NCBI GenBank assembly: GCA_965218085.1
Contig: CBDCKF010000002.1
Span: 3,336,288 to 3,400,287 of the forward strand
DNA from: Terriglobia bacterium
GTDB taxonomy: Bacteria > Acidobacteriota > Terriglobia > 20CM-2-55-15
DNA: 64,000 nt
Direction: 5' to 3'
This document shows, in pieces, positions 1 through 64,000 of this stretch. The notes under the pieces were generated by a model that saw only the letters and a program-made list of their open reading frames with translations, searched no databases and was not told the DNA's origin. Position 1 is the first letter of the stretch. Each line of letters begins with the position of its first letter. A program made the position numbers and the translations under genes.

Positions 1-1
1 G

Positions 2-814
2 GGCGATCGAGCCGCGCCTCAGATTGCCGAAGGTATTGATTATCTGAGCGGATCCAACGTAGACGTTGTCATAGTGACACGGGGCGGCGGATCGATGGAA
101 GATCTGTGGCCTTTCAACGACGAACGCGTGGCTCTCTCGATTTTCAACTGCGAGAAGCCGGTCATCTCGGCAGTGGGGCACGAAATCGACTTTACGATCA
201 GTGATTTCGTTGCGGATCAGCGGGCACCCACCCCAAGCGCGGCCGCGGAGATGGTGGTCCAGTCGAAAAGGGAAGTGCTGGAGAGCCTGGAAGTCGCCGA
301 GAGTCGGATTACGTCTTCCCTCCGCTACCGTTTGTCGGAATTCCGTCGTTTTCTCGCAGCGCGGGTCGGCGGGCGCGGATTCGTCGTAGCCGAGCAGAGG
401 GTTCGTCAGATGTCGCAGCGCGTGGACGAGGGCGTGTTCCGGCTGGAACAGTTTGCGAGGTCGGGCCGTTTTTTTTCATCGCGTGCTAACAATTTGGAAA
501 GGGCACAACTTAGCGTTTCGACTGCAACTCGGATGAAGCTGCAACGGTCAAAGGAACGATTTCGCGCGCTGACGGAGACTCTGGATGCTCTGAGTCCGCT
601 GGCGGTCTTGGAACGCGGATATGCGGTCTGCAGGATGGTTGATGGCGCCGTCGTGCGCTCTGCCGGCGATCTCCGGCTGGGGGCGGACATCGATGTCGTA
701 GTACGGGAGGGTGAAATCGCGGCGCGCGTCACGGGACTGAGAAAAGACAGGAGCAATCCGAAATTATTAGGGAACAGTCATGAACGACACAGAAATTCGA
801 AGAAAGGTCCTTGA
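2..814 (+). CDS. xseA: Exodeoxyribonuclease VII large subunit, C-terminal part (5' end lies outside the window)
   Basis: The frame of ORF 74..814 stays open to the window edge. The translation carries XseA-type motifs (VTRGGGSxEDLWxFN, ISAVGHExDxTISDFVADxRAPTPSAAAE). Confidence 0.8.
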   Translation, partial: GDRAAPQIAEGIDYLSGSNVDVVIVTRGGGSMEDLWPFNDERVALSIFNCEKPVISAVGHEIDFTISDFVADQRAPTPSAAAEMVVQSKREVLESLEVAESRITSSLRYRLSEFRRFLAARVGGRGFVVAEQRVRQMSQRVDEGVFRLEQFARSGRFFSSRANNLERAQLSVSTATRMKLQRSKERFRALTETLDALSPLAVLERGYAVCRMVDGAVVRSAGDLRLGADIDVVVREGEIAARVTGLRKDRSNPKLLGNSHERHRNSKKGP

Positions 815-1547
815 ACGGATCGGCCGCGCCATGGGCACATTCTCGATGCTCCGGAGTGGGGACAGAGTTGCCGTCGGTGTCTCGGGGGGTAAAGACAGTC
901 TCTGCCTCGTGCATGCACTCGCGGCCTATCGTCAGCGTGCCCCATTCTCTTTTGAAATTGTGGCCGTCACGGTGGAGCAGGGAAAGTTCACCAGATCTAT
1001 TGGAGGGCTCAAAGAGCCGCTTGAACGGTTGGGTATCGATTGGGTTCTCCGGGACGAACCGAGAACTATCGCATTGGTCGAGACCGGTGTCGAGCATGGC
1101 TGCGATGTGTGTAGCCGGAACCGGAGAAGCGCTCTCTATGCAATCGCATCAGAATTAGCTTGCACGGCCTTGGCGTTGGGTCACACGGCTGACGATTGTG
1201 CGGAAGCCCTCCTCAGAAATATTTTATTCAACGGCCGAATCGCCGCCCTGCCGCCGGTAGCCGAATCGCGCAAAGGGTCGATGCGTGTGATCCGGCCGCT
1301 GGTGTACGTTTCCGAGGAACTCACCCGCAAATACGTGGAGCAGGACGAACTTGTAGGTATCGGGTGTATTTGTGCTGAGAAAGCCGGGCCCCGCAATGAC
1401 ATTCGTGCTTTCTTGAAACAGATGAGCGAAGACTACGTCGACGTGCCCGAATCGCTTACGGCAGCCCTGGCGAATGTAAACCCCTATACGCTTTTCGATT
1501 CGCAGCTCCGGAAAGAAGGCGCCGATATTTCCCCCGCGTTTGTTTAG
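780..1547 (+). CDS. ttcA: PP-loop ATPase, tRNA 2-thiocytidine synthase (TtcA)-like
   Basis: SGGKDS PP-loop motif plus two Cys pairs (HGCDVCS and GIGCICA), which are typical of Fe-S TtcA-type enzymes. It overlaps the xseA end. Confidence 0.65.
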   Translation: MNDTEIRRKVLERIGRAMGTFSMLRSGDRVAVGVSGGKDSLCLVHALAAYRQRAPFSFEIVAVTVEQGKFTRSIGGLKEPLERLGIDWVLRDEPRTIALVETGVEHGCDVCSRNRRSALYAIASELACTALALGHTADDCAEALLRNILFNGRIAALPPVAESRKGSMRVIRPLVYVSEELTRKYVEQDELVGIGCICAEKAGPRNDIRAFLKQMSEDYVDVPESLTAALANVNPYTLFDSQLRKEGADISPAFV

Positions 1548-1737
1548 ATCGAGGGCTGGGTTGGGTAGCGACGCCCTTCCCCTTGCAAATTTGGCGTTAC
1601 AGGGCCGGGCGATTGAAGTGCGTTCTTGCCCGGAAAACCATCCAGCGGCGGAGACCCCAGTGAGCGGCCAACCACGGCGGCCGGCCATGGGCCGCGGAGG
1701 AAATATTTCGCCTACGACGCCCTCCAGAATAGCTAGC

Positions 1738-3472
1738 CCCTATATTTCACGGATAGGACCAGAAAAGGCCGCCCTGTTTGGCATAAAGCGTTTAACGAGA
1801 AACGTTTAAAAACCCAAACGGAGACGGCCCTTATGAGAACAGAGTGTAACCAAGCCACGTTCGAATTTCACGGACTTTTTCAACGGAAAGTGAAGGCGCG
1901 ATTCGACGGCGGAAAGATCACCTCCGACGCGGGTGTTCTGCTGTTGAGGGAAGTCGAGAAGCGGACGGGTTTGATCGCCGGACTGGAGCAGTGTTTTACC
2001 GATCACCGGGACCCGAGGTTGATCGAACACAGCGTGAAGGAGTTGTTGGGCCAGCGGATTTATGGGCTGTGCTTGGGCTATGAGGACCTGAACGACCACG
2101 ACCAGCTACGGACCGATCCGATGCTGGCCGTGGCGGTGGAGAAGGCCGATCCGCTGGGGGAAAACCGGCGGCAGGCCGGAGACCGGGGAAAGGCGTTGGC
2201 AGGCAAGTGCACGCTGAACCGGTTGGAACTGACCGCAGAGCAGGCCGATGGCCAGGAGCGGTACAAGAAGATCGCCATGGATGGCGACAAGATCGACCGG
2301 TGGATGGTCGACGCGTTTATCGCGGCCCACGAATCGGAGCCCTCTGAGATCGTTCTGGACCTGGATGCCACCGACGATACGATCCATGGCAACCAGGAAG
2401 GACGGTTCTTTCACGGCTACTACGGCCACTACTGCTACCTGCCGTTGTACATCTTCTCGGGAGAACATCTGCTGTGCGCCCGGCTCCGGCGTTCCAACAT
2501 TGACGGGGCCGACGGAGCGGTGGATGAGTTAGAGCGCATCGTCGGTCAGATCCGACAGGTGTGGCCCACAGTATCGATCATCATCCGGGCCGACTCGGGC
2601 TTTTGCAGGGATGAACTGCTCGCCTGGTGTGAATCCCATCCGGTCGATTATGTGATCGGGTTGGCCAAGAACAGTCGTCTCAAGCAAGAAATCGCTGAAG
2701 AAATGGTTCAGGCGGAAGCGGAGTTTAACGCCACCGGGAAACCGGCGCGGGTGTTTAAGGATTTCCAGTACCGGACTCTAAACAGCTGGACCCGCGCGCG
2801 ACGCGTCGTCGGCAAGGCGGAGTTCCTGGACAAGGGCGCCAATCCCCGATTCATCGTGACCTCCCTGCCGCCGGAACGCTTCCAAGCCCGCGCTTTGTAT
2901 GAGGACTTCTACTGCGCGCGGGGCGACATGGAGAACCGTATCAAGGAACAGCAGTTGGACCTATTTGCGGACCGGACCAGCGCGGCGACCATGCGCGCCA
3001 ATCAGCTCCGGCTCTATCTCTCCTCAGCTGCGTACATGCTCATGCATGCCCTGCGACGCCTCGGGCTCAAAGATACCGCGATGGCCCATGCCCAGTGCGG
3101 GACCATCCGTCTGAAGCTTCTCAAAATCGGCGCCCGAATCCGCCTGACGGTCCGCAACGTCTGGATCTCGATGTCGGAGGCCTATCCCTATCCCGAAACC
3201 TTCGCCCTTATCATGCGGAACCTGCAGTCGATTCCGCTTCGTTGCTGACGACACGATTCACCCACAACCGAAAAACTCACTTCTTCATCTGCACAGGGCC
3301 GAGGTCTGCCTCCACACGCCGAATCATGTCCCTGTCGTGCCAAACGAGTCGACCTCACGTCCTCAACAACGACTGATTCCCCCGATTCACCGACTCCAGG
3401 ATTCAGAACTCGCCGCAATTCGTTTCTCGTACCCGAAAACCAGCCGATTCCCGGATTGGTGACCCATCCGGG
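1738..3472 (+). mobile_element. IS1380-family-like insertion sequence, copy 1 (~1.73 kb), flanked by CTAG at 1734-1737 and 3473-3476
   Basis: One transposase ORF. The left end (CCCCTATATTTCACGGATAG) and right end (...CCATCCGGG) are each followed or preceded by CTAG. A ~35-bp block (GGACCRGAAAAGGCCGCCCTGT) is conserved upstream of the transposase in both copies. Confidence 0.6.
1833..3248 (+). CDS. DDE transposase (IS1380-family-like)
   Basis: 471 aa. Conserved block LCLGYEDLNDHDQLR and an acidic DDE region. It is ~70% identical to the ORF at 17508..18962. Confidence 0.85.
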   Translation: MRTECNQATFEFHGLFQRKVKARFDGGKITSDAGVLLLREVEKRTGLIAGLEQCFTDHRDPRLIEHSVKELLGQRIYGLCLGYEDLNDHDQLRTDPMLAVAVEKADPLGENRRQAGDRGKALAGKCTLNRLELTAEQADGQERYKKIAMDGDKIDRWMVDAFIAAHESEPSEIVLDLDATDDTIHGNQEGRFFHGYYGHYCYLPLYIFSGEHLLCARLRRSNIDGADGAVDELERIVGQIRQVWPTVSIIIRADSGFCRDELLAWCESHPVDYVIGLAKNSRLKQEIAEEMVQAEAEFNATGKPARVFKDFQYRTLNSWTRARRVVGKAEFLDKGANPRFIVTSLPPERFQARALYEDFYCARGDMENRIKEQQLDLFADRTSAATMRANQLRLYLSSAAYMLMHALRRLGLKDTAMAHAQCGTIRLKLLKIGARIRLTVRNVWISMSEAYPYPETFALIMRNLQSIPLRC

Positions 3473-4279
3473 CTAGTTCTCTCCCAGGGCGTCTTGCCTC
3501 CACAGCGTCCAGGCTCGCTGGTAGTTGTCTGGAGTACCGGTCAACTCAACTTCCTCCGGTGTGAGGTAGGTGACGGGACCGCCGAGCCCCATCGCCTGCG
3601 CCTGCATCGCCGCATTTATCGCGAGATAGATGCTCTGACCAACAGCGATCGGCAGGGACGGTCCGACGATGGCGGCGCCGTGGCCGCGCATGAGTACCGC
3701 AGGCCGGTCGCCCAGAGTCTCTGCCAGAACTTCTCCGATGGCCTGGTTTGAGACCAGCATGTCGGTCATCCCCGCGGCGTTTCGGATCTCGAATATGGGC
3801 AAGCCTTGGCCAATGAACGCAGACATATGAAACATCGCTCGAAGCGGAACGGTGGTCGTACCGAAGGGGACTACCGAGGGGGCATGCGAATGGACAACGG
3901 ATTGCACGTCCGGACGCCGCTTGTAGATCTCGCTGTGAATGTACCGCTCCCGGTACGTGGTTTGGTCGGAATCGAGGACGTTGCCGTCGAGATCCAGCAC
4001 AAGGATGTCGCTGGCCACCACGCTTTCCGGAGCCATCGATCGTGACAGGAAAAACTGGTCTGGATTGTCCGGATTTCGAACACTGACGTGTCCATAGCCG
4101 TCGACGACTCCCTGATCTGCGATGATGCGGTTGGCGGCAACAAGATCCTCGATGATCGCCGGGACCTCCGGAGCCGGTGGTGCCGTCGCCGGAGAAGACG
4201 TTTCCACAGGCATGTTGCTGCACTGCGCCGTCACAAGTACCCCACCGGTAATCAAAACCGTAAGAACAAATGTTCGCAT
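3473..4279 (-). CDS. Class II aldolase/adducin-family protein with lipoprotein-type signal peptide
   Basis: HSH metal motif (VVHSHAPSV) and GHVSVR region typical of the fuculose-phosphate aldolase fold. The N-terminus MRTFVLTVLITGGVLVTAQCS looks like a lipobox. The stop codon overlaps the IS copy 1 flank CTAG. Confidence 0.7.
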   Translation of the reverse strand: MRTFVLTVLITGGVLVTAQCSNMPVETSSPATAPPAPEVPAIIEDLVAANRIIADQGVVDGYGHVSVRNPDNPDQFFLSRSMAPESVVASDILVLDLDGNVLDSDQTTYRERYIHSEIYKRRPDVQSVVHSHAPSVVPFGTTTVPLRAMFHMSAFIGQGLPIFEIRNAAGMTDMLVSNQAIGEVLAETLGDRPAVLMRGHGAAIVGPSLPIAVGQSIYLAINAAMQAQAMGLGGPVTYLTPEEVELTGTPDNYQRAWTLWRQDALGEN

Positions 4280-5008
4280 CGTTCTGTCTCCTTTTTTAGA
4301 GCCCGCCTGCGGCTGCGACTGGACTGATCTGCCCACGCCGACGTGATGCATATTGTGATTTCTTAGCTTGAGGTCTGCGTATCATAGCATGTCATACGCG
4401 ACGTCCGTCGGGCCCTCGTTCACCGCTCAATTTGAGTGGTCCCCGATGGTCCGAAGCCGACCACCTGGATGACGACCTCGCCCTCCTCGGCCCAGACGAA
4501 ATGGGTCGGGTCGCCAGGTTCGGTCCAGACACTTCCAGCCGGGAGCGCCCGCATCGCTTTATCGTATCTGCATACGCCCTCAGCTATAGCGGGTTTCCTT
4601 GCCGGAGAGTGGGGGTGCGCCCGATACCACAGTTGCTACCACACAACAGCCCGAACTACGGGAAATACGAGCGAACACCACAGACTTAACTAATTGAACG
4701 GAAAGGACGTGCTGTCATTTGTGGGGCCTAACCCATAACGGCAAATTCGACATATCAGGCGCTTAGAGAAGGGGTGGCAGGTATGCCAGATATGGGATCG
4801 ATCAGCTTCCTGACAACCTGGGATTCTCGCCCTCGACACGCGCAGGCGTATCGACATGGTGGTAGGTACGGAGAAGCTCACTCGAGGTGCAATGCCCTTC
4901 CTCGTTCGGTCGAGGGCTCTTATTTCGCCTTTACTGCACCGACGCCAAGCCCAATGGCGCTGGCGTCTACTGACAATATCGCCCGTCCGTACTTATGGAC
5001 GGCGCCGA

Positions 5009-5851
5009 CTAAGTAGGCCGATGCGCCCGGAGAAAGGAGCGTACCTGGCGCACTGCCACGGGAATCCGCTCCGGAGGCTCCTTCCACGGGAACATGCTGA
5101 CTTCAGCGTTCGGCGCGAGCATCGCGGCCTCCATGGCTATGGCGTACACATGCGCCGGAGTGTCATCCGGCATGATGAGTAGGGGCGTCTGGCAATTGCG
5201 CACGAAATCGCGGTCCACGGTGATGACAAAGTCGATGTTGCGGTACATATTGGTCAGAAATTGGTCGACCATCTCCATCGTGATGTCGGGCCGGCGCTGG
5301 ACCAACTCAGGGCCCCAGCCACTCATGTTGTTGTTGTAGAAGCGGTCGGGCTCTTCCGCGTTGAACCCACTGGGCTGCGCCAGCACGGCGGCGGCGACAC
5401 GATCCGGAGCCCGCTTGAGCAGGTTCCAGACGAAGGGGCCGCCGACGCAGAAACCCATTACCATAAACTGATCGATGCCCAGGTGATCCATCAGACCGAG
5501 GTGGTCATCGGCATAGGAATCCCACGGCCTGTCGATCTCGAGCGGACCCGAGGACTGGCCGCGATTGGAGTTGCGCAGATCCGACGCGATGCAGCGGAAC
5601 TCTCCCCTGAACTCTTCGATCGCGTTAAAGGGGCGGGCTAAGCCGGATATCGACGAGTTCAAACCCCCGCCGGCGATGAGCAATAACGGGAAGCCAGAAC
5701 CGAACTCCTCATAGTGAATGCGAACGGGGCCTCTTTCGTAGAAAGAGCCAGTGCCTTCCTGCCCAGTCTGCTGAGCGAACACGCGCGGCGCTGCGGCCAT
5801 CGCCGTCGCCGCAGCTCCTGCTTTCAGTATATTGCGTCTGATCGGATCCAT
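5009..5851 (-). CDS. Alpha/beta-hydrolase-fold protein with Tat-type signal (RRNILKAGAAA)
   Basis: Twin-arginine motif at the N-terminus. Nucleophile-elbow-like GFCVGG (Cys in place of Ser). Length and pattern fit the alpha/beta hydrolase fold. Confidence 0.65.
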   Translation of the reverse strand: MDPIRRNILKAGAAATAMAAAPRVFAQQTGQEGTGSFYERGPVRIHYEEFGSGFPLLLIAGGGLNSSISGLARPFNAIEEFRGEFRCIASDLRNSNRGQSSGPLEIDRPWDSYADDHLGLMDHLGIDQFMVMGFCVGGPFVWNLLKRAPDRVAAAVLAQPSGFNAEEPDRFYNNNMSGWGPELVQRRPDITMEMVDQFLTNMYRNIDFVITVDRDFVRNCQTPLLIMPDDTPAHVYAIAMEAAMLAPNAEVSMFPWKEPPERIPVAVRQVRSFLRAHRPT

Positions 5852-5974
5852 AATCGACGTCTCCCTTGAACTGTTGTGGTCGGTGGCTGCGGCTCAAAAC
5901 GCCAGAGCGCTGTCGGTTTGAGCTTCGAAATATATCATGGTCTTCCCGGAAGAGCGGGCCGAATTGGAAGAAAC

Positions 5975-6135
5975 CGAGCGCACCAGAATCAACATCGTCC
6001 TAAACGGGTTTGAGGAACTGAAGGAACGGGTGCCGGATCCCTGATTCTTCGGTTCAAGGTAACGACAAAGCCTCTTGTCGTAAGTTGAAAACCCACTGTA
6101 TTTCACCCAATTCTCAATTACCGAAAATATCGTTT
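5975..6135 (+). repeat. Modular intergenic repeat, copy X (modules 1,3,4)
   Basis: Shares AATCAACATCGTYCTRAAC...GAGGAAYTGAAGGMACRGGTGCC and CCTCTTGTCGKAAGTTGAAAA / TCTCAATTRCCGAAA...CGTTTGTC with copies at 12880 and 10215. Confidence 0.6.
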
Positions 6136-6466
6136 GTCACGAGTGGATATCGGCCGTTTTGATTGACCTCAAATTCTAACTGTAGTCTTATTCATCCCAT
6201 GCGATCTGATTCCAAACTGGGTCATCACGAGATGCCGTCAACTCTCGTCAACGGTGGAATGGGTCTGGTTTCGCGTGGCATGGGCAGGACATGAGCCTGG
6301 GATGTGAAGTTGCGATCAAGACCTTACCCAAAGAATCCGTGATACCGACAGGTTGGGGCAGTTTGCTCGAGCAGCAAGGCTGCTGGCGTCGCTCGGTGCA
6401 GAACCGCGATGTTGAGGTGTCGTTGAAAGACAGGAATATTAGGGTTCGTCAGCAGAGGAGGCCCGA

Positions 6467-8386
6467 ATGAAACTTGAACTGCGTGCTTTCGTGACAGCGT
6501 TGATAATTGCCGGTTTAGCCACTGGGTTGATGGCATTTTTCGCCGAGGCCCGACAGGTGCCGGTCCAGGATCAGCAGCCTGCCGGATCTGCGCTTCGACC
6601 TGCTGTGATGGGCCCGTCCGGCGGTGTATCCACGGGTCACCCGCTGACGACGGCTGCGGCCTTTGGCATCCTCCTTAAGGGCGGGAACGCATTTGACGCT
6701 GGAGTCGCGGCCTTGCTGGCAGGCGGAGTGCTCGAACAGGATCTCTACAGTCTCGGAGGCGAGGCGCTCGTTCTGGTCTACCCGACCGGGGACGGGAGAG
6801 TTACGTCAGTGGTCGGTCAAGGCTGGGCGCCGGGCGAGGTAAACGTCGATTGGTACCGATCGAAGAACAAGACTCTCGAAGGTGAAGGACTCGATCCTGC
6901 AGTTGTGCCGGGCGCTGTCCACGCGGCGCTCACAGTGCTCGAGCGGTGGGGAACAATGAGCTTTGAACAGGTTGCCGCACAGGCGATCGAGTACGCCGAG
7001 AACGGTTTTCCGCTCCGTCCGAGCACGGCTCGGGCGATTCGGAACCAGCTTCGATTCTTCGAGGGTTGGCCAGACAACCAAGAATACTGGTTCAAACCGG
7101 ATGGGTCCCTCTACGAGGCCGGCGAGACGATCAAGCTCCCGAGTCTGGCTAGAACGCTAAAGCGAATGGTTGAGGCCGAGCGTGGCTCGAGTTCCGGCGG
7201 ACGAGCGGCCGGGATTGTCGCCGCGCGCGATCTCTTCTACAAAGGTGATATTGCGCGGGAGATGGTCGCGTTCCTGCAGAACAACGGAGCCCCGTTCTCC
7301 TATCCCGATTTTGCCGAATTCTTTGCAAGAATTGAGGAACCGGCAAAAACGACCTACCGTGGTTACACGATATACAAACATGGTTTCGGCAGTCAGGGTC
7401 CCGCTCTCCTTGAAACACTCAATATTCTCGAGAATTTCGACCTGAAATCGATGGGATATGCCAGTGCAGATTATCTCCACACCGTGGCCGAAGCGATGAA
7501 GTTGGCTTTCGCGGATAGGGATACCTATTATGCGGATCCCGCATTTGTGGCTGTGCCCTCTGAGGGGTTGCTGTCGAAAGAATACGCAAGCGAGCGGGCG
7601 AAACTCATCGACCCGCTACACGCTTCCAGGTCCTTTGTCGCCGGTGACCCGCTGCCCTATGATTCGAACGTTGATCAGTGGAACTACTGGAAAGCCGAAC
7701 TTGAGGATGCCGCCACAGATCAAGCCGAACTGGAAGCCTCTGTTCCGCACATGCTGGCCTCACTCGGTCAAGACTCCACCGGCGTCATGAAGGACACGAC
7801 ACACATAGCAGTCATCGACAAAGACGGGAACGTTTTCGACGTAACGCCCAGCGGCGGCTGGATTGGTGGTGCAGTCATCCTCGGAGATACCGGAATAGGC
7901 ATGAGCGTTCGCGGCGAGCAATTCTGGCTGGATAGTACGCGGGCAAACCAGATCCGACCACACGCGCGGCCACGGTATACGTTGACGCCAACTCTCGTTT
8001 TCGACGGTGACCTGCCGATGATGGCTCTGGGAACACCGGGCGGTGACAACCAGGAACAGACTATTCTGCAAGCTTTTCTCAGCATCGTTGAGTTTTGGGA
8101 CGACTGGTATCCGAATCTGCATGCGGCTTTAGAGCGGCCGCGGGTCCAGACCCTACACTTGTACGGTTCGTTCTGGCCACACTCGGCTGGCTTCAACCGG
8201 CTGAGGGTCGAGGCCCCGATTCCAGATGTTGTCTATGACGAGTTGCGAGCCCGCGGGCACGAGGTGGACCGACTGCGTACTTTTGGAATGTCCGGGTGCG
8301 CCACGGCCGTCATGATTGATCCGCTCACCCAGAATCGTCTGGCAGGTGCTGACCCACGCCGAGACTGCTACGCGATTGCGTACTAG
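6467..8386 (+). CDS. ggt: Gamma-glutamyltranspeptidase family protein (secreted)
   Basis: 639 aa with an N-terminal signal. Catalytic Thr motif DTTHIAVIDKDGN and the GGT large/small subunit pattern (TPGGDNQ...). Confidence 0.9.
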   Translation: MKLELRAFVTALIIAGLATGLMAFFAEARQVPVQDQQPAGSALRPAVMGPSGGVSTGHPLTTAAAFGILLKGGNAFDAGVAALLAGGVLEQDLYSLGGEALVLVYPTGDGRVTSVVGQGWAPGEVNVDWYRSKNKTLEGEGLDPAVVPGAVHAALTVLERWGTMSFEQVAAQAIEYAENGFPLRPSTARAIRNQLRFFEGWPDNQEYWFKPDGSLYEAGETIKLPSLARTLKRMVEAERGSSSGGRAAGIVAARDLFYKGDIAREMVAFLQNNGAPFSYPDFAEFFARIEEPAKTTYRGYTIYKHGFGSQGPALLETLNILENFDLKSMGYASADYLHTVAEAMKLAFADRDTYYADPAFVAVPSEGLLSKEYASERAKLIDPLHASRSFVAGDPLPYDSNVDQWNYWKAELEDAATDQAELEASVPHMLASLGQDSTGVMKDTTHIAVIDKDGNVFDVTPSGGWIGGAVILGDTGIGMSVRGEQFWLDSTRANQIRPHARPRYTLTPTLVFDGDLPMMALGTPGGDNQEQTILQAFLSIVEFWDDWYPNLHAALERPRVQTLHLYGSFWPHSAGFNRLRVEAPIPDVVYDELRARGHEVDRLRTFGMSGCATAVMIDPLTQNRLAGADPRRDCYAIAY

Positions 8387-8388
8387 CA

Positions 8389-8420
8389 GGATGCTGAAAA
8401 AGCCTTCCTTGGCTTTTTCA
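8389..8420 (+). terminator. Perfect hairpin GCTGAAAAAGCC-ttcctt-GGCTTTTTCAGC immediately after the ggt stop
   Basis: 12-bp perfect stem seen directly. It is followed by three more hairpins up to 8545. There is no clear U-tract, so terminator function is inferred. Confidence 0.45.
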
Positions 8421-8546
8421 GCGTCGCCACTCGCGAGGCGCGACTCCCTCGTGGCTCACATTTTCAATGGCTTGCAGCCATCGAAAATGGCGGCACGTCC
8501 TGTGCCGCAGCGCAGACTGTCGAAAAACTGAGTTTTTCAGCAGCCT

Positions 8547-8824
8547 GCTAGTGGCCTGTACCACCCGAATCGGGAGCAGCGCCGATGGGTCTTGCCGGGG
8601 AGATCGAGGCGCGAGCCGGAAGTCGATGTCTTCACATCGACGACGGCTCGCAACAAAGATATCGTCGGCAACCCCCATCGGCCCAAAGGGTTCGGGCGTT
8701 ACGGCATTGTCTTCGTTGTCGTCGCCGCCTCGCAATGTAGGGCCCTTTACTCGTTGCCGACTCCTAAAATCCAACGCCGTTTGGCCCGAACCCTGCTCCC
8801 GATTCGGGTGTTACAGGCCACTAG
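8547..8824 (-). repeat. Structured MITE-like repeat, copy A (inverted relative to copies B and C)
   Basis: Bounded by CTAGTGGCCTGT... / ...ACAGGCCACTAG terminal inverted repeats. ~95% identical to the reverse complement of copy C. Confidence 0.8.
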
Positions 8825-9034
8825 TCGATCAATCGAGAAGGTGAGGCCAATCGCCGCACAGACTGATTTGAGCTTGTTGCCGGAGAATCTCCATGCCTCT
8901 TCGAGAGACAGTCAGACGTCGTAAGTGCCTTGGACCGATGCCACAAATGTTTCTCGCTATCAGTTCTCGGGTCGGAAGAGGCAGTTCGTGACCGTCCGAA
9001 CGCGATCCGAGGCCACGACTTCAGCCCACCTCAA

Positions 9035-10087
9035 TCACTGATCGGTTTGACAATCGTAGACCCGAATCGAATCTCCGAGAGCCTGCCAATAACCTTCTAT
9101 GGTAGCGGGTTCAGTGAAGGTTTCCGGATCAGTTACTGTGATATGGAAATCCAGACGGCTCTGATCGTTGCTCACTGTAAACCGTTCCACGATCTCGACT
9201 GCCTCGCTTTGTGGCGTACCGATGGTGTCGAAAAAGGGCCAGTTAATACGACTGGTTCTAACGACCAAGGTTCCATCTTGCCACTCTCCTGCCGAGTACC
9301 CCAGCCTTGACGCGGGTTCGTTGGAGGAGGGCTCGGATTGATTCAGATGGATCGTCCGCTCGATGTCGTACAACTCGGTCCTCAGCGTAATCTGGTCCCC
9401 TTGATCGACGAACTCAAACGGATGGGGGTTGACCATGATTCTCGGCATGCCTTCTGGCTCGCAACGGGTTGCGAAATTATCGAACATGTCCCATGACTCC
9501 CTTGCGGCAATCGCGGAATCCTGATACGGCAGGTGGGCAACTCGACGAGCAGATCCACGTGGAACACTCCAGACGCGGAAAATCCCCTCGCCGTCTCCGG
9601 TTAAGTCGCTATTCAATCCACGTTCAACCAACAAATCTCGAGTGCCAAGTATCTCATCCGACCATCGAGGCTGAGTTCCCCAGAGCAACACCTCACGCCC
9701 ATCTAGGAACAAAATGTTGGTGGCGAGAAAGTCCAGCTCGTCGCGACTCGATCGCCGCCCGGCCACCGTCACACGCTCGCCAATTCTGAACAAATCTTGG
9801 GTTACGCCTTGGCGCTGCAAGTTGTAAATAGAATTCCCATGCATGATCCGAACCTCTTCCTCACCGTCGGAATTCATGGTTTTCAGAGCGAGTCTGACGT
9901 GTGGATTTCTCCACACTAAACCCACAAGTTCGCCTTCCGCTTCCGTGATTTCGTCGAGGTAACCCGCAACGGAATGATGAGCCGACACGACGACAGGCCA
10001 AGAAAAGAACGTACCAGCCATCGCGAGGGCACCAAAGAGGAATCCCCTTCCAATCCATTTCCGTCGTAGCGCGATGCGCTTCCACAT
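9035..10087 (-). CDS. Secreted hypothetical protein
   Basis: Signal peptide MWKRIALRRKWIGRGFLFGALAMAGTFFSWPVVVSA if the start is at the internal Met. No recognisable catalytic motif. Confidence 0.5.
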   Translation of the reverse strand: MWKRIALRRKWIGRGFLFGALAMAGTFFSWPVVVSAHHSVAGYLDEITEAEGELVGLVWRNPHVRLALKTMNSDGEEEVRIMHGNSIYNLQRQGVTQDLFRIGERVTVAGRRSSRDELDFLATNILFLDGREVLLWGTQPRWSDEILGTRDLLVERGLNSDLTGDGEGIFRVWSVPRGSARRVAHLPYQDSAIAARESWDMFDNFATRCEPEGMPRIMVNPHPFEFVDQGDQITLRTELYDIERTIHLNQSEPSSNEPASRLGYSAGEWQDGTLVVRTSRINWPFFDTIGTPQSEAVEIVERFTVSNDQSRLDFHITVTDPETFTEPATIEGYWQALGDSIRVYDCQTDQ

Positions 10088-10214
10088 GTCTCTCCCTCCA
10101 AATTCGGTGATGTCCGTCAGACGAATAAACGAGGATGTGCTGAATGTCAACCTTTGTGTATCTCAATACTGCCTGGGCCGTGAATCATGCTGTCCCAACA
10201 GGGTCGGCTGTCAG

Positions 10215-10300
10215 TCCTGTCCAACCTTCGAAATCCATTTTCAAGTCCTGACAAATCCGCCAGCTCTTGTCGGAAGTTGAAAAATCGAACGCTCTACTTT
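10215..10300 (+). repeat. Modular intergenic repeat, copy Y (modules 2,3)
   Basis: GAAATCCATTTTCAAGTCCTGA plus CTCTTGTCGGAAGTTGAAAAA, and an internal hairpin CGGAAGT...ACTTTCCG. Confidence 0.55.
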
Positions 10301-10405
10301 CCGAAAGCCGATCGTGCTTCCAGTAGAGGCGGCTCCGTCGTCCATAACGCCAGACGCAGGCGGCAGCACCTTGCCTGGCTGTTGCAAGACGAAAGGCCCG
10401 TTAGT

Positions 10406-11251
10406 TTATTCGAGAGGCGTGTCGCTGACGTTGGCCCACTCGGCCATAGAGCCATCGTAGACGCGAGGTAGGGGGAATCCCATCAGTTCGAGGACGAAGG
10501 CCATGAAACTGGCACGGACGGCGGCCTGGCAATAGGTGACTGTTGTTCGCTCGTGGCTGACGCCCGCTTTGTCTAGAGCCAATAGGATGTCTTCGGCTGA
10601 ACGAAAGCGGCGCACCGCTTCTGAATCCGGGCCGTTTTCTAGCAACGCGCTCCACTCCAGATGGGCCGCACCCGGAACGTGTCCTACCCTCTCGTTACCG
10701 TGAGCGGCTTTACCGTAGTACTCATCATCAGAGCGAGCGTCAAGGACTATCCAATCGCCATCGTTATGATTTTCCAGAAGCCCCGATAGAGTAGCCAATC
10801 TTTCCGCCTGCACGTTCGGAGTGAGCGTTTCTTTTTGGTTCAGCTTTGAAGCTTCGAAGGTAACAGGGAAGCCTCCCACGACCCAGCCTTGCCATCCCCC
10901 GTTCAGAATCCGTGCCTCTATGTGTCCGTAGTAACGTAGCACCCACCAGAGACGAGCGGCGAAGATCGAGCCCCAATCGTCATACACAACAACGGTCTTG
11001 CCAGGCCCTATGCCCAGTTCGGCCGCTAATTTTCTAAAGTCCGAGGGTTCTGGCAATAACAGGCCCGGATTGCCTTGCTCATCCTGCGATTTTACATACG
11101 CATGACCCGGGCGACAAATCGCACCAGGAATGTGGGCGCGCCCATATGTCGCTGCATCCCATGGACAATCGACAATCACAAGATCGGGATCCGAGATGTG
11201 CTCGTGTAGCCATTCCGGTTCCGCCAATAATTCAGATCGAACGTAAGGCAA
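10406..11251 (-). CDS. Thiosulfate/3-mercaptopyruvate sulfurtransferase (tandem rhodanese domains)
   Basis: Two rhodanese modules. Catalytic Cys loop TYCQAAVRAS in the C-terminal domain. Confidence 0.8.
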   Translation of the reverse strand: MPYVRSELLAEPEWLHEHISDPDLVIVDCPWDAATYGRAHIPGAICRPGHAYVKSQDEQGNPGLLLPEPSDFRKLAAELGIGPGKTVVVYDDWGSIFAARLWWVLRYYGHIEARILNGGWQGWVVGGFPVTFEASKLNQKETLTPNVQAERLATLSGLLENHNDGDWIVLDARSDDEYYGKAAHGNERVGHVPGAAHLEWSALLENGPDSEAVRRFRSAEDILLALDKAGVSHERTTVTYCQAAVRASFMAFVLELMGFPLPRVYDGSMAEWANVSDTPLE

Positions 11252-11451
11252 TCTTTAACCTCCGGCGGGAGTTCATCTGCCAGGGTACCCGTATGGTGGT
11301 GATCGGCGAGTACCACTTTTTGGCAAAGGCGACGCGGAAGACCTGGGAGAAGGTTGTCGTTTTTCAGTTCTACGGTGAGACAGTGGTCGAGGCTGCGGCC
11401 TTTTCTTGAGAGAGCCAGGGCGCGACTCGCAGGTCGCATCCTGGCCACTGT

Positions 11452-12612
11452 TCATGCCGGTTCCGTTGAGATCTGCGGAAAGATTCGCTCGATGTTGCCT
11501 CGGTAGAGCTGTTCGAACTCTCCGGTATCGAACAAACCGGCATCGACGAGTCCATTAACATCGTTGGTCATGTTGCTGTACGGAAAATCGGTTCCGAACA
11601 CCATTTGGTCGATTCCCACAACTTGCCTGAGCGAACCCATCGCCACCCCATTCGCGGTCGCCGCACAGTCGTAGTAGAAGCCCCTTAGCTGCTCAAGCCT
11701 CGAACCGGGTTCGGTAGGCTGCCGCAGATACGTGTCGAGATCGCCGCGATGCCCGACAATGCGTTGGACAAGGAAGGGCATCGTGCCGCCGGCATGCGAG
11801 AAGATCCAATTAATGTTGGGAAACCTGGTGGGCACATCGTTGACGATGAGGCTCATGATCATACGGGTCGTGTCGGTCCCGTACTCAATCGTGTTCGGGC
11901 GCATGTTCTTGACGATGTTGATGCAGCAGGCCGCATCCGTCGGATGCGTGTAGACGGTCAGGCTGCGGCGATTGAGTTCCTCCAGGAGTGGGGTGAATTG
12001 CGGTTCGCCGATGTATTGGTCGCCGTTGCTCGTCGCCAGGAACGCGCCGCCCGCCCCCAGGGTATCAATTGCGTACTCCAGTTCTAGGAGGCTGTTGTCT
12101 ACGTCGGGCATTGGCATCGACGCCATCAAGATGAAGCGACCGGGGTAATCGGCCACCATCTGAGTGCCGTACTCGTTTCCCTCGCGAGCCAGGCGACGGA
12201 TCGTCTCCGCACCCTGGGCCTGGGAGACGCCCCGCTGTCTGAGGCGGTCTGGCGTAAAAGCCCCGCCGGCCTGTCCCGTAGAAATGAGCGCCGTCGCCGT
12301 ACCCGTGCTGTCCATTGCCTCGATCGAACTGTCTGGCGTCCATCCAATCCGGGCGTTGGGTACCAGATTGACCGCCTCGAGCTCCTCGAACCAGCCGGCC
12401 GACGTGAAGTGGTGATGGACATCGACCCGGCGGCCCGCAGCGACATCTCTTCCCCCGATCACTGCTCCAACCGGAGTCTCCGTCGCCTGCTCGTTCGCGC
12501 CACAACCCGATAGCAAAACGCCCGCGCCCGCAGCCGCGAGCCCGGTCAGAAATTGCCGCCGCGGCTGGACCTGGCACCCGGCGTCGTATTGATTCACATC
12601 TTCACGCTTCAT
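11452..12612 (-). CDS. Amidohydrolase-2 family metal-dependent hydrolase with Tat signal
   Basis: RRQFLTGLAAAGAG Tat motif. DVHHHF metal-binding start of a TIM-barrel amidohydrolase. Confidence 0.7.
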   Translation of the reverse strand: MKREDVNQYDAGCQVQPRRQFLTGLAAAGAGVLLSGCGANEQATETPVGAVIGGRDVAAGRRVDVHHHFTSAGWFEELEAVNLVPNARIGWTPDSSIEAMDSTGTATALISTGQAGGAFTPDRLRQRGVSQAQGAETIRRLAREGNEYGTQMVADYPGRFILMASMPMPDVDNSLLELEYAIDTLGAGGAFLATSNGDQYIGEPQFTPLLEELNRRSLTVYTHPTDAACCINIVKNMRPNTIEYGTDTTRMIMSLIVNDVPTRFPNINWIFSHAGGTMPFLVQRIVGHRGDLDTYLRQPTEPGSRLEQLRGFYYDCAATANGVAMGSLRQVVGIDQMVFGTDFPYSNMTNDVNGLVDAGLFDTGEFEQLYRGNIERIFPQISTEPA

Positions 12613-12879
12613 ATTCGACCTCCAAAGGCACTAAGGGGCGCCATTAGACCATTGTGCATCGGTGCATCCGGGGGCTTACCTGCAAGAGTTGACATCACCG
12701 GATGCGTCAAAAGATCAAGGCCGACCACGACTGGAGAGCGTACGCGGTTGACCTCCGAGGGACAAAGATTCGTCCGAGAGTAGTCAAGATAACAGCCGAA
12801 TTGCAATGAAAATTAGGATCGTGCCTGCCGATATCGCTATTAGTTCATCGATCAACGGGAAGACGGCCGGCGAGACTGC

Positions 12880-13075
12880 GTCACAAGGAATCAACATCGT
12901 TCTGAACTGTTCGGAGGAATTGAAGGCACAGGTGCCAGTGCCGTGAAGCGGTTTCTCGGTCTGAACGTCCCTGAAATCCATTTTCAAGTTCTGATCCTCT
13001 GTTCGGACGTTGAAGCACACCGATAACGAAATCGTTTCTCAATTGACGAAACGTCCGTTTGTCTGGACGTGACCG
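12880..13075 (+). repeat. Modular intergenic repeat, copy Z (modules 1,2,3,4)
   Basis: Contains all modules seen in copies X and Y, and an internal hairpin CGGACGTT...AACGTCCG. Confidence 0.6.
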
Positions 13076-13257
13076 ATTCATTGCGTACAACTTCTTTCTC
13101 TATTACTCTCTACCCAGTTTTCGCGAAGATTGTTCCATTGATACATGAGAGTTCTCGAAAGGCGGATTGGAGATCAGGTGATCGCTGTGTGTCCGGTGCC
13201 TGTAGTTGGCGCGAAGTCAGAGCAATGAGGTTCCGAGCGAGGTGCGGGAGGGGAGAG

Positions 13258-14931
13258 ATGGCTACCGGTAGGAGAGGATTATCGGCGTTCATTGTCTCGG
13301 TTGCGTGTTGCGGGCTGACGGCAACGGCACTGGGGACGCAATCGAGATTCTGGCCGGGAACTCGACTTCGAATCAGAGTTGCGCTGCTCACAACAGCTGC
13401 ATTAGCCATGTCTGCGTGCGGTGTCGACACACAGGGGGACCCGTCAGTGGATCCTTTTGAACTGGCCGAAGCTACCATCACCCAGACTCATGCAGCTTTA
13501 GCTTCAGGAGAGCTGTCTTGTGTCGATTTGATCACGGGATACCTCGCTCGAATCGACGCTTACGACGACCAGGGGCCGGAATTGAACGCGATCATTACCG
13601 TGAATTCAAGAGCCTTGGAGGTTGCCCAAGACCTGGACAGGCGTTATGAGGCGAACGCGGAAACCGTGGGACCGCTCCATTGCATACCCGTGATCGTGAA
13701 GGATAACTTTGATACAGCCGACCTGCCGACTACGGGCGGATCTGTGACATTATCGGAATCCTATCCACTCAAGGACGCTTTCATGGTACGGCGGCTCCGG
13801 GAAGCGGGGGCTATCGTGCTGGCGAAGTCCAATCTTTCCGAGCTTGCCCGAGGCGGCCTCACGGCCAGTTCATTGGGAGGACAGACGAGAAATCCCTATG
13901 ACCTTACGCGGACGCCAGGCGGTTCGAGCGGCGGCACGGGCGCGGCCCTGGCCGCCGGTTTCGGCATCCTGGGAACAGGGAGCGACACGGGACAATCGAT
14001 CCGTTCGCCCGCGTCGGCCCAAAGCCTTGTGGGCCTTCGATCGACTCGGGGACTCGTGAGCCGCGACGGTGTGATCCCGAACAGCACGACTCAGGATGAG
14101 GTGGGCCCGATCACCCGAACCGTTGAGGATGCGGCCCGCATGTTGGACGCAATGGCGGGATATGATCCCGCCGATCCCATCACGGCCTTCGGAGTGAGGC
14201 ACATACCTGGCAGCTACACAGAGACCCTCGATCCCAACGGCCTGGAAGGTGCTCGCATTGGAGTGGTAACGAATCTCTTCGGTGGGGAAACAATGCATGA
14301 GGTGGTCAACACCGTCACGGAGTCAGCGATCGCTCAAATGCAGGCCGCTGGCGCAACGATGTTTCGGATCGACATTCCGAATTTCGCCGAGATCGTTCGG
14401 GACGTCGCAGTCGCCGGATTCGAATACAGAAGTGTGTTCAACGAGTACATTGCCAGTCTGGGGCCCAACGCGCCGGTCGGGAGCCTCGAAGAATTCGTCA
14501 GTCGCGGAGAATTCCACTCCTCGATCCGGCAAGATCTTGAGTCGGCATTGGCCATCGAAGACGGTTTGAACGACCCGGAATACCGCCGCCGCTTGTTGCG
14601 ACGTGAGAATCTCCGGCAGGAGTTGATGCGGGTGATAGCCGACAACGACCTGGACGCTCTCCTTTACCCGCACCAGCGTCGATTGGTGGCCGCGATTGGC
14701 GAGCAGCAACTGGAGCGCAACGGTGTGCTCTCGAACGCGACCGGCTTTCCGGCCATTACGATTCCGGGAGGGTTTTCCCCACCTACAGACTCCGCGCCCT
14801 TGGGTGTGCCCGTTGGGATCGAACTCCTCGGACCGGACTGGAGTGAGCCCACTCTCCTAAGTCTGGCCTTTGCATTTGAACAGGTGTCAGGGATCCGGGA
14901 TTCCCCTGTGGCGACGCCGCCGTTGAACTGA
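13258..14931 (+). CDS. Amidase-signature family amidase with N-terminal signal
   Basis: GGSSGGTGAALAAGFGILGTGSDTGQSIRSPAS amidase signature. Start chosen at MATGRR, which has a GGAGG-like RBS. The ORF track begins upstream at 13069. Confidence 0.8.
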   Translation: MATGRRGLSAFIVSVACCGLTATALGTQSRFWPGTRLRIRVALLTTAALAMSACGVDTQGDPSVDPFELAEATITQTHAALASGELSCVDLITGYLARIDAYDDQGPELNAIITVNSRALEVAQDLDRRYEANAETVGPLHCIPVIVKDNFDTADLPTTGGSVTLSESYPLKDAFMVRRLREAGAIVLAKSNLSELARGGLTASSLGGQTRNPYDLTRTPGGSSGGTGAALAAGFGILGTGSDTGQSIRSPASAQSLVGLRSTRGLVSRDGVIPNSTTQDEVGPITRTVEDAARMLDAMAGYDPADPITAFGVRHIPGSYTETLDPNGLEGARIGVVTNLFGGETMHEVVNTVTESAIAQMQAAGATMFRIDIPNFAEIVRDVAVAGFEYRSVFNEYIASLGPNAPVGSLEEFVSRGEFHSSIRQDLESALAIEDGLNDPEYRRRLLRRENLRQELMRVIADNDLDALLYPHQRRLVAAIGEQQLERNGVLSNATGFPAITIPGGFSPPTDSAPLGVPVGIELLGPDWSEPTLLSLAFAFEQVSGIRDSPVATPPLN

Positions 14932-14947
14932 ACACGTCTGTCATTTA

Positions 14948-15763
14948 ATGAAGAGGATTTCAATGAAAGCGCAACTCTTGTCTGGGGTTTTACTCCTCAT
15001 GCTGGCTCACGACGCCACGGCCCAGGAATTGGACACGGTTTTTCTCGAAGAGCTGACCACGGTTGAGGTTCAGGATGCCATCCGAGATGGCACGACAACC
15101 GTCATCTTGCCAAGCGCAGGGACCGAACAAAATGGTCCTCATGTGGTGTTAGGAAAACACAAGTACATCGTCAACTTCGCGTCGGAGGCAATCGCTCGCC
15201 GCCTCGGAAATGCGCTGGTTGCTCCGGTCGTGACTTACGTTCCTGAGGGTGGGCTTGACCCGCCCTCAGGACACATGCGCTACGCTGGAACAATCACGCT
15301 TCCCAATGAGTACTTCATGAAGCTCGTGGAATACGCTGCACGTAGCTTCAGGGTGCACGGATTTACCGACATCGTGTTCATCGCGGATAGTGGGGGGAAC
15401 CTCGAAGGCATGGAGGCCGTTGCCGAGCAGCTTAACGGAGAACGGGCTGGGGAAATCACCCGGGTTCATTTTGCCGATGACTATTATTCGAACAACGGCT
15501 ATAGCGAATGGTTGATCGATCAGGGTGAAACAGAAGAGACTATCGGTGGACACGCGGGTCTCGACACCACCTCGGAGCTTCTGTTCGTCGCACCCCAACA
15601 CGTCCGACCGGACGAGATGACACCCGCCAGCACAACAGACACTAGCCGCTACAGCTTTTCGGGCGACCCCACGCGAGCGACGACCGAATATGGCCGGAAG
15701 GGTCTGGAGCTAAAGATCGAGGCCGGCGTCCAACAGATCCGATCTTTGATGGAAGCAGATTGA
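14948..15763 (+). CDS. Creatininase (creatinine amidohydrolase) family protein, secreted
   Basis: Signal peptide. VILPSAGTEQNGPHVVLGKH matches the creatininase family metal-site region. Confidence 0.7.
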   Translation: MKRISMKAQLLSGVLLLMLAHDATAQELDTVFLEELTTVEVQDAIRDGTTTVILPSAGTEQNGPHVVLGKHKYIVNFASEAIARRLGNALVAPVVTYVPEGGLDPPSGHMRYAGTITLPNEYFMKLVEYAARSFRVHGFTDIVFIADSGGNLEGMEAVAEQLNGERAGEITRVHFADDYYSNNGYSEWLIDQGETEETIGGHAGLDTTSELLFVAPQHVRPDEMTPASTTDTSRYSFSGDPTRATTEYGRKGLELKIEAGVQQIRSLMEAD

Positions 15764-15827
15764 CCCGTATTGCTTGACCTGTCTGATTCCTGGTTGGCAC
15801 TGCACATGACCCATTGAGGCATAGACG

Positions 15828-16916
15828 ATGGCCGACTTCACGATCAAAGAACTCAGCCCTGACACCCAATTCGACCGCTTGCCGTACTGGGACGTTGTCA
15901 TCATTGGCGCCGGTCCAGCGGGGCTTGCCGCCAGCCTCACGACTGCCCACCGCGGGCTCGCGACGTTGGTGATCGAGGCTAAGGACCGGGCAGGCGGGCA
16001 ACCGCAGTTCCTGTACGCCGACAAACGCATCGTGGATGTCCCGGGATTTCCGGACGGCGTGACAGGCGAAGAACTTTCGGCTCGGGTTTATCGGCAAGCC
16101 GTCGATGCGCTGGTGCAATTCCGGTTCAACGAAGAACTCGTCGACATCGAAGAAACAGACGACACCAAGAAGAACGATCCGCTTAAGCGGGTGATCACCA
16201 GCAGTGGAAACTATCCATGCCGTAAGGTGATTATCGCGATGGGTCTGCTCCACTTTCCACGTAAGTTACCCATCCTCGAAGCCCTCAACTCGAAGAAGGT
16301 GTACTACAAGGCACCAAGAATTCGCGAATATGAAGGTCATCGCGTAGCAGTCGTGGGTGGGGGCGATTCAGCGCTGGACGCCGCTGTCATGGTCTTAGAG
16401 CGACAAGGTGAAGTGAATGTGATCGTGCGTGAAGAGACTCCTGTCGGGAAGGCGGACACACAGGCCCGGATCCGACATCAAGGAGGGCAGGTCCACCTCG
16501 GCACCGAAATTTCAACGGCAGAGTTTGTGGGCGATCAGATTCGTTTGGCGTTGACGGATCGTTCCGAGATCGACGTTGACCTGGTCATCGTGCAAATTGG
16601 ATTTCTGTCCGCGAAAGAGACGTTCCATCGATTGAATGTCCGCTTGAATTCGGACAGCAGCATCGCGATCGATCCGTACTATGAAACCAGCCGGCGCGGC
16701 ATCTTTGCAGTCGGCGACGTGCACGGAGACATCAAGCTCATCACCGTTGCCTGGGCGGATGGGATCCAGGCCGCCATCTATGCGTTCAAGGAGATCACGA
16801 GTCCGTACTGGCTGAACGAGCGGCGGCTCAGGGATCACAAGATCACCCTTATTGGAGAGAAGATTGCCCAGTCTGCGAGTGAAAGGCCGATTCGGCCGGT
16901 CGGTCGCAGTGACTGA
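15828..16916 (+). CDS. FAD/NAD(P)-dependent oxidoreductase (thioredoxin-reductase-like fold)
   Basis: VVIIGAGPAG dinucleotide motif, a second GGGDSALD motif and a C-terminal GD motif (IFAVGDV). Confidence 0.75.
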   Translation: MADFTIKELSPDTQFDRLPYWDVVIIGAGPAGLAASLTTAHRGLATLVIEAKDRAGGQPQFLYADKRIVDVPGFPDGVTGEELSARVYRQAVDALVQFRFNEELVDIEETDDTKKNDPLKRVITSSGNYPCRKVIIAMGLLHFPRKLPILEALNSKKVYYKAPRIREYEGHRVAVVGGGDSALDAAVMVLERQGEVNVIVREETPVGKADTQARIRHQGGQVHLGTEISTAEFVGDQIRLALTDRSEIDVDLVIVQIGFLSAKETFHRLNVRLNSDSSIAIDPYYETSRRGIFAVGDVHGDIKLITVAWADGIQAAIYAFKEITSPYWLNERRLRDHKITLIGEKIAQSASERPIRPVGRSD

Positions 16917-17010
16917 GGCGCAGGCAGAGCTGATCAGAATGCAGCATCGGCAGAGTTTCGATTCCATGCTGCAGACAAACAGTCCTGAAATTCATTCTCT
17001 AGTCTCTGAC

Positions 17011-17418
17011 TTACGTCGTCACGCGCTCGGCTTTGTTTCCACTCGGAAACCAGATCGGCGTTAACACAAGCACCACTGCGAACAGAGCCGCTGCCACGTA
17101 GAAAAGCCCGCCCTGCATGGCGGGGTACAAAACGCCGCCCACGACCAAGCCGGAGATGGCCGCGAGGCTGCTGGCGCTGGTGGCTGCACCCTGGATGGTG
17201 CCCTGTGAGTCGCCGGCGACCTCCGAGACTCTCGCCTGGAAAGTTGGCCACGACAGCCCGTTTCCCAGCGCAAAAAGAGCGGCGCCTAGATAGGTAAGGT
17301 GCCCGGCCGGGAGCACCATAGCAAACAACGAGAGCATCAGGCACCCCATGCCCGAAGCGAAAACAATCCGCCGGCTGAGGTGCTTGGACACGAAGGTGAG
17401 CAGTGGGCCCTGGGCTAG
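17011..17418 (-). pseudogene. MFS transporter, C-terminal fragment (gene interrupted by IS copy 2)
   Basis: Translation from 17418 downward (LAQGPLLTFVSKHLSRRIVFASGMG...) continues the MFS reading frame that stops inside the IS on the other side. Confidence 0.75.
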
Positions 17419-19170
17419 CCTGCATTTCTCAAGAGATCTAAGGTAAACGAGAGACGGAAGGAAGTGTAAAGGACCGGAAAAGGCCGCCCTGTCTGGCATA
17501 GAAGGTTGTGCGAAGAACTTTCAACACACAGACGGAGGCGGCCTTTAACATGACAGAGTGTAAAACAGAACGGGTTCAATTTCACGCTTTAGGTTCACGC
17601 GAAGTTTGCGGTCAATTCGACGGTGGGGACATCAGCTCGGACGCGGGCGGATTGCTGCTGCGGGAGGTGGAGAAACGGACCGGGATCCTGAAACAGTTTG
17701 CCGGATGTTTCCAGGATTATCGGGATCCGCGATTTGTGGAACATCGCATCGAGCCACTGGTGGCGCAACGGGTCTACGGATTGTGTTTGGGCTATGAGGA
17801 TCTGAACGATCACGATCAACTGCGTTCAGATCCAGTCCTGGCCGTGATGGTCGATGAGACCGATCCGAAGGGGCGAACTCGGAAGCAGGAGCGGGACCGG
17901 GGCAAGGCGCTGGCGGGCAAGAGCACGCTGAACCGGCTGGAGCTCTCGACCGAGGGTGCGGCCAGCCACCCGTACAAGAAGATCGGGCGGGATGAAGCGG
18001 CGATGGATCGATTGATGGTGGACGTGTTTCTCCAAGCCCATCGGCGAGCACCACGGCAAATCATCCTGGATCTGGATGCGACCGACGATCCGATTCACGG
18101 GAATCAGGAAGGCCGCTTCTTTCACGGCTACTACCGGCACTATTGTTATCTGCCGCTCTACATCTTCTGTGGGGAGTTTCTGCTCTGTGCCCGGCTGCGA
18201 TCCTCTGACATCGATGGTGCGGCTGGAACGGTGGAGGAACTGGAACGGATCGTGGGCCAGATTCGGCAGGAGTGGCCCCGAGTCCAGATTGTGATTCGGG
18301 CCGACTCGGGTTTCTGCCGCGATGAGATCCTGAGCTGGTGCGAGGCCCAGCACCGTGTCGATTACGTGATCGGACTGGCGAAGAACAAGCGGCTGCTCCG
18401 CGCGATTGAAACTCCGATGGAGAAAGCGAAGCAGCGATTCGACAGGACCGGAAAGTCGGCGCGCGTCTTTAAGACGTTTCAGTATCGGACCCTGGACAGC
18501 TGGACCCGAGAGCGACGCGTCATTGGCAAGGCCGAACATCTGGCCAAGGGAGCCAACCCGCGGTTTATCGTTACCTCGTTACCGAAAGGCCAACCCACCC
18601 CAAAGCAGATCTATGAACAGATCTACTGTGCTCGTGGGGACATGGAAAACCGGATCAAAGAGCAACAGCTCGGATTGTTTGCCGACCGGACCAGCACGGC
18701 CACCATGCGCGCCAATCAACTCCGGCTCTACTTCTCATCGGTCGCGTACATGTTGATGCAAGCCTTGCGACGGCTCGGATTGCAGGGTACCGAATTCGCG
18801 CGTGCGCAGTGCACCACGATCCGCCTCAAGTTGCTCAAGATCGGAGCGCAGATCCACGTCACCGTCCGCCGGATCTGGATTCGGATGGCCGGCGGGTATC
18901 CCTATGCCAACGTGTTTGCTCAGATCTACGCGAACCTCCAGAAAATCCCGCTACGTTGTTAAACGTCTCCGCTCGGACATCCCACCCGTTTCGACCTTGG
19001 TAGGGATTGCTGTCTCTGTAATCCGCTTTCACCTTGCCATTCTCTTCAACACCAATCACTCAGGCTCCGTTTTTCAGCTCAGCTGGCCTCTTTGCTCCCG
19101 CGACACCGCTCACGACCCCTATCCCGTCTACCCATTGCTCGTTTCGCCATCATTCTTGAGAAATGCGGGC
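17419..19170 (+). mobile_element. IS1380-family-like insertion sequence, copy 2 (~1.75 kb) inserted in an MFS gene, CTAG on both flanks
   Basis: IRL CCTGCATTTCTCAAGA (17419..) and IRR TCTTGAGAAATGCGGG (..19170) form a 16-bp inverted repeat with one mismatch. CTAG lies at 17415-17418 and 19171-19174. Confidence 0.75.
17508..18962 (+). CDS. DDE transposase (IS1380-family-like), paralog of 1833..3248
   Basis: 484 aa. Same conserved blocks (LCLGYEDLNDHDQLR, GNQEGRFFHGYY, CARGDMENRIKEQQL). Confidence 0.85.
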   Translation: MRRTFNTQTEAAFNMTECKTERVQFHALGSREVCGQFDGGDISSDAGGLLLREVEKRTGILKQFAGCFQDYRDPRFVEHRIEPLVAQRVYGLCLGYEDLNDHDQLRSDPVLAVMVDETDPKGRTRKQERDRGKALAGKSTLNRLELSTEGAASHPYKKIGRDEAAMDRLMVDVFLQAHRRAPRQIILDLDATDDPIHGNQEGRFFHGYYRHYCYLPLYIFCGEFLLCARLRSSDIDGAAGTVEELERIVGQIRQEWPRVQIVIRADSGFCRDEILSWCEAQHRVDYVIGLAKNKRLLRAIETPMEKAKQRFDRTGKSARVFKTFQYRTLDSWTRERRVIGKAEHLAKGANPRFIVTSLPKGQPTPKQIYEQIYCARGDMENRIKEQQLGLFADRTSTATMRANQLRLYFSSVAYMLMQALRRLGLQGTEFARAQCTTIRLKLLKIGAQIHVTVRRIWIRMAGGYPYANVFAQIYANLQKIPLRC

Positions 19171-20121
19171 TAGGATCATCATGCCGCTGAGGACCGCAAA
19201 GAAAATCCCAAGTTGTCCTGTATCCCAGCCATAAGCCTGCATGGCGTGCACCGGGAAACCCGCGTAAAAGAAGTTGAATCCGAGAAAGACCACGAAGGTC
19301 GCGACGAGAATAGCAGCCACCGGAGGGCGGCGTAGCGTCGCCAGGGTGATTGAGGGTGAAGGTGACCGGTCGCATGGCTTGGCCTGCTGGTTCAACCCGG
19401 CTTCGAGGGCTGAGGGTGCCCCTGGACCTTCGGGGCAGCGCCCCCCCGGTTCTCGTAACCATAGGATGATCGCAACGGTGGTAAGGGCTGCCATCACTGC
19501 GGCGATCGCGATGGGCAAGCGCGGCCCCCACCCCGTTTCACCCAGCAATCCAGCCGCTGCCGGGCCGATGACAAAGCCCAGACTGGCGGCCATGCCCATG
19601 CGTCCGAATGCGATCTGGCGCAGGTGGGGTGTGTTCCGAGTGAGATCGGCCACGTACGCGTTGGCTACCGAGATGTTGCCGCCGGTGGCTCCGTCCAGCG
19701 CCCGGGCTGCGAACACCAGAAACAACGGTAGTGTCAGTGTGGCCCCGGCGATCCGGACGATGCCCTCGACCGGTAAGGAAAGAGCAACGAGGAAGAGCAA
19801 CCAGGCTGCGAGTGTACCCGCCTGGCTGGCGACGAGCACGGGGCGACGACCCGTTCGATCGGACCAGCGGCCCAGCGCCGGAGCACCGACGAGTTGGAAC
19901 ATCGAGTACGTCGCACCGAGCAGGCCATAGGTCCACGTGGCCCCACCCAGATCGTCGACAATGAAAACCAGGAAGGGAATCGCCAGGGAAAACCCGAGCG
20001 TGCCGAACAGGTGCACTGCGAGAATCGGTCCAAACGTGCGCCAGGGCAAAACCGCACCTTCAGTCACAGCGGATGCACGATCGATCATTGCCTCACAGCG
20101 TACGACAGAAGACCCGAACAT
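19171..20121 (-). pseudogene. MFS transporter, N-terminal fragment (tetracycline-efflux-like motif GRWSDRTGRRP)
   Basis: Multi-TM protein whose ORF runs into the IS and ends RISQE* on IS-derived codons. Confidence 0.75.
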
Positions 20122-20198
20122 TCTGCAGCGATTCGGCCTGATGCGTCCGGGCCTCGTGACCGTACAGGCTCGGGATCGGTCTGAACTGCTTTGATGAA

Positions 20199-20603
20199 AT
20201 GAAGGTGATTGGTGGCGTTGAGGGAACAGCGCCCGGGGAATTCGCAGGGAGTCATGCGATCGCGTTGGACTCCAGAGGTCGCCTGTTCGTACTGGAACGT
20301 CAGGAAGAAGTGCGCAACCCGCGCATTCAGATTCTCGAACAGAATGGACGGTTCATCGAAGAATGGACCGATCTTGCCGGTTTGGGGCGTCCTTCGGGAA
20401 TCACGATCTCCGCAGACGATACCGTCTACATTGGGGAAAGCGAGGCTGAAAATATCACGATCGTGAAAGAAGGAAGAGTCATCGAATGGATTGCAGGTCT
20501 GGAGGCCGCTCCGCACAACATCACGCGGGATGCGGGAACCGGGGACCTCTACCTGGCGGATTCCAACCTGCCCGGAGCGATCAAGAAAATCATGAAGAAG
20601 TAG
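20199..20603 (+). CDS. NHL-repeat fragment protein (about 3 blades, probably truncated)
   Basis: Three NHL-like repeats (GRLFV..D, SGITISADDTVYIGE, GDLYLADS). Too short for a full propeller. Confidence 0.45.
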   Translation: MKVIGGVEGTAPGEFAGSHAIALDSRGRLFVLERQEEVRNPRIQILEQNGRFIEEWTDLAGLGRPSGITISADDTVYIGESEAENITIVKEGRVIEWIAGLEAAPHNITRDAGTGDLYLADSNLPGAIKKIMKK

Positions 20604-20704
20604 TCCCGAGGAGTTCTCGGAAGTTGAGAATTTAGCGGATAACTGCAGCTCGTGAAGCTCCCGCAGAACCATTTATCGGAAGTTGTCCGTTCGGTGGAAC
20701 GCGG

Positions 20705-22084
20705 TCATTCTTTTCCGGTTTCGACGGCGTACCCGTTCGATATCCAGGCATCGATTCCACCGACAACGTTTGTAACTTCGAAGCCGGAAGCCGCGAGGAG
20801 GCTCGCCGCCGCCGCCGATCTGTAACCGCTCTTGCAGATGACAGCCACCGGCAGGTGTGGGGCCAGCCCCTCCATGCCTTTGACTAAACCGTCAAGCGGC
20901 AGGTTCATTGCATCGGGAATATGTCCTTGGCTGAACTCGGTCGGGCGGCGCACGTCGAGGAGTTGAACGTTTCCGGGGTCGTCAATTCGGGCTTCAAGCT
21001 CATCGGGAGGAATCTGTTCAAGTGTCTCAATAGGGCATCCGGCTTTGTCCCACGCGTAGATCCCTCCGGAGAGGTATCCGCGGACGTTTTCAATTCCCAC
21101 TCTTGCCAGCCTGAGGACTGCCTCTTCGATTTCTTCCTTGTTGTCGGTGACGACGACGATAGGCCGATCGGAGGGGACCAAAGATCCGCACCAGGAAGCG
21201 AATTGCCCGCCGAGAGCGATGTTTATTGCTCCCGGAATATGGGCAGTGCCGAATGCGGCCCCAGATCGAACGTCCAGAAGGAAATCAGAATCCAGGTTCA
21301 GGGCCTCTGGTTCCAGTTGGGACGGCTTGGGGAGTTCGTTGAGGGGGCTCGCCCCAAGGCGGTTGAGTTCGGCGTCGCGTGGAAAGTAGGACGGTGTTTG
21401 AGGCAGTTCTGAGGTCATGATTCGAACAAACTCTTCCTGCGGCATCGATTTCAGCGCGTAATTGAAGCGCCGCTGTTCGCCTATTGTCGATGCGCGGGCC
21501 TGAGAGATGTTTCTTCCGCACATCGATCCCGCTCCGTGAGCCGGGTACACTTCCACGGAGTCGTCGAGCGCCAAGAGCTTTCCGTGAATGCTGTCGTATA
21601 ACATTTCCGCCATCTCCTCGGCCGAGTGCCCTTTGGATCCCACCAGGTCGGGACGACCGACGTCACCGATGAACAGTGTGTCTCCAGTGAGCACTTTCTG
21701 AGGCCGGGATCCAATCTCGGTGTCAATGACCAGAATCGAGATGCTTTCAGGTGTGTGTCCCGGCGTTTCAAGGAAGTGGAGCATTGTTGTGCCAAGCTTG
21801 ATGGAGTCCCCGTCGCCGACCGGTCGGAAGGGAAACGCCGCGTCGCACCTTTGCCCGAAAACGATTGTTGCTCCGGTACGAGCGGCGAGTTCGAGATGAC
21901 CGCTTACGAAATCTGCGTGGAGATGCGTTTCGATGACATATTGAATTTCGAGATCCGCCGTCCGGGCGGCTTCCAAGTAAAGTTCAACATCCCTTTGAGG
22001 GTCGATAACTGCGGCGCTCCCATCGGAGCCGATCAGGTAGGACGCGTGTGCCAGACATCCGAGGTAGAACTGCTCAAAGTACAT
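20705..22084 (-). CDS. Persulfide dioxygenase (MBL fold) fused to two rhodanese domains
   Basis: N-terminal HxHxDH metallo-beta-lactamase motif (ETHLHADFVSGH). C-terminal rhodanese with the Cys loop ICKSGYRSAAAA. Confidence 0.8.
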   Translation of the reverse strand: MYFEQFYLGCLAHASYLIGSDGSAAVIDPQRDVELYLEAARTADLEIQYVIETHLHADFVSGHLELAARTGATIVFGQRCDAAFPFRPVGDGDSIKLGTTMLHFLETPGHTPESISILVIDTEIGSRPQKVLTGDTLFIGDVGRPDLVGSKGHSAEEMAEMLYDSIHGKLLALDDSVEVYPAHGAGSMCGRNISQARASTIGEQRRFNYALKSMPQEEFVRIMTSELPQTPSYFPRDAELNRLGASPLNELPKPSQLEPEALNLDSDFLLDVRSGAAFGTAHIPGAINIALGGQFASWCGSLVPSDRPIVVVTDNKEEIEEAVLRLARVGIENVRGYLSGGIYAWDKAGCPIETLEQIPPDELEARIDDPGNVQLLDVRRPTEFSQGHIPDAMNLPLDGLVKGMEGLAPHLPVAVICKSGYRSAAAASLLAASGFEVTNVVGGIDAWISNGYAVETGKE

Positions 22085-22111
22085 TAGCGGTTTGTAGAAG
22101 GAGTGTTCACG

Positions 22112-22909
22112 TCAGTGCGTCATGGCGTAAACCATGAAATTAATCCCCAGCCGCACACCTGCGGCAGAGGGTCGCAGGGGATAGTATGGCTGGTCCAGCC
22201 ACTCCCAATAGTCTCCGATGTCGTTGTTGAAGCAAATAATCATGGATAAATCAGTTCCATTGGCCCCCGGATAACCGTAGAAGACTGGAGCGTCCGGGAC
22301 GCCCGCATACGCTGTGAGGTCAAGGTCTGTGATTTCGTAGAACGTGTTGAAAATAGGGTGGGCGGCGGTCAGAGGAATCATCTCCCGGTCGGGATAAATA
22401 CGGCCAAGATTCCACTCCCAATTCGACATGTCGAAGCGGCCGTTGAGAATATCATCCACCATGACGAACCCTCCTCGATTCAGGTATTCCCTGAAGTTGT
22501 TGATTTCGGGTTCGGTCATTTGCATCGTTCCGGGTTCGGAAATATATGCGAAGGGGTAGTTGAACAGATCCGGATCGTCCATGTCGACGATTCTGTAAGA
22601 CATGCGGTCTACGTCGATTTCTGTTGTTTCCTGAATCAGCATATTGATGTGTTGCTCAGCTTGGGGGTAATCATGTTCCCAGCCGCTCATATCGTGCCAG
22701 GATCCTGCGAGCGTTGAAAAACGTAATCGTGCGAATACGAATTCAGTAGCCGAGGGTTCGTTTTCGAGGTCCATGAACTCGAAGGGTTGCCTGTTCATAG
22801 AACCGAGCTGCGACCCCAGCAGAGTAATACTTGCCGTCGCCAGGAGAAGCAACAAGACCGTGATGGAGCGCGGGCGAAACATCTGATCATTGTACAGTGT
22901 GGAAGGCAC
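22112..22909 (-). CDS. DUF4159-like secreted/membrane protein (assignment tentative)
   Basis: N-terminal TM segment. Recalled resemblance to DUF4159 (FAYISEPGTM...GGFVMVDD). Confidence 0.4.
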   Translation of the reverse strand: MPSTLYNDQMFRPRSITVLLLLLATASITLLGSQLGSMNRQPFEFMDLENEPSATEFVFARLRFSTLAGSWHDMSGWEHDYPQAEQHINMLIQETTEIDVDRMSYRIVDMDDPDLFNYPFAYISEPGTMQMTEPEINNFREYLNRGGFVMVDDILNGRFDMSNWEWNLGRIYPDREMIPLTAAHPIFNTFYEITDLDLTAYAGVPDAPVFYGYPGANGTDLSMIICFNNDIGDYWEWLDQPYYPLRPSAAGVRLGINFMVYAMTH

Positions 22910-22955
22910 GCTTGGGAACGACCAGAGGGCTGTCGGGAGAGGGTGCCGGAGGTGA

Positions 22956-24353
22956 TCAGCGGTTTTGGACTTCCCTGAACAGAATCTCGACTCTTTCGTT
23001 GAGCACCCTTGTCTCAGTATCGTCGTTTCCGGCGATGGGCCGCGTTGTGCCGAGGCCTTCCGCCTGTAGGCTTTCTTCGGAGATGCCCAGATCGAGGAGA
23101 TAGGCCCTCACGGCCTCGGCTCGTTCTTCAGAGAGCGTGAGGTTTCGTGATGCAGGACCCGAATCCTGGGTATGACCTTCAATCAGAATCTGGGGTGTCT
23201 CCTCGACGCCCAGAATTCCGGCCACGCGGGAAAGGAATTCCCGGCCTTCAGGCTCCAGGGTGTCGCTATTCGATTCGAAATAGGCGGCAGGCAAGACGAG
23301 GGTCAATCCCCTCGTGGTTTCACGGGCTCCCACGCCGAACATCAAAGCGTTCCGAAGGGGTGGCCACGGATCACCCAGACGCGCTACTTCGCTTTCCAGC
23401 GAACGAATACCTCGGGTGGCTTCTTCAACCTCAAGTTCCAATGAGCGGTTTTCGCTCCGTGCTGTTTGGAGTGAGAGCCTCAACTCGCTCAGACGCTGTT
23501 CGGATTCATCTTGCCTTTGATCCAGACGCTGAAGTTCCTGCTCCAGTTGCCGGTTCTGTTGTTCGAGTAATTCGGCGCGCCGCGTCTCTTCAGTGAGTTC
23601 ATTCCGAATCGCTTGCGAGCGAGCCGTGCGTGCGGCCAGGGCCGACAGGCGAATCGAGTCATTCACGTAAGGCAGAATCACGTCCATAGGCATATTGCGA
23701 CGTAGCAGTTCCTCTATCGATTCCAATGCGACACGTGCCTTTCTGAGTTCGGGTTCTGCGAGTTCGGTCGCACCCGCCGACTCGGCAACCCGGTAGGCCA
23801 TCCGGGCCTCGGTGACTCGGGCCGGCAGGCTGCCTTGTGGCGGAAGGGAGATCGTGGAGTAGTCATGGGTGCCGACTGCTATCGTGAAAGGCTCAACCCG
23901 GATATCTTCGTCTCGGGGTGGTCCGCTACGGAACCCGACGCTTCGATTGGGAACGTCAACCATGAAATGGGGTTCGGCCGTCACGATGATTGCGAAGCGC
24001 TGCAGGGCAGTGGTGGTTTCGAGTTCTGCCTGACGGCCATCCACCTCCAGCTCGCCCAGGTTTTCGAATTCACCCTCAGGCGATACGGCCCACACGACGT
24101 AGGCGCGCAGGCTTGGGTCGAGGCTTGAGACTGAGTCAATGCGATCAATCTCGACCTTGACCCGGCTCAAAGTGCTTTCTCTCCGAACCTCCACCTGACC
24201 ATTCGGCGATAACGGCACATCCACGTCAGATCGGGATGGAAATGTAACGAGGCTCAGGTCGACAGGTTCGGATTGGGCGGACGCGAGAAGAAAACTGATC
24301 ACAACAGTGGACAGCATTCGCCTATTGAACAACTGAACATGCTGTAATTTCAA
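22956..24353 (-). CDS. OmpA/MotB-domain protein with long coiled-coil region
   Basis: Signal peptide, a Q/E/R-rich coiled coil, and C-terminal OmpA-like peptidoglycan-binding motif (TLSEERAEAVRAYL). Confidence 0.7.
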   Translation of the reverse strand: MKLQHVQLFNRRMLSTVVISFLLASAQSEPVDLSLVTFPSRSDVDVPLSPNGQVEVRRESTLSRVKVEIDRIDSVSSLDPSLRAYVVWAVSPEGEFENLGELEVDGRQAELETTTALQRFAIIVTAEPHFMVDVPNRSVGFRSGPPRDEDIRVEPFTIAVGTHDYSTISLPPQGSLPARVTEARMAYRVAESAGATELAEPELRKARVALESIEELLRRNMPMDVILPYVNDSIRLSALAARTARSQAIRNELTEETRRAELLEQQNRQLEQELQRLDQRQDESEQRLSELRLSLQTARSENRSLELEVEEATRGIRSLESEVARLGDPWPPLRNALMFGVGARETTRGLTLVLPAAYFESNSDTLEPEGREFLSRVAGILGVEETPQILIEGHTQDSGPASRNLTLSEERAEAVRAYLLDLGISEESLQAEGLGTTRPIAGNDDTETRVLNERVEILFREVQNR

Positions 24354-24689
24354 CTAGTTTCCCGACTCTGGCACTTGCTTTTACGCCCGTTCAGCGGGAC
24401 CGATCCGGCAGATTCAGAGATCCGCCAAGCCGGCGAGCTGATTCGGGATCGATCCGGATCGGCTTGTTTCAATGTTAAGTGACTGATAAAACAATGGTTA
24501 AATTCTTTTGAGCGTTGATTCGCTGGACTGCCTGAATGGAAAAATGTATCCTGATACCGCCTCGCCCGTCCGGCACCCTTTGTTGAAGCAATTGTATCAA
24601 TCGGATTTGGTCAGATTGCTCGACCATTGGTGTTTGCGGGTCAACGTATGCGAAACGGCCTCGGTGCCGTTTCGGACAAGGAGCAGCCG

Positions 24690-25121
24690 ATGAACCTTCT
24701 AAAAATTGGTAAAGAACCGGTAGCGATCAAGTCTTCGGTGACGGTGATGGAAGCGTTGCGCGAAATGGAAAAGGCGAAGGTAGGTGCCGTCCTGATTATT
24801 GACGGTGATCAGCTGAAGGGAGTATTCACCGAGCGAGACCTTATGATGCGTGTCGTGCTGCAAGACAAGAAACCCGAGTCGACCCTGGTGACCGATGTTA
24901 TGACTTCTCCTGTTCTCACGATTACAAAGGATGGGGAACCCGATGACGTTTTGAAGCTGATGCAGGAAAAACACATCCGACACCTTCCGCTCGTCAACGG
25001 TGAGGGAGATGTCGAAGGTATGATCTCAATCCGGCACCTCTTGACTGAAAAGGTCGAGCACCTGACTCAGGAACTGGATTCGCTTGAAGCCTATATCTCT
25101 GCGGATGGGATCGGCGGTTAG
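24690..25121 (+). CDS. CBS-domain pair protein
   Basis: Two CBS motifs (VTVMEALREM...GAVLIID, VTDVMTSPVLTITKD...HIRHLPLV). A hairpin CGAAACGGC-n7-GCCGTTTCG sits just upstream of the RBS. Confidence 0.75.
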   Translation: MNLLKIGKEPVAIKSSVTVMEALREMEKAKVGAVLIIDGDQLKGVFTERDLMMRVVLQDKKPESTLVTDVMTSPVLTITKDGEPDDVLKLMQEKHIRHLPLVNGEGDVEGMISIRHLLTEKVEHLTQELDSLEAYISADGIGG

Positions 25122-25319
25122 TGTGTCCGAAAAATACTGCCATCTGGATTCACAGTCATGCCTCTGGCCTCGAAGGGAAGTATCGCTCACGCCGGAGTCT
25201 GCTCGCCTGCATCTTGAATAGATAGGACTCCCACAAATCCCAATGTTCCTGCCGGTTTCAGGACAACCGCTCTGGTGTGACTAGATATCAGAAGCTGGCG
25301 TTCCCCTCATAGGCCTCAT

Positions 25320-26660
25320 ATGGCAATCCCGAATGCGACTGCTCCGCCTCCCCAAGGCAAGAATCTCCTGGAACAGTTTCTTTCTCTCTTCAGCGTGGTC
25401 AAGGGCGGTGAGGGCGGCAGCGCGATTCTGCTCACCCTCAATGTTTTCCTGCTCCTGGGTGCTTATTACTTCCTAAAAATCGTTCGGGATACCTTGATTA
25501 TCGACGAGTCGGGTGCGGCCGCAGCCAGCTACTCGGCGGCAGGGCAGGCATTGCTCTTGCTGCTCGTCGTGCCCGCCTATGGATTGCTGGCTTCCAAAGT
25601 GAACCGCATCCGTCTGGTGTCCTGGGCGACCTTGTTCTTTGTTTCACACCTGGTTATTTTCTTTCTCCTTGGGAGTGCGGGATATCGGATCGGCATTCCG
25701 TTCTACCTCTGGTTGGGCATTTTCAATATTTTCGTAGTGGCTCAGTTCTGGGCTTTTGCGAACGATATCTATTCCGAAGAGCAGGGTAAGCGCTTGTTTC
25801 CGATCATCGCCGTCGGTGCCTCGCTCGGTGCGTGGGTCGGTTCGACGGTGATCGAACAGACTTTCGAGACTCTGGGGGCGTACTTGCCGATGGTGATTGG
25901 AGCCGGCTTGCTGATCATCTGCGTCTTGATCACCCAATGGGTCAACCGTCGCGAAACCGTACGTGGCGGGGCCGCCGAGGCGGAAAAGGCACAACAGCCT
26001 CTGGGCAAGGAGGGCGGTTTCCAACTCGTAATGGGTAGCCGCTACCTGATGTCCATCGCCGTCTTGATTCTCTTGCTGAACGTGGTGAATAGCACCGGAG
26101 GATATCTATTGAACAGCCTGGTGGAGTCGGCGTCAGATGCTCAGGTTGCGGCAGGAACTATCGCGATTGGGGCAGAACGCCAAGCCTTTATCGGGGAGTA
26201 TCTCGCAGGCGTTTATGCCTGGGTCAACTTACTGGGCCTGTTGATCCAGATGTTTCTCGTTTCCAGAATATTCCGATTGATCGGGGTTCGCGGAGCCTTG
26301 TTCGTTCTACCGTGCATTGCCATCGGTGGCTATGGCTTGCTGATGGCATTACCGATGTTGCAGATCGTAAGGATCGTAAAGATCGCCGAGAACAGCACCG
26401 ACTATTCGCTGATGAACACCATTCGCGCCGCTCTGTATTTACCCACCAGCCGCGAAGTCAAATATAAGGCGAAGCAGGTTATAGACACTTTCTTCGTTCG
26501 TTTGGGCGATATGCTTCAGGCGGGCGTCGTCTTCGTTGGAATTCAGCTGGGATTCGGCATCCGCAACTTTGCGATAGCAAACACCATTTTCTGCCTCATG
26601 TGGCTGGTTGCAGCAGTATCAATATTCCGCGAGCACAAACGGATCACTAAAGAGTCCTGA
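25320..26660 (+). CDS. TLC/AAA-family (ATP:ADP antiporter-like) membrane carrier
   Basis: About 12 TM segments. The N-terminal motif YYFLKIVRDTLII resembles the TLC-family signature (Y..LRDTKDTLVV). Confidence 0.6.
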   Translation: MAIPNATAPPPQGKNLLEQFLSLFSVVKGGEGGSAILLTLNVFLLLGAYYFLKIVRDTLIIDESGAAAASYSAAGQALLLLLVVPAYGLLASKVNRIRLVSWATLFFVSHLVIFFLLGSAGYRIGIPFYLWLGIFNIFVVAQFWAFANDIYSEEQGKRLFPIIAVGASLGAWVGSTVIEQTFETLGAYLPMVIGAGLLIICVLITQWVNRRETVRGGAAEAEKAQQPLGKEGGFQLVMGSRYLMSIAVLILLLNVVNSTGGYLLNSLVESASDAQVAAGTIAIGAERQAFIGEYLAGVYAWVNLLGLLIQMFLVSRIFRLIGVRGALFVLPCIAIGGYGLLMALPMLQIVRIVKIAENSTDYSLMNTIRAALYLPTSREVKYKAKQVIDTFFVRLGDMLQAGVVFVGIQLGFGIRNFAIANTIFCLMWLVAAVSIFREHKRITKES

Positions 26661-26742
26661 AATCGTTTCCACGACGGTCGTTGACTGCATTATCCTCAGC
26701 GGCTAAAGTGCCTCAGACCTTTTACTTTCGACGGAGGTATGA

Positions 26743-28419
26743 ATGGCCCTGTACGCCTTGGCAGCCCTTGTTCCCGTTCTGGCTGTGATGTTTTTTCTGG
26801 TGGTTCTGCGTTGGCCGGCGACGAAAGCGATGCCTGTTGCCTATGTGTTGACAGTTGCGGTGGCGTTATGGGTCTGGGGTGTGCCGGTGCTCCATGTAGT
26901 CGGGGCGACGCTTAGGGGCGGCATGATCGCTCTCACGCTTCTCTGGATTATCTTCGGCGCAATCTTGCTGCTTTTCACCTTGCGAGAGAGCGGTGCGGTC
27001 ACGACGATCCGACGGGGATTCATGGGCGTGTCGAAAGACCGTCGCGTCCAGCTCATCATCGTGGCATGGCTATTCGGTTCCTTCATCGAAGGGGCCGCCG
27101 GCTTTGGCACTCCGGCTGCAGTGGCGTCGCCGCTGCTGCTCGCCCTGGGCTTTCCTGCATTGGCTGCGGTCATGGCCACGCTAATCATACAGAGTACGCC
27201 CGTCAGCTTCGGCGCGGTGGGTACTCCGATCATGGTGGGAATGGGGCAGTCCCTCAACGTTCCCCTGGTCGAGGATGCGCTTGCGGGGCAGGGTATCGAG
27301 TACGCCGATTTTCTCTATCGCGTGGGCGTGTTTACCGCGATTCCCCATGCGGTCGCGGGCATGTTCATTCCTCTCATCATAGTTTGTATGACAACGCGAT
27401 TTTTCGGTCAGAACAGATCGTTTCGAGAGGGCTTGGCTGCCTGGAAGTTTTCCCTGTTCGCCGGCCTGAGCTTTGTCGTTCCCTACACTCTGGTTGCGAT
27501 TCTGCTGGGCCCGGAGTTCCCGAGCCTGCTCGGCGCTTTGATTGGCCTGGCGATCGTGGTAAGCGGTGCCCGGGCCGGTTTGTTTCTACCGAAAGGAGAG
27601 CCGTGGGACTTTCCTCCCAAAAGTCAGTGGGAGGCGAGTTGGATCGGCAACATTGTTGCCGACGCGGGAGAGGAGCGCCGTCACATGACGCTTTTCCTGG
27701 CCTGGGTGCCCTATTTGCTGGTGGCCGCTTTGCTCGTGTTGACGCGCCTGCCGTTCCTGCCGCTGCAGGGTTACCTGAGTTCGCTTAGCTGGACCTGGTC
27801 GAACATTGTCGGGACCACCTTGTCTCAGAGCGTCGAACCGCTCTACTCTCCGGGCACGATTTTTATCCTGGTGGCTCTAGCGACAATAGTGATTCACAAA
27901 ATGACGCGAAAAGAGGCGCGCTTTGCCTGCAGCGACGCGGCTCACAAGCTGGCCGGTCCTGCTCTGGCTCTGATCTTTGCAGTGGGTCTGGTTCGCGTGT
28001 TTATCGATTCCAACACGAACATATCGGGGTTGGAGAGTATGCCCCTTGTACTTGCCGAATACGTCGCTGGAATCGCACAGGGTACCTGGCCTTTCTTTGC
28101 GCCCATGATTGGTGCGATGGGTGCATTCGTTGCGGGAAGTAATACAGTCAGTGATCTGATGTTTGCTCTCTTTCAGTACGGCGTGGCGGACAATATCGGG
28201 ACTTCGCGCATTGTGATCCTAGGCCTCCAGGCTGTCGGCGGCGCCGCAGGCAATATGATCTGTGTACACAATGTCGTTGCCGCCAGTGCGACGGTGGGGT
28301 TGGCAGGGAAGGAAGGGGCCTTGATTCGCAGGACGATTCTTCCGATGACCTTCTATGTTGTGGTCGCGGGTACGCTGGGTCTTCTCTTCTCCTATGTTTT
28401 GTTCCCGAATATGTTCTAA
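26743..28419 (+). CDS. lctP: L-lactate permease (LctP family)
   Basis: 558 aa polytopic membrane protein with the [14 protein letters not shown] motif characteristic of LctP. Confidence 0.8.
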
Positions 28420-28428
28420 GCCTGCACT

Positions 28429-28764
28429 TTAGTGCATCTTCGCCTGGGCCTCCAGGTGCATCTTTTTGATCTGGCGCTTCAAGGCACGCGCTTTCCGACG
28501 CACTTCTTTCAACCCTTTGTGGTCGTGGGTTTCGATTAACTTGCCGCGTTGGGATTTGAGTGCGTGAATCTGGCGTTTGAGTTCGCTCTTTGTTTGGACA
28601 GCCTGATCGGCGAGCTCTTCGTGAGGTTTTTCCAGACCCAGCACTCCGGCCAGTTCTTCGATCAACTGGGCCTTGTTCTTACCACTGACTGATGTGAGTC
28701 CTTTCTCGTGGGCTTCTTCACGAAGCTTGACGACGGTCATTCGTTCCAGATCATCCCATTCCAT
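28429..28764 (-). CDS. Small protein with Rho-N-terminal-like domain and a basic tail
   Basis: MTVVKLREEAHEKGLTSVSGKNKAQLIEEL resembles the Rho_N helical domain. The C-terminus is Lys/Arg-rich. Confidence 0.5.
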   Translation of the reverse strand: MEWDDLERMTVVKLREEAHEKGLTSVSGKNKAQLIEELAGVLGLEKPHEELADQAVQTKSELKRQIHALKSQRGKLIETHDHKGLKEVRRKARALKRQIKKMHLEAQAKMH

Positions 28765-28788
28765 ACGGACACCTCTCTCCCTGAACGA

Positions 28789-29065
28789 TTAGTGGCCTGT
28801 AACAGAGGTATTGATAGCAGCGTTCGGAGCGCAACGGGATCGAATGCAAGGCGCGCCGCCCGAGGCAATGCTCTTTCATTCCGAGAAGGTGCAACGACGC
28901 AGACGGTCCCGTTGGGCCCGAACCCTTTGGGCCGATGGGGGTTGCCGGCGATCTCGTCGTTGCGAGCCGTCATCGATGTCAGAGCATCGATTTCCGTCTC
29001 GCGCCTCGAGCTCACCGGCAAGACCCATCGGCGCTGCTGTCAATACCTCTGTTACAGGCCACTAG
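28789..29065 (+). repeat. Structured MITE-like repeat, copy B
   Basis: 33-bp perfect terminal inverted repeat (TAGTGGCCTGTAACAGAGGTATTGATAGCAGCG...). Shares the ~140-bp conserved core with copies A and C. Confidence 0.8.
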
Positions 29066-29251
29066 GTTGATAAAATCCGAACCATGCGGATCGCCAAAGC
29101 TTATACAACGGGATGTCGTTGGGTCAAATGTCGGGAAGATCATCGGTCAGGAACATCCTGCCGTGCTTGACCTGCGCTGACTTTCATCCAGTCAATCGTT
29201 ACAATTGAAGGGACTTGTCGTCCAGAAAGATGACCCGGAGCGAATAAGCGC

Positions 29252-29506
29252 ATGTCGAAGGCTGTGGAGAACCGTACGGTTGCAATTACCGAACATCGAT
29301 TCGAGAAAGAACTAATGTCGTTGATCGAGCCCCACGGCGCAAACGTTATCTCGTGTCCGTTATTAGAAGAGCGACCCGTTGAGAACCGCTCTGAGTTGCG
29401 AGCCTTCATCAGCCGTGGAATCGTCGAGCGGATTCTGCTTGCGTCGCCGAAGATGGCTCCACTCGCAGACGCGATAGCGGCCGATTTCGAACGGGCAGAC
29501 AGATGA
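29252..29506 (+). CDS. Uroporphyrinogen-III synthase (HemD)-like N-terminal fragment, 84 aa
   Basis: VAITEHRFEKELMSLIEPHGANVISCPLLEERPVE resembles the HemD N-terminus (VTRP...L...G..V...PLIEI.P). Its stop overlaps the cysG start (ATGA). Confidence 0.35.
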   Translation: MSKAVENRTVAITEHRFEKELMSLIEPHGANVISCPLLEERPVENRSELRAFISRGIVERILLASPKMAPLADAIAADFERADR

Positions 29507-30933
29507 AGTACTTCCCGATTTCACTGAGTGTAAAAGACCGGCGCGTGACGGTGATCGGCGGCGGCCATGTTGCCGAGGAACGGGTTCAGGCCCTCCTGGA
29601 GTGTAATGCGCGTGTGAGGGTAATCAGCCCTGAAGTGACGGAAACCCTTGAATCCCTCTCCGCTGCCGGCAAGATAGAATTGCATTTGCGCACCTATGAG
29701 TCTGGAGATCTCGCCGGCTCATGGGCGGTGCTGACAGCAACCGATGATCCAAGTGTCAACGAAGCCGCCTGGGGTGAATCGCGTGAGGGGAGAATCCCCA
29801 TCAATGTTACCGACGACCCGTCAAAATGCGATTTCATCATGCCCGCGCTTCTGCGGCGTGGAGATTTGACGATAGCGATTTCAACCGGGGGGGCGAGTCC
29901 GGCTTTAGCGGCCCGATTACGGCGACGCCTGTCGGCGATCGTGGGACCTGAATACGGGCGGCTTCTTGAGGTGCTGGGCAGGGTTCGATCACGCTTGAAA
30001 GACTCTGTGGCTGATGCTGACGAACGCAGGCGATTGCACTACCGGATTGTGGATTCGAACATCCTGCACCAGATCCTTGAATTGGACGTCGAGACCGTCG
30101 AATCCCGCATTGACTCAATCATCCGGGATGCGTCGACGGGTGTATCTCAGGCTTTAGGGTACGTGTATATCGTTGGCGCGGGACCCGGGGACCCCGGCCT
30201 GATCACATCACGTGGGCTGGACGCGCTTCGCATGGCTGATGTGGTCTTGCACGATCGCCTTATTGATATACGCCTGCTGGAGGAAGCACGTCCGGGAGCC
30301 GAGGTAATCGATGTCGGAAAGCGCGTGGGGGACCGCTCCCGAATGCAGGACTTTATTCAAGAAACATTGGTTGATCGGGCAAAGCGTGGCCAGACGGTCT
30401 GCCGCCTGAAAGGGGGCGATCCTTTCGTGTTCGGGCGGGGCGGTGAAGAAGCCCGCGCGCTGACGGAAGCGGACATTCCATTCGAAATCATTCCCGGCGT
30501 AACCAGCGCAATCGCTGCACCGGCGTCCGCCGGAATACCGGTCACCCACCGTGACACCGCCCATTCGTTCATGGTAATGACAGGTTCGCGAGCCGACGAC
30601 GCGAGTCCGGATGAGTGGGCCGGAGCCAGGAGTGTGATTGCCGGAGGCGGCACTGTCGTGGTGCTGATGGGCCTGTCGCGATTGACTGGCATCATTCGTC
30701 GGTTGAGCAAGGCCGGCTGTGGAGGGGAGACACCGGCCGCCGTGATATCCCGGGGAACATGGATTGAACAGGATGTTCGTGTAGGGACTTTGGAGAACAT
30801 TGAATCTCTATCGAAGGGAATCGTATCGCCCGCAGTAATCGTATTCGGAGTGACTGTCGGAGAGAGGGACCGGCTTGCCCAGATCCGTGCGGCGATGGCG
30901 GGGAAAAAGAATGAGCGTGATGGAACCTGCTAG
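29503..30933 (+). CDS. cysG: Siroheme synthase (precorrin-2 dehydrogenase/ferrochelatase + uroporphyrinogen-III C-methyltransferase)
   Basis: N-terminal VIGGGHVAEERV Rossmann fold. C-terminal VYIVGAGPGDPGLIT...GGDPFVFGRGGEE methyltransferase motifs. Confidence 0.9.
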   Translation: MKYFPISLSVKDRRVTVIGGGHVAEERVQALLECNARVRVISPEVTETLESLSAAGKIELHLRTYESGDLAGSWAVLTATDDPSVNEAAWGESREGRIPINVTDDPSKCDFIMPALLRRGDLTIAISTGGASPALAARLRRRLSAIVGPEYGRLLEVLGRVRSRLKDSVADADERRRLHYRIVDSNILHQILELDVETVESRIDSIIRDASTGVSQALGYVYIVGAGPGDPGLITSRGLDALRMADVVLHDRLIDIRLLEEARPGAEVIDVGKRVGDRSRMQDFIQETLVDRAKRGQTVCRLKGGDPFVFGRGGEEARALTEADIPFEIIPGVTSAIAAPASAGIPVTHRDTAHSFMVMTGSRADDASPDEWAGARSVIAGGGTVVVLMGLSRLTGIIRRLSKAGCGGETPAAVISRGTWIEQDVRVGTLENIESLSKGIVSPAVIVFGVTVGERDRLAQIRAAMAGKKNERDGTC

Positions 30934-31206
30934 TGGCCTGTAACACCCGAATCGGGAGCAGCGTTCGGGCCAAACGGCGTTGGATTTTAGGAGTCGGCAA
31001 CGAGAAAATGGCCCTACATTGCGAGGCGGCGACGACAACGAGGACAATGCCGTTTCGCCCGAACCCTTTGGGCCGATGGGGGTTGCCGACGATATCTTTG
31101 TTGCGAGCCGTCGTCGATGTGAAGACATCGACTTCCGTCTCGCGCCTCGATCTCCCCGGCAAGACCCATCGGCGCTGCTCCCGATTCGGGTGGTACAGGT
31201 CACTAG
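30932..31206 (+). repeat. Structured MITE-like repeat, copy C (its CTAG overlaps the cysG stop TAG)
   Basis: 34-bp terminal inverted repeat CTAGTGGCCTGTAACACCCGAATCGGGAGCAGCG / complement. Nested internal stems. Confidence 0.8.
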
Positions 31207-31482
31207 TGTGTGCGGCGAGACATTTGCGAGATAGGATTTCGCTCGGTCGTTCATTCAGACGTCCTGTCTGAACGACCGGCGAGCCTCGCCATCATCATGA
31301 CGGCGAGGTCTATTGGGAAAGACGAAATATTGGATTGTGGCCTTGAAGGACTCGCACCGGTCCGATGGTGCGGGTGAACGGCTTACAGAATAAAGAGGCG
31401 GAGCCGAGGCGTTTAGAGTAATAAAGAAGATCCGATCAGTTCGGAACGAAACTGTTAAGCACCGAACTGCCAATGCGGGATA

Positions 31483-31764
31483 TTAGATCCGTCCTCCGGA
31501 AATAGCAGGGATAATCGAGACTTCCGCTCCAGCCGGAACCTTGGTCTGTAAATCATCCAGGAAGCGCACGTCTTCTCCATCGACGTAAACATTGAAGAAG
31601 CGCCGCAACTCCCCGTTATCCTCACAGAGCCGGGATTTCAGGCCCGGATACTTCTGGTCCAACTCATTCAGGATCTCTGAAATAGTGTCGGCCTGGACGT
31701 CAATTTCGGCGTCTTCTGCAGTGAATCGCCGAAGAGGTGTAGGAATGGTGACTCGAGTCGTCAT
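31483..31764 (-). CDS. MoaD/ThiS-family sulfur-carrier-like protein ending ...SGGRI
   Basis: 93 aa ubiquitin-like fold pattern with C-terminal AEVSIIPAISGG followed by two extra residues (RI). Confidence 0.7.
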   Translation of the reverse strand: MTTRVTIPTPLRRFTAEDAEIDVQADTISEILNELDQKYPGLKSRLCEDNGELRRFFNVYVDGEDVRFLDDLQTKVPAGAEVSIIPAISGGRI

Positions 31765-31802
31765 CGAATGCCTCCGATATGGGTAGTACAGGTCACGGGC
31801 TG

Positions 31803-33041
31803 CTACGCAGTCATGCTGAGTTCGTTCACAGCGGCGTCGAATTCTCCCAGCTTGGCTTCAATTGTTTTGGGGGCTTGAAGGTTCAGCGCATCCTGTGTCT
31901 TTAAGCCGTTTCCAGTATTCGCAATAACGGTGAGGTCTTGCCGCTTGATCTTGCCTTGAGCCACGAGTTTTCGTGTGACGCCCAAAGCGACACCACCGGC
32001 AGTTTCGGCGTAGATGCCTTCCATTTCCGCCAGCAGCTGGATGTTTTCGACAATCTCTCGGTCGGTAACATCTTCGCCCCATCCGCCGGATTCCGTGATG
32101 ACTTCCACTGCATAGTACCCGTCGGCTGGCGATCCAATGGCTAGTGACTTGGCAATGGTCGATGGCTTGACGGGCCGAATATTGCGGGTGCCGTTCTTGA
32201 CTGCTGCCGTGATGGGATTGCAACCCGTCGCTTGAGCGCCGAAGATCTTCGTCCGAACGGGTTCATCGAGCAATCCGAGGCTTTCCAACTCTTTCATTCC
32301 GAGTTGCGTTTTCGTGATCAAGGATCCGCCGGCCATGGGTATAACGATTGCGTCCGGTGCACGCCACCCAAGTTGCTCGGCAATTTCGTATCCGAAAGAT
32401 TTCGATCCATCGCCGTAATAGGGGCGTAGGTTGACGTTGACGAATCCCCAGCCGTACCGGTCCGCGATCTGGCTGCACAGGCGGTTGACGTCGTCGTAGT
32501 TGCCGCGAACGGAAATAACGTGAGAACCGTAGACGGAAGTCGCGTTGACCTTTGCCGCTTCCAGGTTATCCGGAATCAATATCCAAGCCGGCAGTCCAGC
32601 TGCAGCCGCATTGGCGGCGACGGAATTTGCCAGGTTCCCCGTGGAGGCACACCCGACGGCCTGGAGACCAAACTCGAGGGCCTTGTTGATTGCGACAGCA
32701 GTTACGCGGTCTTTGAACGAAAGTGTCGGGAAGTTAACACTGTCATTCTTGACATAAAGCTCATCAATGCCGATAGCGCGGCCTAGGCGTTCTGCTCGAA
32801 CCAGAGGCGTGCCTCCTGTATCCAGTCCGATCTGGGGGTCATCGTCGATCGGGAGGAGTTCGCGATAACGCCAGATAGAGTTATTGCGCGAGCGGATGAC
32901 ATCACGAGTGAGCACCTTGGCGATAGCCTCGTAGTCGTATTCGACCTTGAGAGGGGCGAAGCATTCCTGACAACCGGCAATCGGGCGTTTCGGGTATTTA
33001 CGGCCGCATTCACGGCAGCTTAACCCTGTAACAAAACTCAT
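31803..33041 (-). CDS. thrC: Threonine-synthase-family PLP enzyme with N-terminal Cys4 zinc ribbon
   Basis: CRECG...CQEC ribbon. PLP-lysine motif SFKDR. Start set at MSFVTG, which has a GGAGGAGAG RBS. The ORF track extends further to 33119. Confidence 0.8.
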   Translation of the reverse strand: MSFVTGLSCRECGRKYPKRPIAGCQECFAPLKVEYDYEAIAKVLTRDVIRSRNNSIWRYRELLPIDDDPQIGLDTGGTPLVRAERLGRAIGIDELYVKNDSVNFPTLSFKDRVTAVAINKALEFGLQAVGCASTGNLANSVAANAAAAGLPAWILIPDNLEAAKVNATSVYGSHVISVRGNYDDVNRLCSQIADRYGWGFVNVNLRPYYGDGSKSFGYEIAEQLGWRAPDAIVIPMAGGSLITKTQLGMKELESLGLLDEPVRTKIFGAQATGCNPITAAVKNGTRNIRPVKPSTIAKSLAIGSPADGYYAVEVITESGGWGEDVTDREIVENIQLLAEMEGIYAETAGGVALGVTRKLVAQGKIKRQDLTVIANTGNGLKTQDALNLQAPKTIEAKLGEFDAAVNELSMTA

Positions 33042-33317
33042 GTTTTTCTCTCCTCGATCCGGCGCGACATTGGGTTGGCCCAAAAGAAAGGGTTGACCCA
33101 AAAAAGAACCCCGCGCCATACAGCGCGGGGTTCTTCCTGAAATCCTCCGGACTGTTTAGCACATCTTTTACGTGGAGCAATTTGTCTTAAATCGCCACGC
33201 TGCCCATACTACAAAAACCCTACGCCAAACGGGCGCAGGGCTTTGTGGGACACCTGAGCTGTTTAGCACATCTTTAACGTGGAGCAATTTGCGTAAATCA
33301 CCACGCTTAAAACCAGC
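33042..33317 (-). promoter_or_regulatory. Approx. 276-nt structured leader of the thrC-like operon (tandem ~52-nt repeats plus terminator); candidate attenuator/riboswitch
   Basis: Lies between the predicted TSS and the ATG. Two direct repeats (+33151-33200 and 33256-33305), each containing a CGUGG/CCACG stem. It ends in an intrinsic terminator. Confidence 0.5.
33100..33133 (-). terminator. Intrinsic terminator/attenuator hairpin GAACCCCGCGC-loop-GCGCGGGGTTC followed by a T-run, 59 nt upstream of the thrC-like ATG
   Basis: Perfect 11-bp GC-rich stem. TTTTTT follows on the transcribed strand. Confidence 0.7.
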
Positions 33318-33323
33318 CCAAAA

Positions 33324-33352
33324 ATCATAGCGCGGGGCATCTGCCGCGTCAA
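33324..33352 (-). promoter_or_regulatory. Sigma70-like promoter TTGACG-17-TATGAT driving the thrC-like leader
   Basis: On the minus strand, TTGACG and TATGAT lie 17 nt apart, directly downstream of the histidine kinase stop codon. Confidence 0.6.
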
Positions 33353-33380
33353 CTTTTGTTTTTGACGGATGCTATGACTG

Positions 33381-35327
33381 TTAGCGGCCTCCGGTAAGCT
33401 GGGGCCACATCTGCAAACTTGTCGGGAGGCTGACCGTTAAGGTTGTTCCTCGCCCCACCTCGCTTTCAACAGTTATCCGGCCGCTGTGTTTTTCGACGAT
33501 GTTGTAAGAGGCGATCAGTCCAAGGCTTGCCTTGACCCGGGATCCGGTCTTGCTGAACGTGGGATCGAACAATCGCGATAGCTGATCTTCAGGTATTCCG
33601 ACGCCCGTGTCGGAAAATTCGAGCTTCACGCGTCCACTCTCGGCGCGGGTTCGAATTGTAATAGTGCCCTCGCCGCGAATCGCCTGAGCAGCATTCGTAA
33701 GGAGGTTGAGGAACATCTGGTTGAGTTCACTTACATATGAAGGGACCAGAGGAAGGGCCCCGTATTCACGCACTACCTGGATTCGGTTTCCGATTCGAGT
33801 TTCAAGAAGCGTCAAAGTTGTTTCGATACCTTCATGGATGTCGATCGGTTCAAACACTGCACGGTCGATTCGAGTGAAGCTTTTCAGGCTTGTCACAAGT
33901 TTTCCAATCCTTTTGATTGCCAACTCTGTGACATGTTTGTTCTCTTCAAGACTCTCCAGTGCAGTCTGAAGGTTTCGATTTGCACGTATTTCTTCTGCCG
34001 TAGAACCGGTTTTCAATGCCATCTGGAGATCGGCCGTGCATTTCGAAACGAGGCCAACGGCGCTGTTGATTACGCCGACCGGCGTATTCAGCTCATGAAT
34101 GATTCCTGCAACGATCCCGCCCAATGCCGCCATTTTTTCCGCCTGTATCAGTTGAGTTTCCGCAGCCTTCAGTTCTGACAGGAGTTCTTCGAGCTGGGTG
34201 TTTTTCTCCTGAAGCTCGACGTTCTTCAGGCGGGCAATTTCAGCCGCATGCTCCGATTTCTCGACCTCAAATTCGATTTGAAGATTCTTGACTCGGGAAA
34301 CGGCTTCTTCGCCAGTGACCTCTTCTTTGATGCGGTGAAAGGTCCGATGGTGGTCCAAAGCCTTGTCCAGATTTCCGGCCAATTCGTATGCGAGAGAGAG
34401 CGCTTCGTGGCATTGGTAGACACGCGGTTTGGCTCTGACTTGCGTTGCTATTTCCAGCGCGTCGCTCAGAGTGTCGATTGCCAGGGCAGCGTCGAGTTCT
34501 TTTATTGCGAGGTGTCCGAGGTTGAGCAGGCTGGTGCTTTCGGCCTGGCGATAGCCCATGCGGCGGCGGATTTCCAGACTTTGTTGATGAAGATCTCGTG
34601 CCCTCTCATAATCATCGACGTTCTGGTAGATCGCTCCGAGATCGTTCAACGCCCGTGCTTCGCCCATGAGATTGCTTTGAGATTGGAAAATGTCCAGTGC
34701 GCGTTGGTGGTAGTCAGCTGCTTCTTCATAGTCGCCGAGCGTCTGATAGATGGTACCGATGCCGCTCAAAGTCCGCGCCTCGCCAATCGGGTTTTCCATA
34801 TCTCTGAACATCTTCATGGCCCGATTTTCGTATTCCAGTGCGCGCTCGTAGTCTCCCAATTCGTGATAGCCGGCTCCGATCCCGTGGACCGTCCAGGCCT
34901 CCTCGCTTTGGTTTCCCGATTCTTTGAATAACTTCAGTGCCTTGAAAGCATTAGCCAGGGCTCGATCGTATTCGCCCATGCTGAGATCTACCTGTGCCAG
35001 AGCGGCCAGGTTTCTTCCGCGGCCCTCGGGATCTGTCAGAGCGTCAAAGAGTGACAGGGAATCCCTAAGGATCGGCAGAGCGGCGTCGTGATTGGACAGA
35101 ACCATCTCAGCGAGGCCGATTGACAGTGTGCCGTAAGCAATTCCTAAGTCGTAGTCGAGGCGGCGCGCGATTTCGAGGGCACGACGGGAAATGTCCAACG
35201 CCCGCTTCGGTTCGTTGGCCCCTACCTTGCGTGCGAGCCTGACCATGAGATCCACCGTCTCCGGTGTCTCGTTTCCGCTTGAGTCGAAGGCCGCAACTCT
35301 GTCTTCAAGTTCCTGAATGTCGCTCAT
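33381..35327 (-). CDS. TPR-repeat sensor histidine kinase (HisKA + HATPase_c)
   Basis: Multiple TPR-like repeats in the N-terminal half. H-box region and ATPase motifs (NLLTNAAQAI, DTGVGI, GLGL) in the C-terminal half. Confidence 0.8.
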   Translation of the reverse strand: MSDIQELEDRVAAFDSSGNETPETVDLMVRLARKVGANEPKRALDISRRALEIARRLDYDLGIAYGTLSIGLAEMVLSNHDAALPILRDSLSLFDALTDPEGRGRNLAALAQVDLSMGEYDRALANAFKALKLFKESGNQSEEAWTVHGIGAGYHELGDYERALEYENRAMKMFRDMENPIGEARTLSGIGTIYQTLGDYEEAADYHQRALDIFQSQSNLMGEARALNDLGAIYQNVDDYERARDLHQQSLEIRRRMGYRQAESTSLLNLGHLAIKELDAALAIDTLSDALEIATQVRAKPRVYQCHEALSLAYELAGNLDKALDHHRTFHRIKEEVTGEEAVSRVKNLQIEFEVEKSEHAAEIARLKNVELQEKNTQLEELLSELKAAETQLIQAEKMAALGGIVAGIIHELNTPVGVINSAVGLVSKCTADLQMALKTGSTAEEIRANRNLQTALESLEENKHVTELAIKRIGKLVTSLKSFTRIDRAVFEPIDIHEGIETTLTLLETRIGNRIQVVREYGALPLVPSYVSELNQMFLNLLTNAAQAIRGEGTITIRTRAESGRVKLEFSDTGVGIPEDQLSRLFDPTFSKTGSRVKASLGLIASYNIVEKHSGRITVESEVGRGTTLTVSLPTSLQMWPQLTGGR

Positions 35328-35405
35328 GTCTATCCATCGTAATTGTGGATGGTGTGTCAGTCAGCGGAAGGCACCGATCAATTATGTCACAATGGATTGG
35401 TATCC

Positions 35406-35744
35406 CTATAGCAGCTCGTGGCAGAAGTCTCGAGGGCCGCGTTGCGGCCAAACGGGGCTGGATTACAGGAGGCGACTTGGCGACGACCGGACGTCGCGAC
35501 GACGAGACAATGCTCATTCTATTGGAAGGAGTCGGCGACTAAGAAGACGGCCCGTTTCGCCGTAACCCTTTGGACGCATGGGGGTTCGGGCCGCAGGCAT
35601 CGTCCGGCATTGCTAAGGCCGGTCACGATGGGAAGACAGCGCCCGCAGCCTCGGTTTCAAACCTCGGTAGCCGCTCCTCACTTCGCGCCTGCGACCCGAA
35701 GACCTCTGCGCGCGGCCCTCGAGACTTCTGCCACGGACTGTTAG
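35406..35744 (+). repeat. Structured MITE-like repeat, copy D (diverged; its termini resemble the ends of the IS at 61598-63111)
   Basis: ~34-bp terminal inverted repeat CTATAGCAGCTCGTGGCAGAAGTCTCGAGGGCCGCG. Shares internal blocks with A-C (GGCCAAACGG..CTGGATT, CCGTTTCGCCGTAACCCTTTGG..CATGGGGGTT). Confidence 0.7.
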
Positions 35745-35843
35745 TGTAGGAACGGACACTGAATTCAGCATCTCTTTGAAATGATGGCCTGTCCGATATA
35801 GCGAAATAGGCGAAGCTGTCCCGAATTCAGTTGAAACCTTCGA

Positions 35844-37170
35844 TCAGTAGTGTCCCAACGTTAGTTGAATAGATTCAGTTGTTTGGAGTTCTCCGAGTCT
35901 GAATCTTGATAGTCGAGGGCGGAAAGGGCCTTTAAAAGGGGCGTTTTTTCGAAAACGGTGACGCTGACGATCTGGAGAATTCGGTAGAGACTGGCGTTGA
36001 CATTGAGCCGTTTTTTCACGATGGCAACAAGCAAATAGACCGAGATGGCGGTCCAGATTTGAGTCTTCAGCGCATTGGGGGTTGTGCCGTAGAACGCCTT
36101 GATGCGTAGGTGCTGTTTGATCCACTTGAAGAACAGTTCGACCTGCCAGCGGCAGCGATAGAGTTGGGCAATGGTCGCCGCTGGCAGCGCGAAATTGTTG
36201 GTCAGGAAGACGAGGTACTTGTTGTGCTCTCGATCGAGAAAGCGAATGCGGCGGAGTTTTTCTGGATAGCGCTTGCGAGAGTAAAAGCCGCGTAGGCTGA
36301 TGATCTGATCGCTGAGGACTCCGGTGGACTTGTCCACATCGAGTGAATAAAGACGATTGAAGACGAAATTCTTTTTCGCGCGTGTCACGAAGAACGCCGC
36401 CGCGACACTGATTTTGTACAGGCGCCGGAAATCCAGATAACCGCGATCCATGATGTAGAAGGCTCCGGGCTCGAAGGCGAGTTGATCCAGAAGATGGAGG
36501 TCGTGAACTTTGCCGTGTGTAATCAGGATAAAGGAAGGAATATTGCCGCGCAGATCCAGAACCGTGTGCAGTTTGACAGCTCCCTTGTGCTTGCGGAAGC
36601 GTGCCCACGGGAACAGGGAAAGACACAGATCGATCGTTGTGGCATCGAGTGCGTAAACCGTCTGCTTGAGGTCGACACCGAAACTGTCGCCAACATAGAG
36701 CTCGCGAGCCATGGAGATCAGCGTCTGGGCGAAGTCGGCATAGATACGCCAATCGCGCACCTGATTCGCATTCGCAAGGGTGTTGCGGGAGACGCGGCTG
36801 CGAATGCCCATGTGATAAAGCTTCGTGCCAGCCGAACGCAGACAGGCTTCGATATCGCGCAGACTCTCCCGGTAGGTCAATTGCGCGAACGCCATGCACA
36901 GAAACTGATCCCAGCAGGAAAAACGTTGGAGTTTGTAGTTGCCACGGTAGCGATCGACGCATCGACGAAAGTCTTGACGGGGAAGAAAGTCCATCAGCTG
37001 AGAGAAGATCGTCTTGCCGGAATTCATAGGCCGCCTCCTGCCGCAAAGTCGCGGAAGGATGCCGCCAGTACGCAATCAAATTCAAATCGATTTTGGCTCT
37101 CAGCCGATCTAACATGACCATTCTCAATAACCTATGGGCGACGCCCATCTAAACGTTGGGACACTACTGA
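35844..37170 (-). mobile_element. IS4-family insertion sequence (1327 bp) nested in the left inverted repeat of the IS256-family element, with a 7-bp target duplication CCTTCGA
   Basis: Perfect ~19-bp inverted repeat TCAGTAGTGTCCCAACGTT / AACGTTGGGACACTACTGA. CCTTCGA is present at 35837-35843 and 37171-37177. Confidence 0.75.
35861..37027 (-). CDS. IS4-family DDE transposase (DUF4372-type N-terminus)
   Basis: MNSGKTIFSQLMDFLP N-terminus. C-terminal YRCRWQVELFFKWIKQHLRIK is typical of IS4-family DDE_Tnp_1. Confidence 0.8.
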   Translation of the reverse strand: MNSGKTIFSQLMDFLPRQDFRRCVDRYRGNYKLQRFSCWDQFLCMAFAQLTYRESLRDIEACLRSAGTKLYHMGIRSRVSRNTLANANQVRDWRIYADFAQTLISMARELYVGDSFGVDLKQTVYALDATTIDLCLSLFPWARFRKHKGAVKLHTVLDLRGNIPSFILITHGKVHDLHLLDQLAFEPGAFYIMDRGYLDFRRLYKISVAAAFFVTRAKKNFVFNRLYSLDVDKSTGVLSDQIISLRGFYSRKRYPEKLRRIRFLDREHNKYLVFLTNNFALPAATIAQLYRCRWQVELFFKWIKQHLRIKAFYGTTPNALKTQIWTAISVYLLVAIVKKRLNVNASLYRILQIVSVTVFEKTPLLKALSALDYQDSDSENSKQLNLFN

Positions 37171-37196
37171 CCTTCGATGGCGGTTCAGTTCATCAG

Positions 37197-38477
37197 TTAA
37201 GCCACCTTTGACGGATCGTCGCCAGTGACCAGGTCGTTGAGTTTGGCCTGGAGCATCCAGAGATCCTTATATCCCAGAATTCTGCGGAAGTTTTTCTCGG
37301 TATCGAGGAAGGAGGCCGCCGCCCATCGCAGGGCCATGTCGGCATTCTTCCATCGGCCCACACGACGGGTCCGGATACGCATCCCGGAGTGCGAACTGTC
37401 GATGAGGTTCGTCGACCCCAGACAACGGCGAAGAGCCGGAGACAGTTCGAGACGGTTGATGGTGAACATTTCGTCGAGTCCTTCCTTGAGACTGGCCGCA
37501 GCATCCGGATGCTGAGACCGCAACCATTCGGCTTGCTTTCGGATCCGGGCGATGCCTTCCTTCCACGGCAAGCGGAACGCGGCTTTCATGACGGAAACGA
37601 CCTGCGGAGCCAATTCGTCGGGGAGCTTCGCCGCGACGTTCCGGATCTTGTGGTTGCGGCATCGCTGGACCGGATTCTGACGGCCAAAGACCTTGTCGAT
37701 CGCGCTCCGCAGCGCTTTTGCGCCGTCAATGACGAACAGGTACCGCCGACCTGGATCGATGCCCCGGTCGACGAGATCCTCCAGCAGCGTGACCGCCGTG
37801 GCCGCGTTCTCGCTCGCGCCGTCCTTTATTCCCAGGACGACCTTCTCGCCGCTGGAATCCACGCCCACGGCGCAAAGCACGTGAAATTCTCCGAAGATCA
37901 CGCCGTCCAGATAGATCACCAGGAACTCCCGGTCCTCGAACCGGCGTTCGCTCAGCCGCTTCAACTCCTTCCCGCTCTGCTCAACGAATTCCCGGCTCAC
38001 CGACGACTTGCTGACACCGACCGTGTCGGCCATCTGGGGAATGACCCGTTCGTATTGCCGGGTCGAGACGTTCGACATCAGGATCTCCAGAACCCGGCTG
38101 CCGATCGTCCCGTTCGCGTTGATCGCCTCGTAGGCCGGGATCTCGACCTCCTGGCCTTTACCCCGCCCCTTCTTCCGAAGTCGGGGCTTTCGGACTCGCA
38201 GCTTGCGATCCGACAGCCGCACGCTGCCAGCCTGCCTGCCGTGCCAACGAATCGACTCCTTCGCCCGGCCCCGCTGCTTCTCTCCGGCCACACCCTGCGC
38301 CGACAACTGCAACACGGCCTCGATACTGGCACGTCCCAACACGTCGATCAACTCGTCGATCGCCATCCGCGACCCTTCGATCAGCTCGACCATCGGCAGC
38401 AGAATCTGCCCGTTCTCTGTCAAATATTCCGCCAACGACTGGCTGTCGTCGCGGCTCACGATTCGGTATGCTTTCAT
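37197..38477 (-). CDS. IS256-family (mutator-type) transposase
   Basis: Conserved blocks VIYLDGVIFG, CAVGVDSSGEKVVLG, LFVIDGAKALRSAI and QRCRNHKIRNV. Confidence 0.85.
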   Translation of the reverse strand: MKAYRIVSRDDSQSLAEYLTENGQILLPMVELIEGSRMAIDELIDVLGRASIEAVLQLSAQGVAGEKQRGRAKESIRWHGRQAGSVRLSDRKLRVRKPRLRKKGRGKGQEVEIPAYEAINANGTIGSRVLEILMSNVSTRQYERVIPQMADTVGVSKSSVSREFVEQSGKELKRLSERRFEDREFLVIYLDGVIFGEFHVLCAVGVDSSGEKVVLGIKDGASENAATAVTLLEDLVDRGIDPGRRYLFVIDGAKALRSAIDKVFGRQNPVQRCRNHKIRNVAAKLPDELAPQVVSVMKAAFRLPWKEGIARIRKQAEWLRSQHPDAAASLKEGLDEMFTINRLELSPALRRCLGSTNLIDSSHSGMRIRTRRVGRWKNADMALRWAAASFLDTEKNFRRILGYKDLWMLQAKLNDLVTGDDPSKVA

Positions 38478-38622
38478 TCGGCGGTTCCTCCTCTGTAAGG
38501 TTTCCCAACCCCGATTCTACGGAGTCGGAAGGATGGAACCGCCATCTAACTTTCAACTAGAAATCGGACACCTTCAAAAAATAGGCGTCCCTCAAGATTA
38601 GGACACGACCTCCGGTACAGAA

Positions 38623-41382
38623 ATGTTTGATCACATTCGAACTGTTCTGAAGCTTCGCCCTTCCGAAGGCCGCATAACATCACTGATGTTTCTCTACGTT
38701 CTGGGCATTCTCACTTTCCACTACATTTTAAAGCCACTCCGGGCGCGGTTTTTTCTCCAGGCGTTTCCTGCAAGCGACCTGCCCTACGCATACATCCTGA
38801 CAGCTTTGTTCGCTGGGCTGGTCGCGACGCTCGTATTCCGACTGGGTCAACGCGTGTCTTTGGTTTCACTCATTACGATAACGAATGGCGGAATTGTCGG
38901 GACACTCTTCGTCTTTCGGGCAGTTATAGACGGTGAATTGGTATTCCTCCCTTACGCCTACTACGTCTACGTGCAGACGGTATCGGGTGTGGCCATGGCA
39001 CAGTTCTGGCTACTGGCCGCCCGTGTCTACGATTCACGGCAGGCCAAACGTACCTACAGCCTCTTAGGGGCCGGCGCAATCACGGGTGCGGTTGTCGGCA
39101 GTGTGATACCCGGATTTCTGTCAGACCGTTTGTCTGTGGAATCGATGTTTACCGTGTGTATCGGAATCATGATCGCATTGACAGGTCTGGCCCATACCGT
39201 CTGGCGGTCTCGCAGGAAGGTTGCCATAAGTGTTGCCCGGCAAAGGGAGCGTGACACTGAACTTGACCGGTTTCGTGGGCTTTGCCGGATGGTGTCGACC
39301 TCGGGTCATTTACGCTTGATAGGTCTGTTGATCCTCTTAACCGTAATTGGGTCGCAGTTGGCGGAATGGCAGCTCAGCCAGGCGGTCCAGAGTTTCTACG
39401 GAAATTTGGGGAGAATCGAACAGGGAACGCGGATCAACGAGTTCTTCGGCCGCTTTTACCTGGTGACAAATGTTGTCGGCATGCTGCTGCAGGTCGTCGT
39501 CACCGGATTCCTCGTCCGGCGGTTTGGCATCCTGGCCGCCTCGCTTTTTCTTCCGGTCGCGCTCCTGGCGGGCGGACTGGGCGTCCTCATCGCACCCGGC
39601 CTTGCTGCCGCCACGTTCACACGCGGCAGCGATGCGGCGTTTCGGTATTCGACTAGCCGAACCAGTCTGGAACTGCTCTACCTGCCCTTGTCTCCCGTAG
39701 TCCGGGAGCGCTTGAAGGTGTTCGTCGACGTGTTCGTCGATCGAGTCGGGCGTGCAGTGGCCGGGATCCTGATCCTTTTGTTGACTAGCTCGGTGCTTCC
39801 GTTCGGACTCAGAGGAACGGCTTTCGTGATGGTCGTAGTGACCGTAGCCAGTATATTTGTTGCTGTACGTGTGCGTCGAACATACGTGGAAGAGTTTCGT
39901 CACCAACTGGAACGTAGTGAAGTGGACTTGTCGGAGATGGCGAACTCCGTTACGGATCCGGCGTCGGTTCAAATGTTGGTGGATACTTTGGGGAGCTCAG
40001 AGCAACGCCGTGTCGCTTACGCTTTGAAGCTTCTCCAGTCGAGTAAAGGTGTTGATTTCCATGTCGAACTCATTCCACTGCTCAAACATCCCTCTTCGCG
40101 CATAAGAATGGAAGCAGTGCGCACGCTCCCGGCCTTGTCGCAGGATTTCGAGAGCGAAGCTAAGCGATTGCTGCTTGACGAAGACGATGGTGTGCGTGAG
40201 GCCGCACTGGATTATCTGCTGAGGTATTCGAGTCCCGACTCGGCAGGGACGCTTGAAGCGATGCTGCATCACGAGGACGCAGCGATACAGACACTGGCCG
40301 CTTTTTGGGCGTTCGAGCACGCTCCCATGGAATTTCGCGCCCCACGTGAAGTTGTCGATGGCTTGCTGGCGATGGATGGAATTCGATCTCGCTCAGCAGG
40401 GATTCGGTTGGCATCGCGGTTGGAAACATCCGAAGCCAACAGGATTCTCGAACGGCTGCTGATGGAATCAGACGGTGAACTGACGGGGGTCGCGGCGGGT
40501 GCGGCGGCGCGGATCGGCGCAATCCCATTGGTGACGCGGATCATTGAATTGCTTGCCGAAGCTCGGTCGCGCAAACACGCCAAGCAAGCGCTGGTTCGGT
40601 ACGGCCGAGCTATTGCACCCCAGTTGGGTGAGGTACTCAGCAACGAGACTGGAAACCTGCTCATACGGCGAGAACTTCCGTGGGTGCTGGCACGCATTGG
40701 CGGTAGCGAAGCTGCCGAAGCTCTTCTGAGGAACCTCGGAGTCGAGGATCGAATGTTACGCTATCGCGTGGTGAAGGGTCTAAATCATCTTCATCGCTTC
40801 GAGCCGAATCTGCCATCGCCAAGTTCACTGATTGCGGCGCAAATCTTTCGTGAAACTCAAAACTATTATGAAGCTCTGCTCTTGTCGCGAACACTTGGCG
40901 AAAAGACGAGCTTGTTGGGTCGTGCAATCGACGAACGCCTGGATAGAGATATGGAGCTGATCTTCTGTTTGATCGGGCTCCAGTACCCGCAGAAGGATAT
41001 CTATTTCGCCTATAGCGCCATCCGTGGCGATCACGTTGGCCGGCGAACGGCTGCCCTGGAGTTCATAGACAACGTTTTGAAAGCCGACCTTAAATCTATT
41101 ATTCTCCCGCTCTTAGAAGACGAACCGACGGATCATATTATTGATCAGGCCGCGCGACGTTACGCTATTCGTATCGGAGATATTCAAGACGCCCTGAACA
41201 GGGTGTTGGAGCAGTCCGACAGCTGGTTGACAGCGTGTGCCCTTTACGAAATCGGTGTGCGGAATATTGATGAAATGATCGAGAGTTGCCGTCGTTTGAC
41301 CCGTCACAACGACTCGATTGTGCGAGAATCGGCTTACTGGGCGCTGGGACGGCTCGAAGTCAAAGCTGAAGGTCTCGGGTGA
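38623..41382 (+). CDS. TLC/AAA-family carrier fused to a C-terminal HEAT-repeat domain (919 aa)
   Basis: The N-terminal ~440 aa form a polytopic membrane domain with a TLC-like start (HYILKPLRARFFLQ). The C-terminal half has repeated HEAT-like helices (VRTLPAL, VREAALDYLL, IRLASRL). Confidence 0.7.
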   Translation: MFDHIRTVLKLRPSEGRITSLMFLYVLGILTFHYILKPLRARFFLQAFPASDLPYAYILTALFAGLVATLVFRLGQRVSLVSLITITNGGIVGTLFVFRAVIDGELVFLPYAYYVYVQTVSGVAMAQFWLLAARVYDSRQAKRTYSLLGAGAITGAVVGSVIPGFLSDRLSVESMFTVCIGIMIALTGLAHTVWRSRRKVAISVARQRERDTELDRFRGLCRMVSTSGHLRLIGLLILLTVIGSQLAEWQLSQAVQSFYGNLGRIEQGTRINEFFGRFYLVTNVVGMLLQVVVTGFLVRRFGILAASLFLPVALLAGGLGVLIAPGLAAATFTRGSDAAFRYSTSRTSLELLYLPLSPVVRERLKVFVDVFVDRVGRAVAGILILLLTSSVLPFGLRGTAFVMVVVTVASIFVAVRVRRTYVEEFRHQLERSEVDLSEMANSVTDPASVQMLVDTLGSSEQRRVAYALKLLQSSKGVDFHVELIPLLKHPSSRIRMEAVRTLPALSQDFESEAKRLLLDEDDGVREAALDYLLRYSSPDSAGTLEAMLHHEDAAIQTLAAFWAFEHAPMEFRAPREVVDGLLAMDGIRSRSAGIRLASRLETSEANRILERLLMESDGELTGVAAGAAARIGAIPLVTRIIELLAEARSRKHAKQALVRYGRAIAPQLGEVLSNETGNLLIRRELPWVLARIGGSEAAEALLRNLGVEDRMLRYRVVKGLNHLHRFEPNLPSPSSLIAAQIFRETQNYYEALLLSRTLGEKTSLLGRAIDERLDRDMELIFCLIGLQYPQKDIYFAYSAIRGDHVGRRTAALEFIDNVLKADLKSIILPLLEDEPTDHIIDQAARRYAIRIGDIQDALNRVLEQSDSWLTACALYEIGVRNIDEMIESCRRLTRHNDSIVRESAYWALGRLEVKAEGLG

Positions 41383-41386
41383 ATCG

Positions 41387-41818
41387 ATGACGATAATTGA
41401 ACGCGTGTTTCTGCTGCAGGGCATCGAGTTATTTGCAGATGTCGCGACGGAGCAGTTGTCATTTCTGGCAGCAATCGCCGAAGAAAAGACCTTCGATGCT
41501 GGAAAGACGATCTACAACGAAGGCGACGCGCCCGACGGGCTCTACGCCGTCATTTCAGGCGCGGTCCGGATGGAACGTTTAGAGGAAGGTATCGACACCA
41601 TCAGTTCGAACGGCGCTTTCGGAGTATGGGCATTGTTCGACGACGAGCCAAGATTGACCTCAGCTCTGGCGCTGGAGGAAAGCCAGGTTTTGTTCGTGTC
41701 ACGCGAGGCATTCTACGAACTCTTGTCCGATCACGTGGAAATTGTAGAAGGCCTGTTCAAGCAGCTTGTATACAGACTGCGGCGTCTCGCGTCGAACGTA
41801 GAGGTGTCGTTGAAATGA
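41387..41818 (+). CDS. Cyclic-nucleotide-binding-domain protein
   Basis: The cNMP-binding fold pattern (GDAPDGLYAVISGAVRM...) spans the whole protein. The start lies 5 nt after the upstream stop. Confidence 0.75.
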   Translation: MTIIERVFLLQGIELFADVATEQLSFLAAIAEEKTFDAGKTIYNEGDAPDGLYAVISGAVRMERLEEGIDTISSNGAFGVWALFDDEPRLTSALALEESQVLFVSREAFYELLSDHVEIVEGLFKQLVYRLRRLASNVEVSLK

Positions 41819-42957
41819 GCTCTGACCGCAAGGTAATGCTCGTCGCTGCTGAGCACACGAACCCTGAACAAGTTGAGCGTACTCTGATCGATGGGAACTT
41901 TGAAGTTACAAGGTTGTCAGCGGCAGGAGCCGTAAAAGCTCAAACGGAATCCGACCCGGAAGGAGTCATCGTAGTCGTCGAATCCGATGGGCAGCGACCG
42001 AAAGTTGCAGAATTTCTCAACCGCCTCGGCCACGGCAGCGATCCTCCTCCAATCGTTATTATTGGGAGTGAGAAACAAGTTCCCGGCGCAGCTCAAAATG
42101 TACGATTCGTAGAACGTGTTGAAGCTGGAGACGCGGCACGGCTGCTCGATGCGGTCAATCGGGGGGTTCAGTTTCGTGCGCTCCAGTTGGGATATCGGGA
42201 CGCTCAGGCGAGGCTGATACACGCGGATCGTCTGGCAACGTTGGGAAGCATGTTGGCTGGATTGGCCTATGAAATCAAGACGCCATTAGGGGCCATTCGA
42301 GGCAATAACGATCTCATGGAGACCGTGGCCACAAGAGTTCGAGACCGTTTGGGTATGCTTGCCGCAGAGCATCCGGACCTCAAATCCGAGTGCGAGAGGA
42401 CATGCGAGGTGCTAGACGATTCCGTTCGAACGAACAGAATGGCGATTGAACGGCTCCTGGAAATCGTGAAAGGTGCTCGCAACATCGCGAGAGTCGACGA
42501 TGGCAAGGAGGCCATGGACGTTCGCGCGGGAATTGAAAGTTCTCTGATCCTTTTGGAGCACGAGCTGAAAGGTCGCATCGAATTGATTCGAGAGTTCGCC
42601 GATGTGTCCGACTGCATGTGTCTTCCGGGACAGATCAGCCAGGTTCTGCTCAACTTGCTGGTCAACGCCTCGCAGGCGATCGAGGGTCGAGGAACCATTC
42701 GGATCCGAACCTGGGAAGAGAATGGCTCCGTTCAAGTTTCCATTTCTGATGACGGCCCGGGGATATCTGAAGACCTTCAAGAACGGATTTTCGATGCAGG
42801 GTTTACAACGAAACCGTCCGAGGTGGGTTCGGGCCTGGGACTTTCAATCTCCAGGCGTATCGTTCAGAATCACGGAGGCAGTCTCGAAGTGAAGAGCCGC
42901 CCGGGATCGGGAACAACATTTACGATGAGTCTACCGAGGATATCCCAGAGTGAGTGA
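41815..42957 (+). CDS. Sensor histidine kinase with N-terminal receiver-like domain
   Basis: ATGA overlap with the upstream gene. HATPase_c motifs NLLVNASQAI, DDGPGI, GSGLGLSI. The N-terminal part is receiver-like (MLVAAEH...). Confidence 0.75.
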   Translation: MSSDRKVMLVAAEHTNPEQVERTLIDGNFEVTRLSAAGAVKAQTESDPEGVIVVVESDGQRPKVAEFLNRLGHGSDPPPIVIIGSEKQVPGAAQNVRFVERVEAGDAARLLDAVNRGVQFRALQLGYRDAQARLIHADRLATLGSMLAGLAYEIKTPLGAIRGNNDLMETVATRVRDRLGMLAAEHPDLKSECERTCEVLDDSVRTNRMAIERLLEIVKGARNIARVDDGKEAMDVRAGIESSLILLEHELKGRIELIREFADVSDCMCLPGQISQVLLNLLVNASQAIEGRGTIRIRTWEENGSVQVSISDDGPGISEDLQERIFDAGFTTKPSEVGSGLGLSISRRIVQNHGGSLEVKSRPGSGTTFTMSLPRISQSE

Positions 42958-43432
42958 GAACAACGACAAACCGACTGTACTCATCGTCGATGACGAGGAA
43001 ATGGTCACGGTTTCCCTTAAGAACCTGTTCCGTCTCCATGACGATTACCGCTTGCTGACCGCAACAGTTCCGGAAGAAGCCCTGGACATGGCTCACGAAG
43101 AGGCCATCGACCTGATTATCAGCGACTATATGATGCCCTCGATGGACGGAATTACCCTCCTCGGTAAGTTCAAGGCTATCCGGCCGCAGGCCATCCGGAT
43201 CCTATTGACGGGATATTCGGACAAGGACAGCGCGATCCGAGCCATCAATGAGGTAGGCCTTTTCCAGTTTATTGAGAAGCCCTGGGACAACGACTTCGTA
43301 CGGATGGTTGTTCGAAATGGTCTCGAAAAGCGACGGTTGATTCGAAATATCGATGAGAAAATACAAGAGCTATCCAGCGCGAATTCAAATCTGAAATCCA
43401 TCCAGACCGACTTGATCCGAGCCTTCATGTAA
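42950..43432 (+). CDS. Single-domain response regulator (CheY-like receiver)
   Basis: VLIVDDEE...DLIISDYMMPSMDG...LLTGY receiver motifs. 8-nt overlap with the kinase. Confidence 0.85.
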   Translation: MSENNDKPTVLIVDDEEMVTVSLKNLFRLHDDYRLLTATVPEEALDMAHEEAIDLIISDYMMPSMDGITLLGKFKAIRPQAIRILLTGYSDKDSAIRAINEVGLFQFIEKPWDNDFVRMVVRNGLEKRRLIRNIDEKIQELSSANSNLKSIQTDLIRAFM

Positions 43433-43468
43433 AGCTTGAACTTTCCGAGCGAATAAGGCAGTACTCAG

Positions 43469-44152
43469 CTACTCATCGTCTTCTTCGGCGCGAAATCCGA
43501 TACGCTCGAACGGGTTGAAAATACTGGAAGCGATGTTCATGAGGTGTGCCGCGATTCGTTTGAGATAGCGGGTGTACAAGGCTGTTGCGACTGCGTCCGT
43601 TGAAGAGATGTCCGGATCCTGTGAGCCAATCAGATTGTTGACGATTTCGTCGCATTTTCGAAGTATCCACCAATTGCCCTCCACCAGCGCCCGTGCTCCC
43701 TGAGCGTCTGAAGATTTAAGCATCGGTAGGATTTTTCCGTATACCTCTCCAACACCGACTTCAATTTTTGCGAGTTCTTCGTTGTAACGACCCCCTGTGA
43801 GGCGCGTCGGATGACCGGCGGCAAGATCCTTGATGTTCTTGGTGTAGTCTCCGATCCGTTCGATATCGATCACGATGCTGGTTAGAATCAAACCGGGAAT
43901 CATATTGGCACCACCTGTAATCGCCAGGTGTTTCAAAACTTTGTGCCGTACGTCCTGTTCATACTTGTTGATCTTCTGATCCATTGCATAAATATCCACG
44001 CCGACATCTGCGGAGTCGCTCTGGCGCAACGATTGGACCGAGACCGTAAACATCTGTCTCGTGATTTCCAGCATCACGTGGGAGTCTTCGAACGCACGTG
44101 TGAGCGAATTTGCCGTGCGCCACAGCTCAATCAGTTCCTTGAATCGGAGCAT
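43469..44152 (-). CDS. PhoU-domain regulatory protein
   Basis: Two PhoU-like helical repeats with IERIGDYTKNI and RIAAHLMNIAS. Confidence 0.65.
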   Translation of the reverse strand: MLRFKELIELWRTANSLTRAFEDSHVMLEITRQMFTVSVQSLRQSDSADVGVDIYAMDQKINKYEQDVRHKVLKHLAITGGANMIPGLILTSIVIDIERIGDYTKNIKDLAAGHPTRLTGGRYNEELAKIEVGVGEVYGKILPMLKSSDAQGARALVEGNWWILRKCDEIVNNLIGSQDPDISSTDAVATALYTRYLKRIAAHLMNIASSIFNPFERIGFRAEEDDE

Positions 44153-44159
44153 TGCTAGG

Positions 44160-45260
44160 TCACCCCATCAGATAGATTAGCGTTAGCGGAATCAGAAAAA
44201 ATAACGTAACCACGTAGACAAACGGAACCAATCTCGAGCGCGTGGCGAGTTCCGCCATCCTATTAGCACAATAGATTGGGAATCCTCGTATGGGCCAAAT
44301 AATAACGATGCCACACACATTGAACAAAATGTGTGCGAAAGCGACGGTGACCGCGGCGGAGTTCCCCGTGACCAGTGCAGCAAGCATAGCCGTAATAGTT
44401 GTTCCCAGATTCGCTCCGAGAGTCATGGGGAAGATCTGGCGGAGAGTCAGGATGCCCGCGCCCGCCAACGGTACGGCAAGCGATGTTGAAATCGAACTGC
44501 TTTGAACCATGATCGTCAGGACAACACCGAACAGGAATGCGCGTATCGCTGTCCTGAATAGCACCGTATCGAAAAACGCTTCAACGCGCTCGACAACCAA
44601 TATTTTCAGGTTGGCAATGATATAGCGAAGCGCAAGAAACAGGAGCACGATTGATATCAGCAACATGATCGTGCCGGACTCACCCGAGGCCCTGGCGATC
44701 AATTCTGCCACGGGATCAACAATCAGTTTGATCGGGTTGACCAGAGTAAAGCCCCCGGAACTTCGGAGCCATCCCTCAAGAACCGTGGACAGCCGTCCCA
44801 GAAAGTTCGTCGTGAGCTGGAGAGGAAACAGGATCACTACAGCGAGAACGTTGAAGAAATCGTGCACTGTGGCTGCCGCGAAAGCCCGCCGAAACTCCGC
44901 TGGACGCGATACGTGGCCCAGCGATACCAGAGTGTTAGTGACGCTGGTTCCAATGTTGGCCCCGATGATAATCGGTATTGCTCCAGCAACTGTCAGCGCG
45001 CCTCCGGCAACCAGACCGACGGCCATCGACGTTGTCGTGGATGAGCTCTGGACTAGGCTCGTTGCCAGGATGCCGATGAAAATTCCGACAAAGGGATTGG
45101 CAGTTGTTGTGAGCAACTGTTCGGCGAACCCTCGCCCGAAAAACTGAAACGAGTCGCCCATCAAGGTAATGCTCAGGAAGAACACGTACATCAGCAGCAG
45201 CAGCAGTCCGAGCCGGACCGGGCGGGGTAGGGAGTCCTGTTGATCGAGGACGGTTGACAC
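44160..45260 (-). CDS. Na+/phosphate cotransporter family protein
   Basis: Duplicated Na_Pi_cotrans repeats (QSSSTTTSMAVGLVAGG, QSSSISTSLAVPLAGAG). Confidence 0.8.
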   Translation of the reverse strand: MSTVLDQQDSLPRPVRLGLLLLLMYVFFLSITLMGDSFQFFGRGFAEQLLTTTANPFVGIFIGILATSLVQSSSTTTSMAVGLVAGGALTVAGAIPIIIGANIGTSVTNTLVSLGHVSRPAEFRRAFAAATVHDFFNVLAVVILFPLQLTTNFLGRLSTVLEGWLRSSGGFTLVNPIKLIVDPVAELIARASGESGTIMLLISIVLLFLALRYIIANLKILVVERVEAFFDTVLFRTAIRAFLFGVVLTIMVQSSSISTSLAVPLAGAGILTLRQIFPMTLGANLGTTITAMLAALVTGNSAAVTVAFAHILFNVCGIVIIWPIRGFPIYCANRMAELATRSRLVPFVYVVTLFFLIPLTLIYLMG

Positions 45261-45462
45261 CGGTTAGATAGGCCTTCTCATTAGTGGGTATTTTATTCAC
45301 ACGGCCGGTTCGGCAGTCCATTTTCTGGGCCAACGATCCGCACCGGGTCAACTGTGATTTGAGTTCATGCTACCGAGCATATAGTCAGGACTGGTCCACC
45401 GATTCTGGAAGATTATCACTGAAGGTGATGTGCCCTGCAGCGTGGTTCGAGACAGGTCCGTA

Positions 45463-45702
45463 TCAGCGCAGGGATCCGATCAGAAAACCTTTCAACATCT
45501 GCAGTCCAACGAGAAGGATCATCGGCGAGAAGTCCAGCCCGCCCATGGGCGGGAGGGCCCGGCGGATAGGCCCGAGCACCGGGTCGGTCATGCTGTTGAC
45601 GAACTGGGAAACGGGGTTGTCGTGTGGAAGCTGAACCCAGGAGAGAATGACGGCAACCAGGACGACGAGTGAGTACAGATCGATGATGTTGATCAGGATC
45701 AT
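45463..45702 (-). CDS. YggT-family small membrane protein
   Basis: 79 aa, two TM segments with the YggT-like DPV...PIRR pattern. Confidence 0.65.
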   Translation of the reverse strand: MILINIIDLYSLVVLVAVILSWVQLPHDNPVSQFVNSMTDPVLGPIRRALPPMGGLDFSPMILLVGLQMLKGFLIGSLR

Positions 45703-45709
45703 GATTTTA

Positions 45710-47161
45710 TCAAACGGGTGAGTTCAGGAATTGTGGAGGACGCCGGTGATCCGTTGCCTGTTCATAGGCAAAGGCCAGTCCCAGAATAAGGGCTTCGGTC
45801 CATGGGCTTCCGAAAAACGAGATGCCAACGGGTAGCTCTCCCAGAAATCCCATCGGAACCGTGACGCTTGGATAGCCTGCTACCGCTGCCGGCCGGCTAC
45901 TAGAGCCGGTCCTCGGGTCGCCGTTGGCGTGGTCGGTCACCCATGCGGGGTCACCCGTGGGACTGATGATCGCATCTAGGTTGTGCTCGGCCATAACCTG
46001 GTCGATGCCTTCGCGCCGCGAATAGCGGCGGTTGTTTTCGAGGGCATCGATATACGCTTGCTCTCTCAAGGACCCCATTTGCTGGGCTTCAATCAGAATG
46101 TCCTGGCCAAAGTATGGCATTTCACGCTCGATGTTTGCCGTATTAAATTCAATGATTTCGGCCAGGGATTTTACGGGAGCGTCCGGTCCCAGCGATTCCA
46201 GATACTGGTTCATTCCCGATTTGAATTCGTAGAGCAAGACTTCGAAACTCGTGTCGCCATACTGATCCATGTTGGGGACGTCTGTCGGATCCACGATGTC
46301 GGCTCCCTGGTTCCGCATTATTTGGATTGCACGTTCGAATACATCCCAGACTTCTGAATCAAAGTTGAAATTACGGGCCACGCCGATGCGGGCCCCATCA
46401 AGTCTTTCCCTATCGAGAAACGGCATGTAGTCGGTTTCAGAGCGCGGGGCGCTGCCGCCAGTGGCCGGATCCCGAGGATCGACACCGGTCAGCGCGCCCA
46501 GTAGCAGGGCAGCGTCCGCTACGGTTCGCGTCATAGGTCCTGCGGTATCCTGGCTCGCTGCGATCGGAATGATCCCCGATCGGCTGACGAGACCCACAGT
46601 CGGCTTGACTCCGACAATTCCGTTTCGCGAAGACGGGCACACGATGGAACCGTTGGTTTCGGTGCCGATGGCCAGTGGGGCGAGGTTTGCCGAGACGGCG
46701 ACCGCCGAACCCGAGCTGGAACCACATGGGTTATGGTCCAGCACGTAAGGGTTGCGGCATTGCCCACCCCGCCCGCTCCAGCCACTGGAGGAACCGCGTG
46801 ACCTGAAGTTGGCCCACTCACTGAGGTTGGCTTTACCGAGGATGACGGCTCCGGTGGCGCGCAATCGCTGCGCCACGAAGGCATCCCGGGGAGGCATTGA
46901 GCCCTCGAGGGCCAATGACCCTGCGGCTGTGCTCATCAGGTCTGCTGTGTCGATATTGTCCTTGACCAGGACGGGAATGCCATGGAGCGGCCCCCGCGAG
47001 CTCCCCGTGCGGCGCTCTAAATCAAGGATATCGGCAGTTTCCAGTGCTTCAGGATTCGTTTCGATAACGGCCCGCAGTTCAGGTCCGGCCGTATTCAGTC
47101 GGGCAATCCGGTTCAAGTAGAGTTCGGTGATCGAACGGGACGTCATTTCCCCGGACACCAT
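45710..47161 (-). CDS. Amidase-signature family amidase. A lipoprotein signal peptide is encoded in frame upstream but separated by a TAA
   Basis: [33 protein letters not shown] signature. Upstream in the same frame (47323..47192): VVTRRQFIVSIVLGSAGFATGC...FELD followed by TAA, then 9 codons, then the ATG. Confidence 0.75.
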
Positions 47162-47337
47162 GTTGGCTGTGAGTTCGGCTACGGAGAGTTAGTCCAATTC
47201 GAAAGCAGGAAGCGGGCTGCTGTTCTGAGGGGCGCTGTTTTCCTGTTCCCTTGCCCCGCAGCCGGTGGCAAAACCTGCGCTCCCAAGCACGATCGAAACA
47301 ATGAACTGTCGGCGAGTAACCACGTTTCGTCTCGGTG

Positions 47338-47925
47338 TCAACGAAGGGAATCGACCTGCATTCTCGAAGCAATCGCTTCCAGAGTGTGGACTCCTTCGGC
47401 GTGAATCACGAAGCCGTAGCGGCGTTTCGGATCGGCTTCGCGAATCAGCGTACGATCCGAACCGAGAATTCTCTCAATTGTAGCTTCTATCGGAGGACGG
47501 AGCAGGCGATCGGTCTCATCCGTATTGGGTGTATCGAGCCTGTCATTGAACGAAAGCTCCCAGAAACCGGGTCGTGGCGCGAGATCCTGGGGATACTCCG
47601 GTTCGGAAGTAAGCGCCTCAGTCAGAGCCAGGCATCGTCTGAAGGTTTCCATCAAGCGATCCTCGGACGTCCCCTCCAGGTCCTGCTTGTTGGCGTAAAG
47701 GATTCCGGGTCCCGGATCGGCCAGATCGAGCCCAAGGTTTCCTTGCTTTCCGATCATCATCACGCCGGGTCCTTTGGCAACGTGAGCATAGTCGGCCAGA
47801 TCGACCCACCGGCTTGGGTGAGCGGCATCTTCCCGCCAGCGGGCAAAAATATCGAGGAACGGGTCCAGTGCGATCTTCTCCCCGGCGTCGGTGAATAGCT
47901 TGACGTTGATTCTTTGCAGTTCCAT
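47338..47925 (-). CDS. Hypothetical protein co-transcribed downstream of the sulfite reductase (DUF934-like placement)
   Basis: 1-codon gap after the sulfite reductase gene. No motif recognised. The DUF934 suggestion rests on genomic context only. Confidence 0.4.
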   Translation of the reverse strand: MELQRINVKLFTDAGEKIALDPFLDIFARWREDAAHPSRWVDLADYAHVAKGPGVMMIGKQGNLGLDLADPGPGILYANKQDLEGTSEDRLMETFRRCLALTEALTSEPEYPQDLAPRPGFWELSFNDRLDTPNTDETDRLLRPPIEATIERILGSDRTLIREADPKRRYGFVIHAEGVHTLEAIASRMQVDSLR

Positions 47926-47933
47926 GTAGATTC

Positions 47934-50075
47934 CTACGCCTTCGTGTAGGTGTTTTGTGCCTGTTCGAGGAAGAGCGCGGCTTCCTCGATCCGACGCCTG
48001 GCATCATCGGCGGTGAATTCGGCGCCGATTTCCTGAGTGGTTCTGAAGAAATTTTCAGCGAAGGGCTTGTGGAAGCGACCGGTTTCATAGAATCTCTTTC
48101 GGAACTCAGCGACGCAGTCGTAGTTATCCGACAACAGCAGGCCTTCTGTCGACAGCAGCGCGTCCGCAGCTTTCCTTGTCGCGTTCATCGCCCCCTCGGC
48201 TGCTTCCTGGTAGCGTTCACCATCCAGTGCCAATGTGGCCTCGAAAACGAGTCGATCGGCTTCTTCGAGCATGAATTCCGCTTGATCTACCATCGCTCCC
48301 GCACATTCGCCAACGCCCGTTTCTTTGTGGTACTCCCATGATTGCCGGTTATCGATGTAAAGTTCGGGTGCCGACTCGTAAGTCTGAAGCGTGAGCTCTT
48401 CTATTTCCGATTTCAAACGTGCTTTGCCCAGCCGCCCGACGAAGCGGGAAAAGGTCTCTCCCTCCTGTTTCTCCGCAGTATAGAGAGCGGTCAAGCGTTC
48501 GACGACGCGGGGCGCGTTCCGCGCGGGGACCTTGGCTGTGACGAGTCCGTACGAGTCTGCATTGTGGTCGGTTGTACCGCCGAGAACGACCTGAAAGACC
48601 GGGGCTGTGAAGGCGCCTTTGCGCTGAACCGAACCCAGAAATCCGATATCGGCAATATGGTGCTGACCGCAAGAGTTGAAACACCCGCTGATCTTGATCT
48701 TGATATCCTCCCGATGGGAGGTCTCTTCCATGCCGTTGTTGAATTTTTCATCGAAGACCGCGGCCAGGCCTCGGGATGAGGTTATGCCGAGCTTGCAGGA
48801 ATCGGTGCCGGGGCAGGCCGTGATATCGGCGAGCCGGGCCGATCCAGTGCGATTCAGGCCGATTCGTTTAAGGTCCGCGTACAAAGCCGGCAGGTCGGCA
48901 TTCGAGACCCAGCGGAGAAGAAGGTTCTGTGTCACTGTCGTCCGAACCGTATCGCTGATGTAGTTTTGGCAGACCCTGGCCAGTTCCCTCAGTTGGTCCG
49001 CTGTGATATCCCCCAGAGGAAGAAATACTTCGACCATCGAGTAACCATCCTGGGCCTGCGGGCGGACGTTCGTGTCGAACCAAGTCTTAAGCTCAGGAGT
49101 CGTCAACAGGCCGGGGGTCAGCGTAGATCCCGGTTTCAGCGGCTGTTCGATTCGGGTGGCAGCCGTAGCGATCGCGGTTTCCCACTCCGCGTCTACGGGC
49201 AGCTTTTCACGTTCTTCCTCAACCAGCCGGCGGAACTCGTCGATCCCGAGTATGTTCACCAGGAACTTCATGCGTGCCCTGTTCCGGTCATCTTTTTCAC
49301 CGAGGCGCGCAAACACCCGGGACATTGCCTGCGCCAGCGGCAGCATCTGATCCGCAGGAATGAAGTCGCTATAGAGTTTCGCCTGGTGGGGAATTGCGCC
49401 GAGGCCACCACCGACATAAACCTTAAATCCGTGAATCTTCTTACGGCCTTCTTCGCGGATCGTTGCCACTGCGCCGATGTCATGCATCTTTGCCAGACCG
49501 CACGGTTTATCTGCGCATCCGGAGTAAGCAATCTTGAACTTACGTCCAAAATTCTGTGCGTCGGGGTGGCGTAGAAGGAAAGCTGCCATTGCGAGGGCGT
49601 GGGACGTCGGATCGAATTCTTCACTCGAGCACACACCCGCTTCCGGGCATCCGGTAACGTTACGGACAACATTGCCGCAGGCTTCGCGCGTTGTGATTCC
49701 CACCTCAGCCAATCGCCGCATCATGTTGGGTGTGTCGTCGATGTCCACGAAGTGGTACTGGATGTCCTGACGTGTTGTGATGTGGCTAATTCCGTCGGCA
49801 TATTCCTCGGACAAATCAGCCAATCGGATCATCTGTTCGGCGGTGAGCATTCCGAGCGGTATCTTGATCCGCTGCATCTGGACGCCTTCCTGACGCTGCC
49901 CGTAGACACCGTGCCGCAGTCGGAACTCAAGAAAAACCTTTTCCGACATTTGCCCGGTCTGGACGCGCTTGAGTTGAGTCTCGAAGACATCGATTTCGTC
50001 TCGGATGTCTTCGGGAAGATGTGCCCATCGATTTTTTGGATTCGGGATTTCGGCTGGGATCTCGGTTGTCGCCAT
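47934..50075 (-). CDS. cysI: Sulfite/nitrite reductase hemoprotein (siroheme + 4Fe-4S) with C-terminal extension
   Basis: Two NIR_SIR ferredoxin-like half-domains and Cys cluster motifs (TGCPEAGVC, CPGTDSCKLG). 713 aa. Confidence 0.8.
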   Translation of the reverse strand: MATTEIPAEIPNPKNRWAHLPEDIRDEIDVFETQLKRVQTGQMSEKVFLEFRLRHGVYGQRQEGVQMQRIKIPLGMLTAEQMIRLADLSEEYADGISHITTRQDIQYHFVDIDDTPNMMRRLAEVGITTREACGNVVRNVTGCPEAGVCSSEEFDPTSHALAMAAFLLRHPDAQNFGRKFKIAYSGCADKPCGLAKMHDIGAVATIREEGRKKIHGFKVYVGGGLGAIPHQAKLYSDFIPADQMLPLAQAMSRVFARLGEKDDRNRARMKFLVNILGIDEFRRLVEEEREKLPVDAEWETAIATAATRIEQPLKPGSTLTPGLLTTPELKTWFDTNVRPQAQDGYSMVEVFLPLGDITADQLRELARVCQNYISDTVRTTVTQNLLLRWVSNADLPALYADLKRIGLNRTGSARLADITACPGTDSCKLGITSSRGLAAVFDEKFNNGMEETSHREDIKIKISGCFNSCGQHHIADIGFLGSVQRKGAFTAPVFQVVLGGTTDHNADSYGLVTAKVPARNAPRVVERLTALYTAEKQEGETFSRFVGRLGKARLKSEIEELTLQTYESAPELYIDNRQSWEYHKETGVGECAGAMVDQAEFMLEEADRLVFEATLALDGERYQEAAEGAMNATRKAADALLSTEGLLLSDNYDCVAEFRKRFYETGRFHKPFAENFFRTTQEIGAEFTADDARRRIEEAALFLEQAQNTYTKA

Positions 50076-50379
50076 GGTCGGCTGCTCCGTTTGTTTACGA
50101 TTTGGCGGTCTATTCTATACTAAATTAATCCAGTTTATCCAAAAACACCCCGTCCAAGCCTCCGATCGAGGGAGGTGGATAGCTTCGGAACGCCCGATAG
50201 TGATCCTTAAAATACTGATAAATAAGAGTATTACCTATCTGGTTCAGGCGAGCTCCCGGGATGATTGTATTCTTGACTAACATAATAAAGTAACTATAAA
50301 ATCAAAGGTCGATCGTGAGACTCCGTGAGCCTTATTAGGGTGTCTTACTCTTTCAGATTGCGACCGAGGATCACACAGT

Positions 50380-51150
50380 TTGGATTTCAATATTCTACTA
50401 CCGGTTGCGGGATTCGCAGTCGGCGTTATTGTGGGGATGACCGGTGTGGGTGGTGGGGCGCTCATGACGCCTGCCTTGATCTTCGGATTGGGGATCACGC
50501 CTGTCGTCGCCGTAGGCACGGATTTGATGTTTGCGGGCATGACCAAATCGATCGGGGTTTACGCACATCGAGTCGCGGGAAACATCGACTGGACTGCCAT
50601 GCGCCTGCTTGCCTGTGGAAGCATCCCTGCGACGATCGGCTCGATAATAATTCTGAAACGTATTTCATCGCTCGAGGTCTTGAACGCTGCAGTCTTACCG
50701 ATTCTTGGGGGTGCCCTGTTGCTGACCGCCCTGGTTGTTGTTTCGCGAGGCCGGATCGCGGCCGTTGCCGTGCGACTATCGGGGCGTTCAAGTCCTGTCG
50801 GGCCCGCTTGGATCATTTTTTCAGGTGCGACGCTGGGGTGCCTTGTAACCCTGTCCTCTGTCGGTGCCGGTGCACTGGGAGTGGCGGTGCTCATGATCTG
50901 CCGGCCGTCAATGCAGTCGAAGCAAATTGTCGGGACGAATCTGGCACACGCCTTACCTCTGGCACTGATCGCTGGCGCTGGACACTGGACTTTAGGAACG
51001 GTCGATTTTGGACTTCTGGTTGCGTTACTGATTGGGTCTATCCCCGGAATCTATCTGGGGAGTTCATTGACGGGCCGGGTTCCGGAATCCATCTTACGAG
51101 CCCTGCTGGCCACGGTCCTTGTGGCTGCCGGTTTGATGTGCATTCTCTGA
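50380..51150 (+). CDS. TauE/SafE-family (sulfite exporter-like) membrane protein
   Basis: Duplicated 4-TM repeats with G-rich motifs (GMTGVGGGALMTPALI, LSSVGAGALGVAVLM). TTG start. Confidence 0.75.
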   Translation: MDFNILLPVAGFAVGVIVGMTGVGGGALMTPALIFGLGITPVVAVGTDLMFAGMTKSIGVYAHRVAGNIDWTAMRLLACGSIPATIGSIIILKRISSLEVLNAAVLPILGGALLLTALVVVSRGRIAAVAVRLSGRSSPVGPAWIIFSGATLGCLVTLSSVGAGALGVAVLMICRPSMQSKQIVGTNLAHALPLALIAGAGHWTLGTVDFGLLVALLIGSIPGIYLGSSLTGRVPESILRALLATVLVAAGLMCIL

Positions 51151-51167
51151 GATGTGCATTCTCTGAC

Positions 51168-51881
51168 ATGATGAAAAATCCAGGTGTTTCCAAAGGCGTG
51201 ATTTCCCGGCTGACGGGGGCTGCTGCGACCGTTCTTGGCGAGATTGTGGAGTCGTCATCACCCGCCGGGTTTGCGTCCAGTTTCGGCGCCGAAGACATGG
51301 TGCTTCTCGATCTGATTGCCAGCCACGCACGTCAGATAGAGGTTTTCACGCTCGACACAGGCAGGCTTCCCGAAGAGACCTACAGGCTGATGTCCAGGAC
51401 GCGGAAGCGTTATCGGGTTCCCATCCGTGTCTATTGTCCCGAAACCGCTGCCTTGGAAACCTATGTCGAGAGGAACGGACCGGACGCTTTCTATCAGAGT
51501 ATCGCGCAGAGGCGTGAGTGCTGCCACATTCGGAAGGTGGAGCCTTTGGGGCGGGCGCTGGAAGGGAAGAAGTCGTGGGTGACGGGGCTGAGGCGAGATC
51601 AGTCGCCGACGCGTGAAAACCTCGACGTCAAAGTTTGGGACGATAGCAATGGCCTGTACAAGTTCAACCCTCTTCTGGAATGGAGTGTGGACGAGATTTG
51701 GACGTATATCCACGAGAACGAGGTCCCCTATAACAGTCTCCATGATGCCGGTTATCCCAGCATCGGCTGTGCCCCATGCACGCGTGCGGTTGAACCGGGT
51801 GCAGACATCCGTTCCGGTCGCTGGTGGTGGGAGAGTGCTGATTCCAAGGAATGCGGCCTGCACGCGGCCAAGTCATATTGA
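51168..51881 (+). CDS. cysH: Phosphoadenosine phosphosulfate (PAPS/APS) reductase
   Basis: [14 protein letters not shown]-motif and C-terminal ECGLH. 237 aa. The ORF track merges it into a longer upstream ORF. Confidence 0.85.
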
Positions 51882-52789
51882 TGTCGGACGTGAAAGCATA
51901 TTCGAGCCATCTCGACGTTCTTGAAGACGAATCGATCTTCATCCTCCGTGAGGTCGCCGCGGAATTCAGGAACCCGGTTATTTTGTACTCGATCGGTAAG
52001 GACTCCAGTGTTCTCGTTCATCTTGCGAGGAAAGCGTTTCATCCCGCTCCGATACCCTTTCCTCTGCTCCACATCGATACGGGCTACAAGTTCAAGGAAA
52101 TGATCGAATTTCGCGATCGTTTTGCCGAATCGATCGGAGCCCGTTTGATCGTGCACCGTAACGAAGAGGCGATCGCCGCCGGAGCCCACCCCCTGAAGCT
52201 CGGTGTGGCGCGTTGCTGCGGACAGCTCAAGACGGGCGCGCTGCTTGAAGCGCTGGAACAGCATGAATTCGACGCGGCTATAGGCGGTGCCCGGCGCGAT
52301 GAAGAACGTTCGCGTGCGAAGGAGCGCGTCTTTTCTTTTCGGGATGCCTTTGGCCAGTGGGATCCGAAGAATCAGCGTCCGGAGTTGTGGCATCTGTTCA
52401 ACACCCGTGTGTTCGAGGGAGAGAGCATGCGCGTGTTTCCCCTCTCAAACTGGACCGAATCCGACATCTGGCACTACATCCAGAGAGAAGAGATCCCGAT
52501 CGTGCCTCTGTATTTCGCCAAGGAAAGGGAAGTCGTTCGCCGGGGCGTTAACCTCATTCCGGCGGATGACGTGGGGAATCTCAAGGACGGGGAAGAGGCG
52601 ATGACGATGTGTGTCCGTTTTCGGACGCTCGGTTGTGCTCCCTGCACGGGAGCCGTGGCCTCGGAGGCGACAACGCTGAATCAGATCGCCATCGAGGCGG
52701 ACGCGGCGATCAGGAGCGAGCGTGAGACGCGCGTCATCGATCACGGCTCGAACACGATGGAAGACAAGAAGAAGGAAGGTTACTTTTGA
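51881..52789 (+). CDS. cysD: Sulfate adenylyltransferase subunit 2
   Basis: [14 protein letters not shown]-loop. Its ATG overlaps the cysH TGA. Confidence 0.9.
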
Positions 52790-54108
52790 AAGCGACGGCG
52801 ACTGCAGCCGGTATCGATCAAGTCAAACTACTGCGGCTGACCACGGCCGGCAGTGTGGATGACGGCAAGTCTACTTTGATCGGACGTCTCCTGGTGGATA
52901 CCAAGGGGGCTTTCGAGGATCAGATCGCCGCGGCTCGTGACTACAACGAACAAAGGGGCGGGCGGGGAATCGACTTTGCGCTCCTGACCGACGGTCTGAA
53001 GGCGGAGCGGGAGCAGGGCATTACGATCGATGTGGCCTACCGGTACTTTGCGACGCCGAAACGACGCTTCATTATTGCCGACACGCCGGGACACGAACAG
53101 TACACGCGCAACATGGTTACAGGCGCGAGCACTGCAGAGCTTGCGCTGATTCTTGTGGATGCGAGAAACGGCATGGTGATCCAGTCACGCCGCCACATTT
53201 GCATTGCCCATCTGCTTGGCATTACCGATTTCGTTATCGCGATCAATAAAATGGATCTCGTGGACTATTCCGAGTCCGTCTATACAGAGATCAAAGAGCA
53301 GTTCGTTGACTTCTTCAACCGGCTGGGTGTGCGTCACGCGCGCGCACACAATGCCTGGTATGTTCCGGTGTCTGCGACGCACGGGGACATGGTTACGGTC
53401 CGGGGTGATCGGATGCCCTGGTATCGGGCCGAGACCTTGCTCGAGTTGCTCGAGTCTGTCGAACCTGCAACGGATGTCCCCACATCAGGAGTCCGCTTTC
53501 CAGTCCAGATGGTGTCCCGCCCGCAGACGAAAGAGTTTCCCGATTTCAGAGGATATATGGGCCGTCTGGTATCGGGGCACATTGCGGTTGGAGACACGAT
53601 ACAGGTTTTGCCCTCAGGCTTAACGAGCACAATCGGGAGTATCGTCAGCTTCGAGGGTGAGCATGACAGTGTGGAGGCACCTCGGTCGGCAACCCTGACG
53701 CTGGAAGACGATATCGATATTTCACGCGGGGACCTGATTGTGAGCGATGGGGACGATCCGAGAGTTATCTCCGAGTTCGCTGCGACCGTCTGCTGGATGT
53801 CAGACACACCCTTAGAGAAAGGCACGAAGTATCTGATCAAACACAACTGCCGGACGACAAAGGCTTTGGTTTCCAATATTGATCACACGATTGACGTCAA
53901 CACACTTCAGACCGATTCGGGGGAGCGCCCTTTCGAAAAGAACGCTATCGGTCGTGTCCAGTTTAAGACTTTACAGCCCCTGGTCTGCGACGCATATCGA
54001 ACCAACCGGGCAACCGGCGCATTCATCCTGATCGATCCCGCCAACAACGAGACTCTCGCCTGCGGTATGATCGACCTGCCGCGGGACGGATTTGCTCCTA
54101 ACATTTAG
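52786..54108 (+). CDS. cysN: Sulfate adenylyltransferase subunit 1 (GTPase)
   Basis: [15 protein letters not shown]-loop, DTPGHEQY and NKMDL GTPase motifs. TTG start overlapping the cysD stop. Confidence 0.9.
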
Positions 54109-54418
54109 TCTGTTTTCAGGATATGAGCGCTCTCCCCAAAGCGGGATGGTCATTGATTAAATTGAAAAGCGGTATCAGATCGATTTCATAGAGCGAGATT
54201 GTCAATCATTGGCTCAAGTTGAATTGGCCCATAAACCTAAGTGTTTATTTCGAGGCGAAGACCGAATTTCAGAGATCGGTGTCCGTCCCCGAACTTGAAT
54301 TCCCTTGGGAGTAACGACGATGGCACGAGTGGATTGGAGTTATCATCGGCCCGCTTGAAAGACCTGTGGACGGACGCAGGAGTTTCTTGCGCAGAACGAT
54401 GTTGAAACCAAAGTAGAA

Positions 54419-54664
54419 GTGAACGCCCGCAAAGTGGCTGTTCCCGAAGCGGAAGTCCTGGATCTGATCCATCAGGTCAACAAGATCTATGCCTGTGTCG
54501 GTAAGAAGGTCGTCTTTTTCGACCTCAAAAAACAGAAACCCGGCCAGGAAGAACTCTTCAAGGCCGTGTGTCGCAACGGGAAGCTTCGCGCTCCCGCGCT
54601 TCGAAAAGGAAAAACACTGATCGTCGGATTCGACGAACCTACTTACGTCCGCGTGTTTAGCTGA
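54419..54664 (+). CDS. Small ArsC/Spx-family-like (thioredoxin-fold) protein, 81 aa, GTG start
   Basis: C-terminal LRAPALRKGKTLIVGFDEPTY resembles the ArsC/Spx/YffB family C-terminus (RP.l..g...vGF...Y). No N-terminal CxxC. Flanked by 27-bp direct repeats. Confidence 0.35.
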   Translation: MNARKVAVPEAEVLDLIHQVNKIYACVGKKVVFFDLKKQKPGQEELFKAVCRNGKLRAPALRKGKTLIVGFDEPTYVRVFS

Positions 54665-54739
54665 AAAAATCGTTACGGGCAAGAGTAGTTCGGGGAGGGA
54701 GACCGAATTTCAGAGATCTGTCTCCGTAACCAACTACTG

Positions 54740-56960
54740 CTGCGCACCCGCTTCAGATTCTTAGGAGTCATTCGAGGAAAGCGCTTAGGTCGGGTCTGAG
54801 AGGTGAGCGAAAGATTGAGAGGCCTGACTGCGTTTGGTTCTCAATCCCGGTAGGAGGTGAGATCGCTCGCACCCCCTCCGGACAGAACGGCTCGTACCGG
54901 CCAGGTAAGCCGCTCCTCGATCAGCGAGTAAACTCCAGTTTAAGATTCCGCTCCGTGTAGTCATGGAGAAAGACAAGTCCGTGGCGGCGGAACCACTCCA
55001 GACTTAGGACGAAGCGAACTTCCCGTCGCAGGACGGATTGCCACGCACTCATCCGCATCCAGGTGCGGTGGGCGTAATACATCGGTGCCCCAGCTCGAAT
55101 CATCATCCGTTGGAACTTGGCCGGCTTCTTCCATTTCTTTAACTGCATGGAACGGAGTCGGCTTCGGATGAATGCATCCAGCTCTTGGAATATCTTACGG
55201 AACTCCTGGATGCGATTGTACCCGACCCAGCCTGCAAGATATTCGTTGAGACCGGCAATCACCTGGGACATCGATTGCCCGTTATTCCGCCGTGTCCGGG
55301 ATCGGACCTCTTGCACAAAGCGCTTGCGCGCCCGTGTACTGACCCGAATCTGGCCCCGCAGGATCTGGAATCCGACAAACTCCACATCCTTCATCGGCGC
55401 CACCCGGCTCTTGTCCCGGTTGACGTGCAATCCGAGTTCATCTTCGAGGAGTCGAGTTATGCTCTCCATCACCCGTCGAGCTGCCCGCTCGGTCTTTAAC
55501 AGGATGACGAAGTCATCGGCCCACCGGCTGAACCGGTGGCCCCGCCGCTCCAGTTCCTGGTCGAGCTCGTTGAGCACGATGTTGGATAGGATCGGCGAGA
55601 CCGGGGAGCCCTGTGGACATCCCTTGTCCGTCTTCTCGACGACACCCTCTACTTCAACTCCCGCCTTCAGCGCCCGCGCCACCATCGTCACGAGCCGCTC
55701 ATCCTGGATCTTCCGTCGAATGAGCTTCAGGATCAGGTTGTGAGGAATCTCGTCGAAGAAGCTCTCAATGTCCAGCGATGCACACCACTCGTAGCCTTCC
55801 ACCACCGCTTTCCGTGCATGGCGGATGGCCTGGTGTTGGCTCTTCCCAGGTCGAAACCCGAAGCTGGACCGGCTAAAGTCACCTTCAAAGATCTCCGTCA
55901 ACACTGTGTGGAGACTTTGACTGACTACGCGATCCATGACCACGGGTATACCCAACTTCCTCTTCTTCGGACTGCCCGGCTTGGGGATCAGGACCCGCCT
56001 TGCGGGCTTGAAACGGTATGTCCCGGCTTCCAGCTTTGCCTGAATTCGTGCGAGAAGCTCGTCTTCTCTCTCCTGGAAAGCGTCCACCGACATGTTGTCT
56101 ACTCCGGCTGAACCGGCGTTGGCCCGAACCTGCTGCCATGCCCGGTAGAGTCGCCCCGGGTTGTAGACCCGTTCCATGGCTCCAACAACTTTCACTTCAC
56201 TTTCTCCGTGACTCTCTACCGCCAGGAATGGCCGGGGATGGTTGGTATTGGCGCCGGGCCCGGACTGCTGCTAACCTCGCCGGGCCTCCGGTTCGGTGCT
56301 CGCGCGGAGCTCGCTGCCCCCATCGGTTTGCTAGGCCCTAAATCCACCCACTGAATCGACTTCCTGATGGTGTCACTCTCGCCTCTCGTCCATGACTTCC
56401 CACCGCCGGATAGCGATCTCCGGTGGCCCGGGTCTTCCCGGTCGTCAGGGTTTTCTCCTCCGCTCTGTTACCAGGCTTCATCGGCCCTGAGTCTTCAGTA
56501 CTACCCATGGATCTGCCACCCTCTGCTTCCTCCCCGCTCCGGGGTCGCCGTTCGCGGTTTGGTTTTCAATACCGGGTCTCGGCGGACTGGATAACCCAAT
56601 GTCCTTTGAGCGTCTGGGTGGACGCACCCACCGTGGGTCCCGATATCGAAGCAATAGGGCTTCCCGGGGTAAGACACGCAACCCCCTCGTATACCGTCCG
56701 GCTTCAGCTCCCTTCGGTGACTACGGTCGGATATCGGGACTCGCTCTCTTACGCCTGCTCGTCCCCCTCCGGGCACCCATCTAGCCGGTTCGCTGTTCGC
56801 TACGTACACGAGTTCTGCCTCATGCTTCTTCCGGACGCCCCATCTCTGAGACTGCCCTTGCCTTGTTGGTGTTCGCCTTCCGTCCGATCACGGTGGCTTT
56901 CCTTCCTTCAGTTGGCGTGCCATGCCCGGCACACATCAGGTACCGCCCGCTGAGCGGGCG
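54740..56960 (-). mobile_element. Group II intron (boundaries approximate); 5' end either GTGCG at 56630 or GTGTG at ~56928 after tandem terminator-like hairpins
   Basis: An RT/maturase ORF with ~0.45-1 kb of non-coding flanks on both sides. Two perfect hairpins (GGCCCCC-cgag-GGGGGCC at 56970-56986 and ACCGCCCGC-tgag-GCGGGCGGT at 56943-56963) lie just upstream on the intron strand. Confidence 0.4.
54921..56195 (-). CDS. Group II intron reverse transcriptase/maturase (no endonuclease domain)
   Basis: RT domains 0-7 (SAGVDNMSVDAF, RRVLIPKPGSPKKRKLGIPVVMDRVV, FGFRPGKSQHQAI, RWADDFVILL) plus maturase X motif (YLAGWVGYN). 424 aa. Confidence 0.85.
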   Translation of the reverse strand: MKVVGAMERVYNPGRLYRAWQQVRANAGSAGVDNMSVDAFQEREDELLARIQAKLEAGTYRFKPARRVLIPKPGSPKKRKLGIPVVMDRVVSQSLHTVLTEIFEGDFSRSSFGFRPGKSQHQAIRHARKAVVEGYEWCASLDIESFFDEIPHNLILKLIRRKIQDERLVTMVARALKAGVEVEGVVEKTDKGCPQGSPVSPILSNIVLNELDQELERRGHRFSRWADDFVILLKTERAARRVMESITRLLEDELGLHVNRDKSRVAPMKDVEFVGFQILRGQIRVSTRARKRFVQEVRSRTRRNNGQSMSQVIAGLNEYLAGWVGYNRIQEFRKIFQELDAFIRSRLRSMQLKKWKKPAKFQRMMIRAGAPMYYAHRTWMRMSAWQSVLRREVRFVLSLEWFRRHGLVFLHDYTERNLKLEFTR

Positions 56961-57229
56961 GTATGACGAAGGCCCCCCGAGGGGGCCTATAAGGGCATCC
57001 TTGCTTCCAGCCTTCTGGCCATCACAATCCACCTGTCGCTTTCGCCCGATGACGTGGACGCCGAGTGACACGATCGATGCGATACAATCCGTCGTGGGAC
57101 TGGCACTGCCATTCGCCAATGACGGTCTCCTTCAATTCGCAGGTGGTGGTTCGTTGATGGAGACCGTCTACCAGAACTGCACGACGGGACGGTCGAACCT
57201 CTTCGAGTCTCACCGCCAGAGGCGGTGGC

Positions 57230-59794
57230 TTACCGTTGTGAGTTAGTGGTCGGTGGACTGAAAGCGAAAACCCATCCATCTCTGACGTAATTGAGTTCCG
57301 AGACCGTACCACTCTCCGAGACTGCGAATACTCGAACCTCTGTGAGGTCCCGGTCGCCGAACCTCGCCAATGGTAGCTCAAAACGAAAGCCCGGTGTCAA
57401 TGAAGCCCATTCTTCGAAATCCGCTGCTACGTCCGGACGTTCCGTTCGAGGCGTTCCAGAATGGACCAGCTCTTGGTTCTGAAAAACTAGGACTGTAGCT
57501 CCCTCGGGTTGTGTAGCGTCCACCGCCCATCCGCTGATTGATACTGTTTCGCTCTCTTCGTTCAAGTCCATTCTCACGTATCCGAATGCGTCACGTGGAA
57601 CAATTGGTACGAATCTGCCGTCCGACGATATTAGTGTTTCGTCTGTTTCTTCGGTTGAGCTGATTAAGGAGTAGTAGATGCGGGTTTGCTGGGAGAGACG
57701 CTCAAGGCGCGGTTCTCCGCTGACTTCTACCACAAAGAAAACTTCCACTTCGTTGCTCCCCGTTTGAAACGCTGTTTCGGGCACCAACGCCGAAAAGTCC
57801 TGCAAACTGTCAAACTGTGGCGTTATCTGTGTTACCGATTGCACTCTGTCGTTCACAGCGACGGCCAGATGGAGCGAAGGATAGGTGTTCCGTCCGGCTG
57901 AAATGTGCCCTGTAATATTAGTGAGGAGAAACGGAGAATCGAAACTGACATTCTCAAAAAAAGGCTCGCCCTCAAGCTCTACGTCGATACCCGTCTCGGC
58001 AACGCCGATGTCATCAACGTTCTGCCCTAGCAGGCCAGCATAAGCACGCTCAGCGAACAACGAATCCCAAGATCCCGAACCAAAAAGGTTCAGCTTTCTT
58101 CTGAGGCTTTCATCTTGTGAACCGGACCCCGGATCAACTACGAATTTTTGCGTCCTTCCAGCGAGAATAGTTTTGTTTGGCCTTTCCGGGAAAGATTGAT
58201 CGAGCGCTGAACGGCCGTCGGTTTCCCAGGGTATTGCTATCTCTAGAGCGTCGGCTATTGTCGGTAGAATGTCGATCGTCTCCACATTGCGATCGCTGAC
58301 GATCCCTTCGTCTTGGTAGGGTGTCTTAAGAAATAGAGGAATCCACATGACCACCGAATAGTTCGTCTCGCTGACCCTCCTGGCGAAGTCGTTGGTTTGG
58401 AAGCTGGCTCCATGATCAGCAGTGATGACAATCAGGGATTGATCATAAAGGTCGATAGCCTTCAGTTTATCAATCATGTTTCCCACCAGCGCGTCAACAA
58501 AACCGGTCTGAAGAAGGTGGCGCCGGTAAGCGTGAACCGCCAGCGATTCGTCATCGCCCCATGCAGCAAACATTCCGTAACCGCTTTCGGCGCGGGTTAG
58601 GCCTGGGGTCAACGCCGGTATCAGCGAATATTGTCTACCGCTGGGTAAGTACTGCCATGGGGTGTGAGGCAGCATCGTGTGCAGGAAATAAAGAGTCGGT
58701 CTGTCGTAATTTTGAATCGAGTCGACGAATTCCTGAAACCGGCCCGCGCGACGGTCACTGTCATATAGAAAGTCATCTAGCGTTTGAAAGTCATTCGAAT
58801 TTTCGTTTATCTCTGTTGGTTCCGGGATGATGGATCCGAAGTTATTCCAGGATTGATCCACTGCAGGCAGAGCGGAAGTTAAATCCGAAGGGAAGAGCAC
58901 GTGAGCGTACACGATAGCCAGGTCAGTTAACAAACTGCTCAGCCGCTGCGAACCCGTTTGTTCGACTGTCGCATTCGGAGAAAGTTGAGTGCCGTTTTCA
59001 AGTACTTCAAGACGATAGCTGCCGCCCAACAGGGTGAAAAGAGTGTCAGGATAGTCAGCCAACAGGGGTAGGCGCGGCTCCTGCAGTTGCGGAGACAGAC
59101 CGCTCACTATAGCGGGCACGGACAATAGCGTGGAATCGCTGACGGTTGTCGTATTGCGAAACCAGTAAGACTCTTCGGCAAAACGAGCAAGATTCGGGAA
59201 TCGAATCGGATCAATCTGTTGTTGCTCATCCATTAAGGAAGACAGCGGCAACTCATCCAAAACAACCATCACAACGGGAGCGGTAGCCTCGATCCTATTC
59301 AGTCGAATCTCGACCTGTTCAGGAAATACGATTCTGGAAATTCCCGGATTCAGAAGAAACGAGCCAGGAAATATCAGAATTACAGGTGAAAGGAACGTCA
59401 AGTAAGTGCGAACGATCTCAATTCGACGATAGGCCAGTGAACAAATAATGGCCAACAGGACTGCAGTAGTTACGAGCGCGACCCCCGGAACTGCAATTCT
59501 CTTCAGTAGCTGAAGAACGATTGTAGCCGTCAGGAGCCCAACCAAACCCTCGTGTGTACATTGGTAGAATCGAGGTCCCACCGCTCTGGCGGCACCTTCA
59601 AGAAAAACGAGCAGTGAGGGAAGACCCAGGCAGAGAATCAGAATCAGAAGGATCAAGTCCAGTGGCTCTGACTGTCTTGCTACAAAAAACTCAGCATAAC
59701 CAGAAAGCAAACTGAACAGAGGCTGGGCGAGGGCAAAACTAAATAGAACCAGGATGTGCAGGCTGCCAGTGACAAAAGATAATTTTCGAGGCAT
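57230..59794 (-). CDS. Membrane-anchored sulfatase/LtaS-family (alkaline-phosphatase superfamily) protein
   Basis: N-terminal multi-TM region followed by a sulfatase-fold domain (VVMVVLDELP, ITADHGASF). Confidence 0.75.
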   Translation of the reverse strand: MPRKLSFVTGSLHILVLFSFALAQPLFSLLSGYAEFFVARQSEPLDLILLILILCLGLPSLLVFLEGAARAVGPRFYQCTHEGLVGLLTATIVLQLLKRIAVPGVALVTTAVLLAIICSLAYRRIEIVRTYLTFLSPVILIFPGSFLLNPGISRIVFPEQVEIRLNRIEATAPVVMVVLDELPLSSLMDEQQQIDPIRFPNLARFAEESYWFRNTTTVSDSTLLSVPAIVSGLSPQLQEPRLPLLADYPDTLFTLLGGSYRLEVLENGTQLSPNATVEQTGSQRLSSLLTDLAIVYAHVLFPSDLTSALPAVDQSWNNFGSIIPEPTEINENSNDFQTLDDFLYDSDRRAGRFQEFVDSIQNYDRPTLYFLHTMLPHTPWQYLPSGRQYSLIPALTPGLTRAESGYGMFAAWGDDESLAVHAYRRHLLQTGFVDALVGNMIDKLKAIDLYDQSLIVITADHGASFQTNDFARRVSETNYSVVMWIPLFLKTPYQDEGIVSDRNVETIDILPTIADALEIAIPWETDGRSALDQSFPERPNKTILAGRTQKFVVDPGSGSQDESLRRKLNLFGSGSWDSLFAERAYAGLLGQNVDDIGVAETGIDVELEGEPFFENVSFDSPFLLTNITGHISAGRNTYPSLHLAVAVNDRVQSVTQITPQFDSLQDFSALVPETAFQTGSNEVEVFFVVEVSGEPRLERLSQQTRIYYSLISSTEETDETLISSDGRFVPIVPRDAFGYVRMDLNEESETVSISGWAVDATQPEGATVLVFQNQELVHSGTPRTERPDVAADFEEWASLTPGFRFELPLARFGDRDLTEVRVFAVSESGTVSELNYVRDGWVFAFSPPTTNSQR

Positions 59795-59839
59795 GTTTTG
59801 TAGGCGCTAGGTTTCCTGAGGAACCGCTGAGTTAGCTAG

Positions 59840-60651
59840 AGCGTGTTAACACTAATGAGCATGAATGTTTTATAATCACGCATGGAGATCACACAGGAGC
59901 AGTATTGTCGCATCGAGCCGGAACTGCCGCGTCAGCGGGGCAACGTCAGTCTTTCGAACCTGACGGTCTTGAACGCCATTTTGTATGTGGCTGAGCAGGG
60001 CTGCAAGTGGCGCGGTCTGCCCAAGCGCTTTGGCAACTGGCACACCATCTACACCCGGATGAACCGCTGGTCCAAGAACGGCGTGCTCGACGCCGTCTTC
60101 GAGAAACTCCAGCGCGAGCAACTGGTCCGCATCCGGGTCGAAGCCGTTTCGATGGACTCGACCATTGTGAAGGTTCATCCCGACGGCACGGGAGCGTTAA
60201 AAAAAACGGTCCGCAAGCGATCGGCAAATCCCGCGGTGGATGGACCACCAAGATTCATCTGGTTGCCGCGAATGCTCGAACGGCGATAACGTTTGCGCTC
60301 TCGCCCGGCCAAGCGCACGACGCCCCGCAGGGCCGCGAGCTGCTCGCCGGTCTGGGGCCACTACCCGAGCCGCTACCGCTGCTGATGGACCGTGCCTACC
60401 AGGACGACCAGACCCGCCAATTGGCTCTGGATTTTGGGTGGATTCCCGTCGTGCCGCCCAAGCGCAACCGCCTGGAGCCGTGGGAATACGACCGCGTGCT
60501 CTACCGCCGCAGGAACGAAGTCGAGAGGCTCTTCCGCCGACTCAAGGGTTTCCGGCGTATCTTCTCCCGTTTCGATAAACTCGACGTCATGTTCCTCGCC
60601 TTCCTTCACTTCGCTCTCATCGTCGAGGCACTACGTTAGTGTTAACACGCC
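59840..60651 (+). mobile_element. IS5-family (IS427-group) insertion sequence, 812 bp, CTAG on both flanks
   Basis: Inverted repeats AGCGTGTTAACACTAA / TTAGTGTTAACACGCC. CTAG at 59836-59839 and 60652-60655. Two overlapping ORFs joined at an A8 run. Confidence 0.75.
59882..60639 (+). CDS. IS5-family transposase produced by -1 frameshift at A8 (60199-60206); orfA 59882..60289, orfB 60007..60639
   Basis: orfA ends ...HPDGTGALKK and orfB continues NGPQAIGKSRGGWTTKIHL, reconstituting the conserved DGTG..KGGPQAIGRSRGG..TKIH motif of the IS427 group. Confidence 0.8.
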
Positions 60652-60691
60652 CTAGTTGCGAATTACACCGCAGGTCCATTTCGTATACCGT

Positions 60692-61504
60692 TCACACTTG
60701 TGGCTTGCGCGAAAACTCTACCAGCAAACGCCCGGTCGATGAACTCGGTTCCGTCCGTTCGACGGACGCAAGCTTTCTAAGCTCTCCAAGAAAAGTTTCG
60801 AGTGTGTAATTTGGAAATATATCCTCCCGGAACCGAAGTAATTCCTGGACCATGGGATCCTCTTTGGGCACGAATTCGATTACGCCTCTGGATCCGAGTC
60901 CGACCAGCCAGGCGACCGCATCGCCAAGAGGTACGTTGCCTCCGATAGATATGTGATGGATCAGAGCCAGGGCGATCACGCCGTCCGCACTGGTGCGTTC
61001 CCGGAGTCCATACCGTTCCTGTTGCGCCCATCCCTGAGAGGGCGGAGGATTCGCGATATCGAGAAAAAGTGGAAGAAATCGTAGCCGTTCCTCTTGGGAA
61101 CGGCGGAAAGCCAAATCCAGAGCGCCGTGATCCGCATCGAACCCGACGACATATTCTGCTCCGGCTTTAAGCGCGACTACTGCGTAGTCGCCACTATTGC
61201 AGCCCAGGTCCCAGACCTGTGAGAGTTTTCCGCGTCGGACGAATTCGTTTACGAAGTCTTGCTTGTGTGCTTCTTCTTGTGGCGCATAGCTGTTTGATTT
61301 TGCGTAGTCGCTCCATACGGTGTGTCCGGCAGTTTTAGGTTCGAGTCCCATAATCCAATCCCGGAGGTCAGTGAGTGTTTTTCTGAATGTCGCCAGGGGG
61401 AGTCCCACTTCCTGCAAGGCTCCAAGATTCGGGCCGGATCCTCTACGCGCGGTTTTTTGAAGTGAATCCTGGAGCGTGACGTGTGTGAGAACCCTCCGAG
61501 ACAT
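60692..61504 (-). CDS. Class I SAM-dependent methyltransferase
   Basis: Motif I VWDLGCNSGDYAV and an acidic motif II (VVGFDAD) of the Rossmann-fold methyltransferases. Confidence 0.65.
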   Translation of the reverse strand: MSRRVLTHVTLQDSLQKTARRGSGPNLGALQEVGLPLATFRKTLTDLRDWIMGLEPKTAGHTVWSDYAKSNSYAPQEEAHKQDFVNEFVRRGKLSQVWDLGCNSGDYAVVALKAGAEYVVGFDADHGALDLAFRRSQEERLRFLPLFLDIANPPPSQGWAQQERYGLRERTSADGVIALALIHHISIGGNVPLGDAVAWLVGLGSRGVIEFVPKEDPMVQELLRFREDIFPNYTLETFLGELRKLASVERTEPSSSTGRLLVEFSRKPQV

Positions 61505-61597
61505 CTTACGCCGCGTGGGCAGTAATTTCCGGATTTCGCCGGCGTTTATGCCTTCCTGGTTTCCTCGATACCAGGCGTTATGGTGCAGTCCAACGTA

Positions 61598-63111
61598 GGA
61601 CCCTAGCAGCCCGTGGCAGAAGTGAGATTCTCTGACACAGTCGTAACGTCGGATTCGATAGCCACGTTGGGCTCGATATCCAGCTGACGGAGTTCATGAT
61701 GCGTTTGAAGCGCCATCTGGACGCAGAAGAGCACGATTTGAGCGGCAAAGTATGCCGCAGACCGGTCCTGCAGGCTCCGTGGCGTGCCCTGCCCGAACTT
61801 CTGGCGCAGGATCAACGCCAGGTTCAAGGCCGCGTAGTGAACCAGGATCCGTTTCAGGATATTTTCCCGTCCTCGAAGGTGAACCCGTCGCATGCCGCCG
61901 GTTTCCAGACCGTGAGCGAAGGGTCGTTCCAGCATCATGCCGCGATGCCGCAACAACTCCTTGCCGCGTTCTCCACGGATTCGACGGCGATTGGCATAGA
62001 CAGCCTGTTGTTCGTCCGGCTTGTTCTTCCAGCGGCGACGGCCCCGATCCGGTTCCGAGATGTAGGTGCGTATCCCCAATTCGCGAAGATCGACCATCGT
62101 TTCGTTGCTGTGATATCCCTTATCGGCGACGACTTCAGAAAACCAATCTTCTCGAATCTGCGCTTCGGTTTTCGGGTTGCTTGCCAGCTTCTCCATGTTC
62201 TCGGCCGTGCGGATCAACGTCTCTTTGATTGTCGTCGTATCCCCGGTGGCAGCACCCTGAACCGTCACCCCCAGCACGACGCCGGTCTTCATATCCACAG
62301 CGTGTTCCAGCTTGTGAGCCAAATGCGTGCGGCCGTCTTTCATCTTGGTGATCTGCGCATCCGCGTTGTCGGGATGCACCCAGTCGTCGTTCGATCCCTT
62401 CTTCGGCCGTTTCCGGTCCAGTCGCGCCAGTTCGGCTCGTGTCGGCGTTTCAATGCCCGAAGCGTGGGCCAACTCCTTCAGAAAGTCCTCATAACTGTTC
62501 CTGGTGTCTCGCCGCACGATCGACCGCATTGCCGCGTTCGCTTCCAGCGTCGTCGCGTCCACGCCAACCGTCTTCCCGTCGATCAACCCGTGCCCGGCCA
62601 GCCGCTCCAGCATCCAGTGGAACACCTGGGCATGGGTTTCCAGATCGATCAGCCGGCGTGTCCGCGACACGCTGGAATGATCCGGGGTACCATCGGTCAG
62701 CCCAATGCCCAGAAACTCCCGCAGGCTCAGCGAGTCGGCACACCGCCAGGCGATGCCGCGTTCCGAGTCAATCCCTTCGAAGTAGCCGACCAGCAGCATC
62801 CGAAAGTACACACCCGGCACGACACCGGGCCGACCCATCACCGGGGCGTAGAACTTCTGGCAGGCTTCTTCAACAAACGGGTCGAATCCGTCTTCTTCCA
62901 GAATCCGGTTCACCCGTTCGTAGAACACGTGTCCTTTGGTCCGCGGCAACTCCTGTGTCGCGATCCACAGCGATTCCTGGCGTCGTCTCTTTCGTCCCAT
63001 GCCCATATCCCGTCCTCCTTCACTCATCATTCTTCGCGATACGGTCGCATCGGGTCCGTTTGAATCTGTGAAGTGGACTTTAACCACGGGCTGCTAGGAG
63101 AATAGGATTGA
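61598..63111 (-). mobile_element. IS1182/IS5-like insertion sequence (~1.5 kb) with termini CTAGCAGCCCGTGG / CCACGGGCTGCTAG
   Basis: Perfect 14-bp inverted termini beginning with CTAG. Single transposase ORF. The left terminal ~22 bp also match the ends of repeat copy D. Confidence 0.65.
61603..63087 (-). CDS. Transposase, IS5/IS1182-family-like (DUF772-type N-terminus + DDE); exact start uncertain
   Basis: LWIATQELPRTKGHVFYERVNRILEEDGFD...GRPGVVPGVYFRMLLVGYFEGIDSER N-terminal block. C-terminal DDE region. Confidence 0.7.
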   Translation of the reverse strand: MVKVHFTDSNGPDATVSRRMMSEGGRDMGMGRKRRRQESLWIATQELPRTKGHVFYERVNRILEEDGFDPFVEEACQKFYAPVMGRPGVVPGVYFRMLLVGYFEGIDSERGIAWRCADSLSLREFLGIGLTDGTPDHSSVSRTRRLIDLETHAQVFHWMLERLAGHGLIDGKTVGVDATTLEANAAMRSIVRRDTRNSYEDFLKELAHASGIETPTRAELARLDRKRPKKGSNDDWVHPDNADAQITKMKDGRTHLAHKLEHAVDMKTGVVLGVTVQGAATGDTTTIKETLIRTAENMEKLASNPKTEAQIREDWFSEVVADKGYHSNETMVDLRELGIRTYISEPDRGRRRWKNKPDEQQAVYANRRRIRGERGKELLRHRGMMLERPFAHGLETGGMRRVHLRGRENILKRILVHYAALNLALILRQKFGQGTPRSLQDRSAAYFAAQIVLFCVQMALQTHHELRQLDIEPNVAIESDVTTVSENLTSATGC

Positions 63112-63300
63112 GAAACTGGTCGCAGAACTGTTTATAACCAGCCCAAAGGGAGCCCGGTTTGTATCTCCGCAAGGAGAGCGTGTCGATGAAAATCGGCGAT
63201 GCACCTATGAACTGCACGTTGTATGCAGAGGCATCGACTAGCGTAATGCCGTCTTTCATGGCATCTAGATGGAAGTCGAGATGGAATAATGGGTAGTGGG

Positions 63301-64000
63301 TCAGTTTGAATCCAGTAGGCCCACAATTTCCTCGATATTCCAGACGTGGTCAGTGATCCCGGCCTCAATCGCCGGGGTGACGCGGAGCGTCTGATGGACG
63401 CGGGCGAAGTTGTAATACATAAAGTATAGAGCCACCATCGCCGCGTGGTTCTCCAGCTTTTTGGAGAAGCCATTGGTGAGCCGTGTGAATCGCCGCATCG
63501 ACATTCGCATCGTGAGATTGGCACGCTCCACGTAGCTCGTTGAAACGTGCTTTGGGTCTGGATTTCCACTGATCTTCTTCATGTCACAGCCGATGCACTT
63601 CGCGGGGCTGTATCGCGTCTTAGGCGCTTCGGGGTCGGCCCCGTAGAGCTTCCGCCACATCGCGTAGTCAATCTCGTCCTGAAAGGCGCTCTCGACGGCT
63701 TCGATGTAGACCCTGTTTCCGTCCGTCGTGAGTTGAATCCGTCCGGCTAGCCGCTCGGCCACGTCGTGCATAAAGTCGTACGCCGTGTTAAGTGAGCGAG
63801 CCCCGAGACGGAACGAGATCATCAGCTTCGTGTCGGCGTCCAGGGCCGTCCACGTCCAGCAGTCACCCCACCCATGCGCCTTCTTCTCGATGCTAGTGTT
63901 CTTCTCCTTAGAGCCGACGAACGACCAGATCTCGTCGCACTGGACGCGCCGTGCCCGGATGTTGCGGATGTGCTCGTCCTGGTACTTCGAGCAGGCCGCG
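63301..64000 (-). CDS. IS1-family-like transposase, C-terminal part (the frame stays open past the window end)
   Basis: TTDGNRVYIEAV...SYVERANLTMRMSMRRFTRLTNGFSKKLENH follows the IS1 InsB pattern (TDGWPLY...RIERHNLNLRQHLARL..FSKS.E.H). Upstream in frame, QCDEIWSFVGSKEKN matches CAEMDEQWGYVGAKS. Confidence 0.55.
   Translation of the reverse strand, partial: AACSKYQDEHIRNIRARRVQCDEIWSFVGSKEKNTSIEKKAHGWGDCWTWTALDADTKLMISFRLGARSLNTAYDFMHDVAERLAGRIQLTTDGNRVYIEAVESAFQDEIDYAMWRKLYGADPEAPKTRYSPAKCIGCDMKKISGNPDPKHVSTSYVERANLTMRMSMRRFTRLTNGFSKKLENHAAMVALYFMYYNFARVHQTLRVTPAIEAGITDHVWNIEEIVGLLDSN

Follow-up and report, generated by a model that had tools for sequence, protein, structure and literature searches.

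The four dispersed repeats (copies A to D) of the window, i.e. the whole 64,000-nt stretch of Terriglobia bacterium DNA analysed here, are non-autonomous transposons (MITEs) and form part of a large superfamily with a wide distribution in Acidobacteriota. Probably, this superfamily is mobilised in trans, base pairing in its predicted Y-shaped fold is kept by selection, and no strand-specific RNA gene is involved. Each copy typically comprises about 275 bp, namely two 33-nt terminal inverted repeats (TIRs) around a non-coding core of about 209 nt. The elements are small and non-coding, their TIRs are common to autonomous insertion sequences (ISs), and they occur in many dispersed copies with unrelated flanks. 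The sequence-only reading is supported as far as it proposed TIR-bounded MITEs.

Copies in the window and in other genomes

All four copies were recovered within 1-3 nt of the positions first proposed (Table 1), and the TIR arms, then given as 25-34 bp, are 33 nt long and complementary at 31-33 of the 33 positions. A profile search of the whole window found no fifth copy. The outer terminus TAGTGGCCTGTAACA occurs six times at up to three mismatches, compared with 0.44 occurrences expected by chance. Over 277 nt, copies A and C share 97% identity, which suggests recent copying; B is 83% identical to C over the right 172 nt, and D, which carries two insertions and measures about 335 nt, is divergent. 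The copies lie between genes, and the proposed location next to 3' gene ends holds for A, which abuts the 3' end of ggt and is flanked by the convergent ggt and DUF6152 genes, and for C, which abuts the 3' end of cysG (its left TA together with a G forms the TAG stop codon of that gene). It does not hold for B, located 25 nt upstream of the Rho_N gene start codon and about 440 nt upstream of cysG, nor for D, located 81 nt upstream of where the TPR-histidine kinase gene starts.

Table 1. Features of the window; coordinates of the MITE copies count the flanking TA on each side.
Feature	Coordinates	Strand	Remarks
ggt	6467-8386	+	
MITE copy A	8549-8823	-	C-type subfamily; profile score 233 bits
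DUF6152 gene	9035-10150	-	
Rho_N gene	28429-28764	-	
MITE copy B	28790-29064	+	TIR subfamily other than that of C; inner TIR AGAGGTATTGATAGCAGCG; profile score 228 bits
cysG	29503-30933		
MITE copy C	30931-31205	+	profile score 242 bits
Left TIR of copy C	30931-30963	+	TAGTGGCCTGTAACACCCGAATCGGGAGCAGCG; homologous to IS630-family TIRs over whole length
Left arm of copy C	30964-31063	+	closing stem TTCGGGC/GCCCGAA
Mini-hairpin between arms of copy C	31064-31072	+	CCC-TTT-GGG
Right arm of copy C	31073-31172	+	long stem CCGATGGGGGTTGCCG / CGGCAAGACCCATCGG
Right TIR of copy C	31173-31205	+	33 nt
TPR-histidine kinase gene	33381-35327	-	
MITE copy D	35409-35743	+	termini TAGCAGCTCGTGGCAGAAGT...; profile score 104 bits
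IS1182-like insertion sequence	61604-63096	-	about 1489 bp plus TA on each side; ends TAGCAGCCCGTGGCAGAAGT, TAGCAGCCCGTGGTTAAAGT
Transposase of the IS1182-like insertion sequence	63006-61603		467 aa

A 23-nt core pattern revealed at least 76 loci in at least 16 assemblies, often many per genome, and all loci among the matches listed come from Acidobacteriota, Terriglobia or Holophagae MAGs. The profile search of these loci and the window yielded at least 97 non-overlapping copies, at least 64 of them near full length, with lengths clustering at 271-278 nt. The superfamily comprises at least 16 sequence clusters, and its subfamilies are set apart by single-base indels, which speaks for the absence of coding capacity. 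The profile matches ISs over the TIRs only; the core is unlike any part of the IS630-family or IS1182-like ISs.

Termini, target flanks and candidate transposases

The IS families compared were IS630 and IS1182/IS5-like (NCBIfam NF033545, NF033551), whose members have the same terminal sequences and TA/CTAG flanks as the MITE subfamilies. The MITEs differ from them in lacking a transposase gene and in possessing near-perfect arms, whereas the two ends of an IS differ at about 6 of 33 positions. In copies A, B and C the whole TIR matches the TIR (about 30 nt) of IS630-family ISs and is bipartite: the outer portion is TAGTGGCCTGTAAC, and the inner one resembles ...AAATCGGGACCAG. IS630-family ISs with TIRs of this type are found at loci L102 and L135-L145. 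L102, with the ends CTAGTGGCTTGTAACTTATAAATCGGGACCAGTTCTGGCC... and ...GTTACAGGCCACTAG, encodes a transposase of the IS630 family (248 bits vs a cut-off of 100), and relatives at 70-86% amino-acid identity exhibit the same TIR type and cTA..TAg flanks. An IS630 transposase gene is absent from the window and from the 76 genome loci, save two weak matches, and an IS630 partner of copies A-C in this genome is assumed.

The IS1182-like IS of the window lies 26 kb from copy D and is represented by seven copies with identical ends and cTA..TAg flanks. Its end TAGCAGCCCGTGGCAGAAGT recurs as the outer 20 nt of the TIR in AGCAG-type MITEs, with 19 of 20 positions matching in copy D, which makes this IS the likely autonomous partner of those MITEs. 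The sequence-only reading had suggested testing the transposase of the IS near 61.6-63.1 kb on the ends of the copies; this IS matches copy D but not A-C, whose ends match the IS630 family. A relative at 82% identity has TAGGAGCCTGT ends that match another MITE subfamily; the TIRs of L021-type MITEs match the IS of P0009. It is uncommon for a single core to be combined with ends from two unrelated transposase families.

Most copies exhibit cTA...TAg flanks, with the TA usually within CTAG. Tandem elements have one TA in common, three copies have TAA on both sides, and about 6 of 15 AGCAG-type copies are without the A of the right-hand TA. CTAG being palindromic, duplications of TA and of CTAG are indistinguishable from the flanks; no empty (unfilled) site was recovered, and therefore both mobility and the size of the duplication (TA vs CTAG) are read from the flanks alone. 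From the matching ends we infer the assignment of transposases to copies, according to which DDE transposases encoded elsewhere would move the element in trans, with insertion into TA, usually in CTAG, so that a TA would then be present on both sides.

Fold, covariation and alternative explanations

The predicted fold of either single strand is a Y, comprising the TIR stem and two arms of about 100 nt each. In copy C, the left arm contains an inner stem AACGGCG/TGCCGTT, a tip hairpin AATG-loop-CATT and purine-rich internal loops, while the right arm contains a tip hairpin GTCGATGT-GAAG-ACATCGAC and pyrimidine-rich internal loops, with a conserved GG/GA internal mismatch in its long stem. The mini-hairpin between the arms keeps its stem in divergent copies, where the loop is TTC, GAA or TCC. 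Some subfamilies have a left and a right half that are complementary to each other over almost their full length. Compared with shuffled sequences, the core yields z = -5.0 when folded as RNA; the whole element yields z = -10.6 as DNA. Of the stems noticed initially, the long stem and the GATG/CATC hairpin are present and co-vary in 27 representatives from many genomes, whereas the GCGAG/CTCGC stem, although found in A-C, was read as not retained at the aligned columns of other subfamilies and does not figure among the conserved helices. The left third, initially described as variable, is also a conserved, co-varying hairpin arm.

RNAalifold predicted 70 pairs, and double changes occur in 40 of these. 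Of the core cells 97.6% are paired, and the compensated changes proposed earlier were confirmed there by both-side changes in 13 of 38 pairs, compared with 1-3 in slid controls. The TIR arms of B and C indeed differ while each remains complementary to its own partner; much of this difference is that between distinct subfamilies, each with a 33-nt TIR homologous over its whole length to the long TIRs of IS630-family elements. Across genome copies the arms change jointly, even between copies with cores at least 90% identical. Since about 6 mismatches in 33 are tolerated between the two ends of autonomous IS630 elements, the match of the MITE arms is not just a need of transposase binding. Judging from these patterns, base pairing itself seems to be maintained in the TIR and arm stems. 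Within clusters, variation amounts to 2.0-2.2% in core stems, 3.2-4.4% in loops and 0.3-0.4%, or about a tenth, in the 3' strand of the long stem; columns of the TIR stem are as variable as unpaired ones. Two orthologous copies in different species (n = 2) are conserved at least as much as their flanks.

Gene conversion could homogenise the arms without selection on structure, either by mismatch correction in fold-back DNA or by flipped alignment of dispersed copies, the left half resembling the reverse complement of the right half. Near-identical cores do carry unlike inner TIRs, always with both arms changed, and in one genome L068 and L039 are about 97% identical in the core, yet in both arms about 16 of the 33 TIR positions differ, a pattern more like the replacement of a whole block than like point mutations with later compensation; the extensive complementarity of the halves in some subfamilies points the same way. 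We nevertheless consider conversion an unlikely explanation. Mismatches are fixed cluster-wide at position 5 of the C-type (G.T) and the L010-type (A.C) and at position 28 of the AGCAG-type, and therefore the arms are not corrected each round. Moreover, stems within a single arm co-vary too, beyond the reach of flipped conversion between copies, and the lower variability of core stems relative to loops fits constraint better. The same low variability, together with the orthologues, would also be expected if the host retained the copies as RNA hairpins in either orientation, acting as 3'-end stabilisers or insulators in the manner of REP, ERIC and Correia; such hairpins would block polarity or spurious translation, and selection on each insertion would keep the pairing. 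The intergenic location, often after stop codons or in 5' leaders, and the very stable fold of both strands are in line with such retention, but the TIR stems are as variable as unpaired columns, no excess of copies between convergent genes was observed beyond that expected from intergenic TA/CTAG targets, and no U-tract terminators were found in the copies, which leaves this explanation rather improbable.

Less probable still is a core that functions on one strand as a structured RNA (mobile ncRNA or cis-regulatory RNA) spread by the TIRs. The nested stems with compensated changes, the folding of the core alone, the GG/GA mismatch, the scarcely varying long stem and an excess of G.U over A.C in the core consensus (22 vs 13, counts that are not independent events) are compatible with it. 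Against it, Rfam 15 gave no match at the gathering threshold over the whole window and none at E < 10 over 28700-31300, the region containing B and C, and the copies show no orientation bias relative to flanking genes (18 co-oriented, 17 anti-oriented). Both strands fold nearly alike, with a mean energy difference of 2 kcal/mol (p = 0.06), and core substitutions within clusters are shared equally between G.U (9-10) and A.C (6-10), and the TIR stem has 46 G.U and 51 A.C cells. G.T and A.C mismatches are fixed at the same position and strand in different active clusters, no promoter-like or terminator-like sites were found inside the copies, and the latter sit in every intergenic context. A strand-specific ncRNA gene, and with it the "ncRNA-like" part of the original proposal, is not supported. 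Finally, movement as single-stranded DNA by an HUH/Y1 enzyme, as in REPINs/RAYT or palindromes derived from IS200/IS605, would agree with hairpins kept in structure and not in sequence and with the left flank of one subfamily, which is more regular than the right one. Long TIRs with the sequence of DDE-type IS ends and TA on both sides, neither of which IS200/IS605-type elements possess, render it extremely unlikely, and a non-systematic look for a TnpA(Y1)/RAYT gene near the copies revealed none.

Related elements and maintenance of pairing

REP/REPIN or IS200/IS605-derived elements have no TIRs or target duplication, form hairpins of 20-40 nt and depend on a Y1 HUH transposase; the 33-nt TIRs, TA flanks and DDE-type ends speak against membership in this class. 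RUP of Streptococcus pneumoniae is a 107-bp, IS630-derived element without a conserved branched core. RUP and other IS630-derived MITEs likewise have TIRs that match an IS630-family IS and presumed mobilisation in trans, and their TA target duplication is paralleled here by the TA flanks, but in the present family a core is retained that bears no relation to the inside of the IS. For structured repeats of this kind, bcr1 and Correia elements serve as precedents. Correia/NEMIS elements of Neisseria are likewise small and non-autonomous, with long TIRs, TA on both sides and many intergenic copies (see also Delihas 2011, PMC3184786); they too often overlap gene ends, form a long hairpin from their TIRs, and exhibit several TIR variants on a common body. 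In this comparison, which concerns general architecture only, Correia elements differ by their length of 100-155 bp, 26-bp TIRs, IHF site, outward promoters and restriction to Neisseria, whereas the present element measures about 275 bp, has a core that branches into two arms, shows no promoter-like sites and belongs to Acidobacteriota. The bcr1 element of the Bacillus cereus group (Firmicutes) is about 155 bp long, flanked by 5-bp direct repeats, and transcribed (Delihas 2011, PMC3184786); in the element described here, the flanks are TA, the TIRs are of IS630 type and the basal stem measures 33 bp.

As to why the pairing of this presumably trans-mobilised MITE is kept, we infer that the propagating ("master") elements are selected for intrastrand pairing that would work in both orientations. 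The pairing could act in fold-back single-stranded DNA or, alternatively, could turn read-through transcripts of either strand into a hairpin that is compact and inert. The low variation of the stems and the retained GG/GA mismatch hint, in addition, at a sequence-specific function of the core that would go beyond a plain MITE model.

Copies in the window and the wider family

Four copies of the repeat lie in the window, offset by only a few bases from the positions read off the sequence alone (see table). Copies A and C share 97% identity over 277 nt in inverted orientation, B is 83% identical to C over the right 172 nt, and D is a longer, divergent relative. A search of the window with the family profile matched A-D and no others, and when up to three mismatches are allowed there are six occurrences of the outer terminus TAGTGGCCTGTAACA (chance expectation 0.44). 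The sequence-only reading, which described terminal arms that differ between B and C while each arm complements its own partner, is borne out: the terminal inverted repeats (TIRs) are 33 nt long, and their inner 19 nt differ between these copies. The hairpin and the long stem described there are both present; the GCGAG/CTCGC stem occurs in A-C, but by our reading of the alignment other subfamilies do not preserve it at the corresponding columns, and a column-wise helix search of the family alignment did not return it among the conserved helices. The proposed position beside 3' gene ends holds for A (ggt) and C (cysG) only; B and D sit upstream of gene starts, 25 nt before the start codon of a small Rho_N gene and 81 nt before that of a TPR-histidine kinase, respectively.

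Coordinates of the repeat copies and of other features seen in the window
Feature	Position	Strand	Remarks
MITE copy A	8549-8823	-	counted with flanking TA on both sides
MITE copy B	28790-29064	+	counted with flanking TA on both sides
MITE copy C	30931-31205	+	counted with flanking TA on both sides
MITE copy D	35409-35743	+	counted with flanking TA on both sides
IS1182-like IS	61604-63096	-	467-aa DDE transposase
Group II intron	54921-56852	-	shares its region with two ISs and an IS1-like fragment (three IS-related sequences)
Intron domains D1-D4	56674-56852		Rfam, 64 bits
Intron ORF	54921-56195		424 aa, reverse-transcriptase/maturase-like
IS5-family element	59882-60639	+	NCBIfam transpos_IS5_3; transposase split over two overlapping frames (DUF4096 part and DDE_Tnp_1 part), as in ISs with programmed frameshifting
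173-aa ORF	63301-63822	-	weak IS1-transposase match (Pfam E = 6e-4); adjoins the IS1182-like IS; possibly a degenerate IS1-like remnant
Duplicated gene segment (~1.4 kb)	1755-3197; 17470-18911		71-78% identical, ~15.7 kb apart; spans repeat families D1-D3, D5, D6 and D8; probably paralogous genes

The conserved core pattern AACCCTTTGGNCNNATGGGGGTT, used to scan species-representative genomes, matched at least 76 loci in at least 16 assemblies; among the matches listed, all are from Acidobacteriota, Terriglobia or Holophagae MAGs, often with many per genome. A family profile built from 27 representatives detected at least 97 non-overlapping copies in these loci and the window, at least 64 of them near full length, which form at least 16 clusters at 88% identity. 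The element varies strikingly little in length (271-278 nt for most subfamilies). The mean identity between cluster consensus sequences is 68% in the outer TIR, 48% in the inner TIR, 64% in the left arm and 70% in the right arm of the core, i.e. of the ~209 nt between the TIRs. The apparent invariance of the 23-nt pattern region is an artefact of searching with that pattern: in copies found only by the profile it varies with compensation (e.g. GCGCAGGGGGG paired with CCCCTGCGC), and different loops occur in the CCC-NNN-GGG mini-hairpin. The copies have no match in Rfam, either at the gathering threshold or, over 28700-31300 with B and C, at E < 10, and copy C has none among 72,556 plasmids (blastn). 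A coding role was rejected, as the subfamilies are separated by single-base indels; a retron, group II intron, integron attC site or small ribozyme was rejected in view of the lack of Rfam matches and the TIR/TA architecture. We found no paper on this family in Acidobacteriota, where it is abundant and apparently undescribed, although a large automated MITE survey (PMC11602168) may list it.

Termini, target sites and probable partner insertion sequences

Nearly all copies are flanked as (c)TA-G...C-TA(g), with TAA on both sides in three. No empty site was recovered by an exact-protein look-up of cysG, or by a search of all loci with the joined flanks of 63 copies as query.

The window contains no IS630 transposase gene. 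A metagenome scan with TAGTGGCCTGT(N0-6)TTAAAGT gave 44 matches, mostly chance AT-rich sequences and none with the IS1182-like transposase, but two of these loci, L102 and L105, carry IS630-type ends. L102 is an IS of ~1.1 kb encoding an IS630-family transposase (248 bits versus a cut-off of 100), whose left end CTAGTGGCTTGTAACTTATAAATCGGGACCAGTTCTGGCC matches the whole 33-nt MITE arm (e.g. TAGTGGCCTGTACCACCCAAATCGGGACCAGCGTTCGGGCC); its relatives (70-86% identity) possess the same ~30-nt bipartite TIR and cTA...TAg flanks. The entire arm is homologous to IS630-type TIRs, and the difference between B and C reflects distinct subfamilies. The similarity of the MITE profile to all these ISs is confined to the TIRs, which means that the core did not arise from the IS interior.

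The transposase of the IS1182-like element in the window contains the Pfam domains DUF772 and DDE_Tnp_1, and its best NCBIfam match, IS1182, falls under that model's cut-off. A tblastn search of the 76 MITE-bearing loci with this protein found nothing outside the window, and partner ISs of this type were therefore gathered by protein search. Seven copies of the window IS have identical ends and cTA...TAg flanks. One of its ends, TAGCAGCCCGTGGCAGAAGT, coincides with the outer 20 nt of one MITE subfamily (the AGCAG type) and is one base apart from the terminus of copy D, TAGCAGCTCGTGGCAGAAGT, while a relative with 82% amino-acid identity has TAGGAGCCTGT ends, as in another subfamily (the L021 type). 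No such agreement with the window IS is seen at the ends of A, B and C.

Comparison of the window IS ends (61604-61623 and 63077-63096) with loci L102, L141 and L137 reveals that IS1182-like ends (TAGCAGCCCGTGG..TTAAAGT) resemble those of the IS630 family (TAGTGGCCTGTAAC..TTAAAGT in some); all differences within the first 13 nt are transitions, although the transposases are unrelated. In both partner types the transposase ORF crosses the terminal repeat and stops at a target-derived TAG, comprising the TA duplication and the next G in L102 (1554-1556) and the reverse complement of C-TA in the IS1182-like IS (61603-61605), so that the stop codon exists only after insertion into CTAG.

Insertion at a TA flanking another element is frequent (e.g. 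L082 1-512, L055 ~3520-3840, L142/L143 ~1436-1460), giving two tandem MITEs followed by an IS1182-like IS, MITE-MITE or IS630-IS630 arrays, with a single TA common to both elements at each junction (...GGCCAC-TA-GTGGCC...). In about 6 of 15 otherwise well-preserved AGCAG-type copies (L004, L011, L058, L060, L062, L072) G, C or T takes the place of A after the right end ...GCTGCT, while the left side is always TAG; simple TA duplication does not explain these right ends. Locus L078 (2091-2154) contains a mini-element of ~64 bp, made up almost solely of the left TIR of a D-type MITE joined to the right end of the IS1182-like IS, which is flanked by cTA..TAa and adjoins a full IS copy.

Predicted fold and apparent maintenance of pairing

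For the 27 representatives RNAalifold predicts a Y-shaped fold, with the TIRs forming a basal stem of 33 bp. The left arm consists of a closing stem GTTCGGGC/GCCCGAAC, an inner stem AACGGCG/TGCCGTT and a tip hairpin AATG-loop-CATT, and the right arm of a long stem with a conserved GG/GA internal mismatch and a tip hairpin GATG-loop-CATC; a mini-hairpin of three pairs completes the structure. Double changes occur in 40 of the 70 predicted pairs. Pairing in the core alone extends to 97.6% of cells, and 13 of 38 pairs are changed on both sides, versus 1-3 in slid controls with partners moved by 1-3 columns; the respective co-variation scores are 0.285 and 0.015-0.088. Folding is better than that of shuffled sequences, with z = -5.0 for the core as RNA and z = -10.6 for the whole element as DNA. 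The internal loops, purine-rich in the left arm and pyrimidine-rich in the right, are mutually complementary, which makes a single long hairpin possible instead; for one copy (L012) this hairpin has the minimum energy. A cross-arm helix (columns 117-121 with 174-178) also co-varies but conflicts with the Y, and we leave it as a possible alternative or pseudoknot-like pairing.

Co-evolution of the ends as transposase sites accounts for the co-variation in part. The MITE arms, however, match at 31-33 of 33 positions, whereas autonomous ISs have differing ends (e.g. AACAATGAATATGGGACCAG and AACACTTAAATCGGTACCAG in the IS of P0133, with ~6 differences in 33). Clustering by the core alone (at least 90% identity) groups copies with different inner-TIR variants, and in every case both arms are changed: TIR positions 15-18 in the C-type cluster read CCCG, CTCG, CCTA, CCCA or CCCC, four of these occurring together in genome CBDCFM. 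Loci L068 and L039, from one genome, have ~97% identical cores and TIRs that differ at ~16 of 33 positions in both arms, the outer 15 nt of L068 being those of a third subfamily. With a looser clustering threshold, 71 of 130 TIR substitutions within clusters are compensated. Stems within single arms co-vary too, and base pairing itself thus appears to be maintained. A less likely explanation, homogenisation of the arms by gene conversion, is opposed by mismatches fixed in whole clusters (G.T at position 5 in the C type, A.C in the L010 type, position 28 in the AGCAG type), which indicate that the arms are not just made alike by mutual copying whenever the element transposes.

Constraint beyond the ends is hinted at by the low variation of core stems within clusters (2.0-2.2% versus 3.2-4.4% in unpaired columns, p < 1e-4; 0.3-0.4% in the 3' strand of the long stem, outside the search pattern) and by two orthologous copies in different species representatives, which are 98.9% and 96.6% identical with flanks at 96-98% and 94-95%.

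Interpretation and significance

The best-supported reading is that the four copies belong to an IS630-type MITE superfamily; the structured MITE that was initially proposed is supported. The ncRNA-like alternative offered with it, which would make the element a mobile ncRNA, is not supported, and a number of observations speak against a strand-specific RNA. Where the flanking genes are in tandem, 18 copies are co-oriented with them and 17 anti-oriented (other contexts: 18 convergent, 7 divergent); the top strand folds better by only 2 kcal/mol on average (37 copies versus 27, p = 0.06); G.U and A.C cells are equal in the TIR stem (46 versus 51) and about equally frequent among core substitutions within clusters; fixed G.T and A.C mismatches occupy the same position in different active clusters; and a scan for sigma-70-like promoters and intrinsic terminators found none inside the copies. 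Retention of the copies by hosts as RNA hairpins is a less likely rival, and transposition as single-stranded DNA through an HUH enzyme an improbable one; the latter would account for the conserved hairpins, but TIRs identical to those of DDE-type ISs speak against it.

Under the IS630-type MITE reading, the elements would depend on mobilisation in trans for their insertion into TA within CTAG; one sub-lineage (D and the AGCAG type) carries the ends of the IS1182-like IS. Selection on propagating elements probably keeps both the arms and the TIR stem paired within the strand, in either orientation, and either single-stranded DNA or a read-through transcript could be the folded species. A duplex cruciform of the ordinary kind seems to us structurally unlikely, given the large internal loops in the arms and the 209 nt between the TIRs. 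We also considered an improbable reading in which the ~209-nt core has a function of its own as a structured module, whether as an RNA that binds protein or is catalytic or as a scaffold of single-stranded DNA. It would swap TIRs and so be carried by two unrelated transposase families (IS630 and IS1182-like), and its functional site would be the long stem with the conserved GG/GA mismatch and ~tenfold lower variability.

Correia/NEMIS elements and RUP-type IS630 MITEs are alike in architecture and TA flanks, and bcr1 of the Bacillus cereus group shows a cruciform-like two-stem-loop structure with compensatory changes (Delihas 2011, PMC3184786). What is notable in the present family is that a constant core is combined with different, concertedly changed TIRs, apparently including the ends of two transposase families, and that intrastrand pairing is kept even though the ends of the partner ISs may be mismatched. 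Few mobile elements have been characterised in Acidobacteriota, a major phylum of soils, and recognition of the family helps annotation, as its copies give rise to false ORFs, provide stop codons and disrupt short-read assemblies. If pairing is needed for transposition, the family bears on how DDE transposases join the two ends when an element is very short; a core that functions as RNA would be an instance of a mobile structured RNA.

Follow-up and report, generated by a model that had tools for sequence, protein, structure and literature searches.

A probable MetM/MetO-type methionine operon behind two predicted SAM-II-like riboswitches in an acidobacterial genome

In Streptomyces albulus, MetM, a homologue of threonine synthase (ThrC), works with MetO, Mec and MoeZ in the conversion of O-phosphohomoserine to homocysteine, according to published accounts (10.1101/2024.10.14.618325, PMC12172450), which cite Hasebe et al. 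2024 (Appl Environ Microbiol 90:e01247-24) for the original MetM/MetO report. MetM is described in this literature as ‘often misannotated’ as threonine synthase, and a SAM riboswitch is placed upstream of S. albulus metM (PMC12172450), the S. albulus sequences being given as GenBank BHXC01000007; GapMind 2026 now covers MetM/MetO. A Microcystis homologue, about 52% identical to MetM and with a MetO-like gene adjacent, acted as a threonine synthase/deaminase in vitro. Methionine was not raised, the authors doubted a full MetM role, and the gene is without a SAM riboswitch (PMC12172450). For SAM-II riboswitches, 44 tandem examples have been reported, and two aptamers that each have their own intrinsic terminator form an arrangement termed ‘pseudo-cooperative’ (Sherlock et al. 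2022, PMC9481103).

Within a 64,000-nucleotide stretch of a Terriglobia bacterium genome, referred to here as the window, a ThrC-family PLP enzyme (P0001) and a CysO-type sulfur-carrier protein (P0002) are encoded side by side (Table 1), and this locus is most likely a MetM/MetO-type two-gene methionine-biosynthesis operon that would be shut off by SAM. The MetM/MetO system itself being already published, we regard the locus as a further, well-supported example. The first-pass annotation had proposed a thiocarboxylate-dependent amino-acid synthase instead of a canonical threonine synthase, a view now supported by the clade of the enzyme, the CysO-like carrier and the SAM-type leaders; neither of the two outcomes that it had named as refuting came about. 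Its remark that a ThrC-family partner is ‘less usual’ does not stand, since the pairing has already been characterised as MetM/MetO (10.1101/2024.10.14.618325, PMC12172450), which makes homocysteine the specific predicted product.

As in S. albulus, the PLP enzyme is a ThrC homologue and has a CysO-like Gly-Gly carrier as its partner, the likeness being drawn through proxies, and a SAM riboswitch (here a predicted one) lies upstream. The components that the S. albulus system needs, namely a Mec-type JAMM protease, a MoeZ-type E1 and ThrB, are all encoded in this genome, and P0001 falls among SAM-I-controlled actinobacterial genes, apart from canonical ThrC. The two systems differ in phylum, the nearest relatives here being Acidobacteriota (one named 71% homologue and the nearest Atlas clusters), and in the leader, which has two SAM-II-like units with one terminator each in place of the single S. 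albulus riboswitch. The carrier cap is Arg-Ile here and variable among relatives, and the E1 has an N-terminal rhodanese domain. In Wolinella succinogenes, a protein thiocarboxylate reportedly supplies the homocysteine sulfur through HcyS/HcyD/HcyF/MetY, as described by Krishnamoorthy and Begley in 2011; the carrier is said to be extended at its C-terminus, the extension being cut off by a metalloprotease, and the route to use O-acetylhomoserine and MetY, an O-acetylhomoserine sulfhydrylase of fold type I. Unlike that MetY route, the locus encodes a fold-type-II ThrC homologue, and neither MetX nor MetA was found in this 97%-complete genome.

The CysO/CysM/Mec/MoeZ system of Mycobacterium tuberculosis (PDB 3DWG) resembles the proposed scheme in that a carrier thiocarboxylate attacks a PLP-bound intermediate formed from an O-phospho amino acid, and in that a JAMM hydrolase processes the ubiquitin-like carrier. 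However, CysM is a CysK/CysM-family enzyme whose target is the beta carbon of O-phosphoserine, whereas P0001, of the ThrC family, would act on a homoserine ester, at the gamma carbon; the protease and E1 genes here are also not clustered with the pair. The leader shares with the described tandem SAM-II riboswitches (PMC9481103) the two aptamers in series and the terminator after each, while the copies here are predicted, score below the Rfam gathering score and stand ahead of a probable metM-metO operon in an acidobacterium.

Table 1. Features of the locus and sulfur genes of the window (positions within the window)
Feature	Position	Strand	Details
Sigma-70-like promoter	33324..33352	-	TTGACG-17 nt-TATGAT; 10/12 consensus matches
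SAM-II-like aptamer 1	33242..33314	-	RF00521, 28.3 bits, E 1.3e-4; below gathering score 36
Intrinsic terminator 1	33213..33240	-	CCCUGCGCC-cguuu-GGCGUAGGG then U5; 9-bp stem, read from sequence
SAM-II-like aptamer 2	33135..33208	-	RF00521, 27.0 bits, E 2.9e-4; below gathering score 36
Intrinsic terminator 2	33100..33133	-	GAACCCCGCGC-uguaug-GCGCGGGGUUC then U6; 11-bp G+C-rich stem
RBS of metM-like gene	33048-33055		GAGGAGAG
metM-like gene	31803..33041	-	412 aa (P0001); ThrC-family PLP enzyme, N-terminal zinc ribbon
RBS of metO-like gene			GGAGG, 6 nt 5' of ATG
metO-like gene	31483..31764	-	93 aa (P0002); CysO-type sulfur-carrier protein, C-terminus GG-RI
Weak terminator-like hairpin 3' of metO	31431..31445	-	5-bp stem, T-rich tail; consensus match only
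MBL-rhodanese fusion	20705-22084		Family match
cysG	29503-30933		Family match
Sulfite reductase	47934-50075		Family match
PAPS-reductase-like/cysD/cysN	50325-54108		Family match

The gene pair, which lies on the minus strand, was confirmed as first annotated in its coordinates, GG-RI tail and spacer, which is exactly 38 nt long. A terminator scan of the locus found none between the two genes, and the weak hairpin beyond metO lies about 38 nt past its stop codon. The carrier gene lies directly 3' of the metM orthologue in all 19 relatives' loci inspected. Among the 18 complete loci, the gap is between -11 and +38 nt for 17 and 316 nt for the remaining one. Judged by the spacer, the terminator-free gap and the kept gene order, the two genes are probably co-transcribed. 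Two open reading frames beside metO (31255-31473 on the minus strand and 30933-31271 on the plus strand) match no family and were left out of the operon.

P0001 carries an N-terminal C9-x2-C12-x11-C24-x2-C27 zinc ribbon and the PLP-lysine motif S108-F-K110-D-R. In 28 homologues, the most distant at 41% identity, C9, C24 and C27 never vary and C12 is kept in 90% or more; S108, K110, D111 and R112 are likewise invariant. Among Pfam and NCBIfam models it matches PALP (219.6 bits) and thrC TIGR00260 (265.2 bits, cut-off 167.1), so the latter model evidently cannot tell MetM and ThrC apart; PRK08197 stays below its cut-off (291 versus 303), and CysK/CysM models match only weakly, placing the enzyme outside that family. 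The best solved relatives are threonine synthases. Database entries for relatives of P0001 also bear the name ‘threonine synthase’.

Phylogenetic placement, the check suggested by the first-pass annotation, set P0001 in a clade of 55 rows (P0001 itself, 12 carrier-linked acidobacterial orthologues, 14 actinobacterial genes and 28 representatives) that is separated with 100/99 support from canonical ThrC. Outside it fall E. coli ThrC, five actinobacterial ThrCs, of which four were confirmed to lie immediately 3' of hom, and another ThrC-like paralogue of this genome (L021), which groups with canonical ThrC. All 20 actinobacterial clade members tested have a SAM-I riboswitch immediately 5' (RF00162, 56-87 bits, gathering score 44.4). 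Predicted control of the clade by SAM in two phyla, through two riboswitch classes, counts in favor of the MetM reading. Against it stands the lack of a neighbouring carrier gene in 78 of 80 actinobacterial clade members. No Streptomyces locus was among the best 80 genome matches of one actinobacterial clade member, and the plasmid collection gave Nonomuraea only. By way of this SAM-riboswitch-controlled actinobacterial clade, to which identity is 50-55%, P0001 is probably orthologous to S. albulus MetM.

The carrier, P0002, ends in ...IIPAISGG-RI. It matches the ThiS, SAMP1 and moaD_arch families, the best NCBIfam match being SAMP1, a ubiquitin-like modifier. Its closest solved relatives are the CysO-type carriers 4n6e_B (BexX-associated) and 3dwg_C (CysO), the latter aligning end to end (E 1.2e-16). 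Both G90 and G91 are invariant among the relatives' carriers, and the caps that follow them vary (none, C, RI, RF, RP, VA, FA, LR, RN, SRS and AERP).

Methionine and SAM genes are the classic targets of SAM riboswitches. The two aptamers ahead of metM are the best and second-best SAM-II matches in the whole 6.4-Mb genome, and a third match elsewhere, at 20.8 bits, was taken as chance. Aptamer 1 is identical or nearly identical in its core to two orthologous leaders (L028 and L030) that score 37.0 and 36.2 bits, and terminator 1 follows immediately on its 3' side. Among the 16 relatives' loci that were searched, 14 carry SAM-II-like elements 5' of metM on the same strand; two of these leaders score above the gathering score and six are tandem. 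For the P1 hairpin and H-type pseudoknot of SAM-II, 95.6% of cells pair in the proposed P1/P2a/P2b helices, and only one pair has real compensation (GC in 10 cases, AU in 5); covariation support is thin because the aptamer core hardly varies, most pairs never varying at all. The promoter-like site just 5' of aptamer 1 is the only one in 31200-33500, although shuffled sequences average 1.4 such sites, which makes it weak evidence alone. Matches of Thr_leader, Leu_leader, F6 and several sRNA models at 33100-33157 were rejected, since the stem of terminator 2 accounts for them as a generic terminator hairpin.

A predicted complex of MetM with MetO(1-91) reached an ipSAE of 0.66 against 0.00 for the best control. 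Of 80 solved complexes 58 attain the mark used, as do 2 of 110 mismatched pairs; these counts hold only roughly here because our own alignments were used. At least 88% of contacts are common to the runs and the partner pLDDT is at least 82. In the model, the C-terminal residues 83-90 of MetO contact MetM 183-206 and 287-309, and the stretch of MetM about C24 and C27 (residues 22-30) packs onto MetO 54-58. Resemblance to the solved CysM-CysO complex may account in part for the passing score.

Searching the genome for a JAMM protease and an E1, as had also been suggested, revealed two Prok-JAB (JAMM) proteins (83-85 bits), one of whose genes adjoins that of a second CysO-like carrier ending in GG-C, and a rhodanese-ThiF E1 that exceeds the cut-off of the MoeB model PRK08762 at 542.6 bits. 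ThrB, which would supply O-phospho-L-homoserine, reaches 263 bits (cut-off 168). MetX and MetA are rare in the family of this genome, with strong MetX matches mainly where the MetM orthologue is absent; two relatives of the same family are without metM, MetX and MetA alike. Three cystathionine-synthase/lyase-family (Cys/Met-PLP) proteins are encoded, none reaching an equivalog cut-off; they could offer an alternative route from O-phosphohomoserine, so metM-metO may not be the sole route.

The substrate, the product, the removal of the cap, the acting protease and E1, and the binding of SAM, all of which we infer, would fit together as follows. ThrB, encoded elsewhere, would provide O-phospho-L-homoserine. 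MetO would mature by loss of its Arg-Ile cap, probably to one of the two JAMM/Mec-like proteases, and the rhodanese-ThiF E1 would adenylate the exposed Gly-Gly carboxylate and convert it to a thiocarboxylate. MetM would bind O-phosphohomoserine on PLP and eliminate phosphate as threonine synthase does, with the thiocarboxylate sulfur of MetO, in place of water, then added at the gamma carbon; by analogy with CysO/CysM/Mec, homocysteine would be released by an acyl shift and hydrolysis. Transcription from the candidate promoter would meet two successive SAM-II-type riboswitches with their own terminators, so that high SAM could abort the transcript twice and give a steeper response.

An ordinary threonine synthase, beside which a MoaD-like gene of molybdopterin or thiamine synthesis merely happens to lie, would be in keeping with the TIGR00260 score, the solved threonine synthases nearest to P0001 and the database names of its relatives. 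That reading is already largely refuted and very improbable, as the P0001 clade is separate from hom-linked ThrC, the paralogue L021 groups with canonical ThrC, the control elements upstream in two phyla are of the SAM-riboswitch type and not threonine-related, and carrier adjacency is kept in all 19 relatives' loci inspected. The carrier, moreover, is CysO-like, and MoaD and ThiS are found elsewhere in the genome as MoaD-MoaE and ThiS-ThiG fusions, which sets it apart from the molybdopterin and thiamine machinery, the role that the first-pass annotation had weighed against its own proposal.

The Microcystis homologue, a threonine synthase/deaminase that did not raise methionine (PMC12172450), lends some weight to a bifunctional or moonlighting enzyme that retains this activity, with sulfur insertion as a side reaction or from free sulfide and a different function for MetO, such as that of a ubiquitin-like modifier (in line with its SAMP1 match) or as carrier for a different product. 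We consider this unlikely: the predicted control is by SAM and not by threonine or isoleucine, the genome yielded neither MetX nor MetA to feed a further homocysteine route, the coupling to the carrier is tight and conserved, and the complex model puts the carrier tail at the enzyme; the Microcystis gene itself, which is without a SAM riboswitch (PMC12172450), may have diverged in role. A thiocarboxylate-dependent synthase could also make something else, such as cysteine from O-phosphoserine in the manner of CysM/CysO, a thio-cofactor or a natural product, given that CysO (3dwg_C) and the BexX-associated 4n6e_B are nearest to the carrier and that cysteine and sulfate-assimilation genes occur in the same window. 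This too has little probability, because the partner is of the ThrC and not the CysK/CysM family, three CysK/M genes lie elsewhere, the GG-C carrier beside a Mec-like JAMM would suit a cysteine route better, SAM riboswitches classically govern methionine and SAM genes, and no biosynthetic-cluster genes were found around the pair.

Annotation pipelines label the metM-like gene ‘threonine synthase’, with the result that methionine synthesis in Acidobacteriota looks incomplete (MetX/MetA not found) and threonine synthase triplicated. If the MetM/MetO identity is true, it closes the gap and carries a pathway so far shown in Streptomyces only into a major soil phylum, with a SAM riboswitch and a CysO-like neighbour as the marker of the family. 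The locus is also a compact natural case of two complete, predicted SAM-II switches in series. The modelled complex offers a testable idea of how a ThrC fold might recognise a protein sulfur donor: MetM-clade enzymes may use their conserved N-terminal zinc ribbon as the platform on which the sulfur carrier docks. The short, variable caps may in turn make maturation of the carrier by a distant JAMM protease a second, post-transcriptional control point. Taken with the doubled SAM-II switch and the absence of MetX and MetA from the matches, the operon would then be the sole, tightly gated way for sulfur to enter methionine in this acidobacterial family. This combined reading is doubtful.

The window had further been described as rich in sulfur-transfer genes. 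The sulfur-assimilation genes lie 1.5-17 kb from metM-metO, with unrelated genes and IS elements in between, so their association with the pair is loose, but their presence was upheld by family matches to a rhodanese fusion, cysG, sulfite reductase and cysD/cysN.

The P0001 and P0002 genes, presumably co-transcribed, are separated by a 38-nt spacer containing a GGAGG ribosome-binding site, in agreement with the first-pass annotation of 31483-33041 as a zinc-ribbon ThrC-like PLP enzyme followed by a MoaD/ThiS-like protein ending in GG-RI. P0001 begins with the motif C9-x2-C12-x11-C24-x2-C27, and these four cysteines, like the S-F-K110-D-R lysine motif, are kept among 28 homologues at identities down to 41%. 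Pfam assigns PALP to P0001 and ThiS to P0002, and the NCBIfam matches are thrC TIGR00260 (265 bits, above cut-off) and SAMP1/moaD_arch, respectively. That annotation had proposed a thiocarboxylate-dependent synthase instead of a canonical threonine synthase, which proved right: P0001 falls outside the verified threonine synthases, the carrier does not appear to be just molybdopterin or thiamine machinery, and the pairing has already been characterised as MetM/MetO. The system itself is not new, having been published in 2024 and being present in a public annotation tool, GapMind, whose steps include MetO (carrier), Mec (hydrolase maturing MetO), MoeZ (sulfur ligase) and MetM (10.1101/2024.10.14.618325). 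In the published account, a SAM riboswitch lies upstream of Streptomyces albulus metM, and cyanobacteria also carry homologues; the one from Microcystis, which shares about 52% identity with MetM and has a MetO-like gene beside it, is described as having no SAM riboswitch and as behaving in vitro as a threonine synthase/deaminase (PMC12172450). Sequence comparison gives good support for the window locus as a new MetM/MetO member with a candidate function; it differs from the S. albulus pair in its phylum, probably Acidobacteriota, and in its riboswitch class.

Features of the metM-metO locus, its putative partners elsewhere in the source genome (G000) and other genes in the window
Feature	Position	Strand	Details
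P0001 gene (MetM-like)	33041->31803	minus	412 aa, PALP domain
P0002 gene (MetO-like)	31764->31483	minus	93 aa, ThiS/MoaD fold, C-terminal end ...PAISGG-RI
SAM-II-like aptamer 1	33314-33242	minus (gene's strand)	RF00521, Rfam, 28.3 bits, below gathering score
SAM-II-like aptamer 2	33208-33135	minus (gene's strand)	RF00521, Rfam, 27.0 bits, below gathering score
Mec-like JAMM gene and second CysO-like carrier	G000:C2:2175443-2176138 (L016:~7440-8145)		outside window
E1 candidate, rhodanese-ThiF	G000:C1:1178856-1179560 (L018:6791-7954)	minus	387 aa; MoeB model 542.6 bits
Third ThrC-family paralogue	G000:C2:1360386-1361504 (L020:7366-8601)	minus	411 aa; PRK08197 558 bits, above cut-off; outside window
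PAPS-reductase-domain gene	50325-51881	+	518 aa
cysD-like gene	51851-52789		after PAPS-reductase-domain gene
cysN-like gene	52786-54108		after cysD-like gene
Transposase gene, DDE_Tnp_1_4	17508-18962	+	in window
Transposase gene, Mutator family	37197-38477	-	in window
Weak TLC (ATP/ADP transporter) family matches, two	25320-26660 and 38623-41382	+ and +	one fused to HEAT repeats

Three ThrC-family genes are encoded in the source genome (6.36 Mb, 97% complete). The closest P0001 homologues are very numerous and all about 412 aa long; across 41 related genomes, identities to P0001 separate into orthologues of at least 54% (about 33 genomes) and paralogues of no more than 42%. A 55%-identity representative from a Micromonosporaceae bacterium was used as query to obtain the best 80 named actinobacterial loci. 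Five of these genomes carry, besides the clade gene, a second, shorter ThrC at 35-38% identity, which lies directly 3' of hom in all four checked, a canonical threonine operon. In a maximum-likelihood tree of 72 sequences, a single clade (support 100/99) unites P0001 with 12 acidobacterial orthologues, 14 actinobacterial genes and 28 metagenomic representatives. P0001 thus does not cluster tightly with verified threonine synthases, since E. coli ThrC, the hom-linked ThrCs and L021, a paralogue from the source genome located after lon, all fall outside this clade. Paralogue L020 belongs to yet another group, neither canonical ThrC nor the MetM clade; it is flanked by genes for a DASS-family anion symporter and a SorA-like sulfite dehydrogenase, a context that hints at a beta/gamma-replacement enzyme connected with sulfite or sulfonates, such as a cysteate synthase-like protein.

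The closest solved relatives of P0002 are the CysO-type carriers 4n6e_B and M. tuberculosis CysO 3dwg_C, the latter aligning end to end (E ~1e-16). A role merely in molybdopterin or thiamine synthesis is argued against because the genome's four ThiS-family genes include separate MoaD-MoaE and ThiS-ThiG fusions, in addition to P0002 and a second CysO-like protein ending in GG-C. Each of the 19 relatives' loci inspected has a carrier gene 3' of the gene for the enzyme, and its Gly-Gly is invariant while the residues beyond are variable: seven carriers end at GG and 11 have one to four further residues (caps RI, RF, RP, VA, FA, AERP, C, LR, RN and SRS), a lability consistent with an extension that is cleaved off. 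In the ThiS/MoaD/CysO family, adenylation requires a free Gly-Gly carboxylate, and by analogy P0002 would share this requirement. The MetO orthologue of G004, the closest relative and a member of the same genus (L024:1224-1466; 101 aa), loses similarity past residue 81 and has no Gly-Gly end, which looks like a frameshift or assembly error. Not every clade gene has a carrier beside it: for 78 of the best 80 actinobacterial genes (L043-L122), no MetO-like gene lies within 2.5 kb, and only L121 (Nocardioidaceae) and L122 have an adjacent carrier; in most Actinobacteria, either a carrier encoded elsewhere must serve in trans or the enzyme must draw on a different sulfur donor.

The strongest comparative argument for methionine rather than threonine synthesis as the role of the clade is the riboswitch pattern, because orthologues from two phyla appear to be governed by different classes of SAM riboswitch. 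A SAM-I riboswitch directly precedes the gene, in the same orientation, in each of the 20 actinobacterial clade members tested (56-87 bits, against a gathering score of 44.4). The two window aptamers are the top two SAM-II matches genome-wide (gathering score 36), and a SAM-II-like element precedes the P0001 orthologue in 14 of 16 relatives' loci searched, with matches above the gathering score in two (37.0 and 36.2 bits) and paired copies in six. Across 21 aligned copies the core is nearly invariant (CGUGG-Y-GAUUU...UUGCUCCACGU-AAA-AU-UGCUAAACAG), and a P1 hairpin and two-part pseudoknot, written by hand onto the alignment, are 95.6% paired with one compensatory pair, strong covariation being out of reach because the sequences vary too little. 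From 5' to 3', the leader contains a TTGACG-17-TATGAT promoter, aptamer 1, a 9-bp hairpin with U5, aptamer 2, an 11-bp G+C hairpin with U6, the ribosome-binding site and ATG. It reads as two complete transcription-terminating switches in series, putatively SAM-binding. This architecture is of a known type, with 44 tandem SAM-II examples catalogued, some with a terminator behind each aptamer (PMC9481103).

A search for a JAMM protease and E1-like gene, suggested by the first-pass annotation, found two Prok-JAB proteins and a rhodanese-ThiF protein in the genome. Directly 3' of the Mec-like JAMM gene lies P0122, the second CysO-like carrier (92 aa, GG-C end, 39% identical to P0002); no PLP enzyme gene adjoins it at this locus, the next gene encoding GTPase Der, and the three CysK/M genes are elsewhere. 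The E1 candidate has an N-terminal rhodanese domain (residues 20-113) and a C-terminal ThiF domain (132-366), an order opposite to that usual in MoeZ; a second ThiF protein has no rhodanese domain. A homoserine kinase gene adjoins asd, and neither MetX nor MetA was found in the 97% complete genome. Within the organism's family, MetX occurs in one of 24 genomes (a weak, interrupted match) and MetA in two of 24; strong MetX matches come from four more distant genomes, three without a MetM orthologue. We do not claim MetM/MetO as the sole route because two family members without the operon also have neither MetX nor MetA. Three cystathionine-synthase/lyase-family proteins, none reaching an equivalog cut-off, might provide a plant-like route that starts from O-phosphohomoserine.

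Binding between MetM and MetO is supported by a predicted complex, using a 28-row alignment for MetM and a 20-row alignment for MetO residues 1-91, with an ipSAE of 0.66 (0.66, 0.66, 0.63), whereas the best of three controls scored 0.00. Of 80 solved complexes, 58 attained the ipSAE mark, as did 2 of 110 mismatched pairs; these counts apply only roughly, since the alignments were our own. At least 88% of contacts recur between the runs, and the partner pLDDT is at least 82. The solved CysM-CysO complex may contribute to the score as memory, though the enzyme family differs. In the model, the carrier tail (residues 83, 85-90) touches enzyme residues 183-206 and 287-309, including invariant N202 and R206, and the carrier 54-58 loop packs against the zinc ribbon (residues 22-30). 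The ribbon may be a carrier dock, and the variable caps an added maturation checkpoint.

In the proposed pathway, ThrB would supply O-phosphohomoserine, a JAMM protease could remove Arg-Ile from MetO, and the rhodanese-ThiF E1 might then adenylate and thiolate Gly91. MetM, acting on PLP, would eliminate phosphate and join the thiocarboxylate sulfur at the gamma carbon, with hydrolysis then releasing homocysteine; high SAM would terminate transcription at the two successive switches.

Elsewhere in the window, the 518-aa protein has a PAPS-reductase domain only at residues 317-488, with no Pfam match in its N-terminal ~300 residues. Two transposase genes stand between the metM-metO operon and the sulfate-assimilation genes, and the DDE_Tnp_1_4 gene sits amid pieces of an MFS gene. 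TLC-family matches such as these two are unusual in a free-living soil bacterium.

Follow-up and report, generated by a model that had tools for sequence, protein, structure and literature searches.

SAM-II riboswitches (RF00521), a validated class originally described as the metA motif by Corbino et al. 2005 (PMC1273637), combine a single P1 helix with a pseudoknot helix P2 and have been reported in Alpha-, Beta- and Gammaproteobacteria and in Bacteroidetes (PMC1273637, PMC2258182). A terminator stands between P2 and the open reading frame, and the genes downstream serve methionine or SAM metabolism. The crystal structure of the metX aptamer (2QWY) has given a molecular view of ligand recognition: P1 includes the pairs G3-C29, C4-G28 and G5-C27, residues U10-U12 of loop L1 lie in the groove of P2b, and P2b includes the pairs U21-A45 and U20-A46; the adenine of SAM is stacked between U21 and G22 and is paired with the unpaired U44, and the sulfonium group is in contact with the U11 and U21 carbonyls (PMC3303485). 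The residues of the ligand site and the triple helix are U10-U12, U20, U21, G22, C23, G42, C43, U44, A45 and A46 (PMC3303485).

Aptamers of this class also occur in series. Sherlock et al. (2022, PMC9481103) described 44 tandem SAM-II examples, some of them with one intrinsic terminator per aptamer, an arrangement that was read as a pseudo-cooperative OFF switch. In another known serial pair the first of two SAM-sensing pseudoknot aptamers controls a terminator, whereas the second is a SAM-V aptamer that controls the ribosome-binding site. Single units are known as well; for example, in the alphaproteobacterium S. meliloti one SAM-II aptamer followed by a Rho-independent terminator regulates metZ (O-succinylhomoserine sulfhydrylase), and the terminated leader RNA, the sRNA RZ, accumulates at high SAM (PMC9373788). 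On the enzyme side, the ThrC-like protein MetM and the sulfur carrier MetO of Streptomyces turn O-phosphohomoserine into homocysteine, and metM of S. albulus is reported to carry a SAM riboswitch (PMC12172450, citing Hasebe et al.).

The leader that we describe here lies on the minus strand of a 64,000-nucleotide stretch of DNA from a Terriglobia bacterium (hereafter the window) and consists of two complete units in series, each an aptamer with its own terminator, served by one promoter (Table 1). With a probability of roughly 0.88 we take both modules to be tandem SAM-II-class riboswitches ahead of a metM-like/metO-like operon. As a member of this class the leader is unremarkable, and its tandem two-terminator form has already been described (PMC9481103): like those pairs it has two SAM-II aptamers with one terminator each, in this case downstream of a single promoter-like site. 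The serial pair that ends in SAM-V differs in that here both aptamers are of the SAM-II type and both would control terminators, and the S. meliloti metZ switch differs in being a single unit. The host is also different, since Acidobacteriota are not among the groups listed above; a literature search, going by titles and abstracts, returned no description of SAM-II in Acidobacteria, and the texts that contain both terms treat other RNA motifs.

The initial annotation had proposed the promoter given in Table 1, and it was recovered as the sole sigma-70-like site in 32500-34000 by consensus scan, with 10/12 consensus positions matched. The end of its -10 box precedes P1 of aptamer 1 by 17 nt, and transcription would start near position 33317, ~10 nt before that helix. 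In 32/40 distinct orthologous leaders a TTGACN-17/18-TAnnnT site lies 14-25 nt 5' of the first aptamer, and this kept spacing argues for a transcription start upstream of both aptamers, in agreement with the original description of SAM-II, in which the promoter precedes P1 by a few nucleotides (PMC1273637). A sigma-54 promoter reading of GG...UUGC within the repeat was rejected, because the spacing, read directly from the sequence, is wrong. The two direct repeats of ~52 nt that had been noted upstream of the operon are likewise present: they are ~50 nt long, lie at 33307-33259 and 33201-33152 with the sequence AGCGUGG...GCUAAACAG, start 106-107 nt apart and are identical at 45/50 aligned positions.

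Table 1. Features of the leader and of the two genes that follow it, in window positions; paired strands are given 5' strand then 3' strand.
Feature	Position	Strand	Basis
Sigma-70-type promoter: -35 TTGACG 33352-33347, 17-nt spacer, -10 TATGAT 33329-33324	33324..33352	-	consensus scan
Putative SAM-II aptamer 1	33257..33307	-	Rfam SAM_alpha 28.3 bits, E = 2e-4; model R1 69.9 bits
Aptamer 1, P1	33307-33301 with 33282-33276	-	alignment and pair counts
Aptamer 1, L1 (GAUUU)	33299-33295	-	
Aptamer 1, P2a (CGC with GCU)	33293-33291 with 33259-33257	-	
Aptamer 1, P2b (UUGC with GC[U]AA)	33287-33284 with 33267-33263	-	
Candidate antiterminator partner of terminator 1 (GCUCAGG), overlapping the P2a 3' strand	33259-33253	-	truncated-transcript fold
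Intrinsic terminator 1	33213..33242	-	hairpin search; -19.1 kcal/mol
Terminator 1, stem CCCUGCGCC, loop CGUUU, stem GGCGUAGGG, then U5	33240-33232, 33226-33218, U5 33217-33213	-	
Putative SAM-II aptamer 2	33150..33201	-	Rfam SAM_alpha 27.0 bits, E = 5e-4; model R1 74.5 bits
Aptamer 2, P1	33200-33195 with 33175-33170	-	
Aptamer 2, L1 (GAUUU)	33193-33189	-	
Aptamer 2, P2a (GAC with GUC)	33186-33184 with 33152-33150	-	
Aptamer 2, P2b (UUGC with GC[U]AA)	33180-33177 with 33160-33156	-	
Candidate antiterminator partner of terminator 2 (ACAGU-C-CGG-A-GG)	33155-33144	-	truncated-transcript fold
Intrinsic terminator 2	33100..33135	-	inverted-repeat search (13-nt arms, 100% complementary); -26.3 kcal/mol
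Terminator 2, arms AAGAACCCCGCGC and GCGCGGGGUUCUU, 6-nt loop UGUAUG	33135-33123, 33116-33104, U-run to 33100	-	
RBS GAGGAG 33055-33050 and ATG 33041-33039 of gene 1	33039..33055	-	sequence
Gene 1: ThrC-fold PLP enzyme, 412 aa, N-terminal Cys-rich segment	31803..33041	-	Pfam PALP E = 8e-65
Gene 2: ThiS/MoaD-family small sulfur carrier, 93 aa, ends GG-RI	31483..31764	-	Pfam ThiS E = 5e-15

A permissive Rfam scan of positions 32900-33500 (601 nt) matched both repeats to SAM_alpha (RF00521, i.e. SAM-II) over the whole model, with an aligned core of CGUGG-GAUUU...CCACGUUAAA...GCUAAA-AG. At 27-28 bits, both copies lie below the gathering score of 36 bits, which is an operational and not a structural criterion, and because of this a default window-wide scan was empty at the leader. 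SAM-V (RF01826), T-box, SAM/SAH and other riboswitch families gave no match at E <= 10 in 32900-33500, and a scan of all 64 kb with the gathering threshold likewise yielded no match to them. The initial annotation had suggested a tandem riboswitch of no recognizable class; the first half of that statement is borne out by the two structured SAM-II-type modules and their terminators in front of a biosynthetic operon, and the second half is overturned by the Rfam match and by orthologous copies that exceed the gathering score.

What links these low-scoring copies to the class is the set of their homologs in other genomes. Protein homologs of gene 1 number in the thousands, and we fetched loci with relatives of the protein, 80 from genomes and 80 from metagenomes; a covariance model, R1, was built from 57 distinct copies of the element. 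In the genome set R1 picks out 14 copies, spread over 7 Acidobacteriota loci, and in the metagenome set 55 complete copies and a further one truncated by a contig end, spread over 31 loci; in both cases these lie upstream of the orthologous gene, and the more distant loci among those fetched have none. In the 64-kb window R1 finds the two leader copies only. The closest loci that bear the element belong to Acidobacteriota, Blastocatellia and Terriglobia MAGs, their ortholog proteins are ~65-80% identical, and among ~38 orthologous loci ~25 leaders are tandem and ~13 have a single unit. In one locus (L003) the aptamer occurs a third time, in front of a gene for homocysteine S-methyltransferase. 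On R1 the whole set of 71 copies stays within 62-78 bits, and 43 orthologous copies scored on Rfam SAM_alpha range from 22.6 to 41.3 bits, with 5 passing 36 (L007, 37.5; L116, 41.3; L115, 40.7; L110, 39.4; L112, 39.4 bits). The uniformity on R1 and the Rfam range up to 41.3 bits point to a single series of homologs, the window copies among them, whose upper end lies within SAM-II as Rfam defines it. We also regard the element as more than a chance match, because it is kept upstream of orthologous genes in ~38 independent loci and because the Rfam E-values are 2e-4 and 5e-4. A sequence-only HMM of the clade, run with nhmmer against the metX SAM-II sequence, gave no match, which is uninformative because the P1 and P2a sequences differ; the Rfam covariance model was used in its place.

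The conserved fold is an H-type pseudoknot, not the stem with an inner AUUU/AAAU helix that had been drawn for each repeat. In the pseudoknot, GCGUGG and CCACGU would form P1. The loop would begin with a U-rich segment (GAUUU) that serves as the triple-helix strand in the groove of P2, and P2 itself would arise by pairing of the loop's 3' segment (GRC...UUGC) with the tail sequence GCUAAAC-AG-GYC, with SAM bound at the UUGC/GC[U]AA junction. The same single P1 with a pseudoknot P2, the same GAUUU strand and the same UUGC / GC[U]AAA site, in the same P2a/P2b register, are found in the known SAM-II class. Across the 57 distinct copies 91-95% of cells hold standard pairs, versus 22-44% after a shift of one partner against the other by 1-3 columns. 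The six pairs of P1 (columns 3-8 with 30-35) are 93.6% paired, and at pair 4/34 CG occurs 50 times, AU 6 times and GU once, with 0 mispairs; P2a (columns 18-20 with 55-57) is 91% paired, with GC/AU/GU exchanges on both sides, such that pairs 18/57 and 19/56 swap as in GGC/GCC, AGC/GCU, GAC/GUC and CAAC/GUUG; P2b (columns 24-27 with 47, 48, 50 and 51) is 100% paired and invariant. The covariation score lies above 500/500 shuffles. Invariant pairs, 8/13 of P1, P2a and P2b taken together (4/6 in P1, 4/4 in P2b), are uninformative either way, and covariation is limited because the homologs form a narrow clade. Comparison with orthologous leaders, a check that the initial annotation had suggested, thus finds the repeats there, with P1 and P2a covarying. 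Within the window, P2a of aptamer 2 is a compensatory variant (GAC/GUC) where the commonest pairing among the copies is GGC/GCC, and P2a of aptamer 1 has 2/3 Watson-Crick pairs only, with C33293/U33257 mismatched.

The earlier structural claims can be read in this light. The 7-bp stem AGCGUGG/CCACGUU forms with seven pairs, one of them G-U, in repeat 1, but in repeat 2 it has six, its outermost position being A-A. The AUUU/AAAU helix occurs in both repeats, yet it is formable in 17/57 homologous copies and so is not a conserved fold; an AUG-UGC-UAA mini-ORF is likewise found in both repeats, but in only 20/57 homologous copies. The inner helix and the mini-ORF are side effects of conservation in the GAUUU and GCUAAA blocks, not selected features.

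The ligand-site and triple-helix residues of 2QWY map to columns 12-14, 24-27 and 47-51, which are invariant in 57/57 copies. The blocks GAUUU (columns 10-14), UUGC (24-27), GC[U]AA (47-51) and GCUAAA show no variation among the 57, and each of the window's two copies has them unchanged. The one-nucleotide offset between the P2b and P2a registers that stems from the unpaired U44 is reproduced in the alignment. This mapping was made on a metX sequence that agrees with 16/16 residue identities named in PMC3303485. The window copies and their clade have features of their own that set them apart from known SAM-II: a shorter central loop, a P2 that lacks Watson-Crick pairing in its middle, and, in the clade, an invariant CUCCAC with its own flanks.

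Each unit is closed by an intrinsic terminator. The final GC hairpin with its U-run, which had been noted earlier, stands up to re-examination, its U-run ending 59 nt before the ATG; terminator 1, which lies between the repeats, is absent from the initial annotation. Both were located by an inverted-repeat search together with a dedicated hairpin search. A consensus terminator scan reported neither leader terminator, and this silence is a limit of the scan only, since the stems run into the U-run and leave too few unpaired U. A hairpin with a U-run follows within 12-36 nt 3' of 56/57 distinct copies.

How might such a leader switch? With SAM bound, P2 would hold the tail, the GC-rich hairpin with its U-run would form and RNA polymerase would terminate; with SAM scarce, the 3' strand of P2a and the next ~10 nt would pair with the 5' half of the terminator and allow read-through. 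When transcripts were folded without the 3' half of the terminator, its 5' half paired with the P2a 3' strand and linker in 36/56 units, and both window units are among these. Linkers track their own terminators (CGAGG/CCUCG, GCGGG/CCUGC, CAGG/CCUG, UAGG/CCUA) and pair better with them than with those of other units (permutation p ~0.01); the linker-terminator duplexes have a modest mean of -9 kcal/mol and a mean z of -0.68 against mononucleotide-shuffled linkers. In full-length minimum-energy folds the antiterminator never formed and P1 and the terminator always formed together; in other words, switching would have to be kinetic. Given the weak shuffle support and the own-versus-other p of ~0.01, we treat antiterminator formation as a model prediction.

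By analogy with the described tandem pairs, the two units together may give a pseudo-cooperative response. Expression of the operon would need read-through of both terminators, so that repression would be tighter and the response to SAM steeper than with one switch. The units are also not equal: unit 1 has the C-U mismatch in P2a, and the two terminators differ (-19 vs -26 kcal/mol). With its weaker P2a and weaker terminator, unit 1 may respond at another SAM concentration than unit 2; that the pair is a two-threshold switch of this kind, and that the abundant terminated RNAs of ~105 and ~215 nt might act in trans as SAM-dependent sRNAs in Acidobacteriota, we consider an unlikely but conceivable elaboration.

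The identity of the regulated genes is a further argument. Gene 1, whose product is 100% identical to protein P0001 (412 aa, from ATG 33041), matches NCBIfam thrC (TIGR00260) with 265 bits, and annotation pipelines label it threonine synthase. Gene 2 begins 38 nt past it on the same strand and belongs to the NCBIfam SAMP1/MoaD family. The operon thus has the features of MetM/MetO, i.e. PALP and ThiS domains encoded by adjacent genes on the same strand with a SAM riboswitch upstream, and by sequence gene 1 is probably a MetM-type homocysteine synthase and gene 2 probably MetO. In Deltaproteobacteria, Planctomycetota and others, orthologs of gene 1 (L008, L010, L012, L015, L016 and L033) are preceded within ~250 nt by SAM-I (S-box, RF00162, 82-98 bits). 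The folds are unrelated, the SAM-I aptamer being a four-way junction and the SAM-II aptamer here an H-type pseudoknot; what the two share is the orthologous gene, the position, the inferred ligand and the OFF logic. SAM-II here, SAM-I elsewhere, the copy in L003 in front of a homocysteine S-methyltransferase gene and the MetM/MetO precedent together indicate that the operon most likely belongs to the methionine pathway and not to the threonine pathway.

Other readings of the leader deserve to be weighed against tandem SAM-II. The fold might be SAM-II-like but sense another ligand in this Acidobacteriota subgroup, e.g. SAH, methionine, homocysteine or another sulfur metabolite, which would make it a functionally new variant. 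Such a variant could explain why the window copies fall under the Rfam gathering score, why the middle of P2 has no Watson-Crick pair of the U18-A48 type (columns 22/53 and 23/52 are A-C or A-A), and why UUGCUCCAC is invariant and particular to the clade, with GGAGG recurring in the linker. Yet all reported SAM-contacting nucleotides are invariant, including the U-U carbonyl site that receives the sulfonium (PMC3303485), the orthologous genes of other phyla are under SAM-I, and on the SAM-II model the homologs grade continuously up to 41 bits, so that we hold a change of ligand to be highly improbable. Also very unlikely, in our estimation, is that the main products are two sRNAs (~105 and ~215 nt) released at terminators 1 and 2 and acting in trans, with control of the operon secondary. 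A strong terminator does close each unit, and in S. meliloti SAM-II-terminated sRNAs (RZ, RA1/RA2) accumulate and have been proposed to act in trans (PMC9373788). However, wherever the element was found it lies in sense orientation immediately before a metM-type or homocysteine methyltransferase gene, no trans target is known, and even in S. meliloti a role in trans is still to be proven; moreover, an sRNA role would complement the riboswitch, not displace it.

To the remaining two readings we give almost no credence. The initial annotation had likened the layout to that of ligand- or tRNA-responsive attenuators, and an attenuator of a threonine or cysteine operon, working through a leader peptide or as a tRNA-sensing T-box, would fit the terminator directly before a gene annotated as threonine synthase, the weak Rfam matches to Thr_leader (29.8 bits) and Leu_leader (28.7 bits) and the AUG-UGC-UAA mini-ORF in each repeat. 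These matches, however, align to the terminator hairpin only and fall well short of what Rfam requires (gathering scores 55 and 50); no leader peptide is conserved, since the sole ORF, the mini-ORF, has just 2 codons, and its absence from most homologs (20/57 have it) already counts as a refutation; no T-box match was found by Rfam in 32900-33500 or in the whole window; and the nucleotides that are conserved are those of the SAM-II core. A tRNA- or peptide-responsive attenuator is not supported. Just as hard to credit is that the repeats are a duplicated sequence without a regulatory role, be it REP- or MITE-like or a recent local duplication. The copies are 90% identical, 106-107 nt apart, and an unrelated dispersed repeat does occur in the window, but the leader repeat is present in just two copies in 64 kb, the tandem layout is kept at orthologs that share just 66-80% protein identity, and the first and second units are distinct, lineage-stable sequence types with compensatory changes in their helices. 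Tandem SAM-II thus remains our reading of the leader.

What does the finding mean for the class and for its host? Knowledge of riboswitch mechanism is unchanged by it, and its value is mainly one of annotation, in an abundant soil phylum. The Acidobacteriota clade is phylogenetically somewhat unexpected for SAM-II, and the Rfam model systematically gives it too low a score; as only 5/43 orthologous Acidobacteriota copies, and neither of the window copies, pass the gathering score, SAM-II is under-counted in this phylum. The leader offers a clean natural case of a double-terminator tandem SAM-II for testing pseudo-cooperative control. Additionally, the riboswitch provides a regulatory clue to the function of a gene labelled 'threonine synthase' (NCBIfam thrC), and it suggests that the MetM/MetO route to homocysteine is widespread in Acidobacteriota, Planctomycetota, Nitrospirota and others.

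In alignment A2 of the SAM-II aptamers, the L3 loop segment of the second aptamer of the minus-strand tandem leader (unit 2; columns 38–46, window positions 33161–33169) reads AAAGAUGUGC, the type found in unit 1, in the window and in two relatives, the loci L001 and L087, and reads AAAAAAC-UGC in all other lineages. Because the unit-1 type of L3 occurs in unit 2 only in this sublineage, the aligned sequences suggest that the tandem units have been partly gene-converted there. Among the 57 distinct aptamer copies, a single one is not followed by a canonical terminator, namely unit 2 of L001 (2846–2905), the closest genome relative; this unit may use a different expression platform, for example translational control.

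The leader is also bounded by short sequence features (see the table). The spacer of the riboswitch promoter is occupied by a GC-rich palindrome, which lies 33 nt after the stop codon (33381) of the upstream TPR-histidine-kinase gene. In L001 and L087, the most closely related loci, the promoter spacer likewise holds a similar GC palindrome. What might such a palindrome do? It could be an operator, or it could be the terminator of the TPR-histidine-kinase gene, overlapping the riboswitch promoter. At the other end of the leader, a 14-nt motif, UUUUGGG(U/C)CAACCC, is duplicated.

Sequence features around the riboswitch leader and elsewhere in the window
Feature	Position	Strand or orientation	Remark
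GC-rich palindrome CGCGGCAGAUGCCCCGCG	33331–33348	minus	occupies the -35/-10 spacer of the riboswitch promoter
14-nt motif, two copies	33072–33085 and 33090–33103	minus	between terminator 2 and the RBS
Transposase ORF, DDE_Tnp_1/DUF4372	35861–37075	minus	
Transposase ORF, Transposase_mut	37197–38477	minus	
Dispersed repeat copy	28894–29065	direct	
Dispersed repeat copy	31035–31206	direct	
Dispersed repeat copy	8548–8697	inverted	

The histidine-kinase gene that precedes the riboswitch leader has the two transposase ORFs as its direct upstream neighbours. Elsewhere in the window, Rfam reports a match to group II intron domains D1–D4 (RF02001, 64.1 bits) at 56674–56852 on the minus strand. Additionally, a dispersed repeat of ∼150–170 nt is present in three copies of 83–90% identity, two of which flank a siroheme-synthase-like gene (29503–30933); the spurious ORFs that span this repeat encode similar peptides, and the repeat has no Rfam match at the gathering threshold.

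Among the relatives, the aptamers are not confined to the position directly in front of the metM-like gene. For example, locus L003 carries a third copy (6832–6890), with a terminator of its own, ∼2.6 kb downstream of its metM-like gene, and the gene directly downstream of this copy encodes an N-terminal homocysteine S-methyltransferase domain, as in MetH. In some Acidobacteriota (L004, L007, L110 and L115), the aptamers lie 900–1250 nt upstream of the metM-like gene, with another gene intervening between the riboswitch pair and metM; in L007, the intervening 256-aa ORF, its translation judged by eye only, looks like a short-chain dehydrogenase. The presence of an intervening gene therefore makes for a larger regulated operon in these four loci.
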